Shown: positions 1-64,000 of the stretch, piece after piece
Position numbering within the stretch: the stretch's first letter is position 1
How the letters are laid out: every line of letters starts with the position of its first letter
Origin: Alphaproteobacteria bacterium
GTDB lineage: Bacteria; Pseudomonadota; Alphaproteobacteria; MPNO01; UBA830
Assembly (NCBI GenBank): GCA_964291215.2
Contig: OZ219790.1
Span: 1,568,001 to 1,632,000 of the forward strand
DNA: 64,000 bases
Reading direction: 5' to 3'
Notes under the pieces: generated by a model
The model's input: the letters and a program-made list of their open reading frames with translations, nothing else
Told to the model about the DNA's origin: nothing
The model's database searches: none
Program-made: the position numbers and the translations under genes

Positions 1-175
1 TCGAACCGCTGCACGCCACCGTCGCCGCCAAAGGCCGCCGCAACCACCCTGCCCCACAGCTGCTGTCTGCCCGAACGGCCGTCGCGCATCCGTTCGATGC
101 GATGATGCGATGCGCCCGCTTGCTGGGCCCCGGGCCGTCTGGCAGGATGCGCTCATGCTGAAAGAGGGAGCGTCG

Positions 176-916
176 ATGTTCCTGGATCACGTCAGACCCG
201 GCGGCTGGCGCGCCCGGATAGGGGTTATCGTTCCGCCAAGCAACACCGTCAACGAGACCGAGTTCAATAGGCTCAGGCCGGAAGGGGTGACCTTCCATTT
301 CACCCGATCGCCGCTTCACGCCGATCCGGCCGCGGACGGATTTGCGGCGATGATGCGCGATCTCGATCGAGCAGGTGGCGATCTCGCGAATTGCGGCGTC
401 GATCTGGTGGCCTATGGCTGCACCGCGGGATCGATGGCCTGCCCGGCCGACCTGCTCCTCGGAAGACTGCGCAGGGCCTCGGGTAGCGATGCCGTATCGA
501 CCGCAGGCGCGATCCTCGATGCGTTCGGCGCTCTGGGCATCGGGCGGATCGCGATGGCAACGCCCTACACCAAAGAGACCAACGCACATGAAGCCGGATT
601 CCTCAAGGGCCACGGTATCGAGGTTGCCGCCACATCGGGGCTCGGGCTCGACGCCACGATGGAGAAGATCCGGCAGATCTCGCGCATCGCGCCGCGGGCA
701 GTCTTCGACCATGCCCGCGCGGTTGATCGGCCCGAGGCCGAGGCGCTCTTGATCTGCTGCACTGATTTCAACACGATCGACGTGATCGCGCCGCTTGAGG
801 AGGAGCTGAGCAAGCCAGTGATCACCAGCAACACGGCGACGCTCTGGGCGTCGTTGCGGGCACTCGGGCTCGACGATCGGATCACTTCCTGCGGACGCCT
901 GCTCCGCGACTTCTGA
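176..916 (+). CDS. Maleate cis-trans isomerase / arylmalonate decarboxylase (Asp/Glu racemase) family protein
   Basis: Motifs RIGVIVPPSNTVNE, YGCTAGS, ATPY, ICCTDF, PVITSN; ATG at 176 preceded by GAGGGAG. Confidence 0.85.
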   Translation: MFLDHVRPGGWRARIGVIVPPSNTVNETEFNRLRPEGVTFHFTRSPLHADPAADGFAAMMRDLDRAGGDLANCGVDLVAYGCTAGSMACPADLLLGRLRRASGSDAVSTAGAILDAFGALGIGRIAMATPYTKETNAHEAGFLKGHGIEVAATSGLGLDATMEKIRQISRIAPRAVFDHARAVDRPEAEALLICCTDFNTIDVIAPLEEELSKPVITSNTATLWASLRALGLDDRITSCGRLLRDF

Positions 917-1099
917 AGCCGATCTCCCGGCGCGCCCTCCCCGGAAATGCGAACCCGCCGGCCTGCGGCGACGCGGGCCGGCCGCCCGGAACCAGCGGGC
1001 CACCTCCCCCGCCGCGCCACCAGCATCCGACAGTGGAAGCGGCGATTGACGACCCCGTCAGCGGCACAGACCGAATCGGATCCCGCGATGCGGCCCGCA

Positions 1100-1499
1100 A
1101 CATGTTGTCGGTTGGATAAAACGGCGGAATTTCGGCGATTCGCCGCGCTTTTCAGGGTCGTGTTTCTTTGCTGTTGTCAGGTCCTGTTGTCGCGGTTTCA
1201 GTGTTTGTCTGTTTGTCTCTGTGAATGCCGCCCGTTTTCTTCCCTGTTGTCGTTTCGGTCCGGTTCCGGTTTTTCTGCCGGCATGTGATCCGGGCTCCTG
1301 AGGGTTGTCGGGAGGGTTCTGGTGTTTCGCGGGATCGTCTGCTTCCCTGTCGCCCGGGTCCTGTTGTCCGGGCCCGGCGCGCCCTCGCGACGCCAGCACC
1401 AACAGATCAGCCTCGCCGCAAGGAGCCCTCCCAACGTCAGGACCATCGTCCTCGCGCAGGACCACGACGAGGCCGGAGAACGTCAGAAGAAGAAGGCCG
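1100..1499 (-). mobile_element. Possible 3' remnant of an unidentified IS
   Basis: A-poor, G/T-rich non-coding tract resembling the other IS 3' regions in the window (34900, 59870-60340); abuts the IS256 left end; family not recognisable. Confidence 0.25.
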
Positions 1500-3877
1500 G
1501 GTATTGTAACTTGATGTCTGGAAATTTGTCTGAGGTTTGCGCTTTGAGGCGTTTCACTGGGGGGGCTAGTAGTCTGGCATTATTGGATTGAGGAATATAG
1601 TGACTTCAGTTCCGTCCAGGCATCCTTCGTCGTGAAACGCCAGTCGACAGTGACATCGGCCGCATTGCGGCGCTCGACCCACGCCACGGTCTCCCGCAGC
1701 ATGGTGTCGCGGTCGGGAATGCGTCGCCGAAGGCATTGCCGCGACAGCGCACCGATCTCGATCTCGGCCATGTTGAGCCAGCTTCCGTGCTTCGGCGTGT
1801 AGCGAAACTCGAACCGCTTTCGCACCCGCCTCCTCGGGCTCGAAGGCTTCATACAGCGACTGTGCGTGTTCAGGTTGTCCAGCACGATCTTTCTGTCGGG
1901 GAAATGGTCGTCGGCAAGCTCCCGGATGAAGTGCGCCCGGTCCCGCGGCGGTCGGTGACTTTCACCGTGCGCCAGTTCTCGTTGGGCGCAAAGGCCATGA
2001 AGAGGTTGGCCGTACCGTTGCGCTCATATTCATAGTCGACCACCTCCGGCTGACCGGAGGACGGGGGGGGGGGGGGGGTCCTTCGTCTGCTGCCGGCTGG
2101 TCTCAGCACCTCGTCCCTGGCAAAGTCCCGCTGATAAGTGTCGAGCACATCCGCCGCTACGAACTGTGCGCTCCGGTGCGGTGGAATGCACCGGTTCAGC
2201 CACGGCTTGATCTCTTTTTTTTTGAGCGTCTTCCTGACCGTCTCTTCCGAAATGCGCTCGACGATCTCCACCAGACGGCCGGCGAGCAGCGTCCACAGCC
2301 CTCGGGCGGGGACGAGACCAGATTCGCCTCCATCGCCCCCGTTTCGGCCGACGGTTCACCTGCTCCTTGCGGCTGAGGGCTGCGTCCAGCCCCTCCAGGA
2401 CGCAGCGCTTGCGCAAACGCTCGACCGTCGCCGTGCCCAGCGCAATGTCGGCATCGACAAGCGCCCCCTCAGCATCAGGATTTGTGCCCGGCGCCAGGCA
2501 GCCCCGGTGCCGTCGACAATCGCCTTCAGATCCCGGCGCTCCTGCGCTGAAAGGGTCACCCGGTAGAGCTTCCTGCCCCGAGAGTTGGCCATATACGTTG
2601 CTCCTGTCATTGCGCCGCTCCCGTTGTCCGGACCTGCACATGGGGCTGCGGCTGCCTGCCTGTTCGGCATCTTGCCCGTGTGGATATTGGCACTGTCCAG
2701 ATTCCAACACAGGAATACTACCCACCAAAAACCATCAATACAATGCCGGTGGACTACTAGCCTCCAGTGAAACGCGGCGCCATCGTACTATCCCATGGAG
2801 CTGTAAACATTCATGGAGGAAGCGAATGGAGCTGCGACACACTACGACGATTGAGGCCGTTTTGGAACATCTGATCGCAAACGGAGCAACGGATCTGGGG
2901 CGGGTCTTTGGCCAGCTCTTCGAGCTTGCGATGCAAATCGAGCGCGAGCAGCACTTGAAAGCGGGCCACCGGACGCCGGAGCGACAGGGCCAACGGCTAC
3001 AAGCGGATCGACACCCCCACTGTTACCATTCAGGTGCCAAACGGTCACGGAGACGACCCGTCCCCAGTCGCTTGAACGCGGCCAGCGATCTTCTCGCGCC
3101 GTAGCCGAGATGTACATCAAGGGTGTTTCCACACGGCAGGATGTAATGCGCGAGTTCGGGAGCCTGTCCTCTTCTCAGGTCAGCCGGGCCACCAGGTTGC
3201 TCGATGAAGAACTCGCCGCGCAATCGGCCCCTGATGAAATACCTGGATACGCGCTACGAAAAAGCCCGCCATGACAGCGTTGTGCGCGATGTCGCAGTGC
3301 TCTCGGCCATCGGAATAGGGGCTGCAGGCACGTTCTGGGGCTCTCTGTGGCGCTCTCCGAGGCCGAGGTCCATTGGAGAGCTTTCCCGGAAAGCTTGCTA
3401 GCCCTGCATGGTACGACCTTCATCGTCTCGGATGCCGGGCTGAAAGCGGCACGACGCGCGGTGCTGGGCGCGACGACATGGCAGCGCTGCCAGTTCCACT
3501 TGGCACAAAACGCCGTGCACCCAACAACGACATCAGGAAACGTATTGGAAAACAGCTCAGAGCCACGCCTCCTCACTCCAAACCGCCGAGGCTGAACTGG
3601 CCGCCCTCGTGGCCAGCGACAAGCATCCAGGCTTCCTGGCTGGAAAACAATGCGGGGCTCGCTGTCTTCACCTTGCCCAATGCTCACCGCAAGCGCATGC
3701 GAACCTCGAACGGCATCAAGCGACCGATCCAGCAAGAGCTCAAGCGGCGCACCTCCAAAGTCAGGGTCTTTCCGAACCTCGCCTCGTTGGAGCGCCTCTC
3801 AACCGCAGTCCTCATCGACGAAAAATGGGAAACCGAAACCAAGATCAAATGGGAACAGCTCGACAGGTTGCGTAATC
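1500..3877 (+). mobile_element. IS256-family element, copy 1, degraded and interrupted by IS630
   Basis: Left end ggtattgtaacttgatgtctggaaatt; partly deleted right end caggttgcgtaatc; transposase fragments MELRHTTTIEAVLEHL, AEMYIKGVSTR, WQRCQFHL, RMRTSNG, VRVFPN; near-identical to 41842-43064. Confidence 0.9.
1570..2756 (-). mobile_element. IS630-family element, degraded
   Basis: Ends tagtctggcatt / aatgccggtggacta flanked by CTAG at 1566-1569 and 2757-2760; fragments DYEYERNGTANLF, LDNLNTH, YTPKHGSWLNMAEIE; A-tract frameshift site near 2215-2223. Confidence 0.9.
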
Positions 3878-3916
3878 GAAACATGCGCTTCTCCCATTGC
3901 GGTAGTGTCTCACTTT

Positions 3917-3964
3917 GACTTTCTTGGCGTATCATACCAAGATTTTCTTAGCGTATCATACCAA
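3917..3964. repeat. 24-bp tandem duplication at an IS630 end
   Basis: gactttcttggcgtatcataccaa followed by gattttcttagcgtatcataccaa (2 mismatches). Confidence 0.85.
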
Positions 3965-4888
3965 CGGTGCCGGTTCAGAACCCATGCGCTTATTTTCGGG
4001 TTCCGATGGAGGCGATGCGTGGGGGCCGCGAGACGAGATTGTTCCAAGCCTGGCAGCAGTGATCGAGTATGTCGTCGTAGTTCTGGAAGACGCGGTTCGA
4101 GAGCCAGTTGTCGCGCATGAACTGCCAGACATTCTCGACAGGATTGAGCTCGGGGGACCGGGGCGGGAGCGGCATGAGGGTTATGTTGTCGGGCACTTGG
4201 AGGGTCGAGGAGGTGTGCCATCCGGCCCGGTCGAGCATGACGAGGGCATGGGCTCCGGGTTCGACGGTGAGGGCGATCTCGGCGAGGTAGGCGTTGAGTG
4301 CCTCCGTGTTGGCGTGAGGCATGACGAGGCCGGCGGCCTTGCCCTTATGCGGGCATATGGCGCCGAAGATGTAGGCCGATGTCGTTCTCTGGTCCTTGGG
4401 CGCTGACGGTCGGGTGCCGCGTTTCGCCCATCGCCGGGTGATCTTGTTCTTCTGCCCGACGCGCGCTTCGTCCTGCCACCAGACTTCGACCTCGACGCCG
4501 TCACCGAGTGCAGCGCGGATTTCCCTCAGGCGGTCGGGGAAGTTTTTTTGAACGCCGCCAGCGCAGCTTCGTCCTGGGCATAGTGGCGCGGGCGCGCAGA
4601 GAGCTTGGCGTAGCCCATGCGACGCAACTCCTGTCCGACCGTCGTCACCCCCAGCGACACGCCGAACTGCTTGCTGAGCCATGCCGCCAAGTCGCAGCGC
4701 CGCCACCGCACCACGCCGTGGATCGCCGGGTCCGGACCACTCTCCACTACCGCCGCCAGTGCCGCGCGCTGTTCCTCGCTCAGTTTGTAAGCCGGACCCG
4801 GAGCCTTGCGGTTCACCAGGCCCGCCGGACCCTCCGCGTTGAAGCGCAGCACCCAGTCCCGAATGATCTGCAGCCCCACCCCCGCTAA
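3956..4888 (-). mobile_element. Second IS630-family element, 5'-truncated (winged-HTH plus DDE ORFs, A7 frameshift site)
   Basis: VWWQDEARVGQK, LDRAGWH, PPRSPELNPVENVWQ; upstream frame DWVLRFNAEGPAGL, HGVVRWR, KLSARPRH; TTCAAAAAAAC slippery site near 4543-4550. Confidence 0.9.
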
Positions 4889-4975
4889 CCCGAAGTTCCA
4901 GCGCCGATCAGGCGTATCATTATGAATATATTGGTGTTTGAGAGAACGGGAAGTCCATTTCTGGGCTTCCCGTTC
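4889..4975. mobile_element. IS terminal fragment (IS1634-like end) with hairpin
   Basis: Starts cccgaagttcc where it cuts the IS630; hairpin gaacgggaagtcca...tgggcttcccgttc. Confidence 0.35.
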
Positions 4976-5175
4976 GCTTTCGCTACGGCCCTCCGGTTTG
5001 CTCGCCGCTCTGGCTGACCGAACCGGCTGGGCACTGCGTCCCAGCCAGCCCACAACGGCTTTTACGTCCCGGCTCGCTGGTCCAGGGTTGCCCCTGAACC
5101 AATGCTACGGTGCCAAACTGAGAATTGCGCCGGCGGGACTTACACCCGCAAGTACAGCAGCTGAACTCGCTGCAA
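4976..5175 (-). ncRNA. Group II intron 5' (domain I) fragment
   Basis: Minus strand reads ttgcagcgagttcagctgctgtacttgcgggtgtaagtcccgccggcgcaattctcagtttggcaccgtagc...ggcgagcaaaccggagggccgtagcgaa, resembling GUGCAGCG-type bacterial group II intron 5' ends; no RT ORF or domains V/VI seen. Confidence 0.65.
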
Positions 5176-6449
5176 ATCCGATCGATCCATTCGTCCGCCC
5201 ACCCCTCCGGCTGCGGCCGGCGCAGTCCGGAAAGTCGCGCCGACAATGCGCCTGGCAACAGCACAGGATGAAAGGGCCACAGGCGCGCCAGCTTCTTGCA
5301 GGCGCCGTAGCGGTCGCAGACCGGATACATGGGGCCGACGACATCCGCGAATAGCTTCGCCGCGACCTCGGCGCTGCGCGAGGGAGAGAACCGCGTCACG
5401 GCCGACCGATGTCCGGAGCCAGGCGCGACTTCCGGACCTCCCTCAGGGCCCGGATGCATCGGCATGGCGCAGACCCCGGTGCGCGAGGACCGCGTCCCGA
5501 AGCGGCAGGGGCAGCATCCGGCTCGTGGAGCCGGCCAGCGTTCCCGGCGAAAGCCCTTGGACGCGGCGCAAGGGCCGCATGCACGCGCTCGTGCAGCACA
5601 TGCGTCCACACCCGAATGCGGTGCCGGGAAACAGCCGCCACCTCGCTCGGCGAACCGGGGCAGTCACAGCCCCGGCGGACAATCCGCCGCTTTTGATCTC
5701 GATGATCCTGGTGCGAACCGTTGGCAACGCAGCACGAGCAGGCGTCCTCCGCCACCTCCAGCCGCTCCTCCACCTCCTCGAGCGCCGGCCCGCGGCGTAC
5801 GGCCATGGCCAGAAGCGCCGCGCTTCGATGACGCCCGCTGCCTCTTCTCGCTCTTGCGCCCGTACGACCTGTTCGAACGAAGCTTGTCGTTCTCCGCCTC
5901 GAGCGCCCCGACCCTTCAGAACCTTCATCGCGGTCTTCAGGCCGGCATTCTCCATGCGCAGCGATACCACCGTCGACCGCTTCCGCGCATCAACGCCGGC
6001 CTCGGCAAGAAGCCCGCCCGGACGCGCAACCTTCTGCTTCAGCGCAAGAGACTTCTTCGCCGTCCGCCGAACTTCCTTGACCTCTGCACGGGCAGCTGCC
6101 AGCTTCTCGCGATTGCTCTCGAAAATCGCCTTCAGGGAATTCGCGCGGCTGCGCCCCTCCACCTCCTGCAAGCGCAGCTCCTCACGGCGCCCCTCCGCAG
6201 CCGCCGTGCGGGCTTCCGCAGCCTCGGCTCGAATACGCTCGCGATCGTACAGGGATTTCCAGGTGACCGCATCACAACACGACGACTGCGGCACGTCGCC
6301 AGCGGCATCCGATGATGACACGAAATCCTCGATGCACATGACCGTGCACGACCTGACAGCACCGCCAAAAAAAATTACCGGCCCCCTTCTCCGAATCACC
6401 AAAATAAACCTCAGCGCAGATCGTCATCACCGCATGAACGAACGCTTAC
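5176..6449 (-). mobile_element. IS66-family element type A, 5' part, degraded
   Basis: Terminus GTAAGCGTTCGTTCATGCGGTGA (minus strand, from 6449); homologous to about 35875-37125. Confidence 0.85.
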
Positions 6450-6710
6450 TGTTGTACCCTCGTGTCGCTACGATCGCGCAATGTGATCTGGAGCGGGGAC
6501 AAGCGTACACACGGCCAACCGGAAAAGAAAAAGGCCCGACAATCCTCCGCAAACGACACGCCCATGTCCGAATGCGCCCCCGCGCACAGCCACGGTCAAG
6601 CGGGTGAAACCTGACGATCGGTTGCGTAGGATGATCGCGGCATGTCCGGGGATTGTCACATGCGTGTCAATCAGCGAGCATCACGCATCGCTTCGATCGC
6701 CCAAGAGGCC

Positions 6711-6890
6711 ATGACAATCCAATATCGACCACGACCTGCTGCCGGGAAAATCGTGAAGCAGAACCACATCGGCGAAACGGTTTTCGACCTGCTCCGCCAG
6801 ACACTTGCTGGCGTCGAACCGCACGAAATCGCCGAAACACGATCACCGCCGCGGACGACCGGGTTCGATATGCCCCGGACTCGCCGATGA
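6711..6890 (+). pseudogene. Short ORF, possibly an internally deleted GntR-type regulator
   Basis: RBS AAGAGG; VKQNHIGETVFDLLRQ resembles a GntR N-terminal helix; ATGA overlap with the kinase. Confidence 0.3.
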
Positions 6891-7885
6891 CCGACCCCGA
6901 GATTCTCCGGTCACTGCGCGACCACGAGGTCATCGGCCCGAACGAGGTTCCGACCTTCCGGCCGCTTGAGGGCGGCGTGTCCTCCGACATCTGGCGCGTC
7001 GACCGCACCGACGGCAGCATATGCGTCAAGCGCGCCCTCGCCCGCCTCAGGACCGAAAAGGAATGGCACGCCCCGGTCTCCAGGAACGCGAGCGAGGCCG
7101 AGTGGATACGGACAGCCGCCGGCATCCTGCCCGACGCCGTACCGAGCCTGATCGCCGAGGACCGGGAGCGCGGCCTCTTCGTCATGGAATTTTTCGCCCC
7201 CGGCACCCACCCGGTATGGAAGGCACAACTCCGCGACGGCATCGTTTCCGCCGATACAGCGGCGCTTGTCGGCGCCGCGCTCGGCACCATCCACGCCGCT
7301 ACCGCCGGCAGTGACCGGATCGCACAGCGTTTCGCTAATGACAGGATCTTCCACGCCATCCGGATCGAGCCCTACCTCCTCAGGACCGCCACGGCCCATC
7401 CGGATCTCCGCGCCGCCCTCGCAGGCCTTGCCGAGGCGACGGCGGCAACCCGGAAGACTCTGGTGCACGGCGACGTCAGCCCCAAGAACATCCTGGCTGG
7501 CCCCCGCGGACCCGTCTTTCTCGACGCCGAATGCGCCTGGTACGGGGATCCCGCCTTCGACATCAGCTTCTGCCTCAACCACCTCCTCCTCAAATGCATC
7601 TGGCGGCCGCAGTTCGCCGACGCCTATGTCGAGGCGTTCGCAACTCTCGCGGCGGCGTATTTCGGGCATGTCGACTGGGAGTCCCCGAGCCGGCTCGAGG
7701 CGCGCGCCGCAGCCCTGCTCGGCGGGCTGATGCTGGCCCGCATCGACGGCGCGTCGCCGGTCGAATACCTCACCGCCGAGCCCGATCGGGACTGCGTCCG
7801 GCGCACCGCGCGCCGCGCGCTCCGCGATCCCCCGGAAACCCTGGCCGGATTCTGCCGCCTCTTCCGTTCGGAGACCGCCGCATGA
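6887..7885 (+). CDS. Aminoglycoside phosphotransferase / methylthioribose-kinase-like small-molecule kinase
   Basis: GGVSSDIW, CVKRAL, LVHGDVSPKNIL, FLDAECA, GDPAFD. Confidence 0.85.
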   Translation: MTDPEILRSLRDHEVIGPNEVPTFRPLEGGVSSDIWRVDRTDGSICVKRALARLRTEKEWHAPVSRNASEAEWIRTAAGILPDAVPSLIAEDRERGLFVMEFFAPGTHPVWKAQLRDGIVSADTAALVGAALGTIHAATAGSDRIAQRFANDRIFHAIRIEPYLLRTATAHPDLRAALAGLAEATAATRKTLVHGDVSPKNILAGPRGPVFLDAECAWYGDPAFDISFCLNHLLLKCIWRPQFADAYVEAFATLAAAYFGHVDWESPSRLEARAAALLGGLMLARIDGASPVEYLTAEPDRDCVRRTARRALRDPPETLAGFCRLFRSETAA

Positions 7886-9135
7886 GCGAGATCGCCGCGC
7901 TTCGCGGACGCCGCGTTTGGGATTCGCGAGGCCGCCCGACCGTCGAGGCGGAAATCACACTGTCGAACGGCGTCGTCGGACGCGGGATCGCACCTGCCGG
8001 GGCCTCGCGCGGCTCCGGCGAGGCAGTCGATCTGCGCGACGGCGGCCCGGAATTCGGGGGATTCGGGGTGCGCGCCGCCGTCGCCGGCATAAACGGCGAG
8101 ATCGCGAACCTGATGAAGGGACGGGACGCCTCCGACCAGGAGGCGATCGACCAAGCGCTTGTCCGCGCCGACGGGACCGCCGACAGGTCGCGGCTTGGCG
8201 GCAACGCCACGATCGCGGTGTCGATGGCCGTGCTCGACGCCGCGGCCGCGGACGAGGGCGCACCACTCTGGCAATACCTTGCCGGTGGCCGCCCCGTCAG
8301 GCTGCCGATGCCCGAGATCCAGATCTTCGGCGGCGGCGTCCATGCCGGCAACCGCATCGACATACAGGACGTGATGGCGCTGCCGGTCGGCGCGCAGACA
8401 TTCGACGAGGCGCTGGAGATGGTAGCCGAGGTCTATCGCGCTGCCGGACAGATTCTCGAGGCCTCGGGCAGGAAGTTCGGGATCGCCGACGAGGGCGGCT
8501 GGTGGCCCGCCTTCGAATCCAACGATGAAGCTCTCGCCACCCTGACGCGGGCGATCGAGAGCGCCGGGCTGAAGCCGGGCGACGAGGTTGCCGTCTCGCT
8601 CGACATAGCGGCGTCCGAATTCGGGAGCGAAGGGCGCTACCGCATCGAGGGCCGCGAGTTCGAACGCGGCGAGTGGATCGACACGCTCCTGGGATGGCTC
8701 GGCCGCTACCCCGTGGTCTCCGTCGAGGACCCTATCGCCGAGGACGACACAGACGGCTTCCGCGCCTTCACCGAAGCCTGCGGAGACCGCGTCCAGGTCG
8801 TGGGCGACGACCTGATTGTGACGGACGCCACGCGCATCGAGCATGCAGCGCGGGAGCGTCTCTGCAATACGGCATTGATCAAGCCCAACCAGGCCGGCAC
8901 GATCACCGAGACCCGCGCCGCTCTCGATGCCGCCCGCGCCGCCGGCTGGGCAACCATCGCGTCAGCCCGCTCGGGCGAAACCGAAGATGTTGCCATCGCC
9001 CATCTCGCCGTCGGCTGGAACGCCGGCCAGCTCAAGGTCGGATCGTTTGCCAGATCGGAGCGCATGGCCAAATGGAACGAGGTGCTGAGGATAGAGGAGC
9101 AGATGGGCGACAAGGCGGAGCTCGCGCGGCCATGA
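7882..9135 (+). CDS. eno: Enolase (phosphopyruvate hydratase) paralog with atypical residues
   Basis: DSRGRPTVE, LGGNAT, ADEGG, VEDP, VGDD, LIKPNQAGT, RSGETED, RSERMAKWNEVLRIEE. Confidence 0.9.
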   Translation: MSEIAALRGRRVWDSRGRPTVEAEITLSNGVVGRGIAPAGASRGSGEAVDLRDGGPEFGGFGVRAAVAGINGEIANLMKGRDASDQEAIDQALVRADGTADRSRLGGNATIAVSMAVLDAAAADEGAPLWQYLAGGRPVRLPMPEIQIFGGGVHAGNRIDIQDVMALPVGAQTFDEALEMVAEVYRAAGQILEASGRKFGIADEGGWWPAFESNDEALATLTRAIESAGLKPGDEVAVSLDIAASEFGSEGRYRIEGREFERGEWIDTLLGWLGRYPVVSVEDPIAEDDTDGFRAFTEACGDRVQVVGDDLIVTDATRIEHAARERLCNTALIKPNQAGTITETRAALDAARAAGWATIASARSGETEDVAIAHLAVGWNAGQLKVGSFARSERMAKWNEVLRIEEQMGDKAELARP

Positions 9136-10070
9136 AGGCGGTTCTCCACCATGACGCCAGCCCGGGCTTTCGGAACCGGATCGTCGGGGCCGCACCGGAC
9201 TGGCTCGGTATCATCGTCGTTCCCGAGACCGACCCGGAGACCTTTGCGCGGGAGATGGCCAGTGCTGAGGTTCTGCTGCACGTGCTGGAACGTGTGACAG
9301 CCGGAGCGATCCGGGCCGCACCCGGCCTCCGGTTGATCCAGAAGATCGGCGTCGGCGTCAATACCATCGACCTCGATGCCGCCTCGCGTCACGGGGTGGC
9401 CGTTTGCAACATGCCGGGCACCAATTCGCGCGCGGTCGCGGAAATGACGCTGGCCCTCATGCTCGCCGCGCTCAGAAAGGTCGCTGGACTTGATCGGCTG
9501 ACGCGCGAATCGCGGCCACCGGATCCCCTTGGCTTCGACGCGGTCGGCGAAATCGGCGGCCGCGCGGTCGGACTCTTGGGCTACGGCGAAGTGGTGCGCC
9601 TGCTGGCCCCGGTTCTCGCCGCCATGGGCGCGCGGGTGCTCTACACTGCAACGGCGCCCAAGCCGGAAGCCGAGGCCGAGTGGCGCGACCTGCCCGCCCT
9701 TCTCCGGGAATCGGATATCGTTTCCCTGCATCTGCCGCTGAACCCAGCGACGGAAGGGATGATCGATTCTGAGGCCATCGGACGCATGAAGCCCGGCGCC
9801 GTGCTGGTCAACACGGCGCGCGGCGGCCTCGTCGACGAAGGCGCGCTCGTCGACGCGCTCGTCTCGGGTCGCCTGATGGCAGCGGGCCTCGACGTGACCG
9901 CCATCGAGCCGGTTCCGGCCGGCAACCCGCTCCTCACGCTGCCCAATGTCGTGCTGACGCCGCACGTCGCCTGGCTGACACCCGAGACCCTGGATCGCAG
10001 CCTGCATGTCGCCTTCGAGAACTGCCGACGGCTTCGCGACGGAGACGATCTTCTCCACCGCGTCACCTGA
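9132..10070 (+). CDS. D-2-hydroxyacid dehydrogenase family protein
   Basis: GLLGYGEV, SDIVSLHLPL, LVNTARGGLVDE, GLDV, LTPHVA. Confidence 0.9.
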   Translation: MKAVLHHDASPGFRNRIVGAAPDWLGIIVVPETDPETFAREMASAEVLLHVLERVTAGAIRAAPGLRLIQKIGVGVNTIDLDAASRHGVAVCNMPGTNSRAVAEMTLALMLAALRKVAGLDRLTRESRPPDPLGFDAVGEIGGRAVGLLGYGEVVRLLAPVLAAMGARVLYTATAPKPEAEAEWRDLPALLRESDIVSLHLPLNPATEGMIDSEAIGRMKPGAVLVNTARGGLVDEGALVDALVSGRLMAAGLDVTAIEPVPAGNPLLTLPNVVLTPHVAWLTPETLDRSLHVAFENCRRLRDGDDLLHRVT

Positions 10071-10293
10071 TCAGGGACTGCACGTGATCGGATCCGCGCT
10101 GCTCGCGGGAGCGGAAGCCTGACGGGTTTCCGCGTCGGCAGGCCGGCCTGGAGCTCCGCGTCGGCAAGCCCGGATCGGGTTTTCCGGAGAGCAGAGCCTT
10201 CGGCCTTTGACGGATGTCCGTCAGCCACGGGCGGTCACGCCCGGCGACCGGCCCCGCGCAACCGGCGACCGGTTGCGTCTCGCCGGCCGGCCG

Positions 10294-11295
10294 TCAGCAG
10301 CCCGCACAGCCGCCTTCGAGGCTGAAAAGCGCGGCAGCGTTGTCTCCGAGAACCGCGCTGGTGTCGATCTCCGAAAGCCCTGCCTCGCGCACGATCCGGC
10401 ACGGTGCCATGTCGCCGATGGGAAACGGGTAGTCGGACCCCAGCACGACCCGTTCCGCGCCGAAGCACGCGCACAGGAAGTTCAGGGCGCGCGGATCGAA
10501 GAGGACCGTGTCATACCACAGCATCCGCATCTGCTCTGCAGGATCGGCATAGCCGTCGTCCCGGTGCATCTCGTAGTTGCGGCACATGCGTCCAAGAATG
10601 AACGGTAGGGCGCCACCGCCGTGCGACAGCACCATCTTCATGCCGCTGTATTTCGTGAAATGACCGGCATAGATCATGCGGGCGATGGCCGTCGTCGTGT
10701 CGACGCCGCGCCAGACCGCGTTGATCATGTCGTAATCGAGAAGGCGGTCGTCGCCGCATCCGAACATCGGATGCATGTAGAGCACCGCACCGAGTTCGGA
10801 CGCCGCCTCCCAGAACGGGTCGAGATCCGGGTCGTCGAGGTTGCCATGCCCGCCCTTGGGCTGGGTGCCGATCATCGCGCCGGTGAAGCCCGCCGCCATG
10901 GCCTCACGCAGAACCTCGGCAGCCAGCCTGCCGTCCTGGAGCGGCACCGTTGCCAGCGGCTCGATCCACGGCTTGCCGCGCATGCATTCCAGCAGGTGCT
11001 CGTTCATGAACCTGCTCCAGGCAGCCCCTTCGTCAGCCGGGGTCTCGTAGGCGAAGCTGTCGAGCCAGCCCCCGGAAATCTGGACATCGATGTCGTTGTC
11101 CCGGAGCCATTCCTCACGCGCCTCGAGGCCGCGCAGCTTCGGCATGATCGGCCGCGTCGGCGCATTGCCCATGAAGGCGAGCCTGAAGCCAGGGCCCTCG
11201 CGCAACACCTCGATATTGGCAAAATCCTCCTTGCCCGAGACGACCGCGTCGAGCATCGGTTGGGGCACGAAATGCGCATGGGTGTCGACAATCAT
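10294..11295 (-). CDS. Amidohydrolase_2 family (ACMSD-like decarboxylase/hydratase)
   Basis: IVDTHAHF, YMHP, SHGGGALP, LGSDYPF. Confidence 0.85.
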   Translation of the reverse strand: MIVDTHAHFVPQPMLDAVVSGKEDFANIEVLREGPGFRLAFMGNAPTRPIMPKLRGLEAREEWLRDNDIDVQISGGWLDSFAYETPADEGAAWSRFMNEHLLECMRGKPWIEPLATVPLQDGRLAAEVLREAMAAGFTGAMIGTQPKGGHGNLDDPDLDPFWEAASELGAVLYMHPMFGCGDDRLLDYDMINAVWRGVDTTTAIARMIYAGHFTKYSGMKMVLSHGGGALPFILGRMCRNYEMHRDDGYADPAEQMRMLWYDTVLFDPRALNFLCACFGAERVVLGSDYPFPIGDMAPCRIVREAGLSEIDTSAVLGDNAAALFSLEGGCAGC

Positions 11296-13709
11296 CAGAC
11301 CTCTCCTCCATCCGTCCGGGCGTGAATCGCCGCCTCGATGTCGCAGGCCCGGATCGGAAGCTCGTTGATCTCGACGCCGAGCGGCGCCAGCGCGTCGTTG
11401 ATCGCCGAGGCGATCGCCGCCGGCGCGCCCAGATAACCGCCCTCGCCCGAGCCCTTCTGGCCGAGCGAGGTCATCGGCGACGGTGTGCAATGCTCGAGGT
11501 CAGTGACCGGCGGAATCTCGTGCGCCGACGGCAGCAGGTAGTCTACGAACGTCCCGGCAAGGAACTGGCCGTCACCGTCATAAGCGAACTTCTCGTAAAG
11601 TGCTGCGCCAATGCCGTGGGCGACGCCGCCGATGATCATGCCGCGCACGACATCCGGATTGATCGGCGTGCCGCAGTCATGCGCGATAACGTAGTCGAGC
11701 ACCGCCACCTTACCGGTGTCCGGGTCGATCTCGACCAGCGGGACATGGGCCTGGAAGGAAAAGCACGGATAGAGCGGCACCTCGTTGTTTTCGTCCGGCA
11801 TGCGGCCGCCGCCCGGAACCTGCTCGACGGCCATCGCCTGCAGCCCAAGCTCCTGGCCCTCGGGCATGCGGTGGAACTGTCGGTGGGCGATGTGCGCGAT
11901 CTCCTCGAAGGACAGGCGGCGCCCGGGCTCTCCGCGCACCTCGAACACGCCATCGGCATATTCGATGTGCTCGCACCCGACACCAAGGTCGTGGGCAGCG
12001 ATGGCAATCATCCGGTCCCTGATCTCGCGCGCCGCGCGCGACGTGGCGGTGCCAAGAACAATCGCCATGCGGCTCGCCACCGGGCTTCGCGTCGGAAGGC
12101 CTTCGAGCGAATCGCCGTGGACCACGCGGATAGTATCGGGATCGCGCTCGAGCTCCTCGCCGGCGATGGTGGCGACAAGAGTCTCGTGCGCCTGTCCCGA
12201 GGTCGTGGTCGACATGACGGCGGTGATGGTGCCGACGGGCTCGACCTTCAGAAGCACCGACTCGACGAATGTCGTGATCTTGAGCTTGGGATTGAACATG
12301 TACTCGAAGATGTTGTTGCCGCCACCAGGCTCGAGGCAGGTCGAGAGACCGACCCCGGCGAGACGCCCGGCGGCGCGCAGTTCGTCGCGGCGCGAGGCGA
12401 GCGCCTGTGCGCCAGCGGCTGCGAGCGCCTTGTCGAGCACCGCCTCGTAATCGCCCGAATCGTAGAGCGATCCGGTCGGCATCTTCCACGGAAATTCGTC
12501 GTTTCGCACGAGATTCCGGCGGCGGATCTCGGTCCTGTCGATACCGAGATGCCGCGCTACCCGTTCAATACCGGTCTCGATGGCGAAGTTAGTCGGCGAT
12601 TGCCCGAAACCGCGCACCGGCACCTGGCCGGTCTTGTTCGACGTCACCGATATCGCCTCGTATTCGATGGAGCTCATCCGGTACGGCCCGCAGAGTCCCG
12701 TGATCGGCTTGCCGAGCTGCAGAGGCGCGCGCCCGGGATAGGCCCCGACATCATCGAGGGCCCTGATCTTCATCGAGCTGATGACGCCGTCTTCGCCGCA
12801 GGCCATGGTCACGTCGAAGATCCGGTCGGGCCCGTGGGCATCGCCGCCCGACATGTTGTCCAGCCGATCCTCAAGAAAACGCACCGGCATCCCGAGCTTC
12901 CGCGCAAGGTACCCGACCAGCACCGTGTGCTTGATGCCCCGTTTGACGCCGTAGGATCCGCCGACATCGACATCGTTGTGAACACGCACGCTGTTGAGCG
13001 GCAGACGGAGCGCCGCCGAGATCTGTTCGGGATATTGCGGCATCTGGATCGAGGCCCAGACATCGAGGATCTCGCGGGCGTCGTCCCACTGGCAAACGAC
13101 GCCGAAGGTCTCGATGGGCACCGTCGAAGACCGCCCCCAGCGCGCGCGATAGCTGACCCGGTGCGCCGCCGCCGCAAAATCCCGCTCCACCGGCCCCCAG
13201 GAGAAGGTATCGCGAAACAGCACGTTGGAGCCGTGATCCGGATGCACGAGCGGCTGCCCCGGCTCGATCATGCGCTCCGATTCGACCGCCGCCGACAAGG
13301 GCTCGTAATCGACGCTCACCAGCTCCGCCGCGTCCTCCGCGATGTGGCGCGAATCGGCAACCACTGCAGCGACCCACTCGCCAGCATAACGCGTGAGCCC
13401 GACCGCGAGCGGGTACCAGAGGACATTCGGGAGATCGAGCCCGTGAAATAGGGAGTTGGTCGCAGCGCTGAGCTCCTCGCCCGTGACGACACGGTGAACG
13501 CCGGGAACAGCCAGCGCCGCCCGCGTGTCGATGTCGAGGATTCTGGCGCGCGGATGGGGACTCGCGAGCACCGCGACATGCTTCATGCCCGGCACATCGA
13601 CATCCGCAACGAACTTGCCGCGCCCCGAGATGAAGCGCCGGTCTTCGCGGACGCGCCGCTTGCGCGAAACATAGCGGTAGTTCGAGAGCGGGTGCGTCAC
13701 GTCAGCCAT
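11295..13709 (-). CDS. Xanthine dehydrogenase-family molybdopterin-binding large subunit (CoxL-like)
   Basis: REDRRFISGRGKFVAD, VGGSYG, YDSGDY, SGQAHET, HDCGTPINP, KGSGEGG. Confidence 0.9.
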   Translation of the reverse strand: MADVTHPLSNYRYVSRKRRVREDRRFISGRGKFVADVDVPGMKHVAVLASPHPRARILDIDTRAALAVPGVHRVVTGEELSAATNSLFHGLDLPNVLWYPLAVGLTRYAGEWVAAVVADSRHIAEDAAELVSVDYEPLSAAVESERMIEPGQPLVHPDHGSNVLFRDTFSWGPVERDFAAAAHRVSYRARWGRSSTVPIETFGVVCQWDDAREILDVWASIQMPQYPEQISAALRLPLNSVRVHNDVDVGGSYGVKRGIKHTVLVGYLARKLGMPVRFLEDRLDNMSGGDAHGPDRIFDVTMACGEDGVISSMKIRALDDVGAYPGRAPLQLGKPITGLCGPYRMSSIEYEAISVTSNKTGQVPVRGFGQSPTNFAIETGIERVARHLGIDRTEIRRRNLVRNDEFPWKMPTGSLYDSGDYEAVLDKALAAAGAQALASRRDELRAAGRLAGVGLSTCLEPGGGNNIFEYMFNPKLKITTFVESVLLKVEPVGTITAVMSTTTSGQAHETLVATIAGEELERDPDTIRVVHGDSLEGLPTRSPVASRMAIVLGTATSRAAREIRDRMIAIAAHDLGVGCEHIEYADGVFEVRGEPGRRLSFEEIAHIAHRQFHRMPEGQELGLQAMAVEQVPGGGRMPDENNEVPLYPCFSFQAHVPLVEIDPDTGKVAVLDYVIAHDCGTPINPDVVRGMIIGGVAHGIGAALYEKFAYDGDGQFLAGTFVDYLLPSAHEIPPVTDLEHCTPSPMTSLGQKGSGEGGYLGAPAAIASAINDALAPLGVEINELPIRACDIEAAIHARTDGGEV

Positions 13710-14190
13710 CGTCCGTCCTTTCCCGCCGCCGCCGTGCGACCAGCTGCACCGCCTCGACGATCTGCTGGTAGCCCGTGCAGCGGCAAAGATTGCCGGCGAT
13801 CGCGTCGCGGACATCCCCGGCGCCCGGATCGGGGTTTTCGGCAAGCAGCGCATGGGCGGCGATCAGCATCCCCGGCGTGCAGTAGCCGCACTGCATCGCG
13901 TGACATTCCCAGAAGGCGTCCTGCAGATCGCCCAAGTCTCCGTTTTCGGTCCCGAGGCCTTCCACCGTCGTCACTTCGTGGCCCTCGGCCTGCACCGCGA
14001 AGATCAGGCACGAGCGCACCGGCTCGCCATCGAGGAGGACCGAACAGGCTCCGCATACGCCATGCTCGCAGCCTACATGCGTGCCGGTCAGGCGCAGGAT
14101 ATCGCGCAGGCAGTCGACCAGCGTTATGCGCGGCAGCACGTCAGCCACGTGTTCGCGCCCGTTGACGCAAAGCCTCACCAGCGAGGTCAT
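13702..14190 (-). CDS. [2Fe-2S] small subunit (CoxS-like)
   Basis: GCEHGVCGAC, QCGYCTPG, GNLCRCTGY. Confidence 0.92.
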   Translation of the reverse strand: MTSLVRLCVNGREHVADVLPRITLVDCLRDILRLTGTHVGCEHGVCGACSVLLDGEPVRSCLIFAVQAEGHEVTTVEGLGTENGDLGDLQDAFWECHAMQCGYCTPGMLIAAHALLAENPDPGAGDVRDAIAGNLCRCTGYQQIVEAVQLVARRRRERTDDG

Positions 14191-15050
14191 GACGCCGCCA
14201 TGGCAACGGCGCGGGCGGTCAGGCGCCTGACAACACGCGTCCGGTACGCTGCCGTGGCATGAACGTCGCTCTCGGGCGAGATAAAGTCGTCGAGCCGTTC
14301 AAGCGCGGCCCCGATCCGGCCTGCATCCGTCGGTCCGCCGACGAGCGCCGCCTCGACCTCGGGGAGACGCACCGGTGCCGCGGCGACGCCACCGACACCG
14401 ATCGCCGCACGCTCGACGGCGCCATCCGGCGCGAGCGCGATCTGGGCGGCAGCAGCAACGATCGCGAAATCCCCCTCACGGCTCGCCGTTTCCACGAAGC
14501 TGGCGCCGACGCGAGCGTGGTCCCATACCGGCAGGCGGATTTCCGTGAGTATCTGGTCTGGCTCAATGCCGGTCATCATTGCGGCCTCGAAGAACCCGTC
14601 GATCCCGATCTCGCGCACGCCGCCGAGATCACGGAGAACCAGGGAAGCGTCGAGAGTGATGGCAACGAGCGGGATCTCGGCAGCGGGATCGCCATGGACG
14701 ATGCTGCCGCCGACGGTGCCTCGATTGCGTGTCTGCTGGTGGCCGACATGACGGATCGCCTGCGCAAGAAGCGGCAACCGCGCAACCACCACATCGGAGC
14801 GTTCGACCGCACGCTGCCGCGTCATCGCTCCGACGGCCACATGGTCCCCGCAATCGCTGATGCCAGCAAGGCCGGCGATGTGGTTGATGTCGACCAGAGC
14901 GTCGGGCCGCGCCATGCGCATGGCCATCAGGGGCACGAGGGTCTGTCCGCCGGCGATGACCTTGTATTCTCGGTCTCCCGCCTCGGCGAGCAGGCGGCAC
15001 GCCTGATCGAGAGAGTCGGGACGCAAATATTCGAACGCTGCCGCCTTCAT
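14187..15050 (-). CDS. FAD-binding medium subunit (CoxM-like)
   Basis: IAGGQTLVP, TRNRGTVGGS, GDFAI. Confidence 0.9.
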   Translation of the reverse strand: MKAAAFEYLRPDSLDQACRLLAEAGDREYKVIAGGQTLVPLMAMRMARPDALVDINHIAGLAGISDCGDHVAVGAMTRQRAVERSDVVVARLPLLAQAIRHVGHQQTRNRGTVGGSIVHGDPAAEIPLVAITLDASLVLRDLGGVREIGIDGFFEAAMMTGIEPDQILTEIRLPVWDHARVGASFVETASREGDFAIVAAAAQIALAPDGAVERAAIGVGGVAAAPVRLPEVEAALVGGPTDAGRIGAALERLDDFISPESDVHATAAYRTRVVRRLTARAVAMAAS

Positions 15051-15253
15051 GACCGACCTTCCGCCATCGGTGCACCCGGGCCGGAGCGGACATCATATGT
15101 CGGGAACTTCAACGGCGGGTCTCCGTGACTGGCGTTCCAACCGACGGTTCACAGGACCGCTGCGCCGGGTGGGACCACGCGGAAACCGCGTGCCGGGAAC
15201 GCTGCGATGGTAGCCACCGCCGGAATGCCGGTCAAGGCAGCCGTGGGCTTGCC

Positions 15254-15312
15254 CAGGACTTTCCCACGCTGTGGTTGATGTTTTGAATGATCGCTGAACG
15301 GGACACAAATTT
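15254..15312. repeat. Fragment shared with the IS1634-like remnant at 61617-61674
   Basis: caggactttcccacgctgtggttgatgttt(t)gaatga(t/c)cgctgaacggg(a/g)cacaaattt at both sites. Confidence 0.8.
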
Positions 15313-15683
15313 CAGATGTCCTGACCTCGAGTCCGATTTTCCCAAACAGAGTGATGCTTCCGGGCCGGGTTTGCGTGCGTTGTCTGGCAGTTCGTAGATC
15401 ATGCGGAGGCCGGTTCCGGGGAAGACCGTGCGCATCCGGTTGAGTTCGTCGAGCAGTCCGGCGATGTCGGCGTCGCGCGCGTTGCTGGCGGTGCCAAGGA
15501 TGCGCACCCGCAGGACGCCGTTCTCCGGGTCGGGGATGATGTCGGCGTCCGACTGGAACAATTCGGCGAGAGGGCGTCGCGGACGCTACTTTGCGCCCTG
15601 CGCCGCGGCGACGGCGGACATCATCCGGGTCTCGGCGCGGTAGGCGATCATACGAACGATGTCGAGCAGAAGCCTCTCGCTGG

Positions 15684-15866
15684 CAGGACCATTCTGTTGT
15701 CGCGGTCGGCGGCGGACAAGCACGTCAGAGTGGCCGTTCTTGAAGTCGGTGGCACCTTCTCAAGGTCGGAACCGGCCTATCGACAACGAAATCCGCTCCC
15801 GAACAGACCTCCAGATCTGCCTACAACGTCCCTCGTCGGACGAAACATGACAAAAGAAGAGCCCTG
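15684..15866. mobile_element. 183-bp MITE with CAGG ends (ISAs1-like termini)
   Basis: TIR caggaccattctgttgtc / gacaaaagaagagccctg; flanks cctctcgctgg / cctcacgctgg; empty site visible near 46914-46930. Confidence 0.8.
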
Positions 15867-17034
15867 CCTCACGCTGGAGGGCAGGACGTCGAGCCTCTCG
15901 TCCTCGTCAAGCTCGGCCACCGTGACATGCTTCGGGGTTTCTGAACGCCGGACCTTGAGCGCCTCGTGCTCGGCGTCGAGCGTCACGATCTCGTCCTTCA
16001 GCGTCCCGTGACGGCGGTGCCGGACGGGGCGCCCCCGAGCCTTTCAACATCCCACACTTGTACAGGCATCTCATTCCCGCCTTCTCTTGCCCAGTGCGTC
16101 GCGCACCTGGATCGCCCAGTGCAGCCGCTCGAGACCCTGCCAGACCTTCTTCGTTCCCGGGAGCGATTGCCGCGCGGCAAGATGCGATCCGACGAGGCGT
16201 CCGAGATCGATGACCACCGCCCTGATGTCGGGCGCCTTCCCGTCCGCCATCCTCACGACGTTGCGATGACCCTGCGCTTCCGGCAGCGTGTGGAGCAGGT
16301 CGACATCCTCCTCCGCAAACACCTCGCTCGCCGGGGTCAAGGGACGCTCCTGCGCGAGGACGGTCAGGACGTGGACGGCAAGGCACTTCTTCAGGTCGTC
16401 GGCCCGCCGACGGTCCTTGATCCGGGTCTTCAGCGTGCGGAACCATGTCTCGATGCTCCATCGCAGGACGGTCGCCGCGTGCACGGCCTCCGCTTGCGCC
16501 GGGCGCTCGGTGGTCAGCAGCGCCTCGTCGCCGTCTCGCTGGCCGCGAACATGGACATAGGCGTCGCCCCCGCAGTGCGGCGGCGCCACCTGTGCGGATC
16601 TCGAGACGGACAACGCGCTCCTTGCGGGCGCGCGGGCCGCCGGGATCGTCAGCTCCGTCACGGGCCGCGACATGCTCCCACAGGCACGCCTCGTTGCCGT
16701 CCGCACGCGCTGGCTCGCGCGCACCAGCAGCGCGGCCCCGGCGTCCGCAGCTCCCGGAAGTCGCCCTCGCAGACCACCCGCGTGTCCGGGCAGGCCGCCG
16801 CGAGCTCCCGTGCCCGCCCGGCGCCGGCTGTCCTCCCCGGGTTCCTGCCGGAAGGCCGCGTGCATCAGGCCCGGGGGCCGGCCCTCCGGCGTCACCGCCA
16901 GACCGGCGAGAATGCCGACACTCCCCTTGCCGATCCCGTCCGGACCCTTCGTCGACCCCGGGCCGCTGCAGTCGAGTGCCATCGTGTCCTGTATCGCAAG
17001 AGGCTCTGTCCGACAACGCTTGACGGTCGCCTCG

Positions 17035-17573
17035 CACGACGATCCCATGCTAATTCGAAGACGCGAAATCCGAATGCGTTGGGGCTCGGCTCATCACAGA
17101 TCGCCTCCTTGATCGCAATTTTCAGAGGTCCTGACCTCGTGAGTTGACTTGGTCAGCCCGTGATCCCTTCTTCCCAGTACAATGAATGATTTGACCGGTT
17201 TTGTACTTGACAACAGAGTCGCATCGTGGTCCAATATAATGTGATGCTTGTAATGGGATGACCCCGACCCTGAACACGTTCGCGATGTACCCGTCTGAAG
17301 CCCCGTCCCGATCGGAACCTCGTGCTTCTCCCTTGCCGATGTCGACGTACCGACCGTCTTGTTCTCGAACCTGAAGCCCTTCGACTGCCAGACAACGCAC
17401 GCAAACTCGGCCTGGAAGCATCACCCTGATTTGGAAACATCGAAGCCGAGGTCAGTACGTCTGATTTTCGTGCCAAGAAGGCCTCATCAAGCCTTGGCGG
17501 CACGATTGCAGCGCGACGCAAACTGAGAAAATCTCGCCAGTCGTCGCCGGATTAGCAGCGTGGGATCATCGTG
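17035..17573. mobile_element. MITE with CACGA(C/T)GATCCC ends, copy 1, carrying a nested MITE
   Basis: Perfect 9-bp TSD gtcgcctcg (17026-17034, 17574-17582); homologous to 51424-51617. Confidence 0.88.
17123..17463 (+). mobile_element. 341-bp internally deleted derivative of the CAGA-ended element
   Basis: Ends cagaggtcctgacctc / gaggtcagtacgtctg; 5-bp TSD atttt; empty site gatcgcaattttcgtgcc at about 51500-51517. Confidence 0.88.
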
Positions 17574-18577
17574 GTCGCCTCGACATGCGCCTCCGGAACG
17601 TGCTCCATGGAGATCCTCGGGTTCGACAGCAATCGGCAGGCGGCCTTCTGCTCCGCCTTCTCGGGGAAGATGACCGGCAGGTCCTCCCCCATGTTCTCCA
17701 TCCAGGCCCGGCCCATGTCAACGATGCGCCGCCGCATTCGCCCGTCGGCGTGCGCCCGTACTCCCGCTCCGCGTCAGTGCCGTCATGGGCGCCCGCCAAG
17801 GCGCCAAGTGGATATCGTCCTGTCCCGTGGAGCGCCAGCCGCTCTCCAGCGCCAGGACCCACAACCTCGCCACGGCCCCTGCGCGGCTCGTGGAAGCTCG
17901 CTTCGCCCCTGTCCCGAAGCTTCTTCACCGCCCGCTGCATGGTCGCGCGGCTCACGCCGCCTGCAGGTCTCTTTGAGGAACGCGGTGCCTGGCGAACCTG
18001 TCGATCCGCAGCAGCATCGCCGGCCGGTCGCCCTCGTCGTGGCAGGGCCCATGTTCGAGAAGTAGACGGTCTGTCCGTCGACATCCGCAAGGGAGAAGCA
18101 CGAGGTTCCGATGGCTTCAGGAGGGTGCATCGCGAGCGTGTTCATGGCCGGGAGTATCCAGTTACAGGGGTCATGTTATATCGGGCCATCACGCGGCTAT
18201 GTTGCCAAGCAAGAACCGGGAAAATCGTTCATTGTGTTGAAAAAAAGGGGGGCCGGACTGATCAAGTCAGCTCACGAGGTCAGGACGTCTGAACTTGGCT
18301 CACCGCCGGAATCCCGTGCTTTTCCTCTGCCGTCGAAAGGGCTTCCCCGGGGACGGCGCAGCTTGACCGCTACCCGAACCGCCACGCCCTGATTCGGTCG
18401 GACCAGCCCGGCGCAGTAGGTCGTGACTGTCCCGCCTTCGGTCTCCGAGGCAGTGGGGATGCCGGCCAGGCTGGCGCCTCGCTGGCCGCGGACTTACATG
18501 CCTTATGCAGCCCCGCGGACACCGCCAAAGGGATCTGTCGGCACTATTCGGAGGTTGGCACCAGGCTTCTCAAGTTC

Positions 18578-19021
18578 GTGTTCGCAACGGAACCGCCACA
18601 ACGCCAGAGGACCGTGAACGAATTCGGGAGCTTGACAGAAGAGGGCTTCCACTATACGGTTGCGAACCACGATCAAGCACTTGAGGTGGTGGCCGAGGAG
18701 CTGTTCCGCAACGTCGATCCCGAACCGGGCGGCAGGACGACGACAACAGTCGCGGAAACACGCATACCAGAGCAATTCCGGGAGGGGGGGGGTAAATCCA
18801 TAGCCACGGGCGGAGACGCTTCTGCGACAGTCAGAGGAGCGTTTGAACCGGTTCCCGAGGCGGCGCGGGCGCAGGCATTCGCAACTCTGTTGCGGATTTC
18901 AACGGCTGGCTTTAAAGCGATTTTTGCCGCCCAAGGAGTTGATGAGGTCTTCATCGACAAATCCACGCGCCAAGCGCCGTGGATGCCACGGGACGCCTTT
19001 CGTCTCGGACGCCGCGCGTGA
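18578..19021 (+). pseudogene. Hypothetical gene fragment (unidentified)
   Basis: Coding-like ORF of lower GC with no clear start, next to the IS stack; contains a G9 run at 18784-18792. Confidence 0.3.
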
Positions 19022-19180
19022 CGCCTCGCGCAACATCGTCCCCGACCCTGGAACCCCGGCGGGCCCGATGTCCGGCAAAAGGAACCCCCGGACACCGGCC
19101 ATGCGAGGACCAAACGGTCGCATCGGCCGCCCGGGACGCACAGACCAGAAACCGAACGATTCCCGGAGAAACAGCGCAAG

Positions 19181-20152
19181 ATGCATTACGATTTCGTCCC
19201 GCTGCCCGAAAGGCAGCCACTCAAATGGCCTGGCGGCGCCCGCGTCGCCCTGCTGATCACCTTCAACCTCGAATACTGGGACCTGGTCCGCGATTCCGAG
19301 GGTGCCTACTATGCCGGCGGCCCGGCGATCCTGCCCGACCCCCTGCCGGGCAATGTCGCCGACATCCCGAACTACACCTGGCGCGAATACGGCCAGCGCG
19401 TCGGCATATGGCGCCTGTTCGACATCATGGACCGGGCCGGGGTGCCGGCCAGCTGCACGATGAACGCCAAGATGGGCCTCGAGCGCCCGCAGGCGATCCG
19501 GTACTGCGTCGAACGCGGCTGGGAACTGGTGGCGCACAACTACGTGCAGAGCGACCTGCTGACCAACTACTATTTCGACGATAAGGGCGAGCGGGAACTG
19601 GTGCTCGAGACGCTCCGGATCTATGAGGAGGTCGTGGGCAGGAAAGCCTCCGGGTGGCTGTCATCGTCGCTACGCGGCAATCCATCCACCGTCGACCTTC
19701 TCGCCAGCCAGGGCCTCCTCTACACCACCGACTTTCTCAACGACGACCAGCCCTACCTGATCCACACCGACCACGGCCCCATCGTCTCAATCCCCTACTC
19801 CAACGAAGTCAACGACTTCATGATCTTCATGCGCCGAGGCAACACCACCACCGAGGCATTCGAGGTCTTCAAGGAGCAGTTCGACACGCTCTATGCGGAG
19901 GGCGCGGAAAGCGGGCGGCTGATGAATCTCGGCCTGCACCCACATGTCGTCGGACAGCCGTTTCGCGTGCGCTGCGTGCGCGAGTTTATCGATTACGCCA
20001 AACAGTTCCCGGACGTGTGGTGGACGACCCGCGAAGAGATCGCGAAATGGTATCTCGAGAATCACGAAAGCCACATCCCGACCCGACCCCGGCCCCAGGG
20101 ACGCACCGAGACGCCCGAGAATCAGAAACAGGGCCGCCGCGACAAGGCATGA
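19181..20152 (+). CDS. Polysaccharide deacetylase family (PuuE/allantoinase-like)
   Basis: WPGGARVAL, NYTWREYGQRVGIWR, NDDQPY, LGLHPHVVGQPFR. Confidence 0.88.
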   Translation: MHYDFVPLPERQPLKWPGGARVALLITFNLEYWDLVRDSEGAYYAGGPAILPDPLPGNVADIPNYTWREYGQRVGIWRLFDIMDRAGVPASCTMNAKMGLERPQAIRYCVERGWELVAHNYVQSDLLTNYYFDDKGERELVLETLRIYEEVVGRKASGWLSSSLRGNPSTVDLLASQGLLYTTDFLNDDQPYLIHTDHGPIVSIPYSNEVNDFMIFMRRGNTTTEAFEVFKEQFDTLYAEGAESGRLMNLGLHPHVVGQPFRVRCVREFIDYAKQFPDVWWTTREEIAKWYLENHESHIPTRPRPQGRTETPENQKQGRRDKA

Positions 20153-20210
20153 CGGCAGAAGCGAAGCAGGCGACGGCGTTTCCAGGCGTCAGCCGACGAC
20201 GCCCTGACCC

Positions 20211-21284
20211 GTGCCGCAGGTAAGCAGACACCTTCGGGAGCTTGCGCCACGGCTCCCGACGCTCGGACTTGCCGCGATCGGCGGCTGGCTGTTCTGGCTC
20301 GTCGACGCGCCGCTGCCCTGGTTCTTCGGCGCGCTGTTCGCGGTCGCAGGCGCCAATCTCCTCGGTTGGCGCGTCAGCGGTCTGCGTGGATCCCGCCAGC
20401 TCGGCCAGATCTTCGTCGGCACGACGATCGGGCTGTATTTCACGCCGGCCGTCGCCGGCATCGTGGCTGCCCACCTGCCGTGGATGGTTCTCGTCGGAAT
20501 CACTTCCATCGCCTTCGGCGGAATCGGCGCCATCTTCGTCGCGCACTTCGCGAGACTCGACCGTGCCACCGGGTTCTTCGGCAACATCCCCGGCGGCATG
20601 GCGGAAATGATGGAGTTCGGAGATCGCTTCGGCGCCCGCCCGGTGCCGCTTGCATTGTCGCAGCTTACCCGCGTCACCATCGTCATCCTGTCAATCCCGC
20701 CGGCGCTCACCCTCTTGGGCCAGAGCGGCGACGATGTCTTCGTGCCGCTTACCCAAACCGTCAACCTCGACTGGCTCTCGCTCCTGCTCGCTGCAGCCAT
20801 AGTGACGTCGCTGGCACTGAACCGCATCGGCATGCCGAACAGCTGGATGCTGGGGAGCGCAATGCTCGCGGGCTCGCTCACCGTGTTCAGCATCGAACTC
20901 TCGGCCATGCCGAGAGAGATTCTCGGCATCGCGCAGATCCTGATCGGCGTCGCCCTCGGCGAACGGTTCGACCGGTCCGCGATGCGGTCGGCGCCGCGGG
21001 TGATCATCGGATCAGCCGCGGTAACTGTCGTCATGATGGCGGCGTCAGTGCTCGTCGCACTCCTGATCGCCGATCGTACCGGCATTCCGGGCGCGGCGAT
21101 GATAGCCGCCGCCGCGCCGGGTGGCCTCGCGGAGATGAGTCTCACCGCCGCCGTTCTCAATCTCGGCGTACCGCTGGTAACCGCCTATCACATTGTCCGG
21201 ATTGTGCTCATTACCCTGTTCACGCTTCCAGCTTGGCATATTGCCGAACGGTATCTCCCGGCAAGGCAGGAACGTGCCGGATGA
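20211..21284 (+). CDS. AbrB-family membrane protein
   Basis: Two repeated hydrophobic halves with PGGMAEM and APGGLAEM motifs. Confidence 0.85.
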   Translation: MPQVSRHLRELAPRLPTLGLAAIGGWLFWLVDAPLPWFFGALFAVAGANLLGWRVSGLRGSRQLGQIFVGTTIGLYFTPAVAGIVAAHLPWMVLVGITSIAFGGIGAIFVAHFARLDRATGFFGNIPGGMAEMMEFGDRFGARPVPLALSQLTRVTIVILSIPPALTLLGQSGDDVFVPLTQTVNLDWLSLLLAAAIVTSLALNRIGMPNSWMLGSAMLAGSLTVFSIELSAMPREILGIAQILIGVALGERFDRSAMRSAPRVIIGSAAVTVVMMAASVLVALLIADRTGIPGAAMIAAAAPGGLAEMSLTAAVLNLGVPLVTAYHIVRIVLITLFTLPAWHIAERYLPARQERAG

Positions 21285-21311
21285 CAGCCGGCCGCCGCTC
21301 CGGCGTTCGCG

Positions 21312-22619
21312 TCAGCCCGGCGGCCGGTTGCCGCGGCGTACCGCCAGCGACAGCGCATGCGCATCGAGGCCTTCAGCTGCCGCCAAGGTCTCCGCGGCCG
21401 GCCCGATCCGGGCCAGCGAGGCGGCACTGCAGCCGACCAGCGTGGTCCGCTTCATCAAGTCCGTGACCGCAAGGCCGGAAGCGTAGCGTGCGCTGCCCAT
21501 CGTCGGAAGCACATGGTTGGGACCGGCGACATAGTCGCCCACCGCCTCCGGCGTGTACCGGCCGAGAAAGATCGCGCCGGCGTGGCGGATGCGGCCGGCG
21601 AGGGAATCCGGATCCGCGACCGCAAGCTCGAGATGCTCGGGCGCGATCCGGTCCACGATGCCGGCGGCATCCTCAAGACGATCGACGACGATGATCGCCC
21701 CGAAATCCTCCCAACTCTCCCCGGCGATCCGCGCACGCGGCAATTCGCCGAGCCACGCCCGGACCGCCGCTTCGACGGCATCCGCAAACTCCGCATCGTC
21801 GGTGATCAGGATCGACTGCGCAAGCGGATCGTGTTCCGCCTGCGACAGCAGATCGGCGGCGATCCACGCCGGATCGTTTTCGCCGTCGGCGACCACGAGT
21901 ATCTCCGACGGTCCCGCGATCAGGTCGATTCCAACGGCCCCGAATACCTGCCGTTTGGCTTCCGCCACGTAGGCGTTCCCGGGGCCGACGATCTTGTCGA
22001 CGGGACTCACCGTGGCGGTGCCATAGGCCAGCGCCGCAATCGCCTGCGCACCGCCGATGCGGTAAATTTCGCGGACGCCCGCGAGATCAGCCGCCGCAAG
22101 GACCAGCGGGCTCACGACGCCGCCCGATGCCGGAACCGCCATCACGAGACGCCCGACGCCGGCGACCGTTGCGGGAATCGCGTTCATCAGAACAGAACTC
22201 GGATAGGCGGCGGAACCGCCCGGCACATATATCCCGACCGCCGCAAGCGGCGTCCAGCGCAGCCCGAGCCGAATGCCGTCGCCGTCGGTGTAGGCGAAAC
22301 CTTCCGGCAGCTGGCGCTCATGAAACGCGCGTATCCGCGACGCGGCAAGCTCTAGCGCCGCGATCCGGTCGGGCGCGCACGCGGCACGCGCACCGGCGAT
22401 CTCGCCGGGATCGACCTGGAGTTCGGCAGCCACGCCGACATCGAAGCCGTCGAAGCGGCGTGTATAATCGAGAAGCGCGTCGTCTCCGCGGCGACGCATG
22501 TCGCCGATGATCGCCGAGACCGCGGCACCGACATCCGCTTCCGGCGCGCGTCGCCCCTCGACCAGCCGTTCGAGCTCCTCGGCAAACGACGCCGCCCCGG
22601 CGGCGAGCCTACGCGCCAT
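21312..22619 (-). CDS. hisD: Histidinol dehydrogenase
   Basis: YVPGG, GGAQAIAALAYG, GPGNAYV, AGPSE, SQAEHD, APEHLE, GDYVAGPNHVLPT. Confidence 0.97.
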   Translation of the reverse strand: MARRLAAGAASFAEELERLVEGRRAPEADVGAAVSAIIGDMRRRGDDALLDYTRRFDGFDVGVAAELQVDPGEIAGARAACAPDRIAALELAASRIRAFHERQLPEGFAYTDGDGIRLGLRWTPLAAVGIYVPGGSAAYPSSVLMNAIPATVAGVGRLVMAVPASGGVVSPLVLAAADLAGVREIYRIGGAQAIAALAYGTATVSPVDKIVGPGNAYVAEAKRQVFGAVGIDLIAGPSEILVVADGENDPAWIAADLLSQAEHDPLAQSILITDDAEFADAVEAAVRAWLGELPRARIAGESWEDFGAIIVVDRLEDAAGIVDRIAPEHLELAVADPDSLAGRIRHAGAIFLGRYTPEAVGDYVAGPNHVLPTMGSARYASGLAVTDLMKRTTLVGCSAASLARIGPAAETLAAAEGLDAHALSLAVRRGNRPPG

Positions 22620-23274
22620 CGACCGCGGCTCGGAAACGGCGGATCCAGCCGTGCAGTTCGGCCGAGCGGGTCTTGAGCGCGGCCCGGTTGACGACCAGCC
22701 GCGACGTCACCATCGTGATCTCCTCGACTTCGACGAGTCCGTTCGCACGCAATGTCGATCCCGTCGAGACGAGATCGACGATCCGCCGGCAGAGCCCCAG
22801 TGACGGCGCAATCTCGACGGCGCCGCTCAGCTTGACGCACTCCGCATGCACGCCCCGCGCGGCAAAGTGCCGGCGCGTCAGGTCGGGGTACTTGGTCGCA
22901 ACCCGGACATGGCTCCAGCGCAGCGGATTATCCTTCTGGCGGAGAGCCTCAGATTCGGCAACGACCATCCGGCAGTGTCCAATGCCGAGGTCGAGCGGCG
23001 CATAGATCTCGGGATAGCCAAACTCCAGCAGCACGTCGCGACCGGCGACCCCGAGCTGCGCGCCGCCAAAGGCGACTATGGTGGCAACATCGAACGAGCG
23101 GACGCGAAGCAGGAACAGGTCGGGCACGTTGGTCGCGAACTCGAGCTTGCGTTCGTTCTCGTCGAGGAACGCGTCCTCGGGCTCGATCCCGACGCTGGCC
23201 ATGACCGGCAGGAGTTCGCCGAGAATGCGGCCGCGCGGCACCGCGAAGCGCAGCCGATCTCCTCCCGCAGTCAC
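22609..23274 (-). CDS. hisG: ATP phosphoribosyltransferase, short form
   Basis: AVPRGRI, RVATKYP, KLSGAVE, IVDLVSTGSTLRANGL; probable GTG start at 23274. Confidence 0.95.
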   Translation of the reverse strand: MTAGGDRLRFAVPRGRILGELLPVMASVGIEPEDAFLDENERKLEFATNVPDLFLLRVRSFDVATIVAFGGAQLGVAGRDVLLEFGYPEIYAPLDLGIGHCRMVVAESEALRQKDNPLRWSHVRVATKYPDLTRRHFAARGVHAECVKLSGAVEIAPSLGLCRRIVDLVSTGSTLRANGLVEVEEITMVTSRLVVNRAALKTRSAELHGWIRRFRAAVDGA

Positions 23275-23403
23275 CGTTCCCTCCCCCGGCACACAGCGCA
23301 CGGCGACGCAGCCAGAACAGCCCGCCTCTGCGACGCCCCGCGAGACGCCGGAAAAAGATCTTCACGATACATCTGGGTTCACCGTATCCGATTTCCGGAG
23401 CCG

Positions 23404-24690
23404 TCACCCGCCGACGCGCTCGATCACGGCGCCGCAGGCGGCAAGCTTGTCTTCGATACGTTCATAGCCGCGGTCCAGATGATACACGCGATTTACTTCC
23501 GTTTCCCCCCGCGCCGCGAGACCCGCCAGTATCAGCGATACCGAAGCGCGGAGGTCGGTCGCCATCACCGGCGCACCGGTAAGATGGCTGACGCCGCTGA
23601 CGACGGCAGACCCCCTGTCGATGCGGATGTCGGCGCCCATACGGCAGAGTTCCGGCACATGCATGAAGCGGTTCTCGAAGATCGTTTCGGTTATCGTCGA
23701 GCATCCTTCGGCGAGCGTCATCAAGGCCGTCATCTGGGCCTGAAGGTCGGTCGGGAATCCGGGATAGGGCTCGGTAACCACGTCACTCCCCCGCACCCGG
23801 CCGCCGGCGAGGCCGACCCGGATGCGACCATCTCCGGGCTCCATCTTCAGACCGGCGTCGGCAAGCTTGGCGAGCGCGGCCTGCAGGATCACAGGTCCCC
23901 CACCCCTGAGCTCCACGCACCCTCCGGTGATCGCCGCAGCCATCGCCCAGGTGCCGGCCTCGATGCGATCGGCAATCACCGCGTGATCAGCGCCGCCGAG
24001 CCGGTCAGTGCCCTGGATCATTATCCGCTCTGTACCCGCACCCTCGATGGCTGCGCCCATGGCAACCAGGCAATCCGCCAGATCGACAATCTCGGGCTCG
24101 CGCGCGGCATTGGCGAGCACCGTCTCGCCGCGAGCCAGCGACGCGGCCATCATCAGGTTCTCGGTCGCACCGACGGAGGCGAACGGGAGCAAGATCGCGC
24201 CACCACGCAGGCCCTGCGCCGCCCGCGCACGGACATAGCCGTTTTCGACCGCGATCTCGGCGCCGAGCGCGGCGAGGCCCGCAAGATGGAGATCGACCGG
24301 CCGCGTGCCGATTGCGCAACCGCCGGGAAGCGAAACCCGCGCCTCGCCAAACCGCGCTACCAGCGGCCCAAGCACCAGGATCGACGCACGCATCCGCCGC
24401 ACAAGATCATAGGGTGCGAACGTATCTCCGACACCGGCTGCGTCGAGCGAGACCGCGCCGCCGACACCGCCGGCATCCGTGTCCTCCTCCATGCCCTCGA
24501 CCGCAACGCCGAGCTGCCGCAGCAACCTCGCCATGCTCGATATGTCGACCAGCGACGGCACGTTCCGGAGCGTGAGGGTTTCTTCTGTCAGCAGACATGC
24601 CGCCATCAGCGGCAGCGCCGCATTCTTGGCACCGCTGATGTCAATCGAGCCGGAGAGCGGCGTACCGCCCTGGATCAGGATCCTGTCCAT
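23404..24690 (-). CDS. murA: UDP-N-acetylglucosamine 1-carboxyvinyltransferase
   Basis: [50 protein letters not shown]. Confidence 0.98.
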
Positions 24691-24800
24691 TCCCGGTCAG
24701 GCCGGACGCGCCGACCAGCGCCGGCAGTTCCGGCTCCGGGTCGCCACCCGGGCAGGAAAACGGCTCACGGACGCGCCGTCGCCGCTGCGCGACGGTCGAG

Positions 24801-24977
24801 TCACGGCGATCGCCGGTTGTCGTCAGGCTTCGTCGGCGCGCGCGATGCCGGAATGTCCGTTTCGCGTGCGCGTGCCTGCGCCTTGCGCCGCAGCAGGTTG
24901 GCGCGAAGCTCCTGCGCCTGACGCCGCTGTCGCGCCGGCTTGCTGCCACGGGGTTTCCCGGAGGGTACGTCTACCAT
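24801..24977 (-). CDS. Small basic hypothetical protein upstream of murA
   Basis: ELRANLLRRKAQARAR motif, typical of the small gene before alphaproteobacterial murA. Confidence 0.65.
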   Translation of the reverse strand: MVDVPSGKPRGSKPARQRRQAQELRANLLRRKAQARARETDIPASRAPTKPDDNRRSP

Positions 24978-25058
24978 GGCCGGATCCGCATCGTTCAATG
25001 GGGTGCTGGCGGGTTGAATCCCACCCGGCAAGGTGCCATTATGCCGCCATCCTGGCAA

Positions 25059-25133
25059 GCCGCCGTAGCTCAGTGGTAGAGCGCACCCTTGGTAAGGGTG
25101 AGGTCGAGTGTTCAATCCACTCCGGCGGCACCA
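25059..25133 (+). tRNA. tRNA-Thr (GGT)
   Basis: Cloverleaf gccgccgtagctcagtggtagagc, anticodon arm cacccttGGTaagggtg, T-arm gttcaatcc, encoded CCA. Confidence 0.97.
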
Positions 25134-25324
25134 TGAACCCGTCTCGTGCCACCGACCGGACAGTTGGCGCCACCGTGTGGCCGGGGTATTGACGGATGCC
25201 CCCCCCGATCGCAAAACCCCACATGCTGTCCTCAGCACGTCCCGGGCTTTTCCTCGAGTGTTTTCGGGCAGTTCTGGATAACCGGAAATTTCCTGTTGTC
25301 CGGGATGCACGCCGGAGCCAAACT

Positions 25325-25982
25325 CAGACATCCTTACCTCGTTAGTTGACTTGATCAGTCCGGCTCCCCTTTTTTCCAACACAATGAACGATTTTCCCGG
25401 TTCTTGCTTGGCAACATAGCCGCCTGATGGCCCGATATACCATGATGCCTGTAATTGGATACTCCCGGCCATGAACACGCTCGCGATGCACCTTCCTGAA
25501 GCCATCGGAACCTCGTGCTTCTCCCTTGCCGATGTCGACGGACAGACCGTCTACTTCTCGAACATGGAGCCCTGCCACGACGAGGGCGACCGGCCGGCGA
25601 TGCTGCTGCGGATCGCCAGGCACCGCGTTCCTCAAAGAGACCTGCAGACGGCGTGAGCCGCGCGACCGTGCAGCGGGCGGTGAAGAAGCTCCGGGACAGG
25701 GCGAAGCGAGCTTCCACGAGCCGCGCAGGGGCCGCGGTATCAGCGTGTTCACCGGCGAGACGGCGGACGCGGCGAACTGTCTCCTGGCCGAGGGCATGAG
25801 CGCCGCGGCACTGACCCGGGAACTGGGGATCGCGAGATCGACGGTGTACTACAACCTCAGCAACGGGTTTGTCGGCGCCGGAGAGCGGCCGTAGCCGGAG
25901 GCGACGAAAGTCGACAAGGCCACGAGATGCCCGGACGATCTTCTCGGCCGCGGCGAGCGGGACCGTCGAGACAGGGTCGCGC
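25325..25982 (+). mobile_element. Left-end fragment of the CAGA-ended element
   Basis: End cagacatccttacctc; reverse-complement homolog of 17870-18291; HTH ELGIARSTVYYNL. Confidence 0.8.
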
Positions 25983-26467
25983 CACGGTGATCCTGTGCTA
26001 ATTCGTGCCCGCGCGGAAATGACCGTTTTGGCTGAGATTCTGGCGAAATTTCTGGTTTGATCGCCTTTCCGGGTCCCGCTCCGTTTTCGGGGGGATTCCT
26101 GCTGATTCGCAGCGGTATCAGGGCTCTTCCAGCCGAGAAGCCGGACGAGCGGCTCCGTTCCCGCTCCCGGCGGGTTTCACAGGTGGGGTGGAGGGACGCC
26201 GCCGTCAGGCGGCGCGTTTTCGTCGTCGTCGGGCCCGTCCGTGCAACAGCAGGCGGTGGACATTGAAGGCGACCATGGACAGCGCCACCATCCGCGCAAA
26301 GCCGTCCGCCCCACAGGACCCGGTCCATGCCGCGTTGCTCAAGATTATTGATCGCCGACTCCACGTGCTGTCGGCGCATCTCCCGGAACGTCGTCTCAGC
26401 TTCCCGGTCCGCCCGACTAGGCTGTCCCTTCTTCGGCAGCGCGTCCAGCAGCTCGTCCAGTGCAATC
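25983..26467 (-). mobile_element. ISNCY (ISDol1-like) transposase 3' remnant
   Basis: VESAINNLEQRGMDRV...GADGFARMVALSMVAFNVHR; terminus cacggtgatcctgtgctaattcg matches the MITE ends. Confidence 0.7.
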
Positions 26468-26549
26468 GTAAGCGTTCGTTCATGCGGTGATGACGATCTG
26501 CGCTGAGGTTTGTTTTGGTGATTCGGAGAAGGGGGCTAGTAAATTTTTT
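26468..26549 (+). mobile_element. IS66 type A left-end stub
   Basis: gtaagcgttcgttcatgcggtgatgacgatctgcgc, cut by IS66 type B. Confidence 0.85.
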
Positions 26550-28049
26550 GTATCTACTCACCCCTAGTTGAGTTCTGATTGGTCGTAGTGCTCGTTGATG
26601 ATGTCTGCGGCTTTTCCGTCGAGGGCGATCTGGGTTGCGACGTGTGGGTTGTAGCCGAGTGCGGCCATGGAGGTGAGGTAGCTTGAGCCCCGGCACCATG
26701 CTTTTGCGTGGAGCGGAAGCATCCGGACACCTTGACCTTTGCCATCCTGATCTTCTGTTCTCCGGCATTGTTGGTGAAGCTGACGTCGGGGTTGTCTATG
26801 AAGCGCAGGTTTTCGTGTTTCACGAGACGTTCGTGCAGGTTGTGCGCGTTTGCGATGCGTTTTCCTTTCGTCGGGATGTCGGGCAGTTCCTTGGCGCCCT
26901 GATGGTGCGGTAGCGCTTGCGCCCGGCGTCGTTCAGGGTCTTGGATGTGCTCTTGTTGACCTTGTGGCAGACCTCGCGGAACAGGCTCTTCATCAGTCGC
27001 GCGGTAGCCTCGACGACAAAGGTCAGTTCGCGCAGCAGGTGGCTGCCGCACAACTGGTGGCTACACTGCCATGTACGAGGCCCAGGACGCCCTTGTAGCA
27101 CGGGCCGATCTCTTGCCCGCGCTTGCGGTGCGGGAACTTGCACGTCAGGGTCCCACGACATGAAGCCACTTACTGTTGATCCGAAATCGTCGACATCGGG
27201 CGTTGCAGGAGGTGCGCCACGGCGGCCTCCTCCCATGACGCATCGTGAAAGCATAGCCGAGGCAGGTTGCCTCGGAGAGCTTGATGCCGGAGATCGCCTG
27301 CACGAACGCGACGGCACGGCGCAGGGACAGCATCTGGGCGACCAGCAGGTTGATGACGAGGGCCTGGATGCCGTACTGCACGGGATGTTGTCGGGGAACC
27401 GGCCCTTGGTTCGGGCCTTGCACTTCGGGCATTCCTTGATCTCGGCGCGGCGCTCGACGACCTCGAACACGATGTCGTGCGGCGCTCCCGATCGACGGGG
27501 CCGTCGGCGCCGCAGGCGTCGCAGGCCGCGACCGTCTCCTCGACGATGATCTTGCGCAGGTTGTCGCCCATCTGCTGGTTCGGCTTCGGGCCGTTGCTCC
27601 CGGCACGCTCTTGTCCGTCTGTGACGGCGGCAGACCGGAGTTCCGGCTCGTGCGTGGTCTTCTCCAGAAGGACGACGATGAGGATGTCGAGCAGGATGAC
27701 GAGGACGCGGATCACGGCCTCTTCCGCCACCTTGCCGGCCGCACGCAGCGCCGCGGTCTTGGCCGCTTCGAACTCCTCGCGCGCCGCCCGTCGCCATCAC
27801 CCGGCCTTGTGCTTCATCAGCGCGCCGCCTCCGAGATGCGTTTCCACATACAGATCATGCGGGGGCTGGAGCCCCGGAAGCAGCTGGCACAGCCCGCTCG
27901 TCGCCTTCGATCCAAAGTAGCCCACTGGCGGTCCCCGTCGTTCTCGATTACCACCACTAAACGAATCGGCCTGCAGTGTCAAATCTCCACGAAAACCCGT
28001 TTGTTACTCTACCCCGACATCAAGCCGGAACCAGGGGGTGAGCAGTTAC
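26550..28049 (-). mobile_element. IS66-family type B, copy A, degraded
   Basis: Ends gtatctactcacccc / ggggtgagcagttac; HQLCGSHLLREL, FTNNAGEQKIRMAKVK; no TSD. Confidence 0.9.
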
Positions 28050-28145
28050 GCCTTCGGTCTAAAAAATGCTGCGCCCTTCAGCTGACCACACAGAATATAG
28101 CGTGATATGAGCCTGCCTGAACGTGACAGCGCAAGCAAAGGCTGT

Positions 28146-28189
28146 CATCATAGCGTAGCCATTCGAGCATCATAGCGTAGCCATTCGAG
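28146..28189. repeat. 22-bp perfect tandem duplication
   Basis: catcatagcgtagccattcgag x2. Confidence 0.9.
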
Positions 28190-28232
28190 CTTCCGGATCC
28201 GATCCGGTGCGCATTCCGACGCGGAGTATTCC

Positions 28233-29423
28233 ATGGAACTCCCATCGAGCGACAGCCTGTATGCTCTCAAGGTTGACGAATTCGATACCGCGCAATTGCT
28301 GGCAAACGCGGCGCGGCAGTGCGACGAGCGCAACCTTGCCGACGTGTTCATCGTCGATGCGGATTCGCATCACTACGAGACAGAATCGGTCACCGAACTC
28401 CTCGGGTACATTGAGGATCCGGTGATGAAACAGCTCTCGATGTCGGCTCTGGGCGTTGCCCGGAAGTCCCGCGGCTTCCCTTATTCACGCGTGGGTTATC
28501 AGGATCTCGGCGGCCGCATCACCCGCGAGCCCCTGCGCGGTCTGGAACAGACGGCGGGCGCCGAGCACCGCGACATCGCGCTCGCGCACAAGCGCATGGA
28601 CGCGATGGGGGTCGATTTGGCCGTTCTTCTGCCGACGCCCATGATGCTGATGGGCATGCATCCGCAGATCGAGTTCGAGGCGCAGATCGCGTTGGCCTAC
28701 AACACGTGGCTGGTCGAGAAGGTGACGTCGCAATCGGACCGGCTTTTATCCTTTGCCTATCTGCCGTTCAACGACCCCGAGATGACCTTCAGGATCGTCA
28801 GCGAGTTCAGGGACGCGCCTGGAATCGTCGGGTTTATGATAACGTCGGTGCGCCACAATGCGGTGCATGACAACGTGTACGCGAAGAGCTATGCGGCGAT
28901 CCAGGAGGCGGGAAAGGTCCTTGCCTTCCACACCGGCTATGACTGGGACGATCCGACCTTCGGAAGCCCGAGCCGGTTCGTCGCCATCCAGGCCATCGGC
29001 TATCCGTTCTATAACGTCATCCACTGCGTCAACTGGTTGTGCAATGGCATGAACGAGCGTTTCCCGGAGCTCGATGTCCTGTGGATGGAGGGCGGCCTCG
29101 CGTGGGTACCGTGGGTGATGCAGCGGATCGATTCCGAATACCGCATGCGCTCGGCCGAGGTGCCGGGCCTGAGGAAACTGCCGAGCCACTACATGCGCGA
29201 CATGTACTACACGTCGCAACCGCTGGAAGTGGGTGACGGTTACCTCCTTGAGCAGACGCTCAAGGCCGTCGACGCGGAAAACCGGCTTCTCTACGCTTCG
29301 AACTATCCGCTGCCCGACATGGACGTGCCGTCCGTGATCTGGGATCTCGACTGCCTGGACAAGCAGGCGAAGCGCAACATTCTGGGCGAGAACGCACGCA
29401 GGCTGTTCAGGCTCGAGGCCTGA
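28233..29423 (+). CDS. Amidohydrolase_2 family protein
   Basis: IVDADSHHYE, AYNTWL, LAFHTG, MEGGLAWVP, YYTSQPLE, ILGENARRLF. Confidence 0.85.
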   Translation: MELPSSDSLYALKVDEFDTAQLLANAARQCDERNLADVFIVDADSHHYETESVTELLGYIEDPVMKQLSMSALGVARKSRGFPYSRVGYQDLGGRITREPLRGLEQTAGAEHRDIALAHKRMDAMGVDLAVLLPTPMMLMGMHPQIEFEAQIALAYNTWLVEKVTSQSDRLLSFAYLPFNDPEMTFRIVSEFRDAPGIVGFMITSVRHNAVHDNVYAKSYAAIQEAGKVLAFHTGYDWDDPTFGSPSRFVAIQAIGYPFYNVIHCVNWLCNGMNERFPELDVLWMEGGLAWVPWVMQRIDSEYRMRSAEVPGLRKLPSHYMRDMYYTSQPLEVGDGYLLEQTLKAVDAENRLLYASNYPLPDMDVPSVIWDLDCLDKQAKRNILGENARRLFRLEA

Positions 29424-29447
29424 CGAAACAACGGGAGGTCGCAACGG

Positions 29448-30062
29448 ATGAAACTCATCGGCAGGTTCATGTCGCCGTTCACTCGCCGGGTGGCGGTATC
29501 CGCCCGCACGCTCGGCTTGGAATTCGAACATGTCGACCTGTCGACGATGACCGATATCGACGAAATTCGCAGATACAACCCCATGGGGCGGGTGCCGACC
29601 GTCGTGCTCGAAGACGGAACCGTCCTTGTCGACAGCGCCGCGATCGTCGACTGGCTTGACGAGCAGGTCGAGCCGGAGCGCCGGCTGGTGCCCGTGTCCG
29701 GCGCCGCCAGGCGGGACGTCCTGCAGCTTGTCTCGTGGGCGACAGGGGCCGGCGACAAGGCGGTGGTTGTCCATTACGAGCTTACCCGCCGACCCGAAGA
29801 CAAGATCTTCCTGCCCGCGGTCGAAAGCAATGTCGATCAGATCAGATCCGCCTTTGGGATGCTGGAGAAGGCGGCGGTGGACGGCGGCTGGCTGGTCGGC
29901 GATCGCATGACGCAGGCTGACATCACGGTGGTGATCTTCCAGGAATTCTGCGAAATCGTGCTTGCGGACCGCTTCGACCGCGGCGACTATCCCGCGCTCG
30001 GCGCTCTTTGCGCACGCGCCCATGGCGAAAATCCCGCCTTTGCCGGGACCTCTCCGCGATGA
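29448..30062 (+). CDS. Glutathione S-transferase family protein
   Basis: SPFTRRV, NPMGRVPT, LVDSAAI, TQADI. Confidence 0.9.
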   Translation: MKLIGRFMSPFTRRVAVSARTLGLEFEHVDLSTMTDIDEIRRYNPMGRVPTVVLEDGTVLVDSAAIVDWLDEQVEPERRLVPVSGAARRDVLQLVSWATGAGDKAVVVHYELTRRPEDKIFLPAVESNVDQIRSAFGMLEKAAVDGGWLVGDRMTQADITVVIFQEFCEIVLADRFDRGDYPALGALCARAHGENPAFAGTSPR

Positions 30063-30937
30063 CTACGCTGAGAATAGGCGACGCCACCATAGACGGCGTC
30101 ATTGAAGCCTTTGACGCGATTCGCGCGCCGGCCGACATCTTTCCCGACTCGACATCCGAGCTGGTGGACAGCCACCGTGGCTGGCTCGAGCCGCACAGCA
30201 TCGACCCCGAGACGGGCAACGTCATCCTCGCGTTTCGCAGCTATCTCGTCCGCACGGGCGGCCTCACGATTCTCATCGACACCTGCGTCGGCAACGACAA
30301 GGAGCGCCCGTTGCGCCCCAACTGGCACCGCAAGTCCTGGCCGTGGATGGACAATCTGCGCGCTCGGGGCGTGACGCCGGAAGACGTTGACATCGTGATG
30401 TGCACCCATCTGCACACCGATCACGTGGGTTGGAACACGCGTTTGGAGGACGGCCGCTGGGTGCCGACATTTCCCAACGCGCGCTACCTGTTCCATGAGA
30501 AGGAGTACGCCTACTGGGAGGCGGAACATCGCCGGCAAGAATGGATTCGCGACGCCTTCGAGGACAGCGTCTTGCCGGTCGTCGAGGCCGGAAAGGCGGA
30601 AATGGTGGCCGGCGATCACGAGATTATCAACGGCCTGTGGCTTGAGCCCGCACCCGGGCACACGCCGGGGGCCGTATGCATCAACCTGCGGAACGGCGGC
30701 GACCGGGCTGTGTTCTGCGGCGACCTGATGCACCATCCCCTGCAGGTCCCCGAGCCGCAGTGGTCGAGCATCTTCTGCACCGACCCCGACCTGTCGCGCG
30801 AGACCCGCGTCGCGTTCGTCGAGCGCCATGCGGAGACCGGCATCATGGTTTTGCCGACCCATTTCGTGAAGAATGGCGGCGGCCATATCGAGGGCGGCGG
30901 CTCCGGTGACAAGGCCATGTTCCGGTTCGCCGGCTGA
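30059..30937 (+). CDS. Metallo-beta-lactamase-fold hydrolase, paralog 1
   Basis: THLHTDHVGWN, PGHTPG, GDLMHH; ATG at 30059 overlaps the GST stop. Confidence 0.9.
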   Translation: MTTLRIGDATIDGVIEAFDAIRAPADIFPDSTSELVDSHRGWLEPHSIDPETGNVILAFRSYLVRTGGLTILIDTCVGNDKERPLRPNWHRKSWPWMDNLRARGVTPEDVDIVMCTHLHTDHVGWNTRLEDGRWVPTFPNARYLFHEKEYAYWEAEHRRQEWIRDAFEDSVLPVVEAGKAEMVAGDHEIINGLWLEPAPGHTPGAVCINLRNGGDRAVFCGDLMHHPLQVPEPQWSSIFCTDPDLSRETRVAFVERHAETGIMVLPTHFVKNGGGHIEGGGSGDKAMFRFAG

Positions 30938-31043
30938 CGTGCTGCGCGGACCGGCAAGAAACCACTGCAGGCGCTGACGGAAACCGCGCGGTGTCCTGAT
31001 CAGAATTGCGTCCGCACCCTGCCATTGGAGCGACGGATCGGCC

Positions 31044-31922
31044 ATGGCAACCTTCAGAATCGGCGGCGCCACCATAGATGCGGTTGCGGAAGGGCACCGG
31101 ACGTTCTGGTCGCCCCGGGATCTTCTCCCCGACGCGGCGACCGAGGTCATCGGGCTTCATCGCGAGTGGCTTGAACCGCACAGCGTGGAACCGGTCGGCG
31201 GCGCTCTCATCACCACCCATCGCAGCTACCTCGTGCGCGCCGGCGGTCTCGTAATTCTCGTGGACACCTGCATCGGCAATGAAAAGGAGCGCCCGCTGCG
31301 GCCCAACTGGCACCGGCGCAAGTGGCCTTGGATTGACAATCTGCGCGCTCGCGGCGTTGAGCCGGAGGACATCGATGTCGTGCTGTGCACCCATCTCCAC
31401 ACCGATCATGTGGGCTGGAACACTCGGTTGCGGGACGGCCGCTGGGTACCGACATTTCCCAATGCGCACTATCTGTTCCACGAAACGGAATACGACTATT
31501 GGCTGGCGCGCCATACCGCCGAGGACTGGCTGCGCGACGCCTTCATCGACAGCGTTCTGCCGGTGGTCGAGGCGGGGAAGGCGGTGATGGTGGCAGGTGA
31601 TCACGAGATCGCGGACGGGCTCTGGCTCGAGCCGGCGCCGGGCCATACCCCGGGCGCGGTGTGCCTCAACCTGCACGACGGTGATGGTCGCGGCGTCTTC
31701 TGCGGCGACCTGATGCATCATCCCATTCAGGTCCCGGCGCCGCACTGGTCAAGCGTGTTCTGCAGCGATCCCGATCTTTCGCGCAGGACCCGCACCGCTT
31801 TCGTCGAACGCCACGCCGATACCGGCACCATGGTGCTGCCGGCGCATTTTGCAAAGGACGGCGGCGGTTATATCGAGAGCGCCGGGCCGGGCGGAAGTAC
31901 GGTGTTCCGGTTCGCCTCCTGA
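31044..31922 (+). CDS. Metallo-beta-lactamase-fold hydrolase, paralog 2
   Basis: Same motifs and same length (292 aa) as paralog 1. Confidence 0.9.
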   Translation: MATFRIGGATIDAVAEGHRTFWSPRDLLPDAATEVIGLHREWLEPHSVEPVGGALITTHRSYLVRAGGLVILVDTCIGNEKERPLRPNWHRRKWPWIDNLRARGVEPEDIDVVLCTHLHTDHVGWNTRLRDGRWVPTFPNAHYLFHETEYDYWLARHTAEDWLRDAFIDSVLPVVEAGKAVMVAGDHEIADGLWLEPAPGHTPGAVCLNLHDGDGRGVFCGDLMHHPIQVPAPHWSSVFCSDPDLSRRTRTAFVERHADTGTMVLPAHFAKDGGGYIESAGPGGSTVFRFAS

Positions 31923-31964
31923 CAGGGCTGGCGGTCGCGGCGGTGGCAAGAGGGGAAGCGCAGG

Positions 31965-32870
31965 ATGGCTGATCTGGGTTTCGTGGGGCTCGGCAACATG
32001 GGCGGTGCGCTCGCGCGCCGCCTGCTGCAGGCGCACCGTCTTCACGTCTGGGACCTCGAGCCCGCCGCCGTTGCCGGCCTCGTCGGAAGCGGCGCGGTTG
32101 CGGTCAACGGGCTTGCCGGTCTCGCCAGCTGCGGGGCGGCCGCCATCGTCACCTGCCTGCCGACCTCGCAGGATGTCGAGGATGTCCTGTTCGGCGCGGA
32201 CGGCATTGCCGCCCGACTGGAGCCCGGAACCGTGGTCATCGACATGACGACCGGCGATCCCCTGGTCACGGACACGCTTGCGGAACGGCTTGCGGGGCTC
32301 GGCGTCGACCTCGTCGACGCGCCGGTGTCGGGAGGCGTAATCGGCGCCGAGGAAGGCACGATCACAATCATGGCGGGGGCGTCTCCGGCATTGTTCGAAC
32401 GGGTGCGACCGGTGCTTGAGGACATCAGCCCCAACGTTTTCCATGCAGGCGGCGCCGGCAGCGGGCACGCGATGAAGCTGATCAACAACATGATCTCATC
32501 CTGCGCTCGGGTCGCCGTTTTCGAGGGACTCGCGCTTGCGGTCAAGGCGGGCATCGAGCCGGTCCGGTTCACCGAAATTCTCTCCAGGGGTTCGGGCCGC
32601 GGCTATGTCGCCGACACGACGCTTCCCCGCTACGTCCTCGCCGACCGCAGCGATCAGGGGTTCGGGCTGGCGCTGATGTACAAGGATCTCGCGCTCGCGA
32701 CCCGGCTGGGACAGGATCTCGAGGTGCCGCTCGCCGCGGGGGGCCATGCCCGTGAGGTGTTCCGGCGCGCGCTCAACGAGCTTGGCGCGGATGTCGATAT
32801 CACCCAGCTGATCCGCCTGTTCGAGCGCGACGCCGGCGTCGACATCTGCGCATCGTCGGCGGATGCCTGA
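31965..32870 (+). CDS. 3-hydroxyisobutyrate dehydrogenase-family NAD(P)-dependent oxidoreductase
   Basis: GFVGLGNMG, DAPVSGG, MKLINN, KDLALA. Confidence 0.9.
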   Translation: MADLGFVGLGNMGGALARRLLQAHRLHVWDLEPAAVAGLVGSGAVAVNGLAGLASCGAAAIVTCLPTSQDVEDVLFGADGIAARLEPGTVVIDMTTGDPLVTDTLAERLAGLGVDLVDAPVSGGVIGAEEGTITIMAGASPALFERVRPVLEDISPNVFHAGGAGSGHAMKLINNMISSCARVAVFEGLALAVKAGIEPVRFTEILSRGSGRGYVADTTLPRYVLADRSDQGFGLALMYKDLALATRLGQDLEVPLAAGGHAREVFRRALNELGADVDITQLIRLFERDAGVDICASSADA

Positions 32871-32912
32871 GTGAGGCCCGGTCCGGCGGTCCTGCGGGTG
32901 CGCTCCGCCGGA

Positions 32913-33535
32913 TCAGTTCTCGCCCGGCTCCGGGGACGCAAGCGCGAGATCGGAGACGATGCGATCAGGACGTTGAGATCGCCGGGCAGCCCGCCGCCGT
33001 AGCCCTCTATGCCGAATCCCGGGACTATCACGACATCGCCCTTCGAGGTGCCCAACGGAATATCGACCGCCAGGGTGAGGCCGGTCATGGTGGCGATCAG
33101 CCTGCAGGCACCTTCGCGCGATTCGGTCTCGGTAATCGCAAGGTGCTCCGCCATGTCCTGGCCCCGCATCCACAGCGATGTGGCGGCGGCGCCCTTGACC
33201 TGTCCGAGCCGCGTTCCTGCGATATCGCCGAACAGGTCGATCACGCGTTCGCCGGTGGCCTCGTTGATCTCGAAATCGAACCATGCGCCGCCACGCGCCC
33301 ACGGCTTGGCGCCGTCAGGCTGTGCCTGGGCTTTGGTGAACCGGTCATAGGCGGCACGCCTGTGGCGGTCGGCAAGCAGGTTGTAGGCGGTCGTGATTTC
33401 CTTGAAGCGCTCGGCCGCCGCTTCGTCGCCGGCATTGACGTCGGGGTGAAGCTCCTTGGCGAGTGATCGGTAGGCCTGCTTGATTTGTTCGAGATCGGCG
33501 TTCCGGTCGACACCAATGAGTTCGTAGGCGTTCAT
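32913..33535 (-). CDS. DnaJ/CbpA-like J-domain protein, probable frameshift near the C-terminus
   Basis: LHPD J-domain, FKEITTAY, PGDLNV; natural-looking end in another frame at 32913. Confidence 0.75.
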
Positions 33536-33610
33536 CGGCACAGTGTCGCGACGCGCCGAAACCGGTCAAGGGATGACGGCGCCGTACGGCCCAGGCCTCC
33601 GGTACCCGGG

Positions 33611-34165
33611 TCACGCCGGTTCCGCCGGCAGACCAGCGGTTCCAAGGAGCCCGGCCGCCTGGAGTTCGGTAATGAAGCCGAACATCTGCCTGTCCTCTAT
33701 GCGATCGGGATAGAGAATACCGTCGAGATGATCGCATTCGTGCTGGACGACCCGGGCATGGAACCCCGAGGCCTGCCGGTCTATCGGCCGCCCTTCGCCG
33801 TCGCGTCCGCGATAGCGGATGCGGGCGTGCCGGCGGACGAGCCCCCGCATTCCGGGGACGCTCAGACAGCCCTCCCAACCCTCCTCGCTGGCCTCGCCGA
33901 TCGGGACGATTTCCGGATTGATCAGAACCGTTTGCGGCACGGGCGGCACGTCGGGATAACGCGGACTGTTCTCGATGCCGAATATCACGACGCGGAGCGG
34001 CACGCCGATCTGCGCCGCCGCGAGGCCGACGCCGTCACAGGCCTTCATGGTATCGAGCATGTCGGCGACCAGGTTTTCGAGCGCCACATCGCCGAACCGT
34101 TCCATGTCTTCAGCCCGGCGCCGCAACCGGGGATCGCCCATCCGCAGAACCTCGCATACCGCCAT
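33611..34165 (-). CDS. def: Peptide deformylase
   Basis: GVGLAAAQIG, EGCLSVPG, QHECDHLDG. Confidence 0.95.
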   Translation of the reverse strand: MAVCEVLRMGDPRLRRRAEDMERFGDVALENLVADMLDTMKACDGVGLAAAQIGVPLRVVIFGIENSPRYPDVPPVPQTVLINPEIVPIGEASEEGWEGCLSVPGMRGLVRRHARIRYRGRDGEGRPIDRQASGFHARVVQHECDHLDGILYPDRIEDRQMFGFITELQAAGLLGTAGLPAEPA

Positions 34166-34361
34166 CGGAACAATCTCCCGCAGGTTGCCGTCTCCAAACA
34201 TCCGAACTGCACGGCCAGCCGCAATTCCGGTCTGTCCGGCAGCCATATCCCGTTCCTGCCCGGCTTTCAATCGCAGGCGCGAATCCCGGGCCCGCGGGTC
34301 CTGTGACAGCGGAATTCCGAGCCCATGATCGTTCGCAGCCGCCTTCTGGCCGGCCGGAACG

Positions 34362-34885
34362 TCAGCTCGCGACCAGTTCGTCGATCACGGCCGTGTACAT
34401 GTCCCTGGCCTCGGCGCCGAAACAGGCGAACACGACCTTCTCGACGGTACTGCCGCTTTCGAAATGGCTCGCGGTTTCGGCCACCGCGACGCGCGTTGCC
34501 CGGTCGAGAGGGTAGTCATAGACACCCGCGCTGATCGCCGGAAACGCGATGGAGGCCACGCCCGTGTCCTCCGCGACCTCGAAACAGCGGCGATAGCAGC
34601 ATGCCAGCAGACCGGGTTCGCCGCGGTTGCCGCTCTGCCATACCGGGCCGACGGTGTGGATCACGATACGGGCGGGAAGGCGATAGGCTCCGGTAGCCTT
34701 GGCGTCGCCGGTGTCGCAGCCGCCGAGCGCGCGGCATTCCTCAAGGAGACGAGGTCCCGCCATGCGATGAATTGCGCCGTCGACGCCGCCTCCGCCCAGG
34801 AGGGCGTTGTTGGCCGCGTTCACGACGGCATCGACTGCGAGCGTCGTGATGTCGCCCTCGAAGATCTCGATCCGTTCTCTTATAG
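34362..34885 (-). pseudogene. Macro-domain O-acetyl-ADP-ribose deacetylase (YmdB-like), start cut by IS66
   Basis: [44 protein letters not shown]; IS66 end at 34886 removes the start. Confidence 0.8.
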
Positions 34886-37125
34886 GTAAGCGTTCGTTCG
34901 TGCGGTGAGGTGTTGTTGTTTTCGTCCGTTTGACGGGCTTTTGTCAGGGAGTTCCAGCGTCACCCGGAGCGGTTTCGTGCGCCGGGATGCGCGGTGAGGG
35001 GCACTGGCGCCATGCCGTGTTTTCCGCATTGGTTGCGGTTTTGTCCCGGCGCTGCGGAGGAGGAGCTGAGCGCCATCCTGTGCCGGTTGCAGGGTTCAGA
35101 GGGTCCGCTTCCAGTCCTTGCGGAGCGGGCCAGATGTCCTTCTTCGGCTTCTGTCATGTCGGTCGTGGCGGCCGCTGGTTGTTCCGACGCGGCCGGCAGA
35201 CGCCGCGGCGCGGGACCAGGGTCTCGCAGGGCACGGGCGTGGTGTTGCAGCGCGCGGTCCATGCGGCGGTCGAGAAGCAGCGGCTCGCCGCATGGTAGCG
35301 CATCTGCGGCGCCGACCAGGCGCGTGTATCCGAGGTCGTGTCAGCGGGCGGGGCTCGTCGAGAATCTTCGGGGCGGCGGTGTCCGACGTGATCAGCTTCG
35401 GGGGGGCTGGCAGCGGCAGAAGGCGCGGGCGATGGGGTTCGCTCCGTGATCGTCGCAGCAGCCGCATCTCCGCGACCATGAAGTCGTGCCCTCGACCTCA
35501 CGGCGGCGCTGCGAATCTCCGCCGCCTCTCCGGGCTCACGGCAACCAGGGCGACAGATCGCCGGGCGGCCGTTCTCCGCGCAGGCGCCAGCGCAGAACGT
35601 CGAGGCCGCTCCTCGCGGCCGTGTACATGACAGCCGTCCATGCTGTCGGAACCGAAGCCGGGCTTCCGCCCGGGCCCCTGACAGCCCTTTCCCCGAAATT
35701 GTTGTCCATGGTCGACGAACACGCGATGGTTGAGCGCAGCGGCCTGCCTTCCGGCGCCGCTTTCGGAAGCCTCGGCGCTTCCGCAAACAGCGACCGCAGT
35801 CTCCGGCGCCGCCTGCGCGGCCTCGAACGCCGCCGGAAGCAAGGCAGTCGAGCCGTGTTCAGGCGGCAGATCTCCGCGATCGATCCATTCCCACCCCTCC
35901 AGCTGCAGCCGGCGCAGTCCGGAAAGTCGCGCCGACAATGCGCCCGGCAACAGCACAGGATGATGAAGGACCACAGGCGCGCCAGCTTCTTGCAGGCGCC
36001 GTAGCGGTCGCAGACATGGGGGCGTCCGCAAACAGCTTCGCCGCGACCTCGGCGCTGCGCGAGGGAGAGGACCGCGTCACGGCTGACCGATGTCCGGAGC
36101 CAGGCGCGACTTCCGGACCTCCCTCAGGGCCCGGATGCATCGGCATGGCGCAGACCCCGGTGCGCGAGGATCGCGTCCCGAAACGGCTCGAACAGGGGCA
36201 GCATCCGGCTCGCTGGCCGGCGTTCCCGGCGAAAGCCCCTGGACGCGGCGCAAGGGCCGCATGCACGCGCTCGTGCAGCACATGCGTCCACACCCGAATG
36301 CGGTGCCGGGAAACAGCCGCCACCGGTGAACCGGGGCAGTCACAGCCCCGGCGGACAATCCGCCGCTTTTGATCTCGATGATCCTGGTGCGAACCGTTGG
36401 CAACGCAGCACGAGCAGGCGTCCTCCGCCACCTTCAGCCGCTCCTCCACCTCCTCGAGCGCCGGCCGCGGCCATGTGCCGCGCTGCTGGCCGCGCTTCGA
36501 TGACGCCCGCTGCCTCTTCTCGCTCTTGCGTCCGTACATCGACGACCTGTTCAAACGAAGCTTGTCGTTCTCCGCCTCGAGCGCCCCGACCCTTCAGAAC
36601 CTTCATCGCGGTCTTCAGGCCGGCATTCTCCATGCACAGCGACACTACCGTCGACCGCTTCCGCGCGCCGGCCTCGGCAAGAAGCCCGCCCGGACGCGCA
36701 ACCTCCTGCTTCAGCGCAAGAGACTGCTTCGCCGTCCGCCGAACTTCCCTGACCTCCGCACGGGCAGCTGACAGCTTCTCGCGATTGCTCTCGAAAATCG
36801 CCTTCAGGGAATTCGTGCGGCTGCGCTCCTCCACCTCCTGCATGCGCAGCTCCTCGCAGCGACCCTCCGCAGCCGCCGTGCGGGCTTCCGCCGCCTCGGC
36901 TCGAATACGCTCGCGATCGTACAGGGACTTCCAGGTGACCGAATCACGACACGACGACTGCAGCATGTCGCCAGCGGCGTCCGCACCCGATGATGGCATG
37001 AAATCCTCAATGCACATGACCATGCACGACCTGATGGCACCGTCAAAAAATTTACGGCCCCCTTCTCCGAATCACCAAAACAAATCTCGGCGCAGATCGT
37101 CATCACCGCATGAACGAACGCTTAC
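34886..37125 (-). mobile_element. IS66-family type A, both ends present, degraded
   Basis: Inverted ends gtaagcgttcgttcgtgcggtga / tcaccgcatgaacgaacgcttac; flanks not duplicated. Confidence 0.88.
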
Positions 37126-37365
37126 TGCGGAGCGTTCCCACCTCCACCGCTCGGCCCTGCCGTCGTGACAAAATCTTGCCCTGAAACGGGCGATTGTCAC
37201 GAAAACTCGTTTTCGCCGCTGCCTCGCGACCGCACAACCGTGCTAAATCAATGACTTGGATTCGCCATACGAGAACTGCACCCTACCAGCATGAGTTCAC
37301 CTTGATATCACCTAAACCCCAAAATATCATGGACCAATTACATGATTTAGCCGATGAAGTTCCGT

Positions 37366-38361
37366 TTAGATCTTCGAGAGTTCGTGCGTCGATTCCGCAA
37401 ACAGTTCCTCAGGCGTCATCAGGCGTTCGGAAAGCCCGTGGCTGTAGGAGTAGCGCGCGAGCGCCTCGATCTCGTGGCGGCATTCCTCGACGCCGTACCG
37501 CCAGAAGTCGTCGCCCATGAGCGCGACCGTATCGCGCCGTTCCGCATCGACCCACGGAAGCGTTATCGCGAGCGCCGCGGTCTTGGCGATCTGCTCGTAG
37601 GCAGCGTCGCGCGCCTCGACCAGCGCCTTGTAGATGCTGCAGGGAAGCCACGGATATTTTTTGACTAGATTCTTGCGGACGCCCATCAGATGCATGATCG
37701 GGAACATTCCGGTCTTGCTGTAATATTCCCGCTCGACCGACCGGAAATTGGAAAACAGCCTCCCGATGTTGGGCTTGCCCAACGTGAAGCTTGAGGGTGC
37801 GCGCGCCGTGGTCAGCGCATCGAGTTCGCCTGCCTCGAACATTTCGACCAAGGTGCGATCCCCGGGGATCGGCTCGAGATCGAGGCCGGCGGGAGGTTCG
37901 AAAGGCGTGCGCTCGTCTCGTCCCGGCTCCTCCTGGCCGCCGGAGCGCCAGCGTATCTCGGTCGGCTTCACGCCATATTCGTCCTCAAGAATGCCGCGCA
38001 TCCAGACCGGCGCCGTCATCTGGTATTCGGGCACCCCCACGAGCTTGCCGCGCAGGTCTCCCGGCTTCTCGATCCCCCGGTCGGTGCGAATATAGAACGC
38101 CGAATGCCGGAACAGGCGGCTCACGAAGGCCGGAATGCCGACATAGTCGCTCTTGCCCTGAGACATCACCCTGATGTAGCTGGAAAACGACAGTTCGCAG
38201 CAATCGAACTCGGCGAAACGGAAGGCCCGAAAGAACACCTCCTCCGGTTCCATCGGGATGAAGGTGACGTCGCACCCCTCTACCTTGACGCTGCCGTCCT
38301 TGATCGCCGCGAGCCTGTCCGTGTCCCCGGCCACGATCGTGATGGGTATGTCTCTTGCCAT
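37366..38361 (-). CDS. 4,5-dihydroxyphthalate decarboxylase-like / periplasmic-binding-fold protein
   Basis: PEEVFFRAF, ELSFSSY, SRLFRHS, VGVPEYQMTA, FPIMH. Confidence 0.8.
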   Translation of the reverse strand: MARDIPITIVAGDTDRLAAIKDGSVKVEGCDVTFIPMEPEEVFFRAFRFAEFDCCELSFSSYIRVMSQGKSDYVGIPAFVSRLFRHSAFYIRTDRGIEKPGDLRGKLVGVPEYQMTAPVWMRGILEDEYGVKPTEIRWRSGGQEEPGRDERTPFEPPAGLDLEPIPGDRTLVEMFEAGELDALTTARAPSSFTLGKPNIGRLFSNFRSVEREYYSKTGMFPIMHLMGVRKNLVKKYPWLPCSIYKALVEARDAAYEQIAKTAALAITLPWVDAERRDTVALMGDDFWRYGVEECRHEIEALARYSYSHGLSERLMTPEELFAESTHELSKI

Positions 38362-38453
38362 GGATGAACTCCTGCCGTCGGATGTGTGCTGCCGCCGATG
38401 ATACCAGTCTCGGGCCGGCTCGCAAAAGGAAGCGCCCGGGTCCGCGGCATCCG

Positions 38454-39524
38454 CTATCCGGCGGCCACCTTCATTTCCCCGGCCCAATCCAGCCCGAGCC
38501 GTTCGCCAGCCGCAAGAATCCCGCTCCAGGCCGTGTCGTCGATGAAGACGCCGTCTGCACTGCGGACCTTGTTGTTCGCCCGTTCCATGTCGCCGGCCAC
38601 GATCACCGGCGTCGCCGCATCGACGGGCCGCGCTGATTTGACGTAGTCAACCGTCGCGTCGATCTCGGTCTCAAGCCAGGACCTGTCGACCAGGCGTGCC
38701 GGATCGATGACAACCGTCAGCATGTTGTTGACGATCCCTCCCAGGCGCTGGTTTCTCGGCTGGATGGTGCCGCCGCCGGACAGGCCGCCGGCGAGCAATT
38801 CGCATACGAGGGCAAGTCCCGATCCCTTGTGCAGCCCGAACGGAAGCAGGGCGCCCCGCGGCTCGGAGAAGATTACCGCGGGATCCGTCGTCGCCTGTCC
38901 GCGGGCGTCGATGACAAGCCCGTCATCGAGCTTCTCGCCCTTGGTCATGGCGACCCGCGCCTTGCCCATCGCGATCCGGCTCGTTGCCATGTCGAGCAGC
39001 GTCATCGGCGTGTTATCGGTCGCTGGCACCGCGATGCAGACCGGATTGGTCACGAAACGCGCCTCGGCGCCTCCCCACGGCGCAACGCACGGCTCATGGT
39101 CGACGACATTCACGAAATGAAGCGAGATCAGCCCGGCGTCGGCCGCGATTTCGCCGTAGGCGCCGATGCGCCCGAGATGGTGGGCGTCGCGCAGGGTCAT
39201 CAGGACGACTCCGGTCTCGCGGCACCTCGCGACGGCCGCCGCCATCGCCTCGCCGCCGACCCGCCGCCCGAAGCCGTGGCGGCCGTCGAACATCAGAATG
39301 GCGCCGTCGTCTCCCACCTGCTCGACCGCGGTGCCCGGACGCAGGCGCCCGGCCTCGAAATGCTCGACATAGGCCGGCACCAGCCCGACCCCGTGGCTGT
39401 CATGGCCCATTAGGTTCGCCGTCACCAGGGATTCCGCGACGAGCGCAGCCTCGTCCTCTGGACTTCCCATCTTCTCGAATATGCCGGCTGTCAGTCCGGT
39501 CAGCGCCTCAGCCTGAATCTGCAT
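38454..39524 (-). CDS. Ldh_2 (malate/lactate/ureidoglycolate) dehydrogenase family
   Basis: GHDSHGV, HHLGRIG, TNPVC, LDMATS, HKGSGL. Confidence 0.88.
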   Translation of the reverse strand: MQIQAEALTGLTAGIFEKMGSPEDEAALVAESLVTANLMGHDSHGVGLVPAYVEHFEAGRLRPGTAVEQVGDDGAILMFDGRHGFGRRVGGEAMAAAVARCRETGVVLMTLRDAHHLGRIGAYGEIAADAGLISLHFVNVVDHEPCVAPWGGAEARFVTNPVCIAVPATDNTPMTLLDMATSRIAMGKARVAMTKGEKLDDGLVIDARGQATTDPAVIFSEPRGALLPFGLHKGSGLALVCELLAGGLSGGGTIQPRNQRLGGIVNNMLTVVIDPARLVDRSWLETEIDATVDYVKSARPVDAATPVIVAGDMERANNKVRSADGVFIDDTAWSGILAAGERLGLDWAGEMKVAAG

Positions 39525-39537
39525 CACTGCTCCTCGG

Positions 39538-40794
39538 TCAGAATCGTTCGGCGGCGAAGGGCGCCATGTCCATCGGAGGCGTCCGGCCGCCGGCAAGATC
39601 AGCGATCAGGCGTCCGGTCACTGCCGCCATTGTAAGACCGAGATGGCCATGCCCAAAGGCGAAAAACACGTCCCGGCGCCTCGGCGCGCGCCCGATGACC
39701 GGAAGGCTGTCGGGCAATGCCGGACGGTCGCCCATCCACCGTTCCGCTGCTTCGAGACGGAGACCCGGCACGAACGGCCTCGCGAGATCGCCAAGGATGT
39801 CGGCCCGCTCCCAGTAGGGCGGCAGGTCGAGGCCGGCAAGTTCGGCCGTGCCCGCAAGCCTAATCCCGCCCGTCATCGGCACGATGGCGAAGAAATGGTC
39901 ACCGACCACGATCGGCCGCCGCATCTCGACGCCGGGCTGCGGGAGCCAGAGATGGTAGCCGCGCTCGGTGTCAAGCGGCACCGGCGATCCGGAAGCCCGC
40001 GCAAACGACCGGGAGAACGCGCCGGCCGCAATCACGAGGGAGTCCGCCTCGTGGGCGCCGCCGTCGGTCAGGAGCCGGACCCGGCCCGCCGCGCCAGTCT
40101 CGATCCCCGTCACGTTCTCGCGGACGAAGGCGCCACCCTTGCGCCGGATCAGTTCGACCAGCCGCTGCGAAAGATGAAGCGGATGGGTGACCGAACTTGC
40201 CGCAGGCGAATAGACGCCGGCGTGGAGGTCGCGCGCCAGCGCCGGCTCGAGCTGGCGCATCTCGGCGACCGTGAGTTCCTCGAGCCGGGCGCCGCGCCGG
40301 CGACGCAGCGCGTGGCTCTCCTGTGCCGCCTCCCATGCCTCCTTCCTGCGGTACACATGGAGCTCGCCGGTCTCGCGCCATACATCCTCGGCGCCGGCCT
40401 CGCGGATCAGGATCCGCCACGCTTCATCCGACCGGTCGAGAAGCGACGCGAGCGCGATCGAGATCTTCTCGACGCTGGATTTCCGCGCCGCCCACGCAAA
40501 CCGCACGAGCCACGGGGCGACGCGGTGCAGGTAGCGCCAGCGCACTACCAGCGGTCCGGTGGGATCGAGCAGCATGCGCGGAATTCGCCGCACCACGCCC
40601 GGCGTCGCTATCGGCGTCATCGCGTCGACCTGGATGAGGCCGGCATTGCCGAACGAGGTTCCGGTTCCGGGCTCGGCACGATCGACGAGCGTGACCTCGT
40701 GGCCGTCGCGCTGCAGGAAGGCAGCGCAGCAGAGCCCGACAACGCCGGCGCCTAGAATCGTGAACCGTCCTGATGGCATCGGCATCTCCGCCAT
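39538..40794 (-). CDS. D-amino acid dehydrogenase / FAD-dependent oxidoreductase
   Basis: GAGVVG, TSFGNAG, ERGYH, PDSLPVIG, FGHGHLGLT. Confidence 0.88.
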   Translation of the reverse strand: MAEMPMPSGRFTILGAGVVGLCCAAFLQRDGHEVTLVDRAEPGTGTSFGNAGLIQVDAMTPIATPGVVRRIPRMLLDPTGPLVVRWRYLHRVAPWLVRFAWAARKSSVEKISIALASLLDRSDEAWRILIREAGAEDVWRETGELHVYRRKEAWEAAQESHALRRRRGARLEELTVAEMRQLEPALARDLHAGVYSPAASSVTHPLHLSQRLVELIRRKGGAFVRENVTGIETGAAGRVRLLTDGGAHEADSLVIAAGAFSRSFARASGSPVPLDTERGYHLWLPQPGVEMRRPIVVGDHFFAIVPMTGGIRLAGTAELAGLDLPPYWERADILGDLARPFVPGLRLEAAERWMGDRPALPDSLPVIGRAPRRRDVFFAFGHGHLGLTMAAVTGRLIADLAGGRTPPMDMAPFAAERF

Positions 40795-40946
40795 GTCGCC
40801 TCCCGTCAGCAGCCGGACCGCGCGTCCGGAAACGCCGCAGCGGCACCCGTCCTGCAGCCACTGCATCACTGATACCATTCTGCTATTAATCTGGCGACCC
40901 GCAACCCTTTGCTGCGCCGGCAACCACCCGGCAACCGGAGTTCGCC

Positions 40947-41567
40947 ATGTCCGACCCCGTCACGCTGATGGTCTTTACCGACTACGTCTGACCCTGGTGC
41001 TACCTCGGCACCGTGCGTGTCGACCAACTCCGCAAGGCCTACGACATCGCCGTCGAGCTCGTGCATTTCCCGCTGCATCCGGACACACCGAAAGAGGGGC
41101 GCGAGATGGCCGGGTTCTACGCCGCCCGCGGCCTCGATCCCGACAGGATGTACCGGGAGATGAAGGCGCGCATGGACGCCGAGGGCCTTCCCTACAGCCG
41201 GCGCACCCATACCTACAACAGCCGTCTCGCCCAGGAGCTCGGCAAGTGGGCCGACACCATTGAGGACGGCGAACCTCTCCATGACGCGCTCTATCGCGCC
41301 TATTTCGTGGACGCGCGGAACATCGGCGATACCGAGGTGCTGCTCGATCTCGTGGACGGACTCGGACTGCCGGCCGACCAGGCACGCGAGGTCATCGCCA
41401 CACGCGCTTTCAGTGATGCCGTCGACGAGGACTGGGCGCGGTCCCGCAGCTACGGCGTGACCGGGGTGCCAACCTATGTCGTCGGCGGCTACGGTGTGGT
41501 CGGCGCCCAGCCCTACGAGGCGCTCGTACAGCTCGTACAGCAGGCCGGCGGCACGGCGCGAAACTGA
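40947..41567 (+). CDS. DsbA/FrnE-family thiol oxidoreductase, predicted selenoprotein (UxxC)
   Basis: ATG 40947 after GGAG; MSDPVTLMVFTDYV-TGA(40989-40991)-PWCYLG in frame with the downstream ORF ending GVTGVPTY...GAQPYE; hairpin just after the TGA. Confidence 0.88.
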
Positions 41568-41841
41568 CGGCCCGACATGCCGTTCGCCGCGGCAACAACC
41601 GGAGACGCGATCGCCGCGTTCGAGCGCGACGGCGTAGCGCTGGTCCGGCGAGCCTTCACCGACCGGTGGCTCGGCATGCTCGACGAGGCCGTGGACGCAG
41701 CGCTCGCAACGCCGAGCCCGCTGTCGCGCGAATACGCACCCACAGGCCGCGGCCACTTCTTTGCCGACCATCACATGAGTCAGAACAGCGAGGACTTCCA
41801 GCAGTTCATCGAGGAGTCGCCGGCAGCCGCGATTCCGCCGG

Positions 41842-43064
41842 GGTACTGTAACTTGATGTCTGGAAATTTGTCTGAGGTTTGCGCTTTGAGGCGTTTCACT
41901 GGGGGGCTAGCCCCCCCAGTGAAACGCGGCGCCATCGTGCTATCCCATGGAGTTGTAAAACCTTCATGGAGGAAGCGAATGGACCTGCGACACACTACGA
42001 CGATTGAGGCCGTTTTGGAACATCTGATCGCAAACGGAGCAACGGATCTGGGGCGGGTCTTTGGCCAGCTCTTCGAGCTTGCGATGCATATCGAGCGCGA
42101 GCAGTACTTGAAAGCGGGCCACCGGACACCGGAGCGACAGGGCTATGCCAACGGCTACAAACGGATCGACACCCCCACTGTTGCCGTTCAGGTGCCAAAG
42201 ACGGCCGGTCACGGGGACGACCCCCCAGTCGCTTGAACGCGGCCAGCGATCTTCTCGCGCCGTAGCCGAGATGTACATCAAGGGTGTTTCCACACGGCAG
42301 GATGTAATGCGCGAGTTCGGGAGCCTGTCCTCTTCTCAGGTCAGCCGGGCCACCAGGTTGCTCGATGAAGAACTCGCCGCGCAACCGGCCCCTGATGAAA
42401 TACCTGGATGCGCGCTACGAAAAAGCCCGCCATGACGGCGTTGTGCGCGATGTCGCAGTGCTCTCGGCCATCGGAATAGGGGCTGCAGGCACGTTCTGGG
42501 GCTCTCTGTGGCGCTCTCCGAGGCCGAGGTCCATTGGAGAGCCTTCCTGGAAAGCTTGCTAGCCCTGCATGGTACGACCTTCATCGTCTCGGATGCCGGG
42601 CTGAAAGCGGCACGACGCGCGGTGCTGGGCGCGGCGACATGGCAGCGCTGCCAGTTCCACCTGGCGCAAAACGCCGTGCACCGAACAACGACATCAGGAA
42701 ACGTATTGGAAAACAGCTCAGAGCCACGCCTCCTCACTCCAAACCGCCGAGGCTGAACTGGGCGCCCTCGTGGCCAGCGACAAGCATCCAGGCTTCCTGG
42801 CTGGAAAACAATGCGGGGCTCGCTGTCTTCACCTTGCCCGATGCTCACCACAAGCGTATGCGAACCTCGAACGGCATCGAGCGACCGATCCAGCAAGAGC
42901 TCAAGCGGCGCATCTCCAAAGTCAGGGTCTTTCCGAACCTCGCCTCGTTGGAGCGCCTCTCAACCGCGGTCCTCATCGACGAAAAATGGGAAACCGAAAC
43001 CAAGATCAAATGGGAACAGCTCGATCAGCTTCACGACAATTTCCAGACATCAGGTTGCGTAATC
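41842..43064 (+). mobile_element. IS256-family element, copy 2, degraded
   Basis: TIRs ggtactgtaacttgatgtctggaaatt / aatttccagacatcaggttgcgtaatc; only an imperfect flank duplication. Confidence 0.92.
41891..41927. repeat. Palindrome in the IS256 5' region
   Basis: gcgtttcactgggggg-CTAG-cccccccagtgaaacgc. Confidence 0.9.
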
Positions 43065-43641
43065 ATCGCCGCCACGCTGCTCCGGGCAAACCGGCTCTGG
43101 TTGGTCGACGAGCACCTGCTGGTGAAGGAGCCGGGAACCGATGTCCCGACGCACTGGCATCACGACCTCCCCTACTACGACATTTCCCGGGACGGCTTCG
43201 CGTCCCTCTGGATCCCGCTCGACATGGTCACCGCAACATCGGGTGCGATGAAATTCGTGAAGGGATCGCACCGGTGGAACAAGTTGTTCAGGCCGATAGG
43301 GATCGGCACCGGACTTGAGGCCGAGGGCGCCGACAGGTTCGACGGCCCGGCGCCGGAAATCGACGCCAGTCCCGGCGACTACGATGTCGAGATCTTCAAA
43401 ATGGACCGCGGCGACGCGCTGTTCTTCCAGACGGCGACGCTGCACGCCGCCAAGCCCAACCGGACCGCCGCCGCGCACTATCGCTGCGCTATGCCAGCGA
43501 GGCTGCGCGCTGGCAGCCTCGCACCTACGTTCCATCGCGGCCCGACAAGCCCGACCTTGTCCCCGGCTCCGTTCTCGGCGATAACCTCTATCCGGTGGTT
43601 TGGCCGCGCAGGAACGCGGCGCAGCCTGACGAGGTCTGACG

Positions 43642-44073
43642 ATGCAGGTTCACACGATACTCCGGGAAAAGGGTACCGACATCCACACCATCGGCCCCGG
43701 CGCCACCATCGCGGAGGCCGCGGTCCGCCTCAGGGATCTCGGGATCGGCGCCCTGATCGTGTCCGAGGACGGAGCCGCGATCACCGGCATCATCTCCGAG
43801 CGGGACATCGTCTATGGCCTCGCCGAGCACGGGGGCGGATTCCTCGACCTCGCGGTCAGGAACGCGATGACGGCCGATGTCGTCACCTGCTCCCCCGAAG
43901 ACACCGGGCGCGTCGTGCTCGGACGCATGACCGAGCACCGCATGCGCCATGTCCCCGTCGTCGAGGCCGGTCGGCTCGTCGGTCTGGTGAGCATCGGAGA
44001 CGTCGTGAAGAGCCGCCTCCAGGAAATCATGTCGGAGGCCAACGCCCTCAGGGACTATATCGCGGGCGCGTGA
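43642..44073 (+). CDS. CBS-domain protein
   Basis: IGALIV, GIISERDIV, RHVPVV, GLVSIGDVVK. Confidence 0.92.
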   Translation: MQVHTILREKGTDIHTIGPGATIAEAAVRLRDLGIGALIVSEDGAAITGIISERDIVYGLAEHGGGFLDLAVRNAMTADVVTCSPEDTGRVVLGRMTEHRMRHVPVVEAGRLVGLVSIGDVVKSRLQEIMSEANALRDYIAGA

Positions 44074-44077
44074 CGGA

Positions 44078-44266
44078 TCAGTCGCCGCCGCCGTCAGCCT
44101 CGAGATAGGCGTCGTCCTTGGTCCACCGGGTAGCCATCCCGCAGGCGTTGCACTCCGTCGTCGCGGCCTGAACGTCGACCCAGTCGAAGGTGAACCACTG
44201 TTCGAAGTTCAGGCCCGTATAGACCGGACGCTCGCACCCGGAGCAATTGATCAGGACACGCGGCAT
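44078..44266 (-). CDS. Small CxxC...CxxC (zinc-ribbon-like) hypothetical protein
   Basis: MPRVLINCSGC...ECNAC; RBS GGAAGG; 62 aa. Confidence 0.6.
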   Translation of the reverse strand: MPRVLINCSGCERPVYTGLNFEQWFTFDWVDVQAATTECNACGMATRWTKDDAYLEADGGGD

Positions 44267-44481
44267 GGGCTCGCCTTCCATCTCCCCGCAAACCGGACCC
44301 CGCGCCAGCCTCCGCATGGAGGCGGAGTACACGGTTCCACGCTGCCGCAGAGCATATGGGCTGCGGACGCGGAACTCAAGGCGGGTCCGGAATTGGTGGA
44401 GAGATCGGCAGCAATGGTCTAAAACACGCCGTCGCCGCCCCTCGCCGGGCGGCACGCGCTAGACGGAGCGGAGCGACGGGA

Positions 44482-45645
44482 ATGAAGGCAGGCAACAGCG
44501 TCCTTTCCGGTTTCGGGACGACGATATTCGAGGTCATGTCGCGGCTCGCGCAGGAGCACGATGCGGTCAATCTCGGCCAGGGATTTCCCGACGGCAACGG
44601 CCCCGAGGATGTTGTCGAGGCGGGCGCCGACTACCTCCGCAACGGCGTCAACCAGTATCCCTCGATGTTCGGCATCCCCGATCTGCGCCGCGCCGTAGCC
44701 GAGCATGCCCAGCGCTTTTACGGCATCGAGATCGACTGGCAGACGGAGGCCATGGTGACCTCGGGCGGCACCGAGGCGCTCGGATCAGCACTTCTCGGTC
44801 TGATCGAGCCGGGCGACGAGGTGATTCTCATCGAACCACTCTATGACAGCTACCTGCCGATCGTCGAACGCGGCGGCGGCATCGCTAAGTTCGTGCGCCT
44901 CGAACCACCGGGCTGGGAACTGCCGCGCGAACAGCTCGCGGCGGCGTTCTCCGACCGTACCAAGCTGATCCTGGTCAACACCCCGATGAATCCGTGTGCC
45001 AAGGTCTTCAGCCGCGACGAGCTCGAGTTCATCGCAAGCCTGTGCATCAGACATGACTGTTTCGCCGTGTGCGACGAGGTTTACGAACATCTCGTCTTTG
45101 ACAATGCCCCGCATGTCCCGCTGATCACCCTTCCGGGCATGCGCGAACGCACGGTGCGCATCCAGTCGGCCGGCAAGATCTTCTCGCTCACGGGCTGGAA
45201 AATCGGTATGATCACCGCGGCGCCGGCGGTGCTGACCCCGATCGCCAAGGCCCACCAGTACCTGACCTTCACGACGCCGCCGAACCTCCAGGCCGCCGTT
45301 GCCTACGGGCTTGGCAAGGACAACGCGTATTTCGAGGGACTGCGCCGCGACATGCAGTCGCGCCGCGACCATCTTGCGTCGGGGCTCGCCGCAGTCGGGT
45401 TCGAGATCATTCCGTGCCAGGGGACGTATTTCATCACCACGGATTTTCGGCCGCTGGGCTACAACGGCTCAGACGCCGAATTCTGCAAACACCTCACCAC
45501 GGAGGCCGGCGTCGCCGCCGTGCCGGTCAGCGCGTTCTACACCGCCGACGACGTCAGACACTTCGCGCGCTTTTCGTTCTGCAAGAAGGCCGAGACCATC
45601 GACGAGGCAATCCGTCGCCTCAAGCACCATTTCGGCCGCGCGTAG
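44482..45645 (+). CDS. Class I/II PLP aminotransferase (YbdL-like)
   Basis: TTIFEVMS, NLGQGFPD, NTPMNP, DEVYEH, SAGKIFSLTGWKIG. Confidence 0.92.
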   Translation: MKAGNSVLSGFGTTIFEVMSRLAQEHDAVNLGQGFPDGNGPEDVVEAGADYLRNGVNQYPSMFGIPDLRRAVAEHAQRFYGIEIDWQTEAMVTSGGTEALGSALLGLIEPGDEVILIEPLYDSYLPIVERGGGIAKFVRLEPPGWELPREQLAAAFSDRTKLILVNTPMNPCAKVFSRDELEFIASLCIRHDCFAVCDEVYEHLVFDNAPHVPLITLPGMRERTVRIQSAGKIFSLTGWKIGMITAAPAVLTPIAKAHQYLTFTTPPNLQAAVAYGLGKDNAYFEGLRRDMQSRRDHLASGLAAVGFEIIPCQGTYFITTDFRPLGYNGSDAEFCKHLTTEAGVAAVPVSAFYTADDVRHFARFSFCKKAETIDEAIRRLKHHFGRA

Positions 45646-45729
45646 ACCGGCGCCCTCTGCGGCGGCGATGCCGGCATCGCCTTGACCCCGGGGCGGGAAT
45701 TCCCTACATAACCGCGTTCTGACATTCGC

Positions 45730-45807
45730 GGTGGCTATAGCTCAGTTGGTTAGAGCGCCTGGTTGTGGTCCAGGAGGTCGTGGGTTCGAATCCCATTAGC
45801 CACCCCA
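45730..45807 (+). tRNA. tRNA-His (GTG) with G-1 and C73
   Basis: g-gtggctatagctcagttggttagagc, anticodon arm cctggttGTGgtccagg, gttcgaatccc, tagccac-c-cca. Confidence 0.97.
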
Positions 45808-45864
45808 GCCCCCCTGCTCTCCGCGGGTTCCCTCGCGACCCAGCCCGGCGTCATCCGACCTCGC

Positions 45865-46536
45865 CTCACCTCAATCCCAGCGCCAAGAGCAGGCATCGAC
45901 CTGCCCGAACGCGCCCTGTTGCCATTGGTCAGCGGTGCGCTCTTCGAGGATTTCGGGCCGATCGACGAACTGTCGTACGCTGGTCGGACCGAAATCATCC
46001 AGACGGCGAAATTTCTCCGCAATTTGGAGATAGCCGGTCCTCGCCGTATTGAACGCGAGGAGTGGTTCCGCTGCCGCGACGAGGGCATCGACGCCGCCCG
46101 GGAAGTTGCGGATGCTGAAGTAGATGTCGTAGGCGTCCTTCTGCTTGCGGCGGTTGGCGATGGCATAGCCCGTCATGGCTAGCAGCGCGGGAATGGACGC
46201 GACGGCGATGTGCACGCGGTTTGCGCCGCCGTCGGGCATGTCGCGATCGATGGCAACGAGCTGGTAGAACCGCAAGGTGAAATCCACGCCATCGGCGCGC
46301 TGAACCGCGAAGTCCGCCACGAGCGGAGGCGCGTTCTTCGCGATCTTGGCGTCGCGCGGCATCAGGAAGTCGACGATGATGTCGATGTCGGCTCCGCCAT
46401 CGCAGGCGGGCACGGTACGCACGATTTGGAAGCGGGGCCGATTCTCGGACTGGTGGTAGCGCTGCCTCGAGGGGGACTCGACAAGCCGGGCGTATTCGCC
46501 GTCACCCAAGGCTTCGGCATCGAGACTGAGATCCAC
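45865..46536 (-). pseudogene. Nucleotidyltransferase (AbiEii-like) remnant, 5'-truncated
   Basis: VDLSLD, IIVDFLMP, ALLAMTGYA...KQKDAYDIYF; cut by an IS end; frameshift at the 3' end. Confidence 0.6.
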
Positions 46537-46553
46537 GCCCAAGGTTCCAACAT

Positions 46554-47000
46554 CAGATGTCCTGACCTCGGGTCCGATTTTTCCAATCAGAGTGATGCTT
46601 CCGGGCCGGGTTTGCGTGCGTTGTCTGGCAGTTCGTAGATCATGCGGAGGCCGGTTCCGGGGAAGACCGTGCGCATCCGGTTGAGTTCGTCGAGCAGTCC
46701 GGCGATGTCAGCGTCGCGCGCGTTGCTGGCGGTGCCGAGGATGCGCACCCGCAGGACGCCGTTCTCCGGGTCGGGGATGATGTCGACGTCCGACTGGAAC
46801 AGTTCGGCGAGAGGGCGTCGCGAACGCTGCTTTGCGCCCTGCGCCGCGGCGACGGCGGACATCATCCGGGTCTCGGCGCGGTAGGCGATCATGCGAACGA
46901 TGTCGAGCAGCAGCCTCTCGCTAGAGGGCAGGGCGTCGAGCCTCTCGTCGAGCTCGGCCACCGTGACATGCTTCGGGGTTTCTGAACGCCGGACCTTGAC
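46554..47000 (-). mobile_element. Right-end fragment of the CAGA-ended element
   Basis: cagatgtcctgacctc at 46554; homologous to 15313-15960 but without the 183-bp MITE. Confidence 0.85.
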
Positions 47001-47814
47001 CCAAGTTGGCACTTTTTGCGACCTGGAATTTTTATCACGTACCCCGTTCCATAGTGAAGTGCAACACATGATGGGCTGTGACCATGTGTTTTAAGACGCA
47101 TGATGTTGCGGAGCGGTAGCGGCGAGAGTTCCTGTACAAGATGAAGGGAGCTTGTTCATGTCCAAAGGCTACCGTCACCTACGAAGAGCGATGCCAGATT
47201 GAGGCGTTACAGAAAAGCGGTCTTTCACAAGGTGCGCTTGCTCGGCAGCTGGGCCGATCAACAATTTTTCGGGAGATCAAGCGTAACACCGGGGGACGGG
47301 GTTACCGTCACAAGCAGGCGCAAAGGATGGCAGAAACGCAGGGCAGCCTCGTCTGTTTCCTGGCGGTTGACGCCTCGAGTTGAAGCTCAGAAAAAGCTGC
47401 GGGAGGGCCCCGAGCAGCGGCCGTTTTCGACTGGAAGGCCGTGAACGGATCCATGATCGCCGAAGATCGGAGAGCCGGGGGTGTCTTGTGGAAGAAGCTT
47501 CGGCGGCGCGGCAAGAAGCCGAACTGGAAGGGCGGATACCATTCCGGCCGGGTCCTGTGGACATTTCCGAGCGCCCTGCGGAGGCAAAGGAACGGGTCGG
47601 CGACTGGGAGCCATCATCGGCGAAGCTCACAGTGGAGCTGTCGTGTCGCTCGTACCACGAAATACACCTTGCTGGGTGGACAGAAAGACACGGTCGGTTC
47701 GGTCATGATCCGCCTGCTCGGCTCTGGTGCGCTATTGGTCCACACAATCACGTCAGACAACGGAGTTCGCAGACCACAGGCGTGTCGCACTTGACGCAGA
47801 TTTCTTCTTCGCTT

Positions 47815-49374
47815 GTAACTGCTCACCCCCCTGGTTCCGGCTTGATGTCGGGGTAGAGCAACGAACGGGTTTTCGTGGAGATTTGACACTGCAGGCCGAT
47901 TCGCTTAGTGGTGGTCATCGAGAACGACGGGGACCGCCAGTGGGCTACTTTGGATCGAAGGCGACGAGCGGGCTGTGCCAGCTGCTTCCGGGGCTCCAGC
48001 CCCCGCATGATCTGTATGTGGAAACGCATCTCGGAAGCGGCGCGTTGATGAAGCGCAAGGCCGGGTGATGGCGACGGGCGGCGCGCGAGGAGTTCGAAGC
48101 GGCCAAGACCGCGGCGCTGCGTGCGGCCGGCAAGGTGCCGAAAGATGTCGATGCCGTGATCCGCGTCTTCGTCATCCTGCTCGATATCCTCATCGTCGTC
48201 CTTCTGGAGAAGACCACGCACGAGCCGGAACTCCGGTCTGCTGCCGTCACAGACGGACAAGAGCGTGCCGGGAGCAACGGCAAGGGCCCGAAGCCGAACC
48301 GGCGGATGGGCGACAACCTGCGCAAGACCATCGTCGAGGAGACGGTCGCGGCCTGCGACGCCTGCGGCGCTGGCATCGACGGCCCCATCGATCGGGAGCG
48401 CCGCACGACATCGTGTTCGAGGTCGTCGAGCGCCGCGCCGAGATCAAGGAATGCCCGAAGTGCAAGGGCCGGTTCCCCGAAAACATCCCGTGCAGTACGG
48501 CATCGGCATCCAGGCCCTCGTTATCAACCTGCTGGTCGCCCAGATGCTGTCCCTGCGCCGTGCCGTCGCGCTCATGCAGGCGATCTCCGGCATCAAGCTC
48601 TCCGAGGCAACCTGCCTCGGCTATGCTTTCACGATGTGTCATGGAAGGAGGCCGCCGTGGCGCACTTCCTGCAACGCCCGATGTCGACGATTTCGGATCA
48701 ACGGCAAGTGGCTCCATGTCGTCACCGACGGAACCCTGACGTGTAAGTTCCCGCACCGCAAGCGCGGCCGGGAGGCAAGAGATCGGCCCGTGCTACAAGG
48801 GCGTTCTGACTGCTGGGCCTCGTACATGGGCTATGACCAGTGTAGCCACCAGCTGTGCGGTAGCCACCTGCTGCGCGAACTGACCTTTGTCGTCGAGGCT
48901 ACCGCGCGACTGATGAAGAGCCTGCTCCGCGAGATCTGCCACAAGGTCAACAAGAGCGCATCCAAAACCCTGAACGAGGCCGACCTCCGGGCCGTGCGCA
49001 AGCGCTACCGTACCATCAGGGTGCCAGGGAACTGCCCGACATCCCGCCGAAAGGAAAACGTGGACGCAAGTCCGACGCGCACAACCTGCACGAACGTCTC
49101 GTGAAACACGAAAACCTGCGCTTCACAGACGACCCCGATGTCAGCTTCACCAACAATGCCGGAGAACAGAAGATCAGGATGGCAAAGCTCAAGGTGTCCG
49201 GATGCTTCCGCTCCACGCGAAAGCATGGTGCCGGGGCTCAAGCTACCTCACCTCCATGGCGGCACTCGGCTACAACCCACTCGTCGCCACCCAGATCGCC
49301 CTCGACGGAAAAGCCGCAGACATCATCAACGAGCACTACGACCAATCAGAACCCAATTAGGGGTGAGTAGATAC
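47815..49374 (+). mobile_element. IS66-family type B, copy B
   Basis: Ends gtaactgctcacccc / ggggtgagtagatac; perfect 8-bp TSD cttcgctt. Confidence 0.93.
47940..48068 (+). pseudogene. DNA adenine methyltransferase N-terminal fragment inside IS66 type B (also 27797-27925 and 51118-51246, minus strand)
   Basis: VGYFGSKATSGLCQ...PPHDLYVETHLG(G/S)GALMKRK resembles D12/Dam motifs X and I. Confidence 0.6.
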
Positions 49375-49871
49375 CTTCGCTTTTCCATTCCCGGGAACGC
49401 GGCTTGAATGAGCACACCAACGGCCTGGTGCGGGAGTACTTCCCGAAGGGCACGGACTTTCGCGCGACATGCAACGAAGATGTTCAGAAGGTGCAGGATC
49501 GGCTCAACACTCGGAAAGTCATGGGATCGCCGACGGAGGTAATCTTGAAGTGAAACCGCCCTGACCATCTGCGTTCCGCAGCCGCAACGTGCAGCAGGGT
49601 CCATGCCGCGCGACGGCGAAATAGTGGCTTGAAGCCGACAAAGGCGTTGCATAAGCTCGATGTTGAAGGAACTGAAGCTGTTCCCAGGCGGAATCGAGAG
49701 GGGCAGAGGGGAAAAATTTGCACAACATCCGGCCCTCATCTCCGTTCGGGCTACGCCCTCACTGCGATGAGGGCCGGATGTTGCACTTCAGACTGGAAGT
49801 GGGGATTTAAAAATCTCCTCGCACCAACCCGCGCCCCCGCAACACCCAGATGCTGTCTTGAAAAACCAAAC

Positions 49872-51370
49872 GTATCTACTCACCCCTAGTTGGGTTCTGA
49901 TTGGCCATAGTGCTCGTTGATGATGTCTGCGGCTTTTCCGTCGAGGGCGATCTGGGTGGCGACGAGTGGGTTGTAGCCGAGTGCCGCCATGGAGGTGAGG
50001 TAGCTTGGCACCATGCTTTTGCGTGGAGCGGAAGCATCCGGACACCTTGAGCTTGACCTTTGCCATCCTGATCTTCTGTTCTCCAGCATTGTTGGTGAAG
50101 CTGACGTCGGGGTTGTCTATGAAGCGCAGGTTTTCGTGTTTCACGAGACGTTCGTGCAGGTTGTGCGCGTCGGACTTGCGTCCATGTTTTCCTTTCGTCG
50201 GGATATCGGGCAGTTCCCTGGCGCCCTGATGGTGCGGTAGCGCTTGCGCCCGGCGTCGTTCAGGGTCTTGGATGCGCTCTTGTTGACCTTGTGGCAGGGA
50301 GCAGGCTCTTCATAAGTCGCGCGGTAGCCTCGACGACAAAGGTCAGTTCGCGCAGCAGGTGGCTACCGCACAGCTGGTGGCTACACTGGCCCATGTACGA
50401 GGCCCAGGACGCCCTTGTAGCACGGGCCGATCTCTTGCCCGCGCTTGCGGTGCGGGAACTTGCACGTCAGGGTCCCACGACATGAAGCCACTTGCTGTTG
50501 ATCCGGTCTCGTCGACATCGGGCGTTGCAGGAGGTGCGCCACGGCGGCCTCCTCCCATGACGCATCGTGAAAGCATAGCCGAGGCCTCGGAGAGCTTGAT
50601 GCCGGAGATCGCCTGCACGAGCGCGACGGCGCAGGGACAGCATCTGGGCGACCAGCAGGTTGATGACGAGGGCCTGAATGCCGTACTGCACGGGATGTTG
50701 TCGGGGAACCGGCCCTTGGTCCGGGCCTTGCACTTCGGGCATTCCTTGATCTCGGCGCGGCGCTCGACAACCTCGAACACGATGTCATAGAGGACGCGGC
50801 GCTCCTGATCGACGGGGCCGTCGATGTCGGCGCCGCAGGCGTCGCAGGCCGCGACCGTTTCCTCGACGATGGTCTTGCGCAGGTTGTCGCCCATCTGCCG
50901 GTTCGGCTTCGGGCCCTTGCCGTTGCTTCCGGCACGCTCTTGTCCGTCTGTGACGGCGGCAGACCGGAGTTCCGGCTCGTGCGTGGTCTTCTCCAGAAGG
51001 ACGACGATGAGGATGTCGAGCAGGAGGACGCGGATCACGGCCTCTTCCGCCACCTTGCCGGCAGCGCCGCGGTCTTGGCCGCTTCGAACTCCTCGCGCGC
51101 CGCGTTGACCGTCGCCATCACCCGGCCTTGCGCTTCATCAGCGCGCCGCCTCCGAGATGCGTTTCCACATACAGATCATGCGGGGGCTGGAGCCCCGGAA
51201 GCAGCTGGCACAGCCCGCTCGTCGCCTTCGATCCAAAGTAGCCCACTGGCGGTCCCCGTCGTTCTCGATGACCACCACTAAGCGAATCGGCATGCAGTGT
51301 CAAATCTCCACGAAAACCCGTTCGTTGCTCTACCCCGACATCAAGCCGAAACCAGGGGGTGAGCAGTTAC
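49872..51370 (-). mobile_element. IS66-family type B, copy C
   Basis: Same ends; perfect 8-bp TSD aaccaaac. Confidence 0.93.
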
Positions 51371-51423
51371 AACCAAACAAAATTTAGCGTGAGATCGTTC
51401 TGTCGTCCGCCAGCGACCGCATG

Positions 51424-51617
51424 CACGACGATCCCATGCTAATTCGGAGACGCGAAATCCGAATGCGTTGGGGCTCGGCTCATCACAGATCGCCTTCTTG
51501 ATCGCAATTTTCGTGCCAAAAAGGCCCCATCAAGCCTTGGCGGCACGATTGCAGCGCGACGCAAACTGAAAAAAATCTCGCCAGTCGTCGCCGGATTAGC
51601 AGCGTGGGATCACCGTG
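51424..51617. mobile_element. 194-bp MITE, copy 2
   Basis: Ends cacgacgatccc / gggatcaccgtg; perfect 9-bp TSD gaccgcatg. Confidence 0.9.
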
Positions 51618-51682
51618 GACCGCATGACACCGCGCTGCCGCAACGCTATGATTCAGGCGTAACGACAAACAGGGCCTGTTCC

Positions 51683-52546
51683 ATGAGTCCAGTTGTTTTC
51701 TGCGCATTCGACGACACGACCGGGACCGCATGCTACGTGGTCAGCGACCCCGCAACCGCCCGTGCCGCGATCATCGACGCGGTCCTCGACTTCGATCCGG
51801 TTTCGGGACGTACCGGAAACGTCACCGTCGAACGTTTGCTCGCCCATGTCAGCCACCGTGGCCTGACGGTCGAATGGGTCCTCGACACCCACCTTCATGC
51901 CGACCACCTTTCCGCCGCCGCGCTCCTGGGAGAAAGGTGCGGTTCAAGAACCGGAATGGGCCGCGGCCTGATCGAGGTCCGACAGAACCTCGCGCCGATG
52001 TTCGGTATCGCCGACGAAGCGGCGGACGATTCCCCGACCTGCGACGAGCTGTTCGAGGACGGCAGCACGTTTATGATCGGCACACTCGAATGCCAGGTGC
52101 TGACTACGCCGGGCCACACGCCCTCCTGCGTTACCTATGTCGTCGGCGATGCATGTTTTGTCGGCGATGTCCTGCTGATGCCGGATTCGGGCACTGCACG
52201 CTGCGACTTTCCCGGTGGCAGCGCCACGCAGCTTTTTGCCTCCGTGCAGAAGATCTTCGAGCTTCCGGACGCGACGCGCATGTTCGTCGGCCATGACTAC
52301 GGCGCGAACGGTCGTCGCGACATCGCTTGGGAGACGAGCGTCGGCGAGCAGCGCGACAGCAACATCCATGTCAGCGGCGGCACCCTCGAACACGACTTCA
52401 TCGAGATGCGGCGCGCGCGGGACGAGACCCTGGGCCTTCCGCGTCTCTTCTTCCCGGCCATCCAGGTCAACATGCGGGCCGGGAATCTGCCGCCGCCTGA
52501 TTCCGGCGGCGTAGCCCACATCCGCATTCCGCTCAACCGCATATGA
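51683..52546 (+). CDS. MBL-fold persulfide dioxygenase (Blh/ETHE1-like)
   Basis: DTHLHADHLS, TPGHT, GTARCDFPGG, VGHDY, QVNMRAG. Confidence 0.88.
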   Translation: MSPVVFCAFDDTTGTACYVVSDPATARAAIIDAVLDFDPVSGRTGNVTVERLLAHVSHRGLTVEWVLDTHLHADHLSAAALLGERCGSRTGMGRGLIEVRQNLAPMFGIADEAADDSPTCDELFEDGSTFMIGTLECQVLTTPGHTPSCVTYVVGDACFVGDVLLMPDSGTARCDFPGGSATQLFASVQKIFELPDATRMFVGHDYGANGRRDIAWETSVGEQRDSNIHVSGGTLEHDFIEMRRARDETLGLPRLFFPAIQVNMRAGNLPPPDSGGVAHIRIPLNRI

Positions 52547-52571
52547 TCCGCCCGATCGAGGACAAGCCACC

Positions 52572-53498
52572 ATGACCACCGGACTATACACCCACCCGAG
52601 TTCGCTGGATCACGACACGAGCCCCGGACACCCGGAGCGGATTGAGCGGATCGCGACCGTCTACACGACCCTCGACGACGCCAGCTTCGCCGCGCTCCGC
52701 CGCAGGGAAGCGCCACCATCGTCCGTCGGCGAGCTCGGTCGGGTGCATCGGGACGACTATGTCACCCATACCCTTGAGCGGATTCCCGCTGCCGGCTTCT
52801 CCCGGCTCGATCCCGACACGGTGGTCTCGTCCGGTTCCGGCACTGCCGCCCTCCATGCCGCTGGCGCGATGATTGCCGCCGTGGACGACGTAGTCGCCGG
52901 CAACGCCGACAATGCATTCTGCGCGGTGCGGCCGCCGGGTCATCACGCCGAGGCCAGCCGCGGCATGGGGTTCTGCCTATTCAACAACGTAGCCGTGGGC
53001 GCGATGCATGCCCGTCACGTCCACGGCCTGCAGCGCGTAGCAATTGTCGATTTCGACGTGCATCACGGAAACGGCACGCAGGCGATGTTCGAGAGTGATC
53101 CGGACACGCTGTTCGCATCGACGCACCAGTACCCGCACTATCCGGGCACCGGAGCCGCCGGAGAGACCGGCGTGGGCAATGTCTTCAACGCACCGCTCGC
53201 CGCCGGCTCGGGCGGCGCCGAGTTCAGGGCGGCAATGGAAGAACGGATCCTGCCGGCGCTGCGCGGCTTCGCGCCTGCCATCGTCTTCGTTTCGGCCGGG
53301 TTCGACGCCCACTCGCGCGACCCGCTGGCGTCACTGAATTTCGAGGAAGCGGATTATGAATGGGCGACTCGCAAACTCATGGAGATCGCGGACGAGTTCT
53401 CCAGAGAGCGCCTCATATCAACCCTCGAAGGAGGCTACGACCTCGAGGCCCTGAGCAACAGTGTGCAGGCGCATGTCGGCGCGCTGATGTCCTCTTAG
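52572..53498 (+). CDS. Histone deacetylase-family protein
   Basis: HPERIER, RPPGHHA, GFCLFNN, DFDVHHGNGT, SAGFDAH, LEGGY. Confidence 0.93.
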   Translation: MTTGLYTHPSSLDHDTSPGHPERIERIATVYTTLDDASFAALRRREAPPSSVGELGRVHRDDYVTHTLERIPAAGFSRLDPDTVVSSGSGTAALHAAGAMIAAVDDVVAGNADNAFCAVRPPGHHAEASRGMGFCLFNNVAVGAMHARHVHGLQRVAIVDFDVHHGNGTQAMFESDPDTLFASTHQYPHYPGTGAAGETGVGNVFNAPLAAGSGGAEFRAAMEERILPALRGFAPAIVFVSAGFDAHSRDPLASLNFEEADYEWATRKLMEIADEFSRERLISTLEGGYDLEALSNSVQAHVGALMSS

Positions 53499-53626
53499 GA
53501 CGGCGCCAGCGGACCGGTCTGGACGGCGTGCCGGGGGCGGGCGGCCGAAAACTGACCCGAAAACGCCGGAGCGGCCCCTATGTCCGCCGTGTCGGATCCG
53601 GGCGTGACAGCCGGCACGCAGGACCG

Positions 53627-55723
53627 TCACACAGGCGCGGGAACGCCGACAAGATCCACGACCTTCGGAACCTGGCGGAGCGCCCAGTCGAGCTCCCGGC
53701 GCTCGACCTCGCCGCACTGACGCGGCGCGACCAGGTTGGAGAGCGGGATGCCCGCCTCCAGATCACGGAGTTGCTGGCGGAGAACCACTCTGAGCAGAAT
53801 TTCGTGCGCCGCGATCAGGTCACCGACAAGGTCTTCCGGCACGCTTCCCGCCTCAGCTGCAGCGCGTAGACGCGCCTCGGTCGAACGGGCGGCAATGCCG
53901 TTGGAAATGGCCAGCACCCGAGCCGCCGAGAACACCGGCATGAGGCCGGCCATCTTGAGGTCGATCCGCCCCTCCTTAAGCCGCAAGCGGCCGAACCAGC
54001 CATGCGGCTTGGCGAACTGCGCGGCATTCCCGGCCAGCAGTCGCAGGAAGGGACGGCTGGCGCGCGCCATCGTCCGCGCCTCGGCACCCAGCGCCTCGGC
54101 AAGGGAATCGTCGCCGTGAACCGGCGCGGCATCGAAGAAGATATCAGCATTGAGAATGTCTTCGGGCCGGGTACGCGCCAGCCATATTTCCACGGTGGCA
54201 CGCCAGCCATCGAGATCGTGTCTCCAGGCAGCGTTCGACGCCATGATGCCACCCGTACAGTAGCGGACACCGGCCTGGTCGAGGATATCGGCGACGCGCC
54301 GTCCAAGCGCCTCGCACCAGCGGTCGGCGTCGGAACCCGGTGACCCTTCGCGAAACACGATTGCGTTGTCCTGATCCATTGCCAGCAGGCTCTCGCCGCG
54401 CCCGCCGGAACCCAGGACCAGCATCGCATAGGGTGGCGCCTCCGTTGCGGCATGCTCGCTTTCGGCGATCTCGCATGCCCGGCGGGTAAGCGCACGCAGT
54501 TCGCGCGAGATGACCGCGGCGACAAGTCGAGCATCCACCTCCTCGTCGACCAGAGCGCGCGCGACGCCCGCGAGTTCGGACCAGACACGGCCGAGTTCCG
54601 GCGCATCGTTCGCAGATTCGATCTCGTGGCCGAGGGAGACCGAGTCGTCGGCCCGCCCGCGCAGCAGATCGCGGGCGCTCAGTACGCCGACGACAGTCCC
54701 ATCTGCGTCAACGACACCGAGGTGCCGGAAGCCGCCGGTCTTCATCGACACCAGCGCCCGGTACACCAACTCCGAGTGTCCGACAGTCCTCAGCGAACTC
54801 GAGCAGACATCGCCGACCGGATCCGCAAGCACCTGCGCGCCGCCGCGACGCAGGGCGCGCAGCACGTCGCGTTCGGTGATGATCCCGTATGGCTCTTCCG
54901 CCTCCGGTGTGACGATGAGCGAACCCACCCTTTCGTCGATCATGCGCGCGAGCGCGTCGGCAAGCGGCAGGTCGCGCACCGCGAAAACCGGCGGCGCGGT
55001 CATCAATTCGGCGACGCGATGACGGTACGGAAAGCTGTCTATGCGCGCGTACTCGGCCGGGGCGGATGACGGAATCTCACGCACCCCAAGGCCGGCGGCC
55101 TGGCTTCGCTCGCACGACCGGCGGCAGATCCTTTCCGCCTCGGCAAGAGTGGAGACGCCGCGCCCGCGCAGCTTCGGAAGAAGCGCGAGAAAGATCCGGG
55201 CCGTCAGCACCGCATCCGCAAGCGCCCGGTGCCGTCCCTCGACCGGCACGCCCAGCCAGCCAGCCAGGGTCTCGAGCGACCAGTCCGGCAGGTCCGAACC
55301 GACCGCCTGAGCCAGATCGCGCGTATCCAGTGTGCGCGGCGCCTGCCATGAGAGTCCGTGCCGCCGATGCTCGGCTTCGAGGATCGCGAGGTCGAACCCC
55401 ACCGAATGGCCGAGAAACACGGCCGGTCCGGCCCACTCCGCGAAACTCCGCATGCCGGCAACAAATCCCGGCGCGCCCGCAACTTCGCCGTCCGTAATTC
55501 CGTGAATGGCGGTGGAAGCGGGCGGAATCGGCTCTCCGGGATCGATCAGGTGGCAATTGCTGTCGCTGTCGTCGATCCTACCCGCCGCGAGCCGCACGGC
55601 ACCGATCTCGATCACGCGGTCCCGCGTCGTATCGAGGCCCGTGGTCTCGGTATCAAAAACGACGACCGTAAGCGACGCCAGTGGAAGGGCCGAAAGGCCC
55701 GGCGGAGACGGCAGGAAGCTCAT
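53627..55723 (-). CDS. Fusion of DEDDh 3'-5' exonuclease, CBS pair and DUF294 nucleotidyltransferase-like domain
   Basis: VFDTETTGLD, HRALADA; GIITERDV, FRHLGVV; LGSGGRGESLLAMDQDNAI, IDLKMAG. Confidence 0.88.
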   Translation of the reverse strand: MSFLPSPPGLSALPLASLTVVVFDTETTGLDTTRDRVIEIGAVRLAAGRIDDSDSNCHLIDPGEPIPPASTAIHGITDGEVAGAPGFVAGMRSFAEWAGPAVFLGHSVGFDLAILEAEHRRHGLSWQAPRTLDTRDLAQAVGSDLPDWSLETLAGWLGVPVEGRHRALADAVLTARIFLALLPKLRGRGVSTLAEAERICRRSCERSQAAGLGVREIPSSAPAEYARIDSFPYRHRVAELMTAPPVFAVRDLPLADALARMIDERVGSLIVTPEAEEPYGIITERDVLRALRRGGAQVLADPVGDVCSSSLRTVGHSELVYRALVSMKTGGFRHLGVVDADGTVVGVLSARDLLRGRADDSVSLGHEIESANDAPELGRVWSELAGVARALVDEEVDARLVAAVISRELRALTRRACEIAESEHAATEAPPYAMLVLGSGGRGESLLAMDQDNAIVFREGSPGSDADRWCEALGRRVADILDQAGVRYCTGGIMASNAAWRHDLDGWRATVEIWLARTRPEDILNADIFFDAAPVHGDDSLAEALGAEARTMARASRPFLRLLAGNAAQFAKPHGWFGRLRLKEGRIDLKMAGLMPVFSAARVLAISNGIAARSTEARLRAAAEAGSVPEDLVGDLIAAHEILLRVVLRQQLRDLEAGIPLSNLVAPRQCGEVERRELDWALRQVPKVVDLVGVPAPV

Positions 55724-56376
55724 TCTGCCGAGCGCGCCGTGCGCCGCCACGCCCGGCAGACAGCGGGCCCGTCGACCCGCTTGCGGAACTGGGTTCGGAC
55801 GTCGCGCCAGCGAAAACGGATCGAATTGCTGACGATCCCGCTGTCCAACTGCTTGAACTCGTCGATGACCGGCGCGAACCGGACAAGGTCGGCGGCGCTG
55901 CCGGCAAAGGCATTCTCGCCGACGGCCGCGTCATGCCAGCGGATCCCTTCCACGCGTCCGCGGAAGTCCGCCGCCATACTCGCCGCGACCTCGTCGGGAT
56001 CCTCCCCTTCGAGAACGCGTCGCATGGCGCCGGCGAAGCAGAGGCGCGCGAGTGCCGCCGCATCATCGGCATCCAGACCGCCGTGTTCGCGAGTTACCGC
56101 TACCGTGAACACAGTCAGGTCGGCGAGCGAGGAGACGAAGACCCTGATCGCCGCCAGCCTGATGGCGCCGGCGAAGACTTCATCCTGAAACAGGTCGCGG
56201 TACCGGGTTCCCATGCGGGTCTTCAGATAGCCGTAGAGCGCGGTCTGCGCGACATAGGCGGACCGCGTCTGCACGAAATGCGTGAGCGTCTCGACGGAAT
56301 CGATCGGGCTCCGATCGAAGCGTTCGGCGAGCACCTTCAGCGGTCCGGGCAACAGGGCGGCAACGCGTTGAAGCAT
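55720..56376 (-). CDS. Conserved hypothetical protein
   Basis: Coding-like 218-aa ORF with ATGA overlap into the downstream fusion gene. Confidence 0.7.
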   Translation of the reverse strand: MLQRVAALLPGPLKVLAERFDRSPIDSVETLTHFVQTRSAYVAQTALYGYLKTRMGTRYRDLFQDEVFAGAIRLAAIRVFVSSLADLTVFTVAVTREHGGLDADDAAALARLCFAGAMRRVLEGEDPDEVAASMAADFRGRVEGIRWHDAAVGENAFAGSAADLVRFAPVIDEFKQLDSGIVSNSIRFRWRDVRTQFRKRVDGPAVCRAWRRTARSAE

Positions 56377-56762
56377 CGGAAGACCCCATGGTCAGGCAAT
56401 CGGGATGGAAGAGCGGGCAGCCAAACCGCGCCCGCCTCCGTCGGCTGACGCCGGCCACACCGCGAACCGGTGCCAACGATGCCAGATGGTAATGGCGAAG
56501 AAAAGAGATCGGATCGCAGCCTCCGCTTGAGCTCCGTGCAGACCGGTTTCAAGGTCCGAACCGTTCGTCATCCCACCTCGAAAACGCAGAGCCAGACCGA
56601 ATCGATACCGTCTTCGCCGGCGAGGCCAGCCGATCGCTGGAGTTTGCCGACGCCCGTCGCAGGCGGGCCGCACGCGCAACATATTCGTTCGCGACACCGG
56701 ACCGGCGGCCTAGACCACGACCCGGAACCACTTGCACGAACTCGGGACATCCAGATAATAAT

Positions 56763-56779
56763 TTCATGTATTATATGAA
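56763..56779. promoter_or_regulatory. AT-rich inverted repeat, candidate regulator site in the divergent intergenic region
   Basis: TTCAT-gtattat-ATGAA in an AT-rich patch. Confidence 0.3.
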
Positions 56780-57100
56780 TCAACATGTTGAGCATGATTT
56801 TTGCCGGTTTGACGGACACATCATCTTGCTGCCAGAGATGCCGCCGCCACCCGAGAATATGTCGGGCCCCGGCATTCGCGCCAGCCTGATTCGCAACCGT
56901 GTCATCGCCGCGGATGTCGAGCGCGCCTAGCCCGTGCAATCCGGCGGGTCGCGGACCGAAAGAAATTCTGTCTTGCATTTGTTAACGCAAGATCGTTAGA
57001 TATGGCTTGTCGGAGAAGTCGGCACTCCTGCAGACTATGAGACCTACACGGAGGCTGGTCGTTCGGCAAGCAAGATAATTTCAAGGCGAGGATGGGTTTA

Positions 57101-57361
57101 ATGTCTCAGAATAAATCGGAGAAGCGCAGACTCCATTGGGAGAAGACCCGGAACCTGACGATCTTGGTTCTGGTCATCTGGTTCATCTTCTCCTTCGTTG
57201 TTCATTGGTTTGCCAAGGGATTGAACGAAATGTCGTTCATCGGCTTCCCCTTCGGCTACTACCTGGCGGTCCAAGGCTCGCTCATCATTTTCGTGCTGCT
57301 GATCTTCTACCAGAACTGGCGGCAGGACAAGATCGACGACGAGTCCGGACTCGGCGAGTGA
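57101..57361 (+). CDS. DUF4212 small subunit of the solute:sodium symporter
   Basis: HWEKT, GFPFGYYLAVQGS; directly upstream of the symporter. Confidence 0.85.
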   Translation: MSQNKSEKRRLHWEKTRNLTILVLVIWFIFSFVVHWFAKGLNEMSFIGFPFGYYLAVQGSLIIFVLLIFYQNWRQDKIDDESGLGE

Positions 57362-57374
57362 AGGGAGCGGCACC

Positions 57375-59189
57375 ATGTTCAGTTTCAAAGGCAACTTCAT
57401 CGATAACCTGCCGAAGATCTACGGGCTGTATACGGGCGGGTTCATCGTCTTCATCCTGCTCATGGCTATCCTTGAGCAGGCGGGATTGGGTGCGGATACG
57501 ATCGGCATCCTCTTCGTGGCCTTCACAATCGTCATCTATGCCGGCATCGGCTGGCTGTCACGAACCATGCAGGTCGAGGCCTACTATGTTGCGGGCCGGG
57601 AGGTGCCACCAGTCTTCAACGGCATGGCGACGGCGGCGGACTGGATGTCCGGCGCCTCCTTCGTCGCCCTTGCCGGCGGCATCTATTTCGGCGGGCATGG
57701 CTACCTGGCCTTCGTGGTCGGATGGACCGGCGGCTATGTGCTGGTAAATTCGCTGATGGCGCCGTATCTGCGGAAGTTCGGCTGCTACACGGTTCCAGAC
57801 TTCATCGGCACGCGCTACGGCGGAAACACGGCGCGCTTCGTCGCGGTCGTCATTCTGGTGGTCGCGTCTTTCACCTATGTGACGGCGCAAATCAACGCCA
57901 CCGGCACCATCGCCGCGCGCGCGCTTCAGATCCCGTTCGAGGCCGGCGTGTGGATCGGGCTCTTGGGCATTCTGCTGTGCTCGATGCTCGGCGGCATGCG
58001 GGCCGTGACCTGGACTCAGGTGGCGCAGTACATCGTGCTCATCATCGCCTATCTGGTTCCGGTGATCTGGATGTCGAACAAGCAGGGCTTCGGGGTCATT
58101 CCGCATTTTACCTACGGCGACGCAGTGGCGCGCATCGCGGAACTCGAACAGACGCTGAAGGTCGGCATGGCAGCCGCAGAACAGGTCGCCGGCGTGAAGG
58201 TTCTCACCAATCTGCACAACGCCCCCGAGGGCGGCATAGCGGCGTGGAAGTTCGTCACGCTCGCCCTCTGCATGATGGCCGGCACCGCCTCGTTGCCGCA
58301 CATTCTCATGCGTTATTTCACCACGCCGAGCGTGCGTGCGGCGCGGAAATCGGTGGCCTGGTCGCTGCTGTTCATCTTCCTGCTGTACTTCACGGCTCCG
58401 GCGCTGGCGACCCTGACCAAGCTCCAGCTCCTGGACCCGAACCTGGCTACCAGTATCATCGGCAAGGCGATTGCCGATGTGAACGCCCTCGAATGGGTGC
58501 AGAAGTGGGCCTCGGTGGGAATGCTGGCGATCAAGGACAGCAATGCCGACGGCATACTGCAGATCAACGAGTTCTTCATGCGGCCTGATATCGTCGTGCT
58601 GGCAACACCGGAAATCGCCGGCCTGCCATACGTCATCTCAGGCCTCGTCGCGGCCGGCGGAATGGCCGCGGCCATGTCGACCGCCGACGGTCTGCTGCTC
58701 GCCATCGCAAACGCGCTGAGCCACGATCTGTACTACAAGATCATTGATCCCAAGGCGGACACCCGCCACCGGCTCATAGTGGCGCGCGTTTTGCTGATCG
58801 TGATCGGCGCACTCGGCGCCCTGGTCGCAAGCATGAAGCTGACGGGCATCCTCGGCGCGGTCGCCTGGGCGTTTTGCTTCGCTTGCTCGGGACTGTTTTT
58901 TCCCCTTGTCCTCGGAATTTGGTGGCGTCGGGCGAACCGGGCCGGTGCCATAGCCGGCATGATCGCCGGTTTCATTGCGGGGTCCGCCTATCTGGCGTAC
59001 GTATACAATGGCGGTGCTCAATGGTGGGGTATTGACCATCTCCGCTTCGGGATGATCGGCATGCCGGTCAGCCTCATAGTGATGGTTGTGGTCAGTCTCA
59101 TGACCGAGGAACCGGATGAGGAAACCAAGGCCATGGTGGACGAGGTGCGCGACCCAACGGGTCAAACCATCCTCGCTTCCGAGCAATAG
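57375..59189 (+). CDS. Sodium:solute symporter, ActP/VC_2705-like
   Basis: NGMATAADWMSGAS, VPDFIGTRY, GTASLPHILMRYFT, AAAMSTADGLL. Confidence 0.92.
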   Translation: MFSFKGNFIDNLPKIYGLYTGGFIVFILLMAILEQAGLGADTIGILFVAFTIVIYAGIGWLSRTMQVEAYYVAGREVPPVFNGMATAADWMSGASFVALAGGIYFGGHGYLAFVVGWTGGYVLVNSLMAPYLRKFGCYTVPDFIGTRYGGNTARFVAVVILVVASFTYVTAQINATGTIAARALQIPFEAGVWIGLLGILLCSMLGGMRAVTWTQVAQYIVLIIAYLVPVIWMSNKQGFGVIPHFTYGDAVARIAELEQTLKVGMAAAEQVAGVKVLTNLHNAPEGGIAAWKFVTLALCMMAGTASLPHILMRYFTTPSVRAARKSVAWSLLFIFLLYFTAPALATLTKLQLLDPNLATSIIGKAIADVNALEWVQKWASVGMLAIKDSNADGILQINEFFMRPDIVVLATPEIAGLPYVISGLVAAGGMAAAMSTADGLLLAIANALSHDLYYKIIDPKADTRHRLIVARVLLIVIGALGALVASMKLTGILGAVAWAFCFACSGLFFPLVLGIWWRRANRAGAIAGMIAGFIAGSAYLAYVYNGGAQWWGIDHLRFGMIGMPVSLIVMVVVSLMTEEPDEETKAMVDEVRDPTGQTILASEQ

Positions 59190-59209
59190 CTGAAGTTTCC
59201 CGTTGCGTT

Positions 59210-59246
59210 TCGAGGGCGGGACCCTGTCCCGCTCTCGACTTTTTTT
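59210..59246 (+). terminator. Rho-independent terminator
   Basis: tcgagggcggga-ccctg-tcccgctctcga followed by T7. Confidence 0.8.
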
Positions 59247-59400
59247 GCGGCTGACGGTTGTGTCCATGCGTCCGCAGTCCGGGACGGAAAGGCGCCCCGA
59301 CGCGCTGTAGAATCGGGCGCATTGATACGTACCATCGCCTCGCTTCGGCGAACGTCTTCCAGACAGGCGAGAAGTTGAACGGTTTTATTTCGGGGGAGAC

Positions 59401-59739
59401 ATGGCGATTCCGCTTTGGGCGATCGCGCTCGACTATCTCCTAGGCATGGTCATGTGGACGCTGATCGGGCGGTCGGCGATGAATATATTCCTGCCGGTCA
59501 CGTCAGACTTCTTTTTCATGAAGGCGTTCGTGAAGCTGACCGATCCGGTACTGCGAGTGTTCAGACCCGTCACTCCCGGTTTTCTGCTCGACGCCATCAT
59601 CCCGCTCTACGTAGCTTGGTTCTTCTACATGATCCGGTTCTACGCCATGCCCGGACTACTCGGATACTCGATCATGGGCATGTTGTCCTTCCCGCTTGAG
59701 AGCGAGATAGCGGCGGTGCTCTACCGTACCTTCAACTAG
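59401..59739 (+). CDS. YggT-like small membrane protein
   Basis: Hydrophobic 112 aa with KLTDPVLR; RBS GGGGAG. Confidence 0.7.
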   Translation: MAIPLWAIALDYLLGMVMWTLIGRSAMNIFLPVTSDFFFMKAFVKLTDPVLRVFRPVTPGFLLDAIIPLYVAWFFYMIRFYAMPGLLGYSIMGMLSFPLESEIAAVLYRTFN

Positions 59740-59743
59740 CCGG

Positions 59744-61343
59744 CAGGCTGCGAACCCCGTTTGGCACAAGGGGATTTCCGGCGACAGCGGCACGGCGAAA
59801 CGCCTTCGGCAGTCTGTCACGGCCCTTTCCATCGCCGGTCAGGAATAGATCACATCGCGTCCGGACCAAGTGTTTCCCACGCTGCATTCAATTTTGCTGT
59901 CTTCTGCTGTCTGGAGGTTTCACGGCGTGTCGGGTTTTCTGGCTTCGGGGCCATCCGCGGTCGTCGCCGGCGGCGTTATCGGCGCGTGGGCGGGTTGTTT
60001 TCGGGATGTGGGCGGCGTCCGGGAATCGGCCGGACACCATTGGCGCTCAGGGCTGCGACGGCTTTCCGGCGGTCGAGCCGCCGCCGTGTTTCGGCGAGGC
60101 TCTCGCGTCGGTTGGCGAAGATCACCGCGAGCGCGATGTTGTCGAGGCTGGCGCGGTTTGCGGGTCAGGCAGGCGTCCTCGCCGAAGACGCAGTCTCGAT
60201 GGTTCATGTTTTCCACGGCCCGCGGCTGCAGCAGTTCCTCTGGCGACGCGTGTTGCGCATCGAGCGAGCATCCATGTTTCTTGGCAAGGTTTTTGCGGGT
60301 GTCTGCGGTGATTTTTTCTGTGGTTGTCCACAAGCGGTGCAGTCGTTGCCGCTCGCCGCGCCGCTGGCGCTCTTTCCCGGCGGCTCGCGGTAGCATGCGG
60401 GCGATCTGCCGGGGTAGTTGATCAGGTCCTCGAGCGGCACGCGCTGCTCGAGGCGGGCCTTGCCTCCTTGAAGCGGCCATCCGTCTCCCGGTCGATGCCG
60501 TCGAAGGTTTCGGGCGCCCTTGACCGGGACGACATAGTCTGCGCCGCAGCGCCGGGTGATCAGCGTCGCCGGCGTCGTGCGGGTGATCACCTTGCCGCGG
60601 ACATCGGTGCGCTCGAGGAGGTGGCCGCCAGCTCGCCGTCGTCGAAGTTCAACAGCGCGAAGGGTGCGCCGGAGGCGTGACCACGGTCTCGTGGTGGCCG
60701 CCGCGGATGCGCTTGCCGTCGGCGGCAAGCGCCCGGGCGAGCCCGCGGCCGAGCACATCCTCGAGCGCCTCGGGATCGATCGACCGGACGACCCGGTGGA
60801 GGGTCGCCCCGGAGGGCGGCTCGCGCAGCTCCGTCCTCGGGTTCCGCCGATGGCCTCGTCCCGGGACAGCGACCGCGCAAACTGCGCAGCTGCCTTTCAT
60901 GTTCGCAAGCTCGGCGAGAACGTGAGCACACCGTGTGCTTCCTGCGTGGCGGAAGTCCTCGATCGCCGCCAGCTCGTCGTGCAGCGAACGCATCACCTCG
61001 GAACCCCGGGGAGCGAGGAGGCAGGCGGCGCCACCGCCTGCGACAGCAGCCGTCGCGCCGCACAACGAAAATCTCCTTGCCATGGGGGTCGGTGCAGCGC
61101 CCGCGGGCAAACCCCTTGGCACGCCAGCCCGCCGCCTTGTGCCCGCAAAATGCTCCGGATTGCAGAACGTCTCCGCCACAACCCAGGACGATCTTACGCT
61201 AAATTCTGTTCGATTTTTCAAGGTAGTACCTGGGTTTTGCGGGGGCGCGGGTTGGTGCGGGAATGTCGGTTCACAAGTACATCGCGTCCCGTCCGATTCA
61301 CGTCGCAGCTCCGGAAAGGTCTGTCCGAGGTTCGCGAAGCCTG
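59744..61343 (-). mobile_element. ISAs1-family element remnant
   Basis: IEDFR, PPSGATLHRVVRSIDPEALE, ALAADGKRIRG, DYVVPVKG; candidate ends caggctgcgaacc / ggttcgcgaagcctg. Confidence 0.72.
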
Positions 61344-61616
61344 AGGAGCGTCCGCTGCGTTGATGGACGACTATCTCGGGTTTCGTCGTCTGGCAGGGCT
61401 GCACCATATTGCGTCCTTCAGGGGGCAGTGGTCTGGCGGCGTGACGGGGCCTTCAAGTGCCGCGACCGGTGGCTGGAAGCCGGAGCAGCAGTGGCTTGAT
61501 CTGACAACACGCGACTGCTTGCGGCGCCGGGAACGTTTCCGAACCTTGCCTCCTTCTTTCTTGCGACGCGGCGGCTGGCCGACGACTGGGCCTGCGGCCA
61601 CCAGATGGTTGTGGCG

Positions 61617-61890
61617 CAGGACTTTCCCACGCTGTGGTTGATGTTTGAATGACCGCTGAACGGGGCACAAATTTCCGCATTCTTGACAGGTTTTCCGGCT
61701 GTGGCGACCCGTGGACAGCCCTGCGGCCAGAAAACCCGGCAGGCTGCGCAACTTCTCTCCATAAGCAGTCGGCAAGATCGAATGCAGCGTGGGAAAGTCC
61801 TGGAGCGTGGGACAGGCTCATGCGGTTCCGCATCAGGGTCGCGAGATCGTCGAGCAGCGTGTAGAAGCTGTGCACCGAGAACCGGCGGCA
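61617..61890 (-). mobile_element. IS1634-like transposase 3' remnant
   Basis: VHSFYTLLDDLATLMRNR...AAFDL. Confidence 0.6.
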
Positions 61891-61975
61891 TCCGCAGAGT
61901 TTCAAGGAAAATCTTGGCGCCAAGGCGCCAAGCCATGGTATTCTCGGGCCGACAAACAACGGAAGACGTGAAATC

Positions 61976-62809
61976 ATGACACTCAAAGCACAGGCTCATG
62001 ACGACACGGTCCAGGGCATTCTCCAGTTCACCGTGCATACCGGCGAGATCCCGACGACGCAGGTCGGCGACGGGGGTGGGCGCAGCGATCCCAAGACCGG
62101 AACCTACGAAATGAAGCAGGTGGCGATCCACAACGGACGACCCATGGCGGACAGCTTCGATCTGGAACGACAGGGCTTCAATTTCCTGAGATATCCCACC
62201 GCGGTCAGGGATTTTACGGATCGTTCCGAAGTCGAAAGCGTCTACTACCCGGAACTCGAACGGCTGCTGCTCAGGGAAACCGGTGCCGCCAAGGTTGTCA
62301 TTTTCGACCATACGATACGCATCGGCGATCCGGCAAAGAGGGATGCGCTCGGCGTGCGCGATCCGGTGCGCAACGCACACAACGACTTCACCGACGAGTC
62401 CGCCCCCCAGCGCGTCCGCGACCTGCTGCCCGCCGACGAGGCGGAAGAGCGCCTCAACCGGCGCTTCACGTCCATCAACGTCTGGCGCCCGCTGACCGGG
62501 CCGGTGAAGACCGATCCGATCGCCATCTGCGAATGGGAAAGTATCGGGGTAAACGACATGATCGTTGCCCGGCGCGTCTACAAGGACCGCGTCGGCAGCA
62601 TCCTCAATCTCAGCTACAACCCCCGGCAGCGCTGGTACTATTTCCCGGAGATGGGGTGCGACGAGGTCATCCTGCTCAAGTGCTTCGATTCCGAGCGCGA
62701 CGGTCGCGCCCGCTGGACCGCGCATGCCGCGTTCGAGGACCCGGATGGCAACGACAGCAGCCTTCCCGCGCGAGAGAGCATAGAAGTCAGAACGCTGCTG
62801 TTCTACTGA
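61976..62809 (+). CDS. CmcJ/NvfI (AsaB-like) family oxidoreductase
   Basis: FDLERQGF, IFDHTIR, AHNDFT, INVWRP, LLKCFDS, RESIEVR. Confidence 0.85.
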   Translation: MTLKAQAHDDTVQGILQFTVHTGEIPTTQVGDGGGRSDPKTGTYEMKQVAIHNGRPMADSFDLERQGFNFLRYPTAVRDFTDRSEVESVYYPELERLLLRETGAAKVVIFDHTIRIGDPAKRDALGVRDPVRNAHNDFTDESAPQRVRDLLPADEAEERLNRRFTSINVWRPLTGPVKTDPIAICEWESIGVNDMIVARRVYKDRVGSILNLSYNPRQRWYYFPEMGCDEVILLKCFDSERDGRARWTAHAAFEDPDGNDSSLPARESIEVRTLLFY

Positions 62810-62934
62810 ACAGCAGCGCCGGGGGCCGTGAGCGGCAAGCGGCGACGCAGTTTCGGCGCTGGCCGAACGCCCTGTAGCGGCAGCTTCTCCGGCGTTAGGG
62901 TACGGCCGTTCGGATCAACGGTTTCCGCCCGCGG

Positions 62935-63444
62935 TCACGGCCGCAACGCAACATGGCCACAGCTTCCGCAGGTGCGGTGTTCCTCGGAATCGAAGAAATT
63001 TGCATAGGCATTCGAGACCGGATCCTTCGCGTAGTCGTCGACCACGAACGTCTCCTCGTGCAGAAAAGCATCGCATGAGGGACAGTACCACTGGAAACGG
63101 TCGATTTCGCCGCCGCGGCGCATGCGCTCCGAGACCAGAAGATAGGCGTCCGGCGGAAACCGCGGCGAATGCGGTATGCCGGCAGCGGTATAGATCGTGC
63201 AGCCCTCCCTGACGACGGCCACATCCTCCTCTCCTTCCGGCGTGCGGTAGTGAAGATTCATCTCGCCGCGCAGCATGGTCATGGTTTCATCGCCGGGATT
63301 GATGTGGAACTCGCTGCGATACGGGCGGCCACGCGCGACGAACACCAGAGATTCAGGCGTCTGCCACAACACGTGGACATGTGCCCCCGTTCGGCCGAGT
63401 TCCTCGGATATCGCGTTGAGGTCAGCAACTGGCATAGGCAACAT
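62935..63444 (-). CDS. 3-hydroxyanthranilate 3,4-dioxygenase-like cupin
   Basis: RSEFHINPGDE, IPHSPR, WYCPSC...RTCGSCG. Confidence 0.82.
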   Translation of the reverse strand: MLPMPVADLNAISEELGRTGAHVHVLWQTPESLVFVARGRPYRSEFHINPGDETMTMLRGEMNLHYRTPEGEEDVAVVREGCTIYTAAGIPHSPRFPPDAYLLVSERMRRGGEIDRFQWYCPSCDAFLHEETFVVDDYAKDPVSNAYANFFDSEEHRTCGSCGHVALRP

Positions 63445-63521
63445 TCGCTTGTCTCCCTTGCTTAACCAGCGGGCTGCGGCGACGCCAGCTGGCCGACATT
63501 AGCGGGATGCGGTGCCGTCCA

Positions 63522-64000
63522 TCATCCGGCCCCTTCCGATGCGGCCGGCGCCGACCTGCCAAGGATCATGTCGGAGGCCTTTTCCGCCACCATCACCACG
63601 ACCGCATTGATGTTTCCTCCGACGAGGTCGGGGAAAATCGACGCGTCAGCGACGCGAAGCCCGTCCACTCCGCGCACCCTGAGTTCCGAATCGACAACCG
63701 AGTTCTGGTCGGCACCCATCCGGCAGGTACTTGCCGGATGATATACCGTCGTCAACGTCTCGCGAACGAAGGCATCCACCTCGTCATCGCTGTTCACGTC
63801 GTCTCCCGGCATCAGTTCCTTGCCGCGCGCGCCGTCGAATGCCGGCTGCGCTACTAGCCGGCGGATAAGCCGGAAACTCTCTCGCTGCACTAACCGATCG
63901 GTCTCGGTCGCAAGGAAGTTGTTCTGGATGCGTACCGGATCGACAGGATCGGCCGAACGCAGGCGCACAGTGCCACGGCTCTCGGGACGCAAATGGCAAG
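63522..64000 (-). CDS. GMC oxidoreductase (choline dehydrogenase-like), C-terminal part
   Basis: RPESRG, YHPASTCRMG, LRVADASIFP, GGNINA; runs off the window edge. Confidence 0.88.
   Translation of the reverse strand, partial: CHLRPESRGTVRLRSADPVDPVRIQNNFLATETDRLVQRESFRLIRRLVAQPAFDGARGKELMPGDDVNSDDEVDAFVRETLTTVYHPASTCRMGADQNSVVDSELRVRGVDGLRVADASIFPDLVGGNINAVVVMVAEKASDMILGRSAPAASEGAG

Follow-up and report, generated by a model that had tools for sequence, protein, structure and literature searches.

Why do the mobile elements in this stretch of DNA differ from their sister copies so often by the loss of a few nucleotides at a time? The window, the whole 64-kb stretch analysed here, carries copies of IS630, IS256 and IS66 families and of one unnamed repeat family (Table 1); two tRNAs are its only Rfam matches. 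An earlier note on this DNA had described the indels between copies as almost all 5–7 nt long, and had proposed either a RIP-like defence that deletes instead of mutating or an unusual mutation spectrum of the lineage. Seven copy pairs from the window (<10% substitution) yield 70 gaps, 47 of them of 5–7 nt (8 of 5 nt, 21 of 6 nt and 18 of 7 nt). The size claim is thus largely right but slightly overstated, as 15 gaps are of 1–3 nt; the 5–7-nt class makes up 47 of the 55 gaps of at least 4 nt.

The IS256 deletions named as examples were recovered as events, as reverse complements. Among the IS66B examples, tcaac, gtcgat, gtcctct and caccgac were recovered directly, and gtgcggc and aagggc in shifted registers. 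The estimate of about 20 gaps in about 1.05 kb of IS256 agrees with the 21 and 19 deletions that the window copies carry against the family union. IS66-family 'B' elements have 8-bp target duplications; the end of the partial 'A' copy is similar to the IS66B end, and Pfam gives no confirmation of its family name. The site of IS256 copy 2 is empty in sequencing runs X2, X3 and X6 (joint 41831-43065).

Table 1 Repeat copies and single-copy deletion sites in the window (G000, genome under study; G001, sister genome; deletions counted against the family union)
Feature	Position	Strand	Observations
IS630-family copy (family of 55)	1566..2760	-	19 deletions, 48 substitutions; DDE_3 match on ORF 1583-1885
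IS256-family copy 1 (family of 77)	2761..3863	+	21 deletions, 25 substitutions in scored part 2868-3839; Transposase_mut match
IS66-like 'A' element, partial copy	5179..6451		15 gaps against the copy at 35.9-37.1 kb, 10 of them 5-7 nt
IS66-family 'B' copy 1 (family of 159)	26550..28049	-	31 deletions, 21 substitutions in scored part
IS66-like 'A' element, ~2.2 kb	34882..37127		24 deletions in scored part 35340-36405
IS256-family copy 2	41832..43064	+	19 deletions
Single-copy site	44319..44320 (C1:1612319)		6 nt of G001 missing in G000 (G000 against G001)
IS66-family 'B' copy 2	47805..49387	+	25 deletions, 35 substitutions; DDE_Tnp_IS66 match
IS66-family 'B' copy 3	49859..51380	-	32 deletions, 26 substitutions
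Single-copy site	56607..56608 (C1:1624607)		6 nt of G001 missing in G000 (G000 against G001)
Repeat family without a name (24 copies), one copy	60335..61179		20 deletions, 16 substitutions; ORFs without Pfam match

A narrow class of deletions fills the repeats

The 5–7-nt deletion signature in repeats is real and genome-wide. We scored 20 repeat families of G000 (IS66, IS256, IS630, group II intron), comprising 671 copies and 820 kb, with the family union as reference for the load of each copy. These copies hold 14,893 deletions of 4–30 nt and 16,224 substitutions. The load is approximately 18 deletions per kb, mostly of 5–7 nt and about one per substitution, a figure slightly inflated by a few spurious short insertions in the union reference. 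Frameshifts affect 648 of the 671 scored copies (97%), and 11% of the copy length has been lost. Compared with intact relatives, almost all gaps are deletions; against intact homologues in the 96%-identical sister G001, nearly all leave G000 the shorter (15 of 15 in 925 nt, 17 of 17 in 627 nt). Repeats occupy one-third of the G000 genome.

The narrow spectrum noted in the window holds across the genome: 797 of 1295 distinct deletion alleles from 23 partly redundant families are 5–7 nt long, next to 26 of 4 nt and 48 of 8 nt. Many of the longer alleles are composite, with 65 of 109 in the 10–14-nt range splitting into two small events. IS, MITE and intron families are affected alike, and load is independent of private SNPs and of strand (three families). 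Deletion sites are unclustered and evenly distributed along the elements, with second deletions not centred on earlier junctions.

Sequence context of the deletions

Deletion sites show a weak two-fold symmetric (palindromic) R-Y...R-Y preference, centred on YR and with independent half-sites. This motif is no hotspot marker: the best-scoring sites are hit in 7% of cases and the others in 3–4%, at similar allele frequency. The flanks of deletions show little sequence preference, and no clear hairpin was found in the deleted tract. A restriction enzyme cutting at a distance was rejected, no 3–4-mer being enriched within 40 nt outside the tract, as was a centring of deletions on inter-copy differences (shared-SNP fraction 0.06 at the centre, 0.05–0.10 elsewhere). 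Junction microhomology, also claimed earlier, proves to be a modest enrichment: 216 of 654 shared alleles (33%) have none, versus approximately 50% by chance. With these proportions, and 97 of 196 junctions lacking microhomology in the congener G002, microhomology end joining and slippage were both rejected.

Single-copy DNA is hit at a low rate

Deletions in single-copy DNA have the same size peak as those in repeats, at a density around 20-fold lower. In 81.5 kb of intergenic DNA aligned between G000 and G001, 5–7-nt gaps leave G000 short 66 times and G001 short 6 times (0.8 per kb); 1-nt gaps are near even (181 versus 144). Divergence in this DNA is 12%, and numerous 1-nt gaps are tolerated. 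Host ORFs do stay open, as had been claimed (670 of 703 genes compared), but they are not untouched, with the 670 intact genes having 36 in-frame losses of 6 nt against 2 in the other direction. The 33 disrupted genes contain 11 events in 35 kb. Single-copy events (n = 93) show no end preference and more microhomology than repeat events; deletions may thus arise and spread through different enzymes.

Deletion alleles are shared between copies

Private deletion alleles are rare, numbering 7 of 433, and 273 alleles reach a frequency of at least 0.3. For 1–3-nt indels, 36 of 67 alleles are singletons. The ratio of deletion to SNP alleles moves from 10:2045 among clean singletons to 322:340 at 11 or more copies, and the lowest-load copies are mostly without a private deletion. 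In four families, 60 of 163 deletions are polymorphic in both SNP clades, versus 79 of 478 SNPs (16%); as SNPs also cross clades, ordinary recombination contributes. At diagnostic SNPs 3–10 nt away, foreign alleles occur in 12 of 522 cases for deleted copies and in 14 of 248 for undeleted ones. SNP pairs fail four-gamete tests in 23–47% of cases, and site comparisons between copies with <0.2% SNP distance already give a difference in 139 of 1006.

Sharing declines with divergence (0.71, 0.64, 0.40, 0.14, 0.14 and 0.06 from <5% to >22%) and depends on the adjoining bases. At 8–12% divergence, deletions are shared in 12 of 76 cases with a mismatch within 1 nt, 34 of 121 with one at 2–3 nt and 54 of 89 with 4–5 matched nt; approximately four matched bases per side are required. 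Density also follows family size. At 3–6% divergence, 5–7-nt gaps climb from 0.38 per kb in two-copy elements to 9.6 per kb above 128 copies, a trend confounded by residence time, and 1–2-nt gaps stay at 1.1–2.6 per kb. Compared with an outgroup, elements of 2–3 copies are nearly clean (0 in 1.1 kb, 3–4 in 3.1 kb). Clade crossing, a flank requirement and a rise with copy number are all absent from 1–3-nt indels. Deletion alleles are rarely private, cross SNP clades without their flanking SNPs, need matched flanks and increase with copy number; the excess in repeats does not reflect separate damage to each copy.

For the direction of exchange, a time-constant tree model favours symmetric gain and loss. 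A tree model with an onset time gives a best loss:gain ratio of about 0.3 and rejects pure gain by 101 log units, with symmetric simulated data also giving 0.3. Among near relatives, apparent losses (75 of 231) occur no less often than gains (70 of 303), a comparison confounded by tree shape.

Probable templated spread and competing explanations

On balance, we lean towards a low-rate loss of 5–7 bases throughout the genome, with each deletion in repeats likely being copied between copies, as an indel only, up to about 18 per kb in large families. The initial lesion would come from a two-fold symmetric activity, either cut-and-join or loop-excising, that measures out 6 ± 1 nt and has the weak R-Y...R-Y preference; its effect is visible in the alignments, the enzyme itself being putative. 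Allele sharing suggests that, when copies pair, the resident allele would be retained at SNPs and 1–3-nt loops, plausibly through the intact MutS/MutL, while loops of at least 5 nt would escape and undergo homology-templated processing confined to a few bases. Exchange would be two-way, with the shorter allele favoured on balance (as the load and the frequency spectrum imply), so that deletions gain in frequency. Mobile elements would thereby become inactivated family-wide, as a selected defence or as a by-product. A stronger version, possible but in our view doubtful, is a host-encoded deletion drive, in which a dedicated nuclease-ligase excises 5–7-nt loops from paired copies and deletions sweep through a family to an extent that scales with the number of its copies. 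If true, bacteria would possess a defence against the expansion of IS, MITE and intron families that works without a guide and takes its templates from the copies of the elements themselves; it would be patchy across the genus and have lineage-specific cut preferences.

The RIP-like defence first proposed is supported in part, by the approximately 20-fold repeat excess, the rise of load with copy number, the narrow size class and the weak symmetric preference expected of a cut-and-join enzyme. Here, copy pairing itself would frequently trigger new 5–7-nt deletions, perhaps chiefly at an earlier time, followed by unbiased indel-only exchange; direct tests do give two-way exchange with no clear bias, and private deletions are commoner in G002. 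We nevertheless judge such targeting unlikely. G000 has hardly any private alleles, its deletions being shared and mobile between copies, and the burst must have ended in every family; two-copy duplicates are barely hit (0.38 per kb at 3–6% divergence), 2–3-copy elements are almost clean even against the outgroup, and single-copy DNA has the same size peak. The other original proposal, a lineage mutation spectrum, accounts for the origin of deletions but fails for the repeat excess. As a complete explanation it requires a high rate everywhere, purging of host DNA by selection, and sharing through transposition of damaged copies and ordinary recombination. The genome-wide size peak agrees with this, as do the continued mobility of damaged copies (empty site in X2 and X3) and the SNP pairs that also fail four-gamete tests. 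It is made improbable by intergenic DNA that is 12% diverged and rich in 1-nt gaps yet has 0.8 events per kb, by the few events in disrupted genes, by the nearly clean low-copy elements and by inheritance itself, which predicts equal frequency spectra and SNP linkage, neither of which is seen.

Two further explanations carry very little weight. Staggered 5–7-nt cuts without insertion, made by a DDE transposase or integrase, would suit the palindromic preference with its independent half-sites, which resembles the RYXRY signature at integrase targets (PMC4422553); both affected genomes are large and element-rich. Such an enzyme is very improbable given that no 5–7-bp target duplication was found among ten clustered families (boundaries of several families failed), that 6–7-nt overlap occurs at only 3 of 43 insertion junctions and that IS, MITE and intron families are affected alike; it would also cover origin only, not allele sharing. 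An assembly or polishing artefact that moved indel alleles between copies, making the sharing pattern but not the deletions spurious, has at most a slim chance. Polishing with mis-mapped reads could give indel-only transfer needing matched flanks, and the phase of each copy comes from a single assembly. Against this, 1-nt indels and 2045 SNPs remain private, and the IS sets of G003 and G004 are free of the pattern. Sequencing-run sequences, compared as contigs rather than long reads, carry the deletions; IS contigs from runs X1–X3 hold both indel states, and the three long contigs of X1 show no difference over 20 kb of single-copy DNA.

Relation to known systems

In fungi, RIP degrades repeats by C-to-T changes, striking each copy independently and even two-copy duplicates. 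In G000, too, degradation depends on homology, falls far more heavily on repeats than on single-copy DNA and strikes irrespective of element type; the differences lie in its deletions, shared alleles, barely hit two-copy duplicates, low-rate single-copy hits and bacterial host. A full-text literature search (covering few subscription papers) returned nothing on copy-number-dependent repeat degradation in bacteria, which are not known for such a process. Were the spread of the deletions templated, it would provide a new route for genomes to tame IS expansions, a natural example of editing that transfers indels alone, with no co-conversion, and a way to reach the proteins of bacterial loop repair. 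In such genomes, IS copy ages and trees would be wrong if inferred from indels.

Several bacterial processes share individual features. Mismatch repair is efficient for loops up to approximately 4 nt, and E. coli has a large-loop repair with unidentified proteins (PMC2504288). Poor handling of loops above approximately 4 nt by MutS/MutL agrees with the minimum size at which alleles spread; the cited passages (PMC2504288, PMC8918686) hold no upper limit at 7 nt, sequence preference or source of new deletions, and describe no family-wide spread in a genome. The deletional bias of bacterial pseudogenes, as presented in the cited part of PMC6054270, likewise combines a deletion excess with some microhomology and Ku independence. 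There, deletion size obeys a power law with 3n lengths in excess, whereas in G000 deletions of 5, 6 and 7 nt are each several times as frequent as those of 2–4 nt or 8 nt. Transformation asymmetry, in the portion of PMC5850275 cited, also has recombination favouring the shorter allele and eroding accessory DNA, but with kb-sized islands and long homologous arms in place of 5–7-nt loops without co-conversion. The target sites of DDE integrases (PMC4422553, cited part) likewise form a weak palindrome around a flexible YR centre (RYXRY where the stagger is 5 bp); integrases duplicate their target, whereas in G000 the tract is lost and nothing is inserted.

Distribution in the genus and candidate genes

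Among the congeners (G002, G003 and G004), G002 is also affected, with 17 of 38 deletions private among four copies, a higher private share than in G000. No signature was found in the IS sets of G003 and G004, and the sister G001 shows no sign of the process. Its presence in G000 and G002, with no sign in the 96%-identical sister and two others, would let a gene behind it be sought by comparison.

Of the candidates suggested in the earlier note, Ku, pAgo and loss of MutS/L or AddA fail to account for the deletions. Ku is encoded in none of five genus genomes. Guide-directed cutting was rejected, with no Piwi in G000, none of 111 CRISPR spacers matching a repeat and sites evenly spread; NucS/EndoMS was likewise discarded (no PF01939 match in G000, 99% complete). 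Short deletions by the TOP1/ribonucleotide route are expected where type IB topoisomerase is present and RNase HII lost; G000 has no PF01028 (TopIB) match, and its RNase HII is open. The presence of Cas1, Mrr_cat, HNH or reverse transcriptase fails to separate G000 and G002 from the other genomes. RecT was not found in G000, and tblastn with E. coli queries gave no match there for SbcC, SbcD, SbcB, RecC or MutH. The same searches with E. coli proteins find PolA, UvrD, RecQ, RecJ, XseA, RuvABC, RecG, XthA, MutM, RnhA, DnaQ, UvrA, SSB and an AddA-sized helicase-nuclease open; MutS, MutL and RecA are intact, and a UvrC-sized GIY-YIG protein of 644 aa is open. An atypical-gene screen produced 848 scattered candidates. 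Both affected genomes are large, 6.1-Mb members of the genus.

Size and load of deletions in repeats

The genome under study (G000; 6.15 Mb in contigs C1 and C2, 64% GC, 99% complete, ~34% repeats) is subject to a real, lineage-restricted process that deletes 5–7 nt, together with indel-only exchange between repeat copies. The window spans C1:1568001–1632000. The genome's one 16S gene we take, by its signature, to be alphaproteobacterial. The narrow size class described in the earlier note was borne out in the window, where it accounts for 47/70 gaps in seven pairs of copies. A reference was rebuilt for each of 23 families (≥800 nt, at least eight copies each) by adding back segments absent from the majority. 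Against these references, true insertions are nearly absent (0–0.3 per copy) and 797 of 1,295 distinct deletion alleles measure 5–7 nt (175, 395 and 227, respectively), while a length of 4 nt accounts for 26 alleles and one of 8 nt for 48, four families being partly redundant in this count. With three redundant families left out, the density over 671 copies is 18.2 deletions per kb alongside 19.8 substitutions, and 11% of their length has been lost; 648 bear a frameshifting deletion. The rebuilt references include a few spurious short insertions, but intact homologues from the congener G001 agree (G000 is short at 15/15 gaps in 925 nt and 17/17 in 627 nt). IS66, IS256 and IS630 elements are affected, as are a group II intron family (at positions coinciding with reverse-transcriptase matches) and a 512-nt MITE (6 nt in 57/108 gaps). 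A young 10-copy family in G000 has no such deletions.

The deletions are not an assembly invention, since contigs from sequencing runs X1–X3 reproduce sites and indels. Three long contigs of X1, which may be the source sample, show zero differences over 20 kb of single-copy DNA containing 11 such sites. Long contigs of X2 and X3, where they cover the same single-copy DNA, have no 5–7-nt gaps, and 6-nt indels are present in IS contigs of all three runs.

Single-copy DNA and congeners

Single-copy host DNA is affected, far less than repeats. We aligned 0.80 Mb with G001 (96% identity over a test region), from 1.14 Mb of its ~5 Mb. Intergenic DNA totalling 81.5 kb shows, for gap lengths from 1 to 9 nt in turn, 181, 39, 18, 9, 13, 33, 20, 12 and 11 where G000 is short, against 144, 24, 14, 3, 3, 2, 1, 5 and 3 where G001 is; 670 intact genes divide 36 vs 2 for six-nt gaps and 10 vs 5 for three-nt gaps. 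No gene is disrupted solely by one 5- or 7-nt deletion, and in the 33 genes that are disrupted, 35 kb in all, there are 11 events. The process thus operates along the G000 branch over the whole genome, at roughly 1/kb, and in genes selection passes in-frame events only. Polarity is deduced from the asymmetry between the two genomes and from the repeats; G001 has no 5–7-nt excess in the aligned 0.80 Mb. Run X4 (marine metagenome; a relative ~95% alike, possibly close to G001) carries the long allele at one G001 site, and X6 (labelled sponge metagenome) holds a relative ~94% alike.

Judged from its repeats, the congener G002 (77% identity) has the same process. Its gaps, scored in 128 copy pairs (1–12% divergence, 146 kb, 30 selected loci), come to 441 at 5 nt, 566 at 6 nt and 100 at 7 nt, against 103 at 1 nt and 12 each at 4 and 8 nt. 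The end preference there is A-T-C, microhomology is absent in half of 196 events, and 21/38 deletions vs 35/130 SNPs are common to copies in a set of four. The process is provisionally absent, because single families were examined, from G003 (71%; zero indels in six IS630 copies, 15 pairs, 243 SNPs) and G004 (79%; one indel, of 1 nt, in four IS630 copies, 6 pairs, 257 SNPs). Decayed IS66 pieces of G004 have a few 7- and 9-nt gaps.

Sharing of alleles between copies

The excess in repeats appears to arise from shared alleles. Singletons make up 7/433 of 5–7-nt alleles, a count lowered by a filter excluding alleles ≤8 nt from a common allele, and 273/433 occur in ≥30% of copies; for 1–3-nt alleles the figures are 36/67 and, in ≥30% of copies, 4/67. 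With rising allele frequency the deletion:SNP ratio moves from 10:2045 to 322:340. Where SNPs divide a family into deep clades (four families), 60/163 deletions vs 79/478 SNPs are polymorphic in both; diagnostic SNPs 3–10 nt from a deletion stay behind (12/522 vs 14/248).

Sharing drops as divergence grows. For copies 8–12% diverged, the shared fraction is 16% when a mismatch lies ≤1 nt away, 28% when it lies 2–3 nt away and 61% with 4–5 matched nt; above 12%, sharing occurs chiefly with at least 13 matched nt on both sides (12/23, vs 43/482 below). Since the flanks hold little motif information, this dependence looks like pairing rather than recognition. From 2 to >128 copies, at 3–6% divergence, 5–7-nt gaps per kb run 0.38, 1.7, 3.5, 4.7, 6.5, 7.6, 7.1 and 9.6, and 1–2-nt gaps are flat across the same classes (sampled, mutually non-independent pairs, up to 260 a class). 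Sequence hotspots were rejected as the cause of sharing: top-scoring sites are only ~2x as often deleted, at similar frequency.

Origin and spread of the deletions

The best model, which we hold with slightly more belief than doubt, combines low-rate, genome-wide 5–7-nt deletion with homology-templated, indel-only copying between repeats, probably biased to the shorter allele. Loop conversion escaping mismatch repair is alike in mechanism (PMC2504288, PMC8918686). Tree models reject pure gain and fit loss:gain of 0.3 and 1 indistinguishably, and near-relative comparisons of copies give losses as frequent as gains, as would suit deletions of RIP-like origin (RIP, repeat-induced point mutation of fungi) followed by unbiased shuffling among copies. 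We regard that course as unlikely. As to the bias, neutral two-way exchange could, we infer, neither raise the polymorphic load 20-fold over the single-copy rate nor empty the rare-allele class. The RIP-like inactivation proposed in the earlier note survives as an outcome, repeats being inactivated alike, but the deletion process fails RIP's defining tests.

A plain mutation spectrum has the single-copy deletions on its side and the climb with copy number against it, and seems improbable. The observed sizes differ from the power law that describes deletions in bacterial pseudogenes (PMC6054270). A transposase by-product is very improbable. Artefactual sharing of alleles is hardly credible.

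Deletion signature

Deleted tracts show a weak symmetric preference, the 5′ end of each strand being not-C, then pyrimidines; TCGA occurs 66 times vs 23 expected, and GTC/GAC are also enriched. The two halves of this preference are statistically independent; a dimeric cutter would leave such a pattern, as would two excisions in succession, each on one strand, whereas a lesion on a single strand fits less well. Junction microhomology is lacking in 33% (chance ~50%) and reaches at least 3 nt in ~20% (chance 6–9%). Commoner alleles score slightly higher on this preference (rho 0.14, p 0.004) and end preference is absent from 93 single-copy events, so sequence preference may act at the spreading step. 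Candidate searches in G000 (including NucS, Ku, Piwi, TopIB and RecT) identified no responsible gene; the frames of L002, a G002 locus, have no match in G000.

Individual elements

IS256 copies crippled by deletions probably continue to be moved in trans. Spacers of both G000 CRISPR arrays match none of the repeat families.

Coordinates of individual elements and loci
Location	Feature	Observation
Window 41832–43064	IS256 copy	19 deletions; site empty in X2, X3 (~0.5% from G000 nearby)
C1:885113; C2:3220224	Two open IS256 frames	422 aa
Window 15312–15681 / 46553–46922	370-nt repeat pair	3% substitution, zero indels; second copy overlaps Transposase_29 ORF
Window 3990–5053	IS630-type element	HTH and DDE frames open; neighbours heavily deleted
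Window 30008–31922	Tandem metallo-beta-lactamase-fold paralogs	78% identical; 1–3-nt gaps only
C1:574247–581180	CRISPR array adjoining cas1	96 repeats, 96/96 exact
C2:2068487–2069543	CRISPR array adjoining cas1	17 repeats
C1:94846–96865	Nearly undeleted copy; possible recent arrival or master copy	34 gaps, just 42 substitutions/1.8 kb vs C2:13034–14822
C2:1071205; C2:726428; C1:1914800	Example sites of many 183–200-nt insertions vs G001	8–10-bp target duplications; two MITE-like groups
G002 C1:57021–60872 (L166)	Open IS66 copy, near-identical to seven more	~8% from heavily deleted relatives
G002 C1:2513338–2513547 (L002)	424-aa frame	Partial NucS_C match; G002 only
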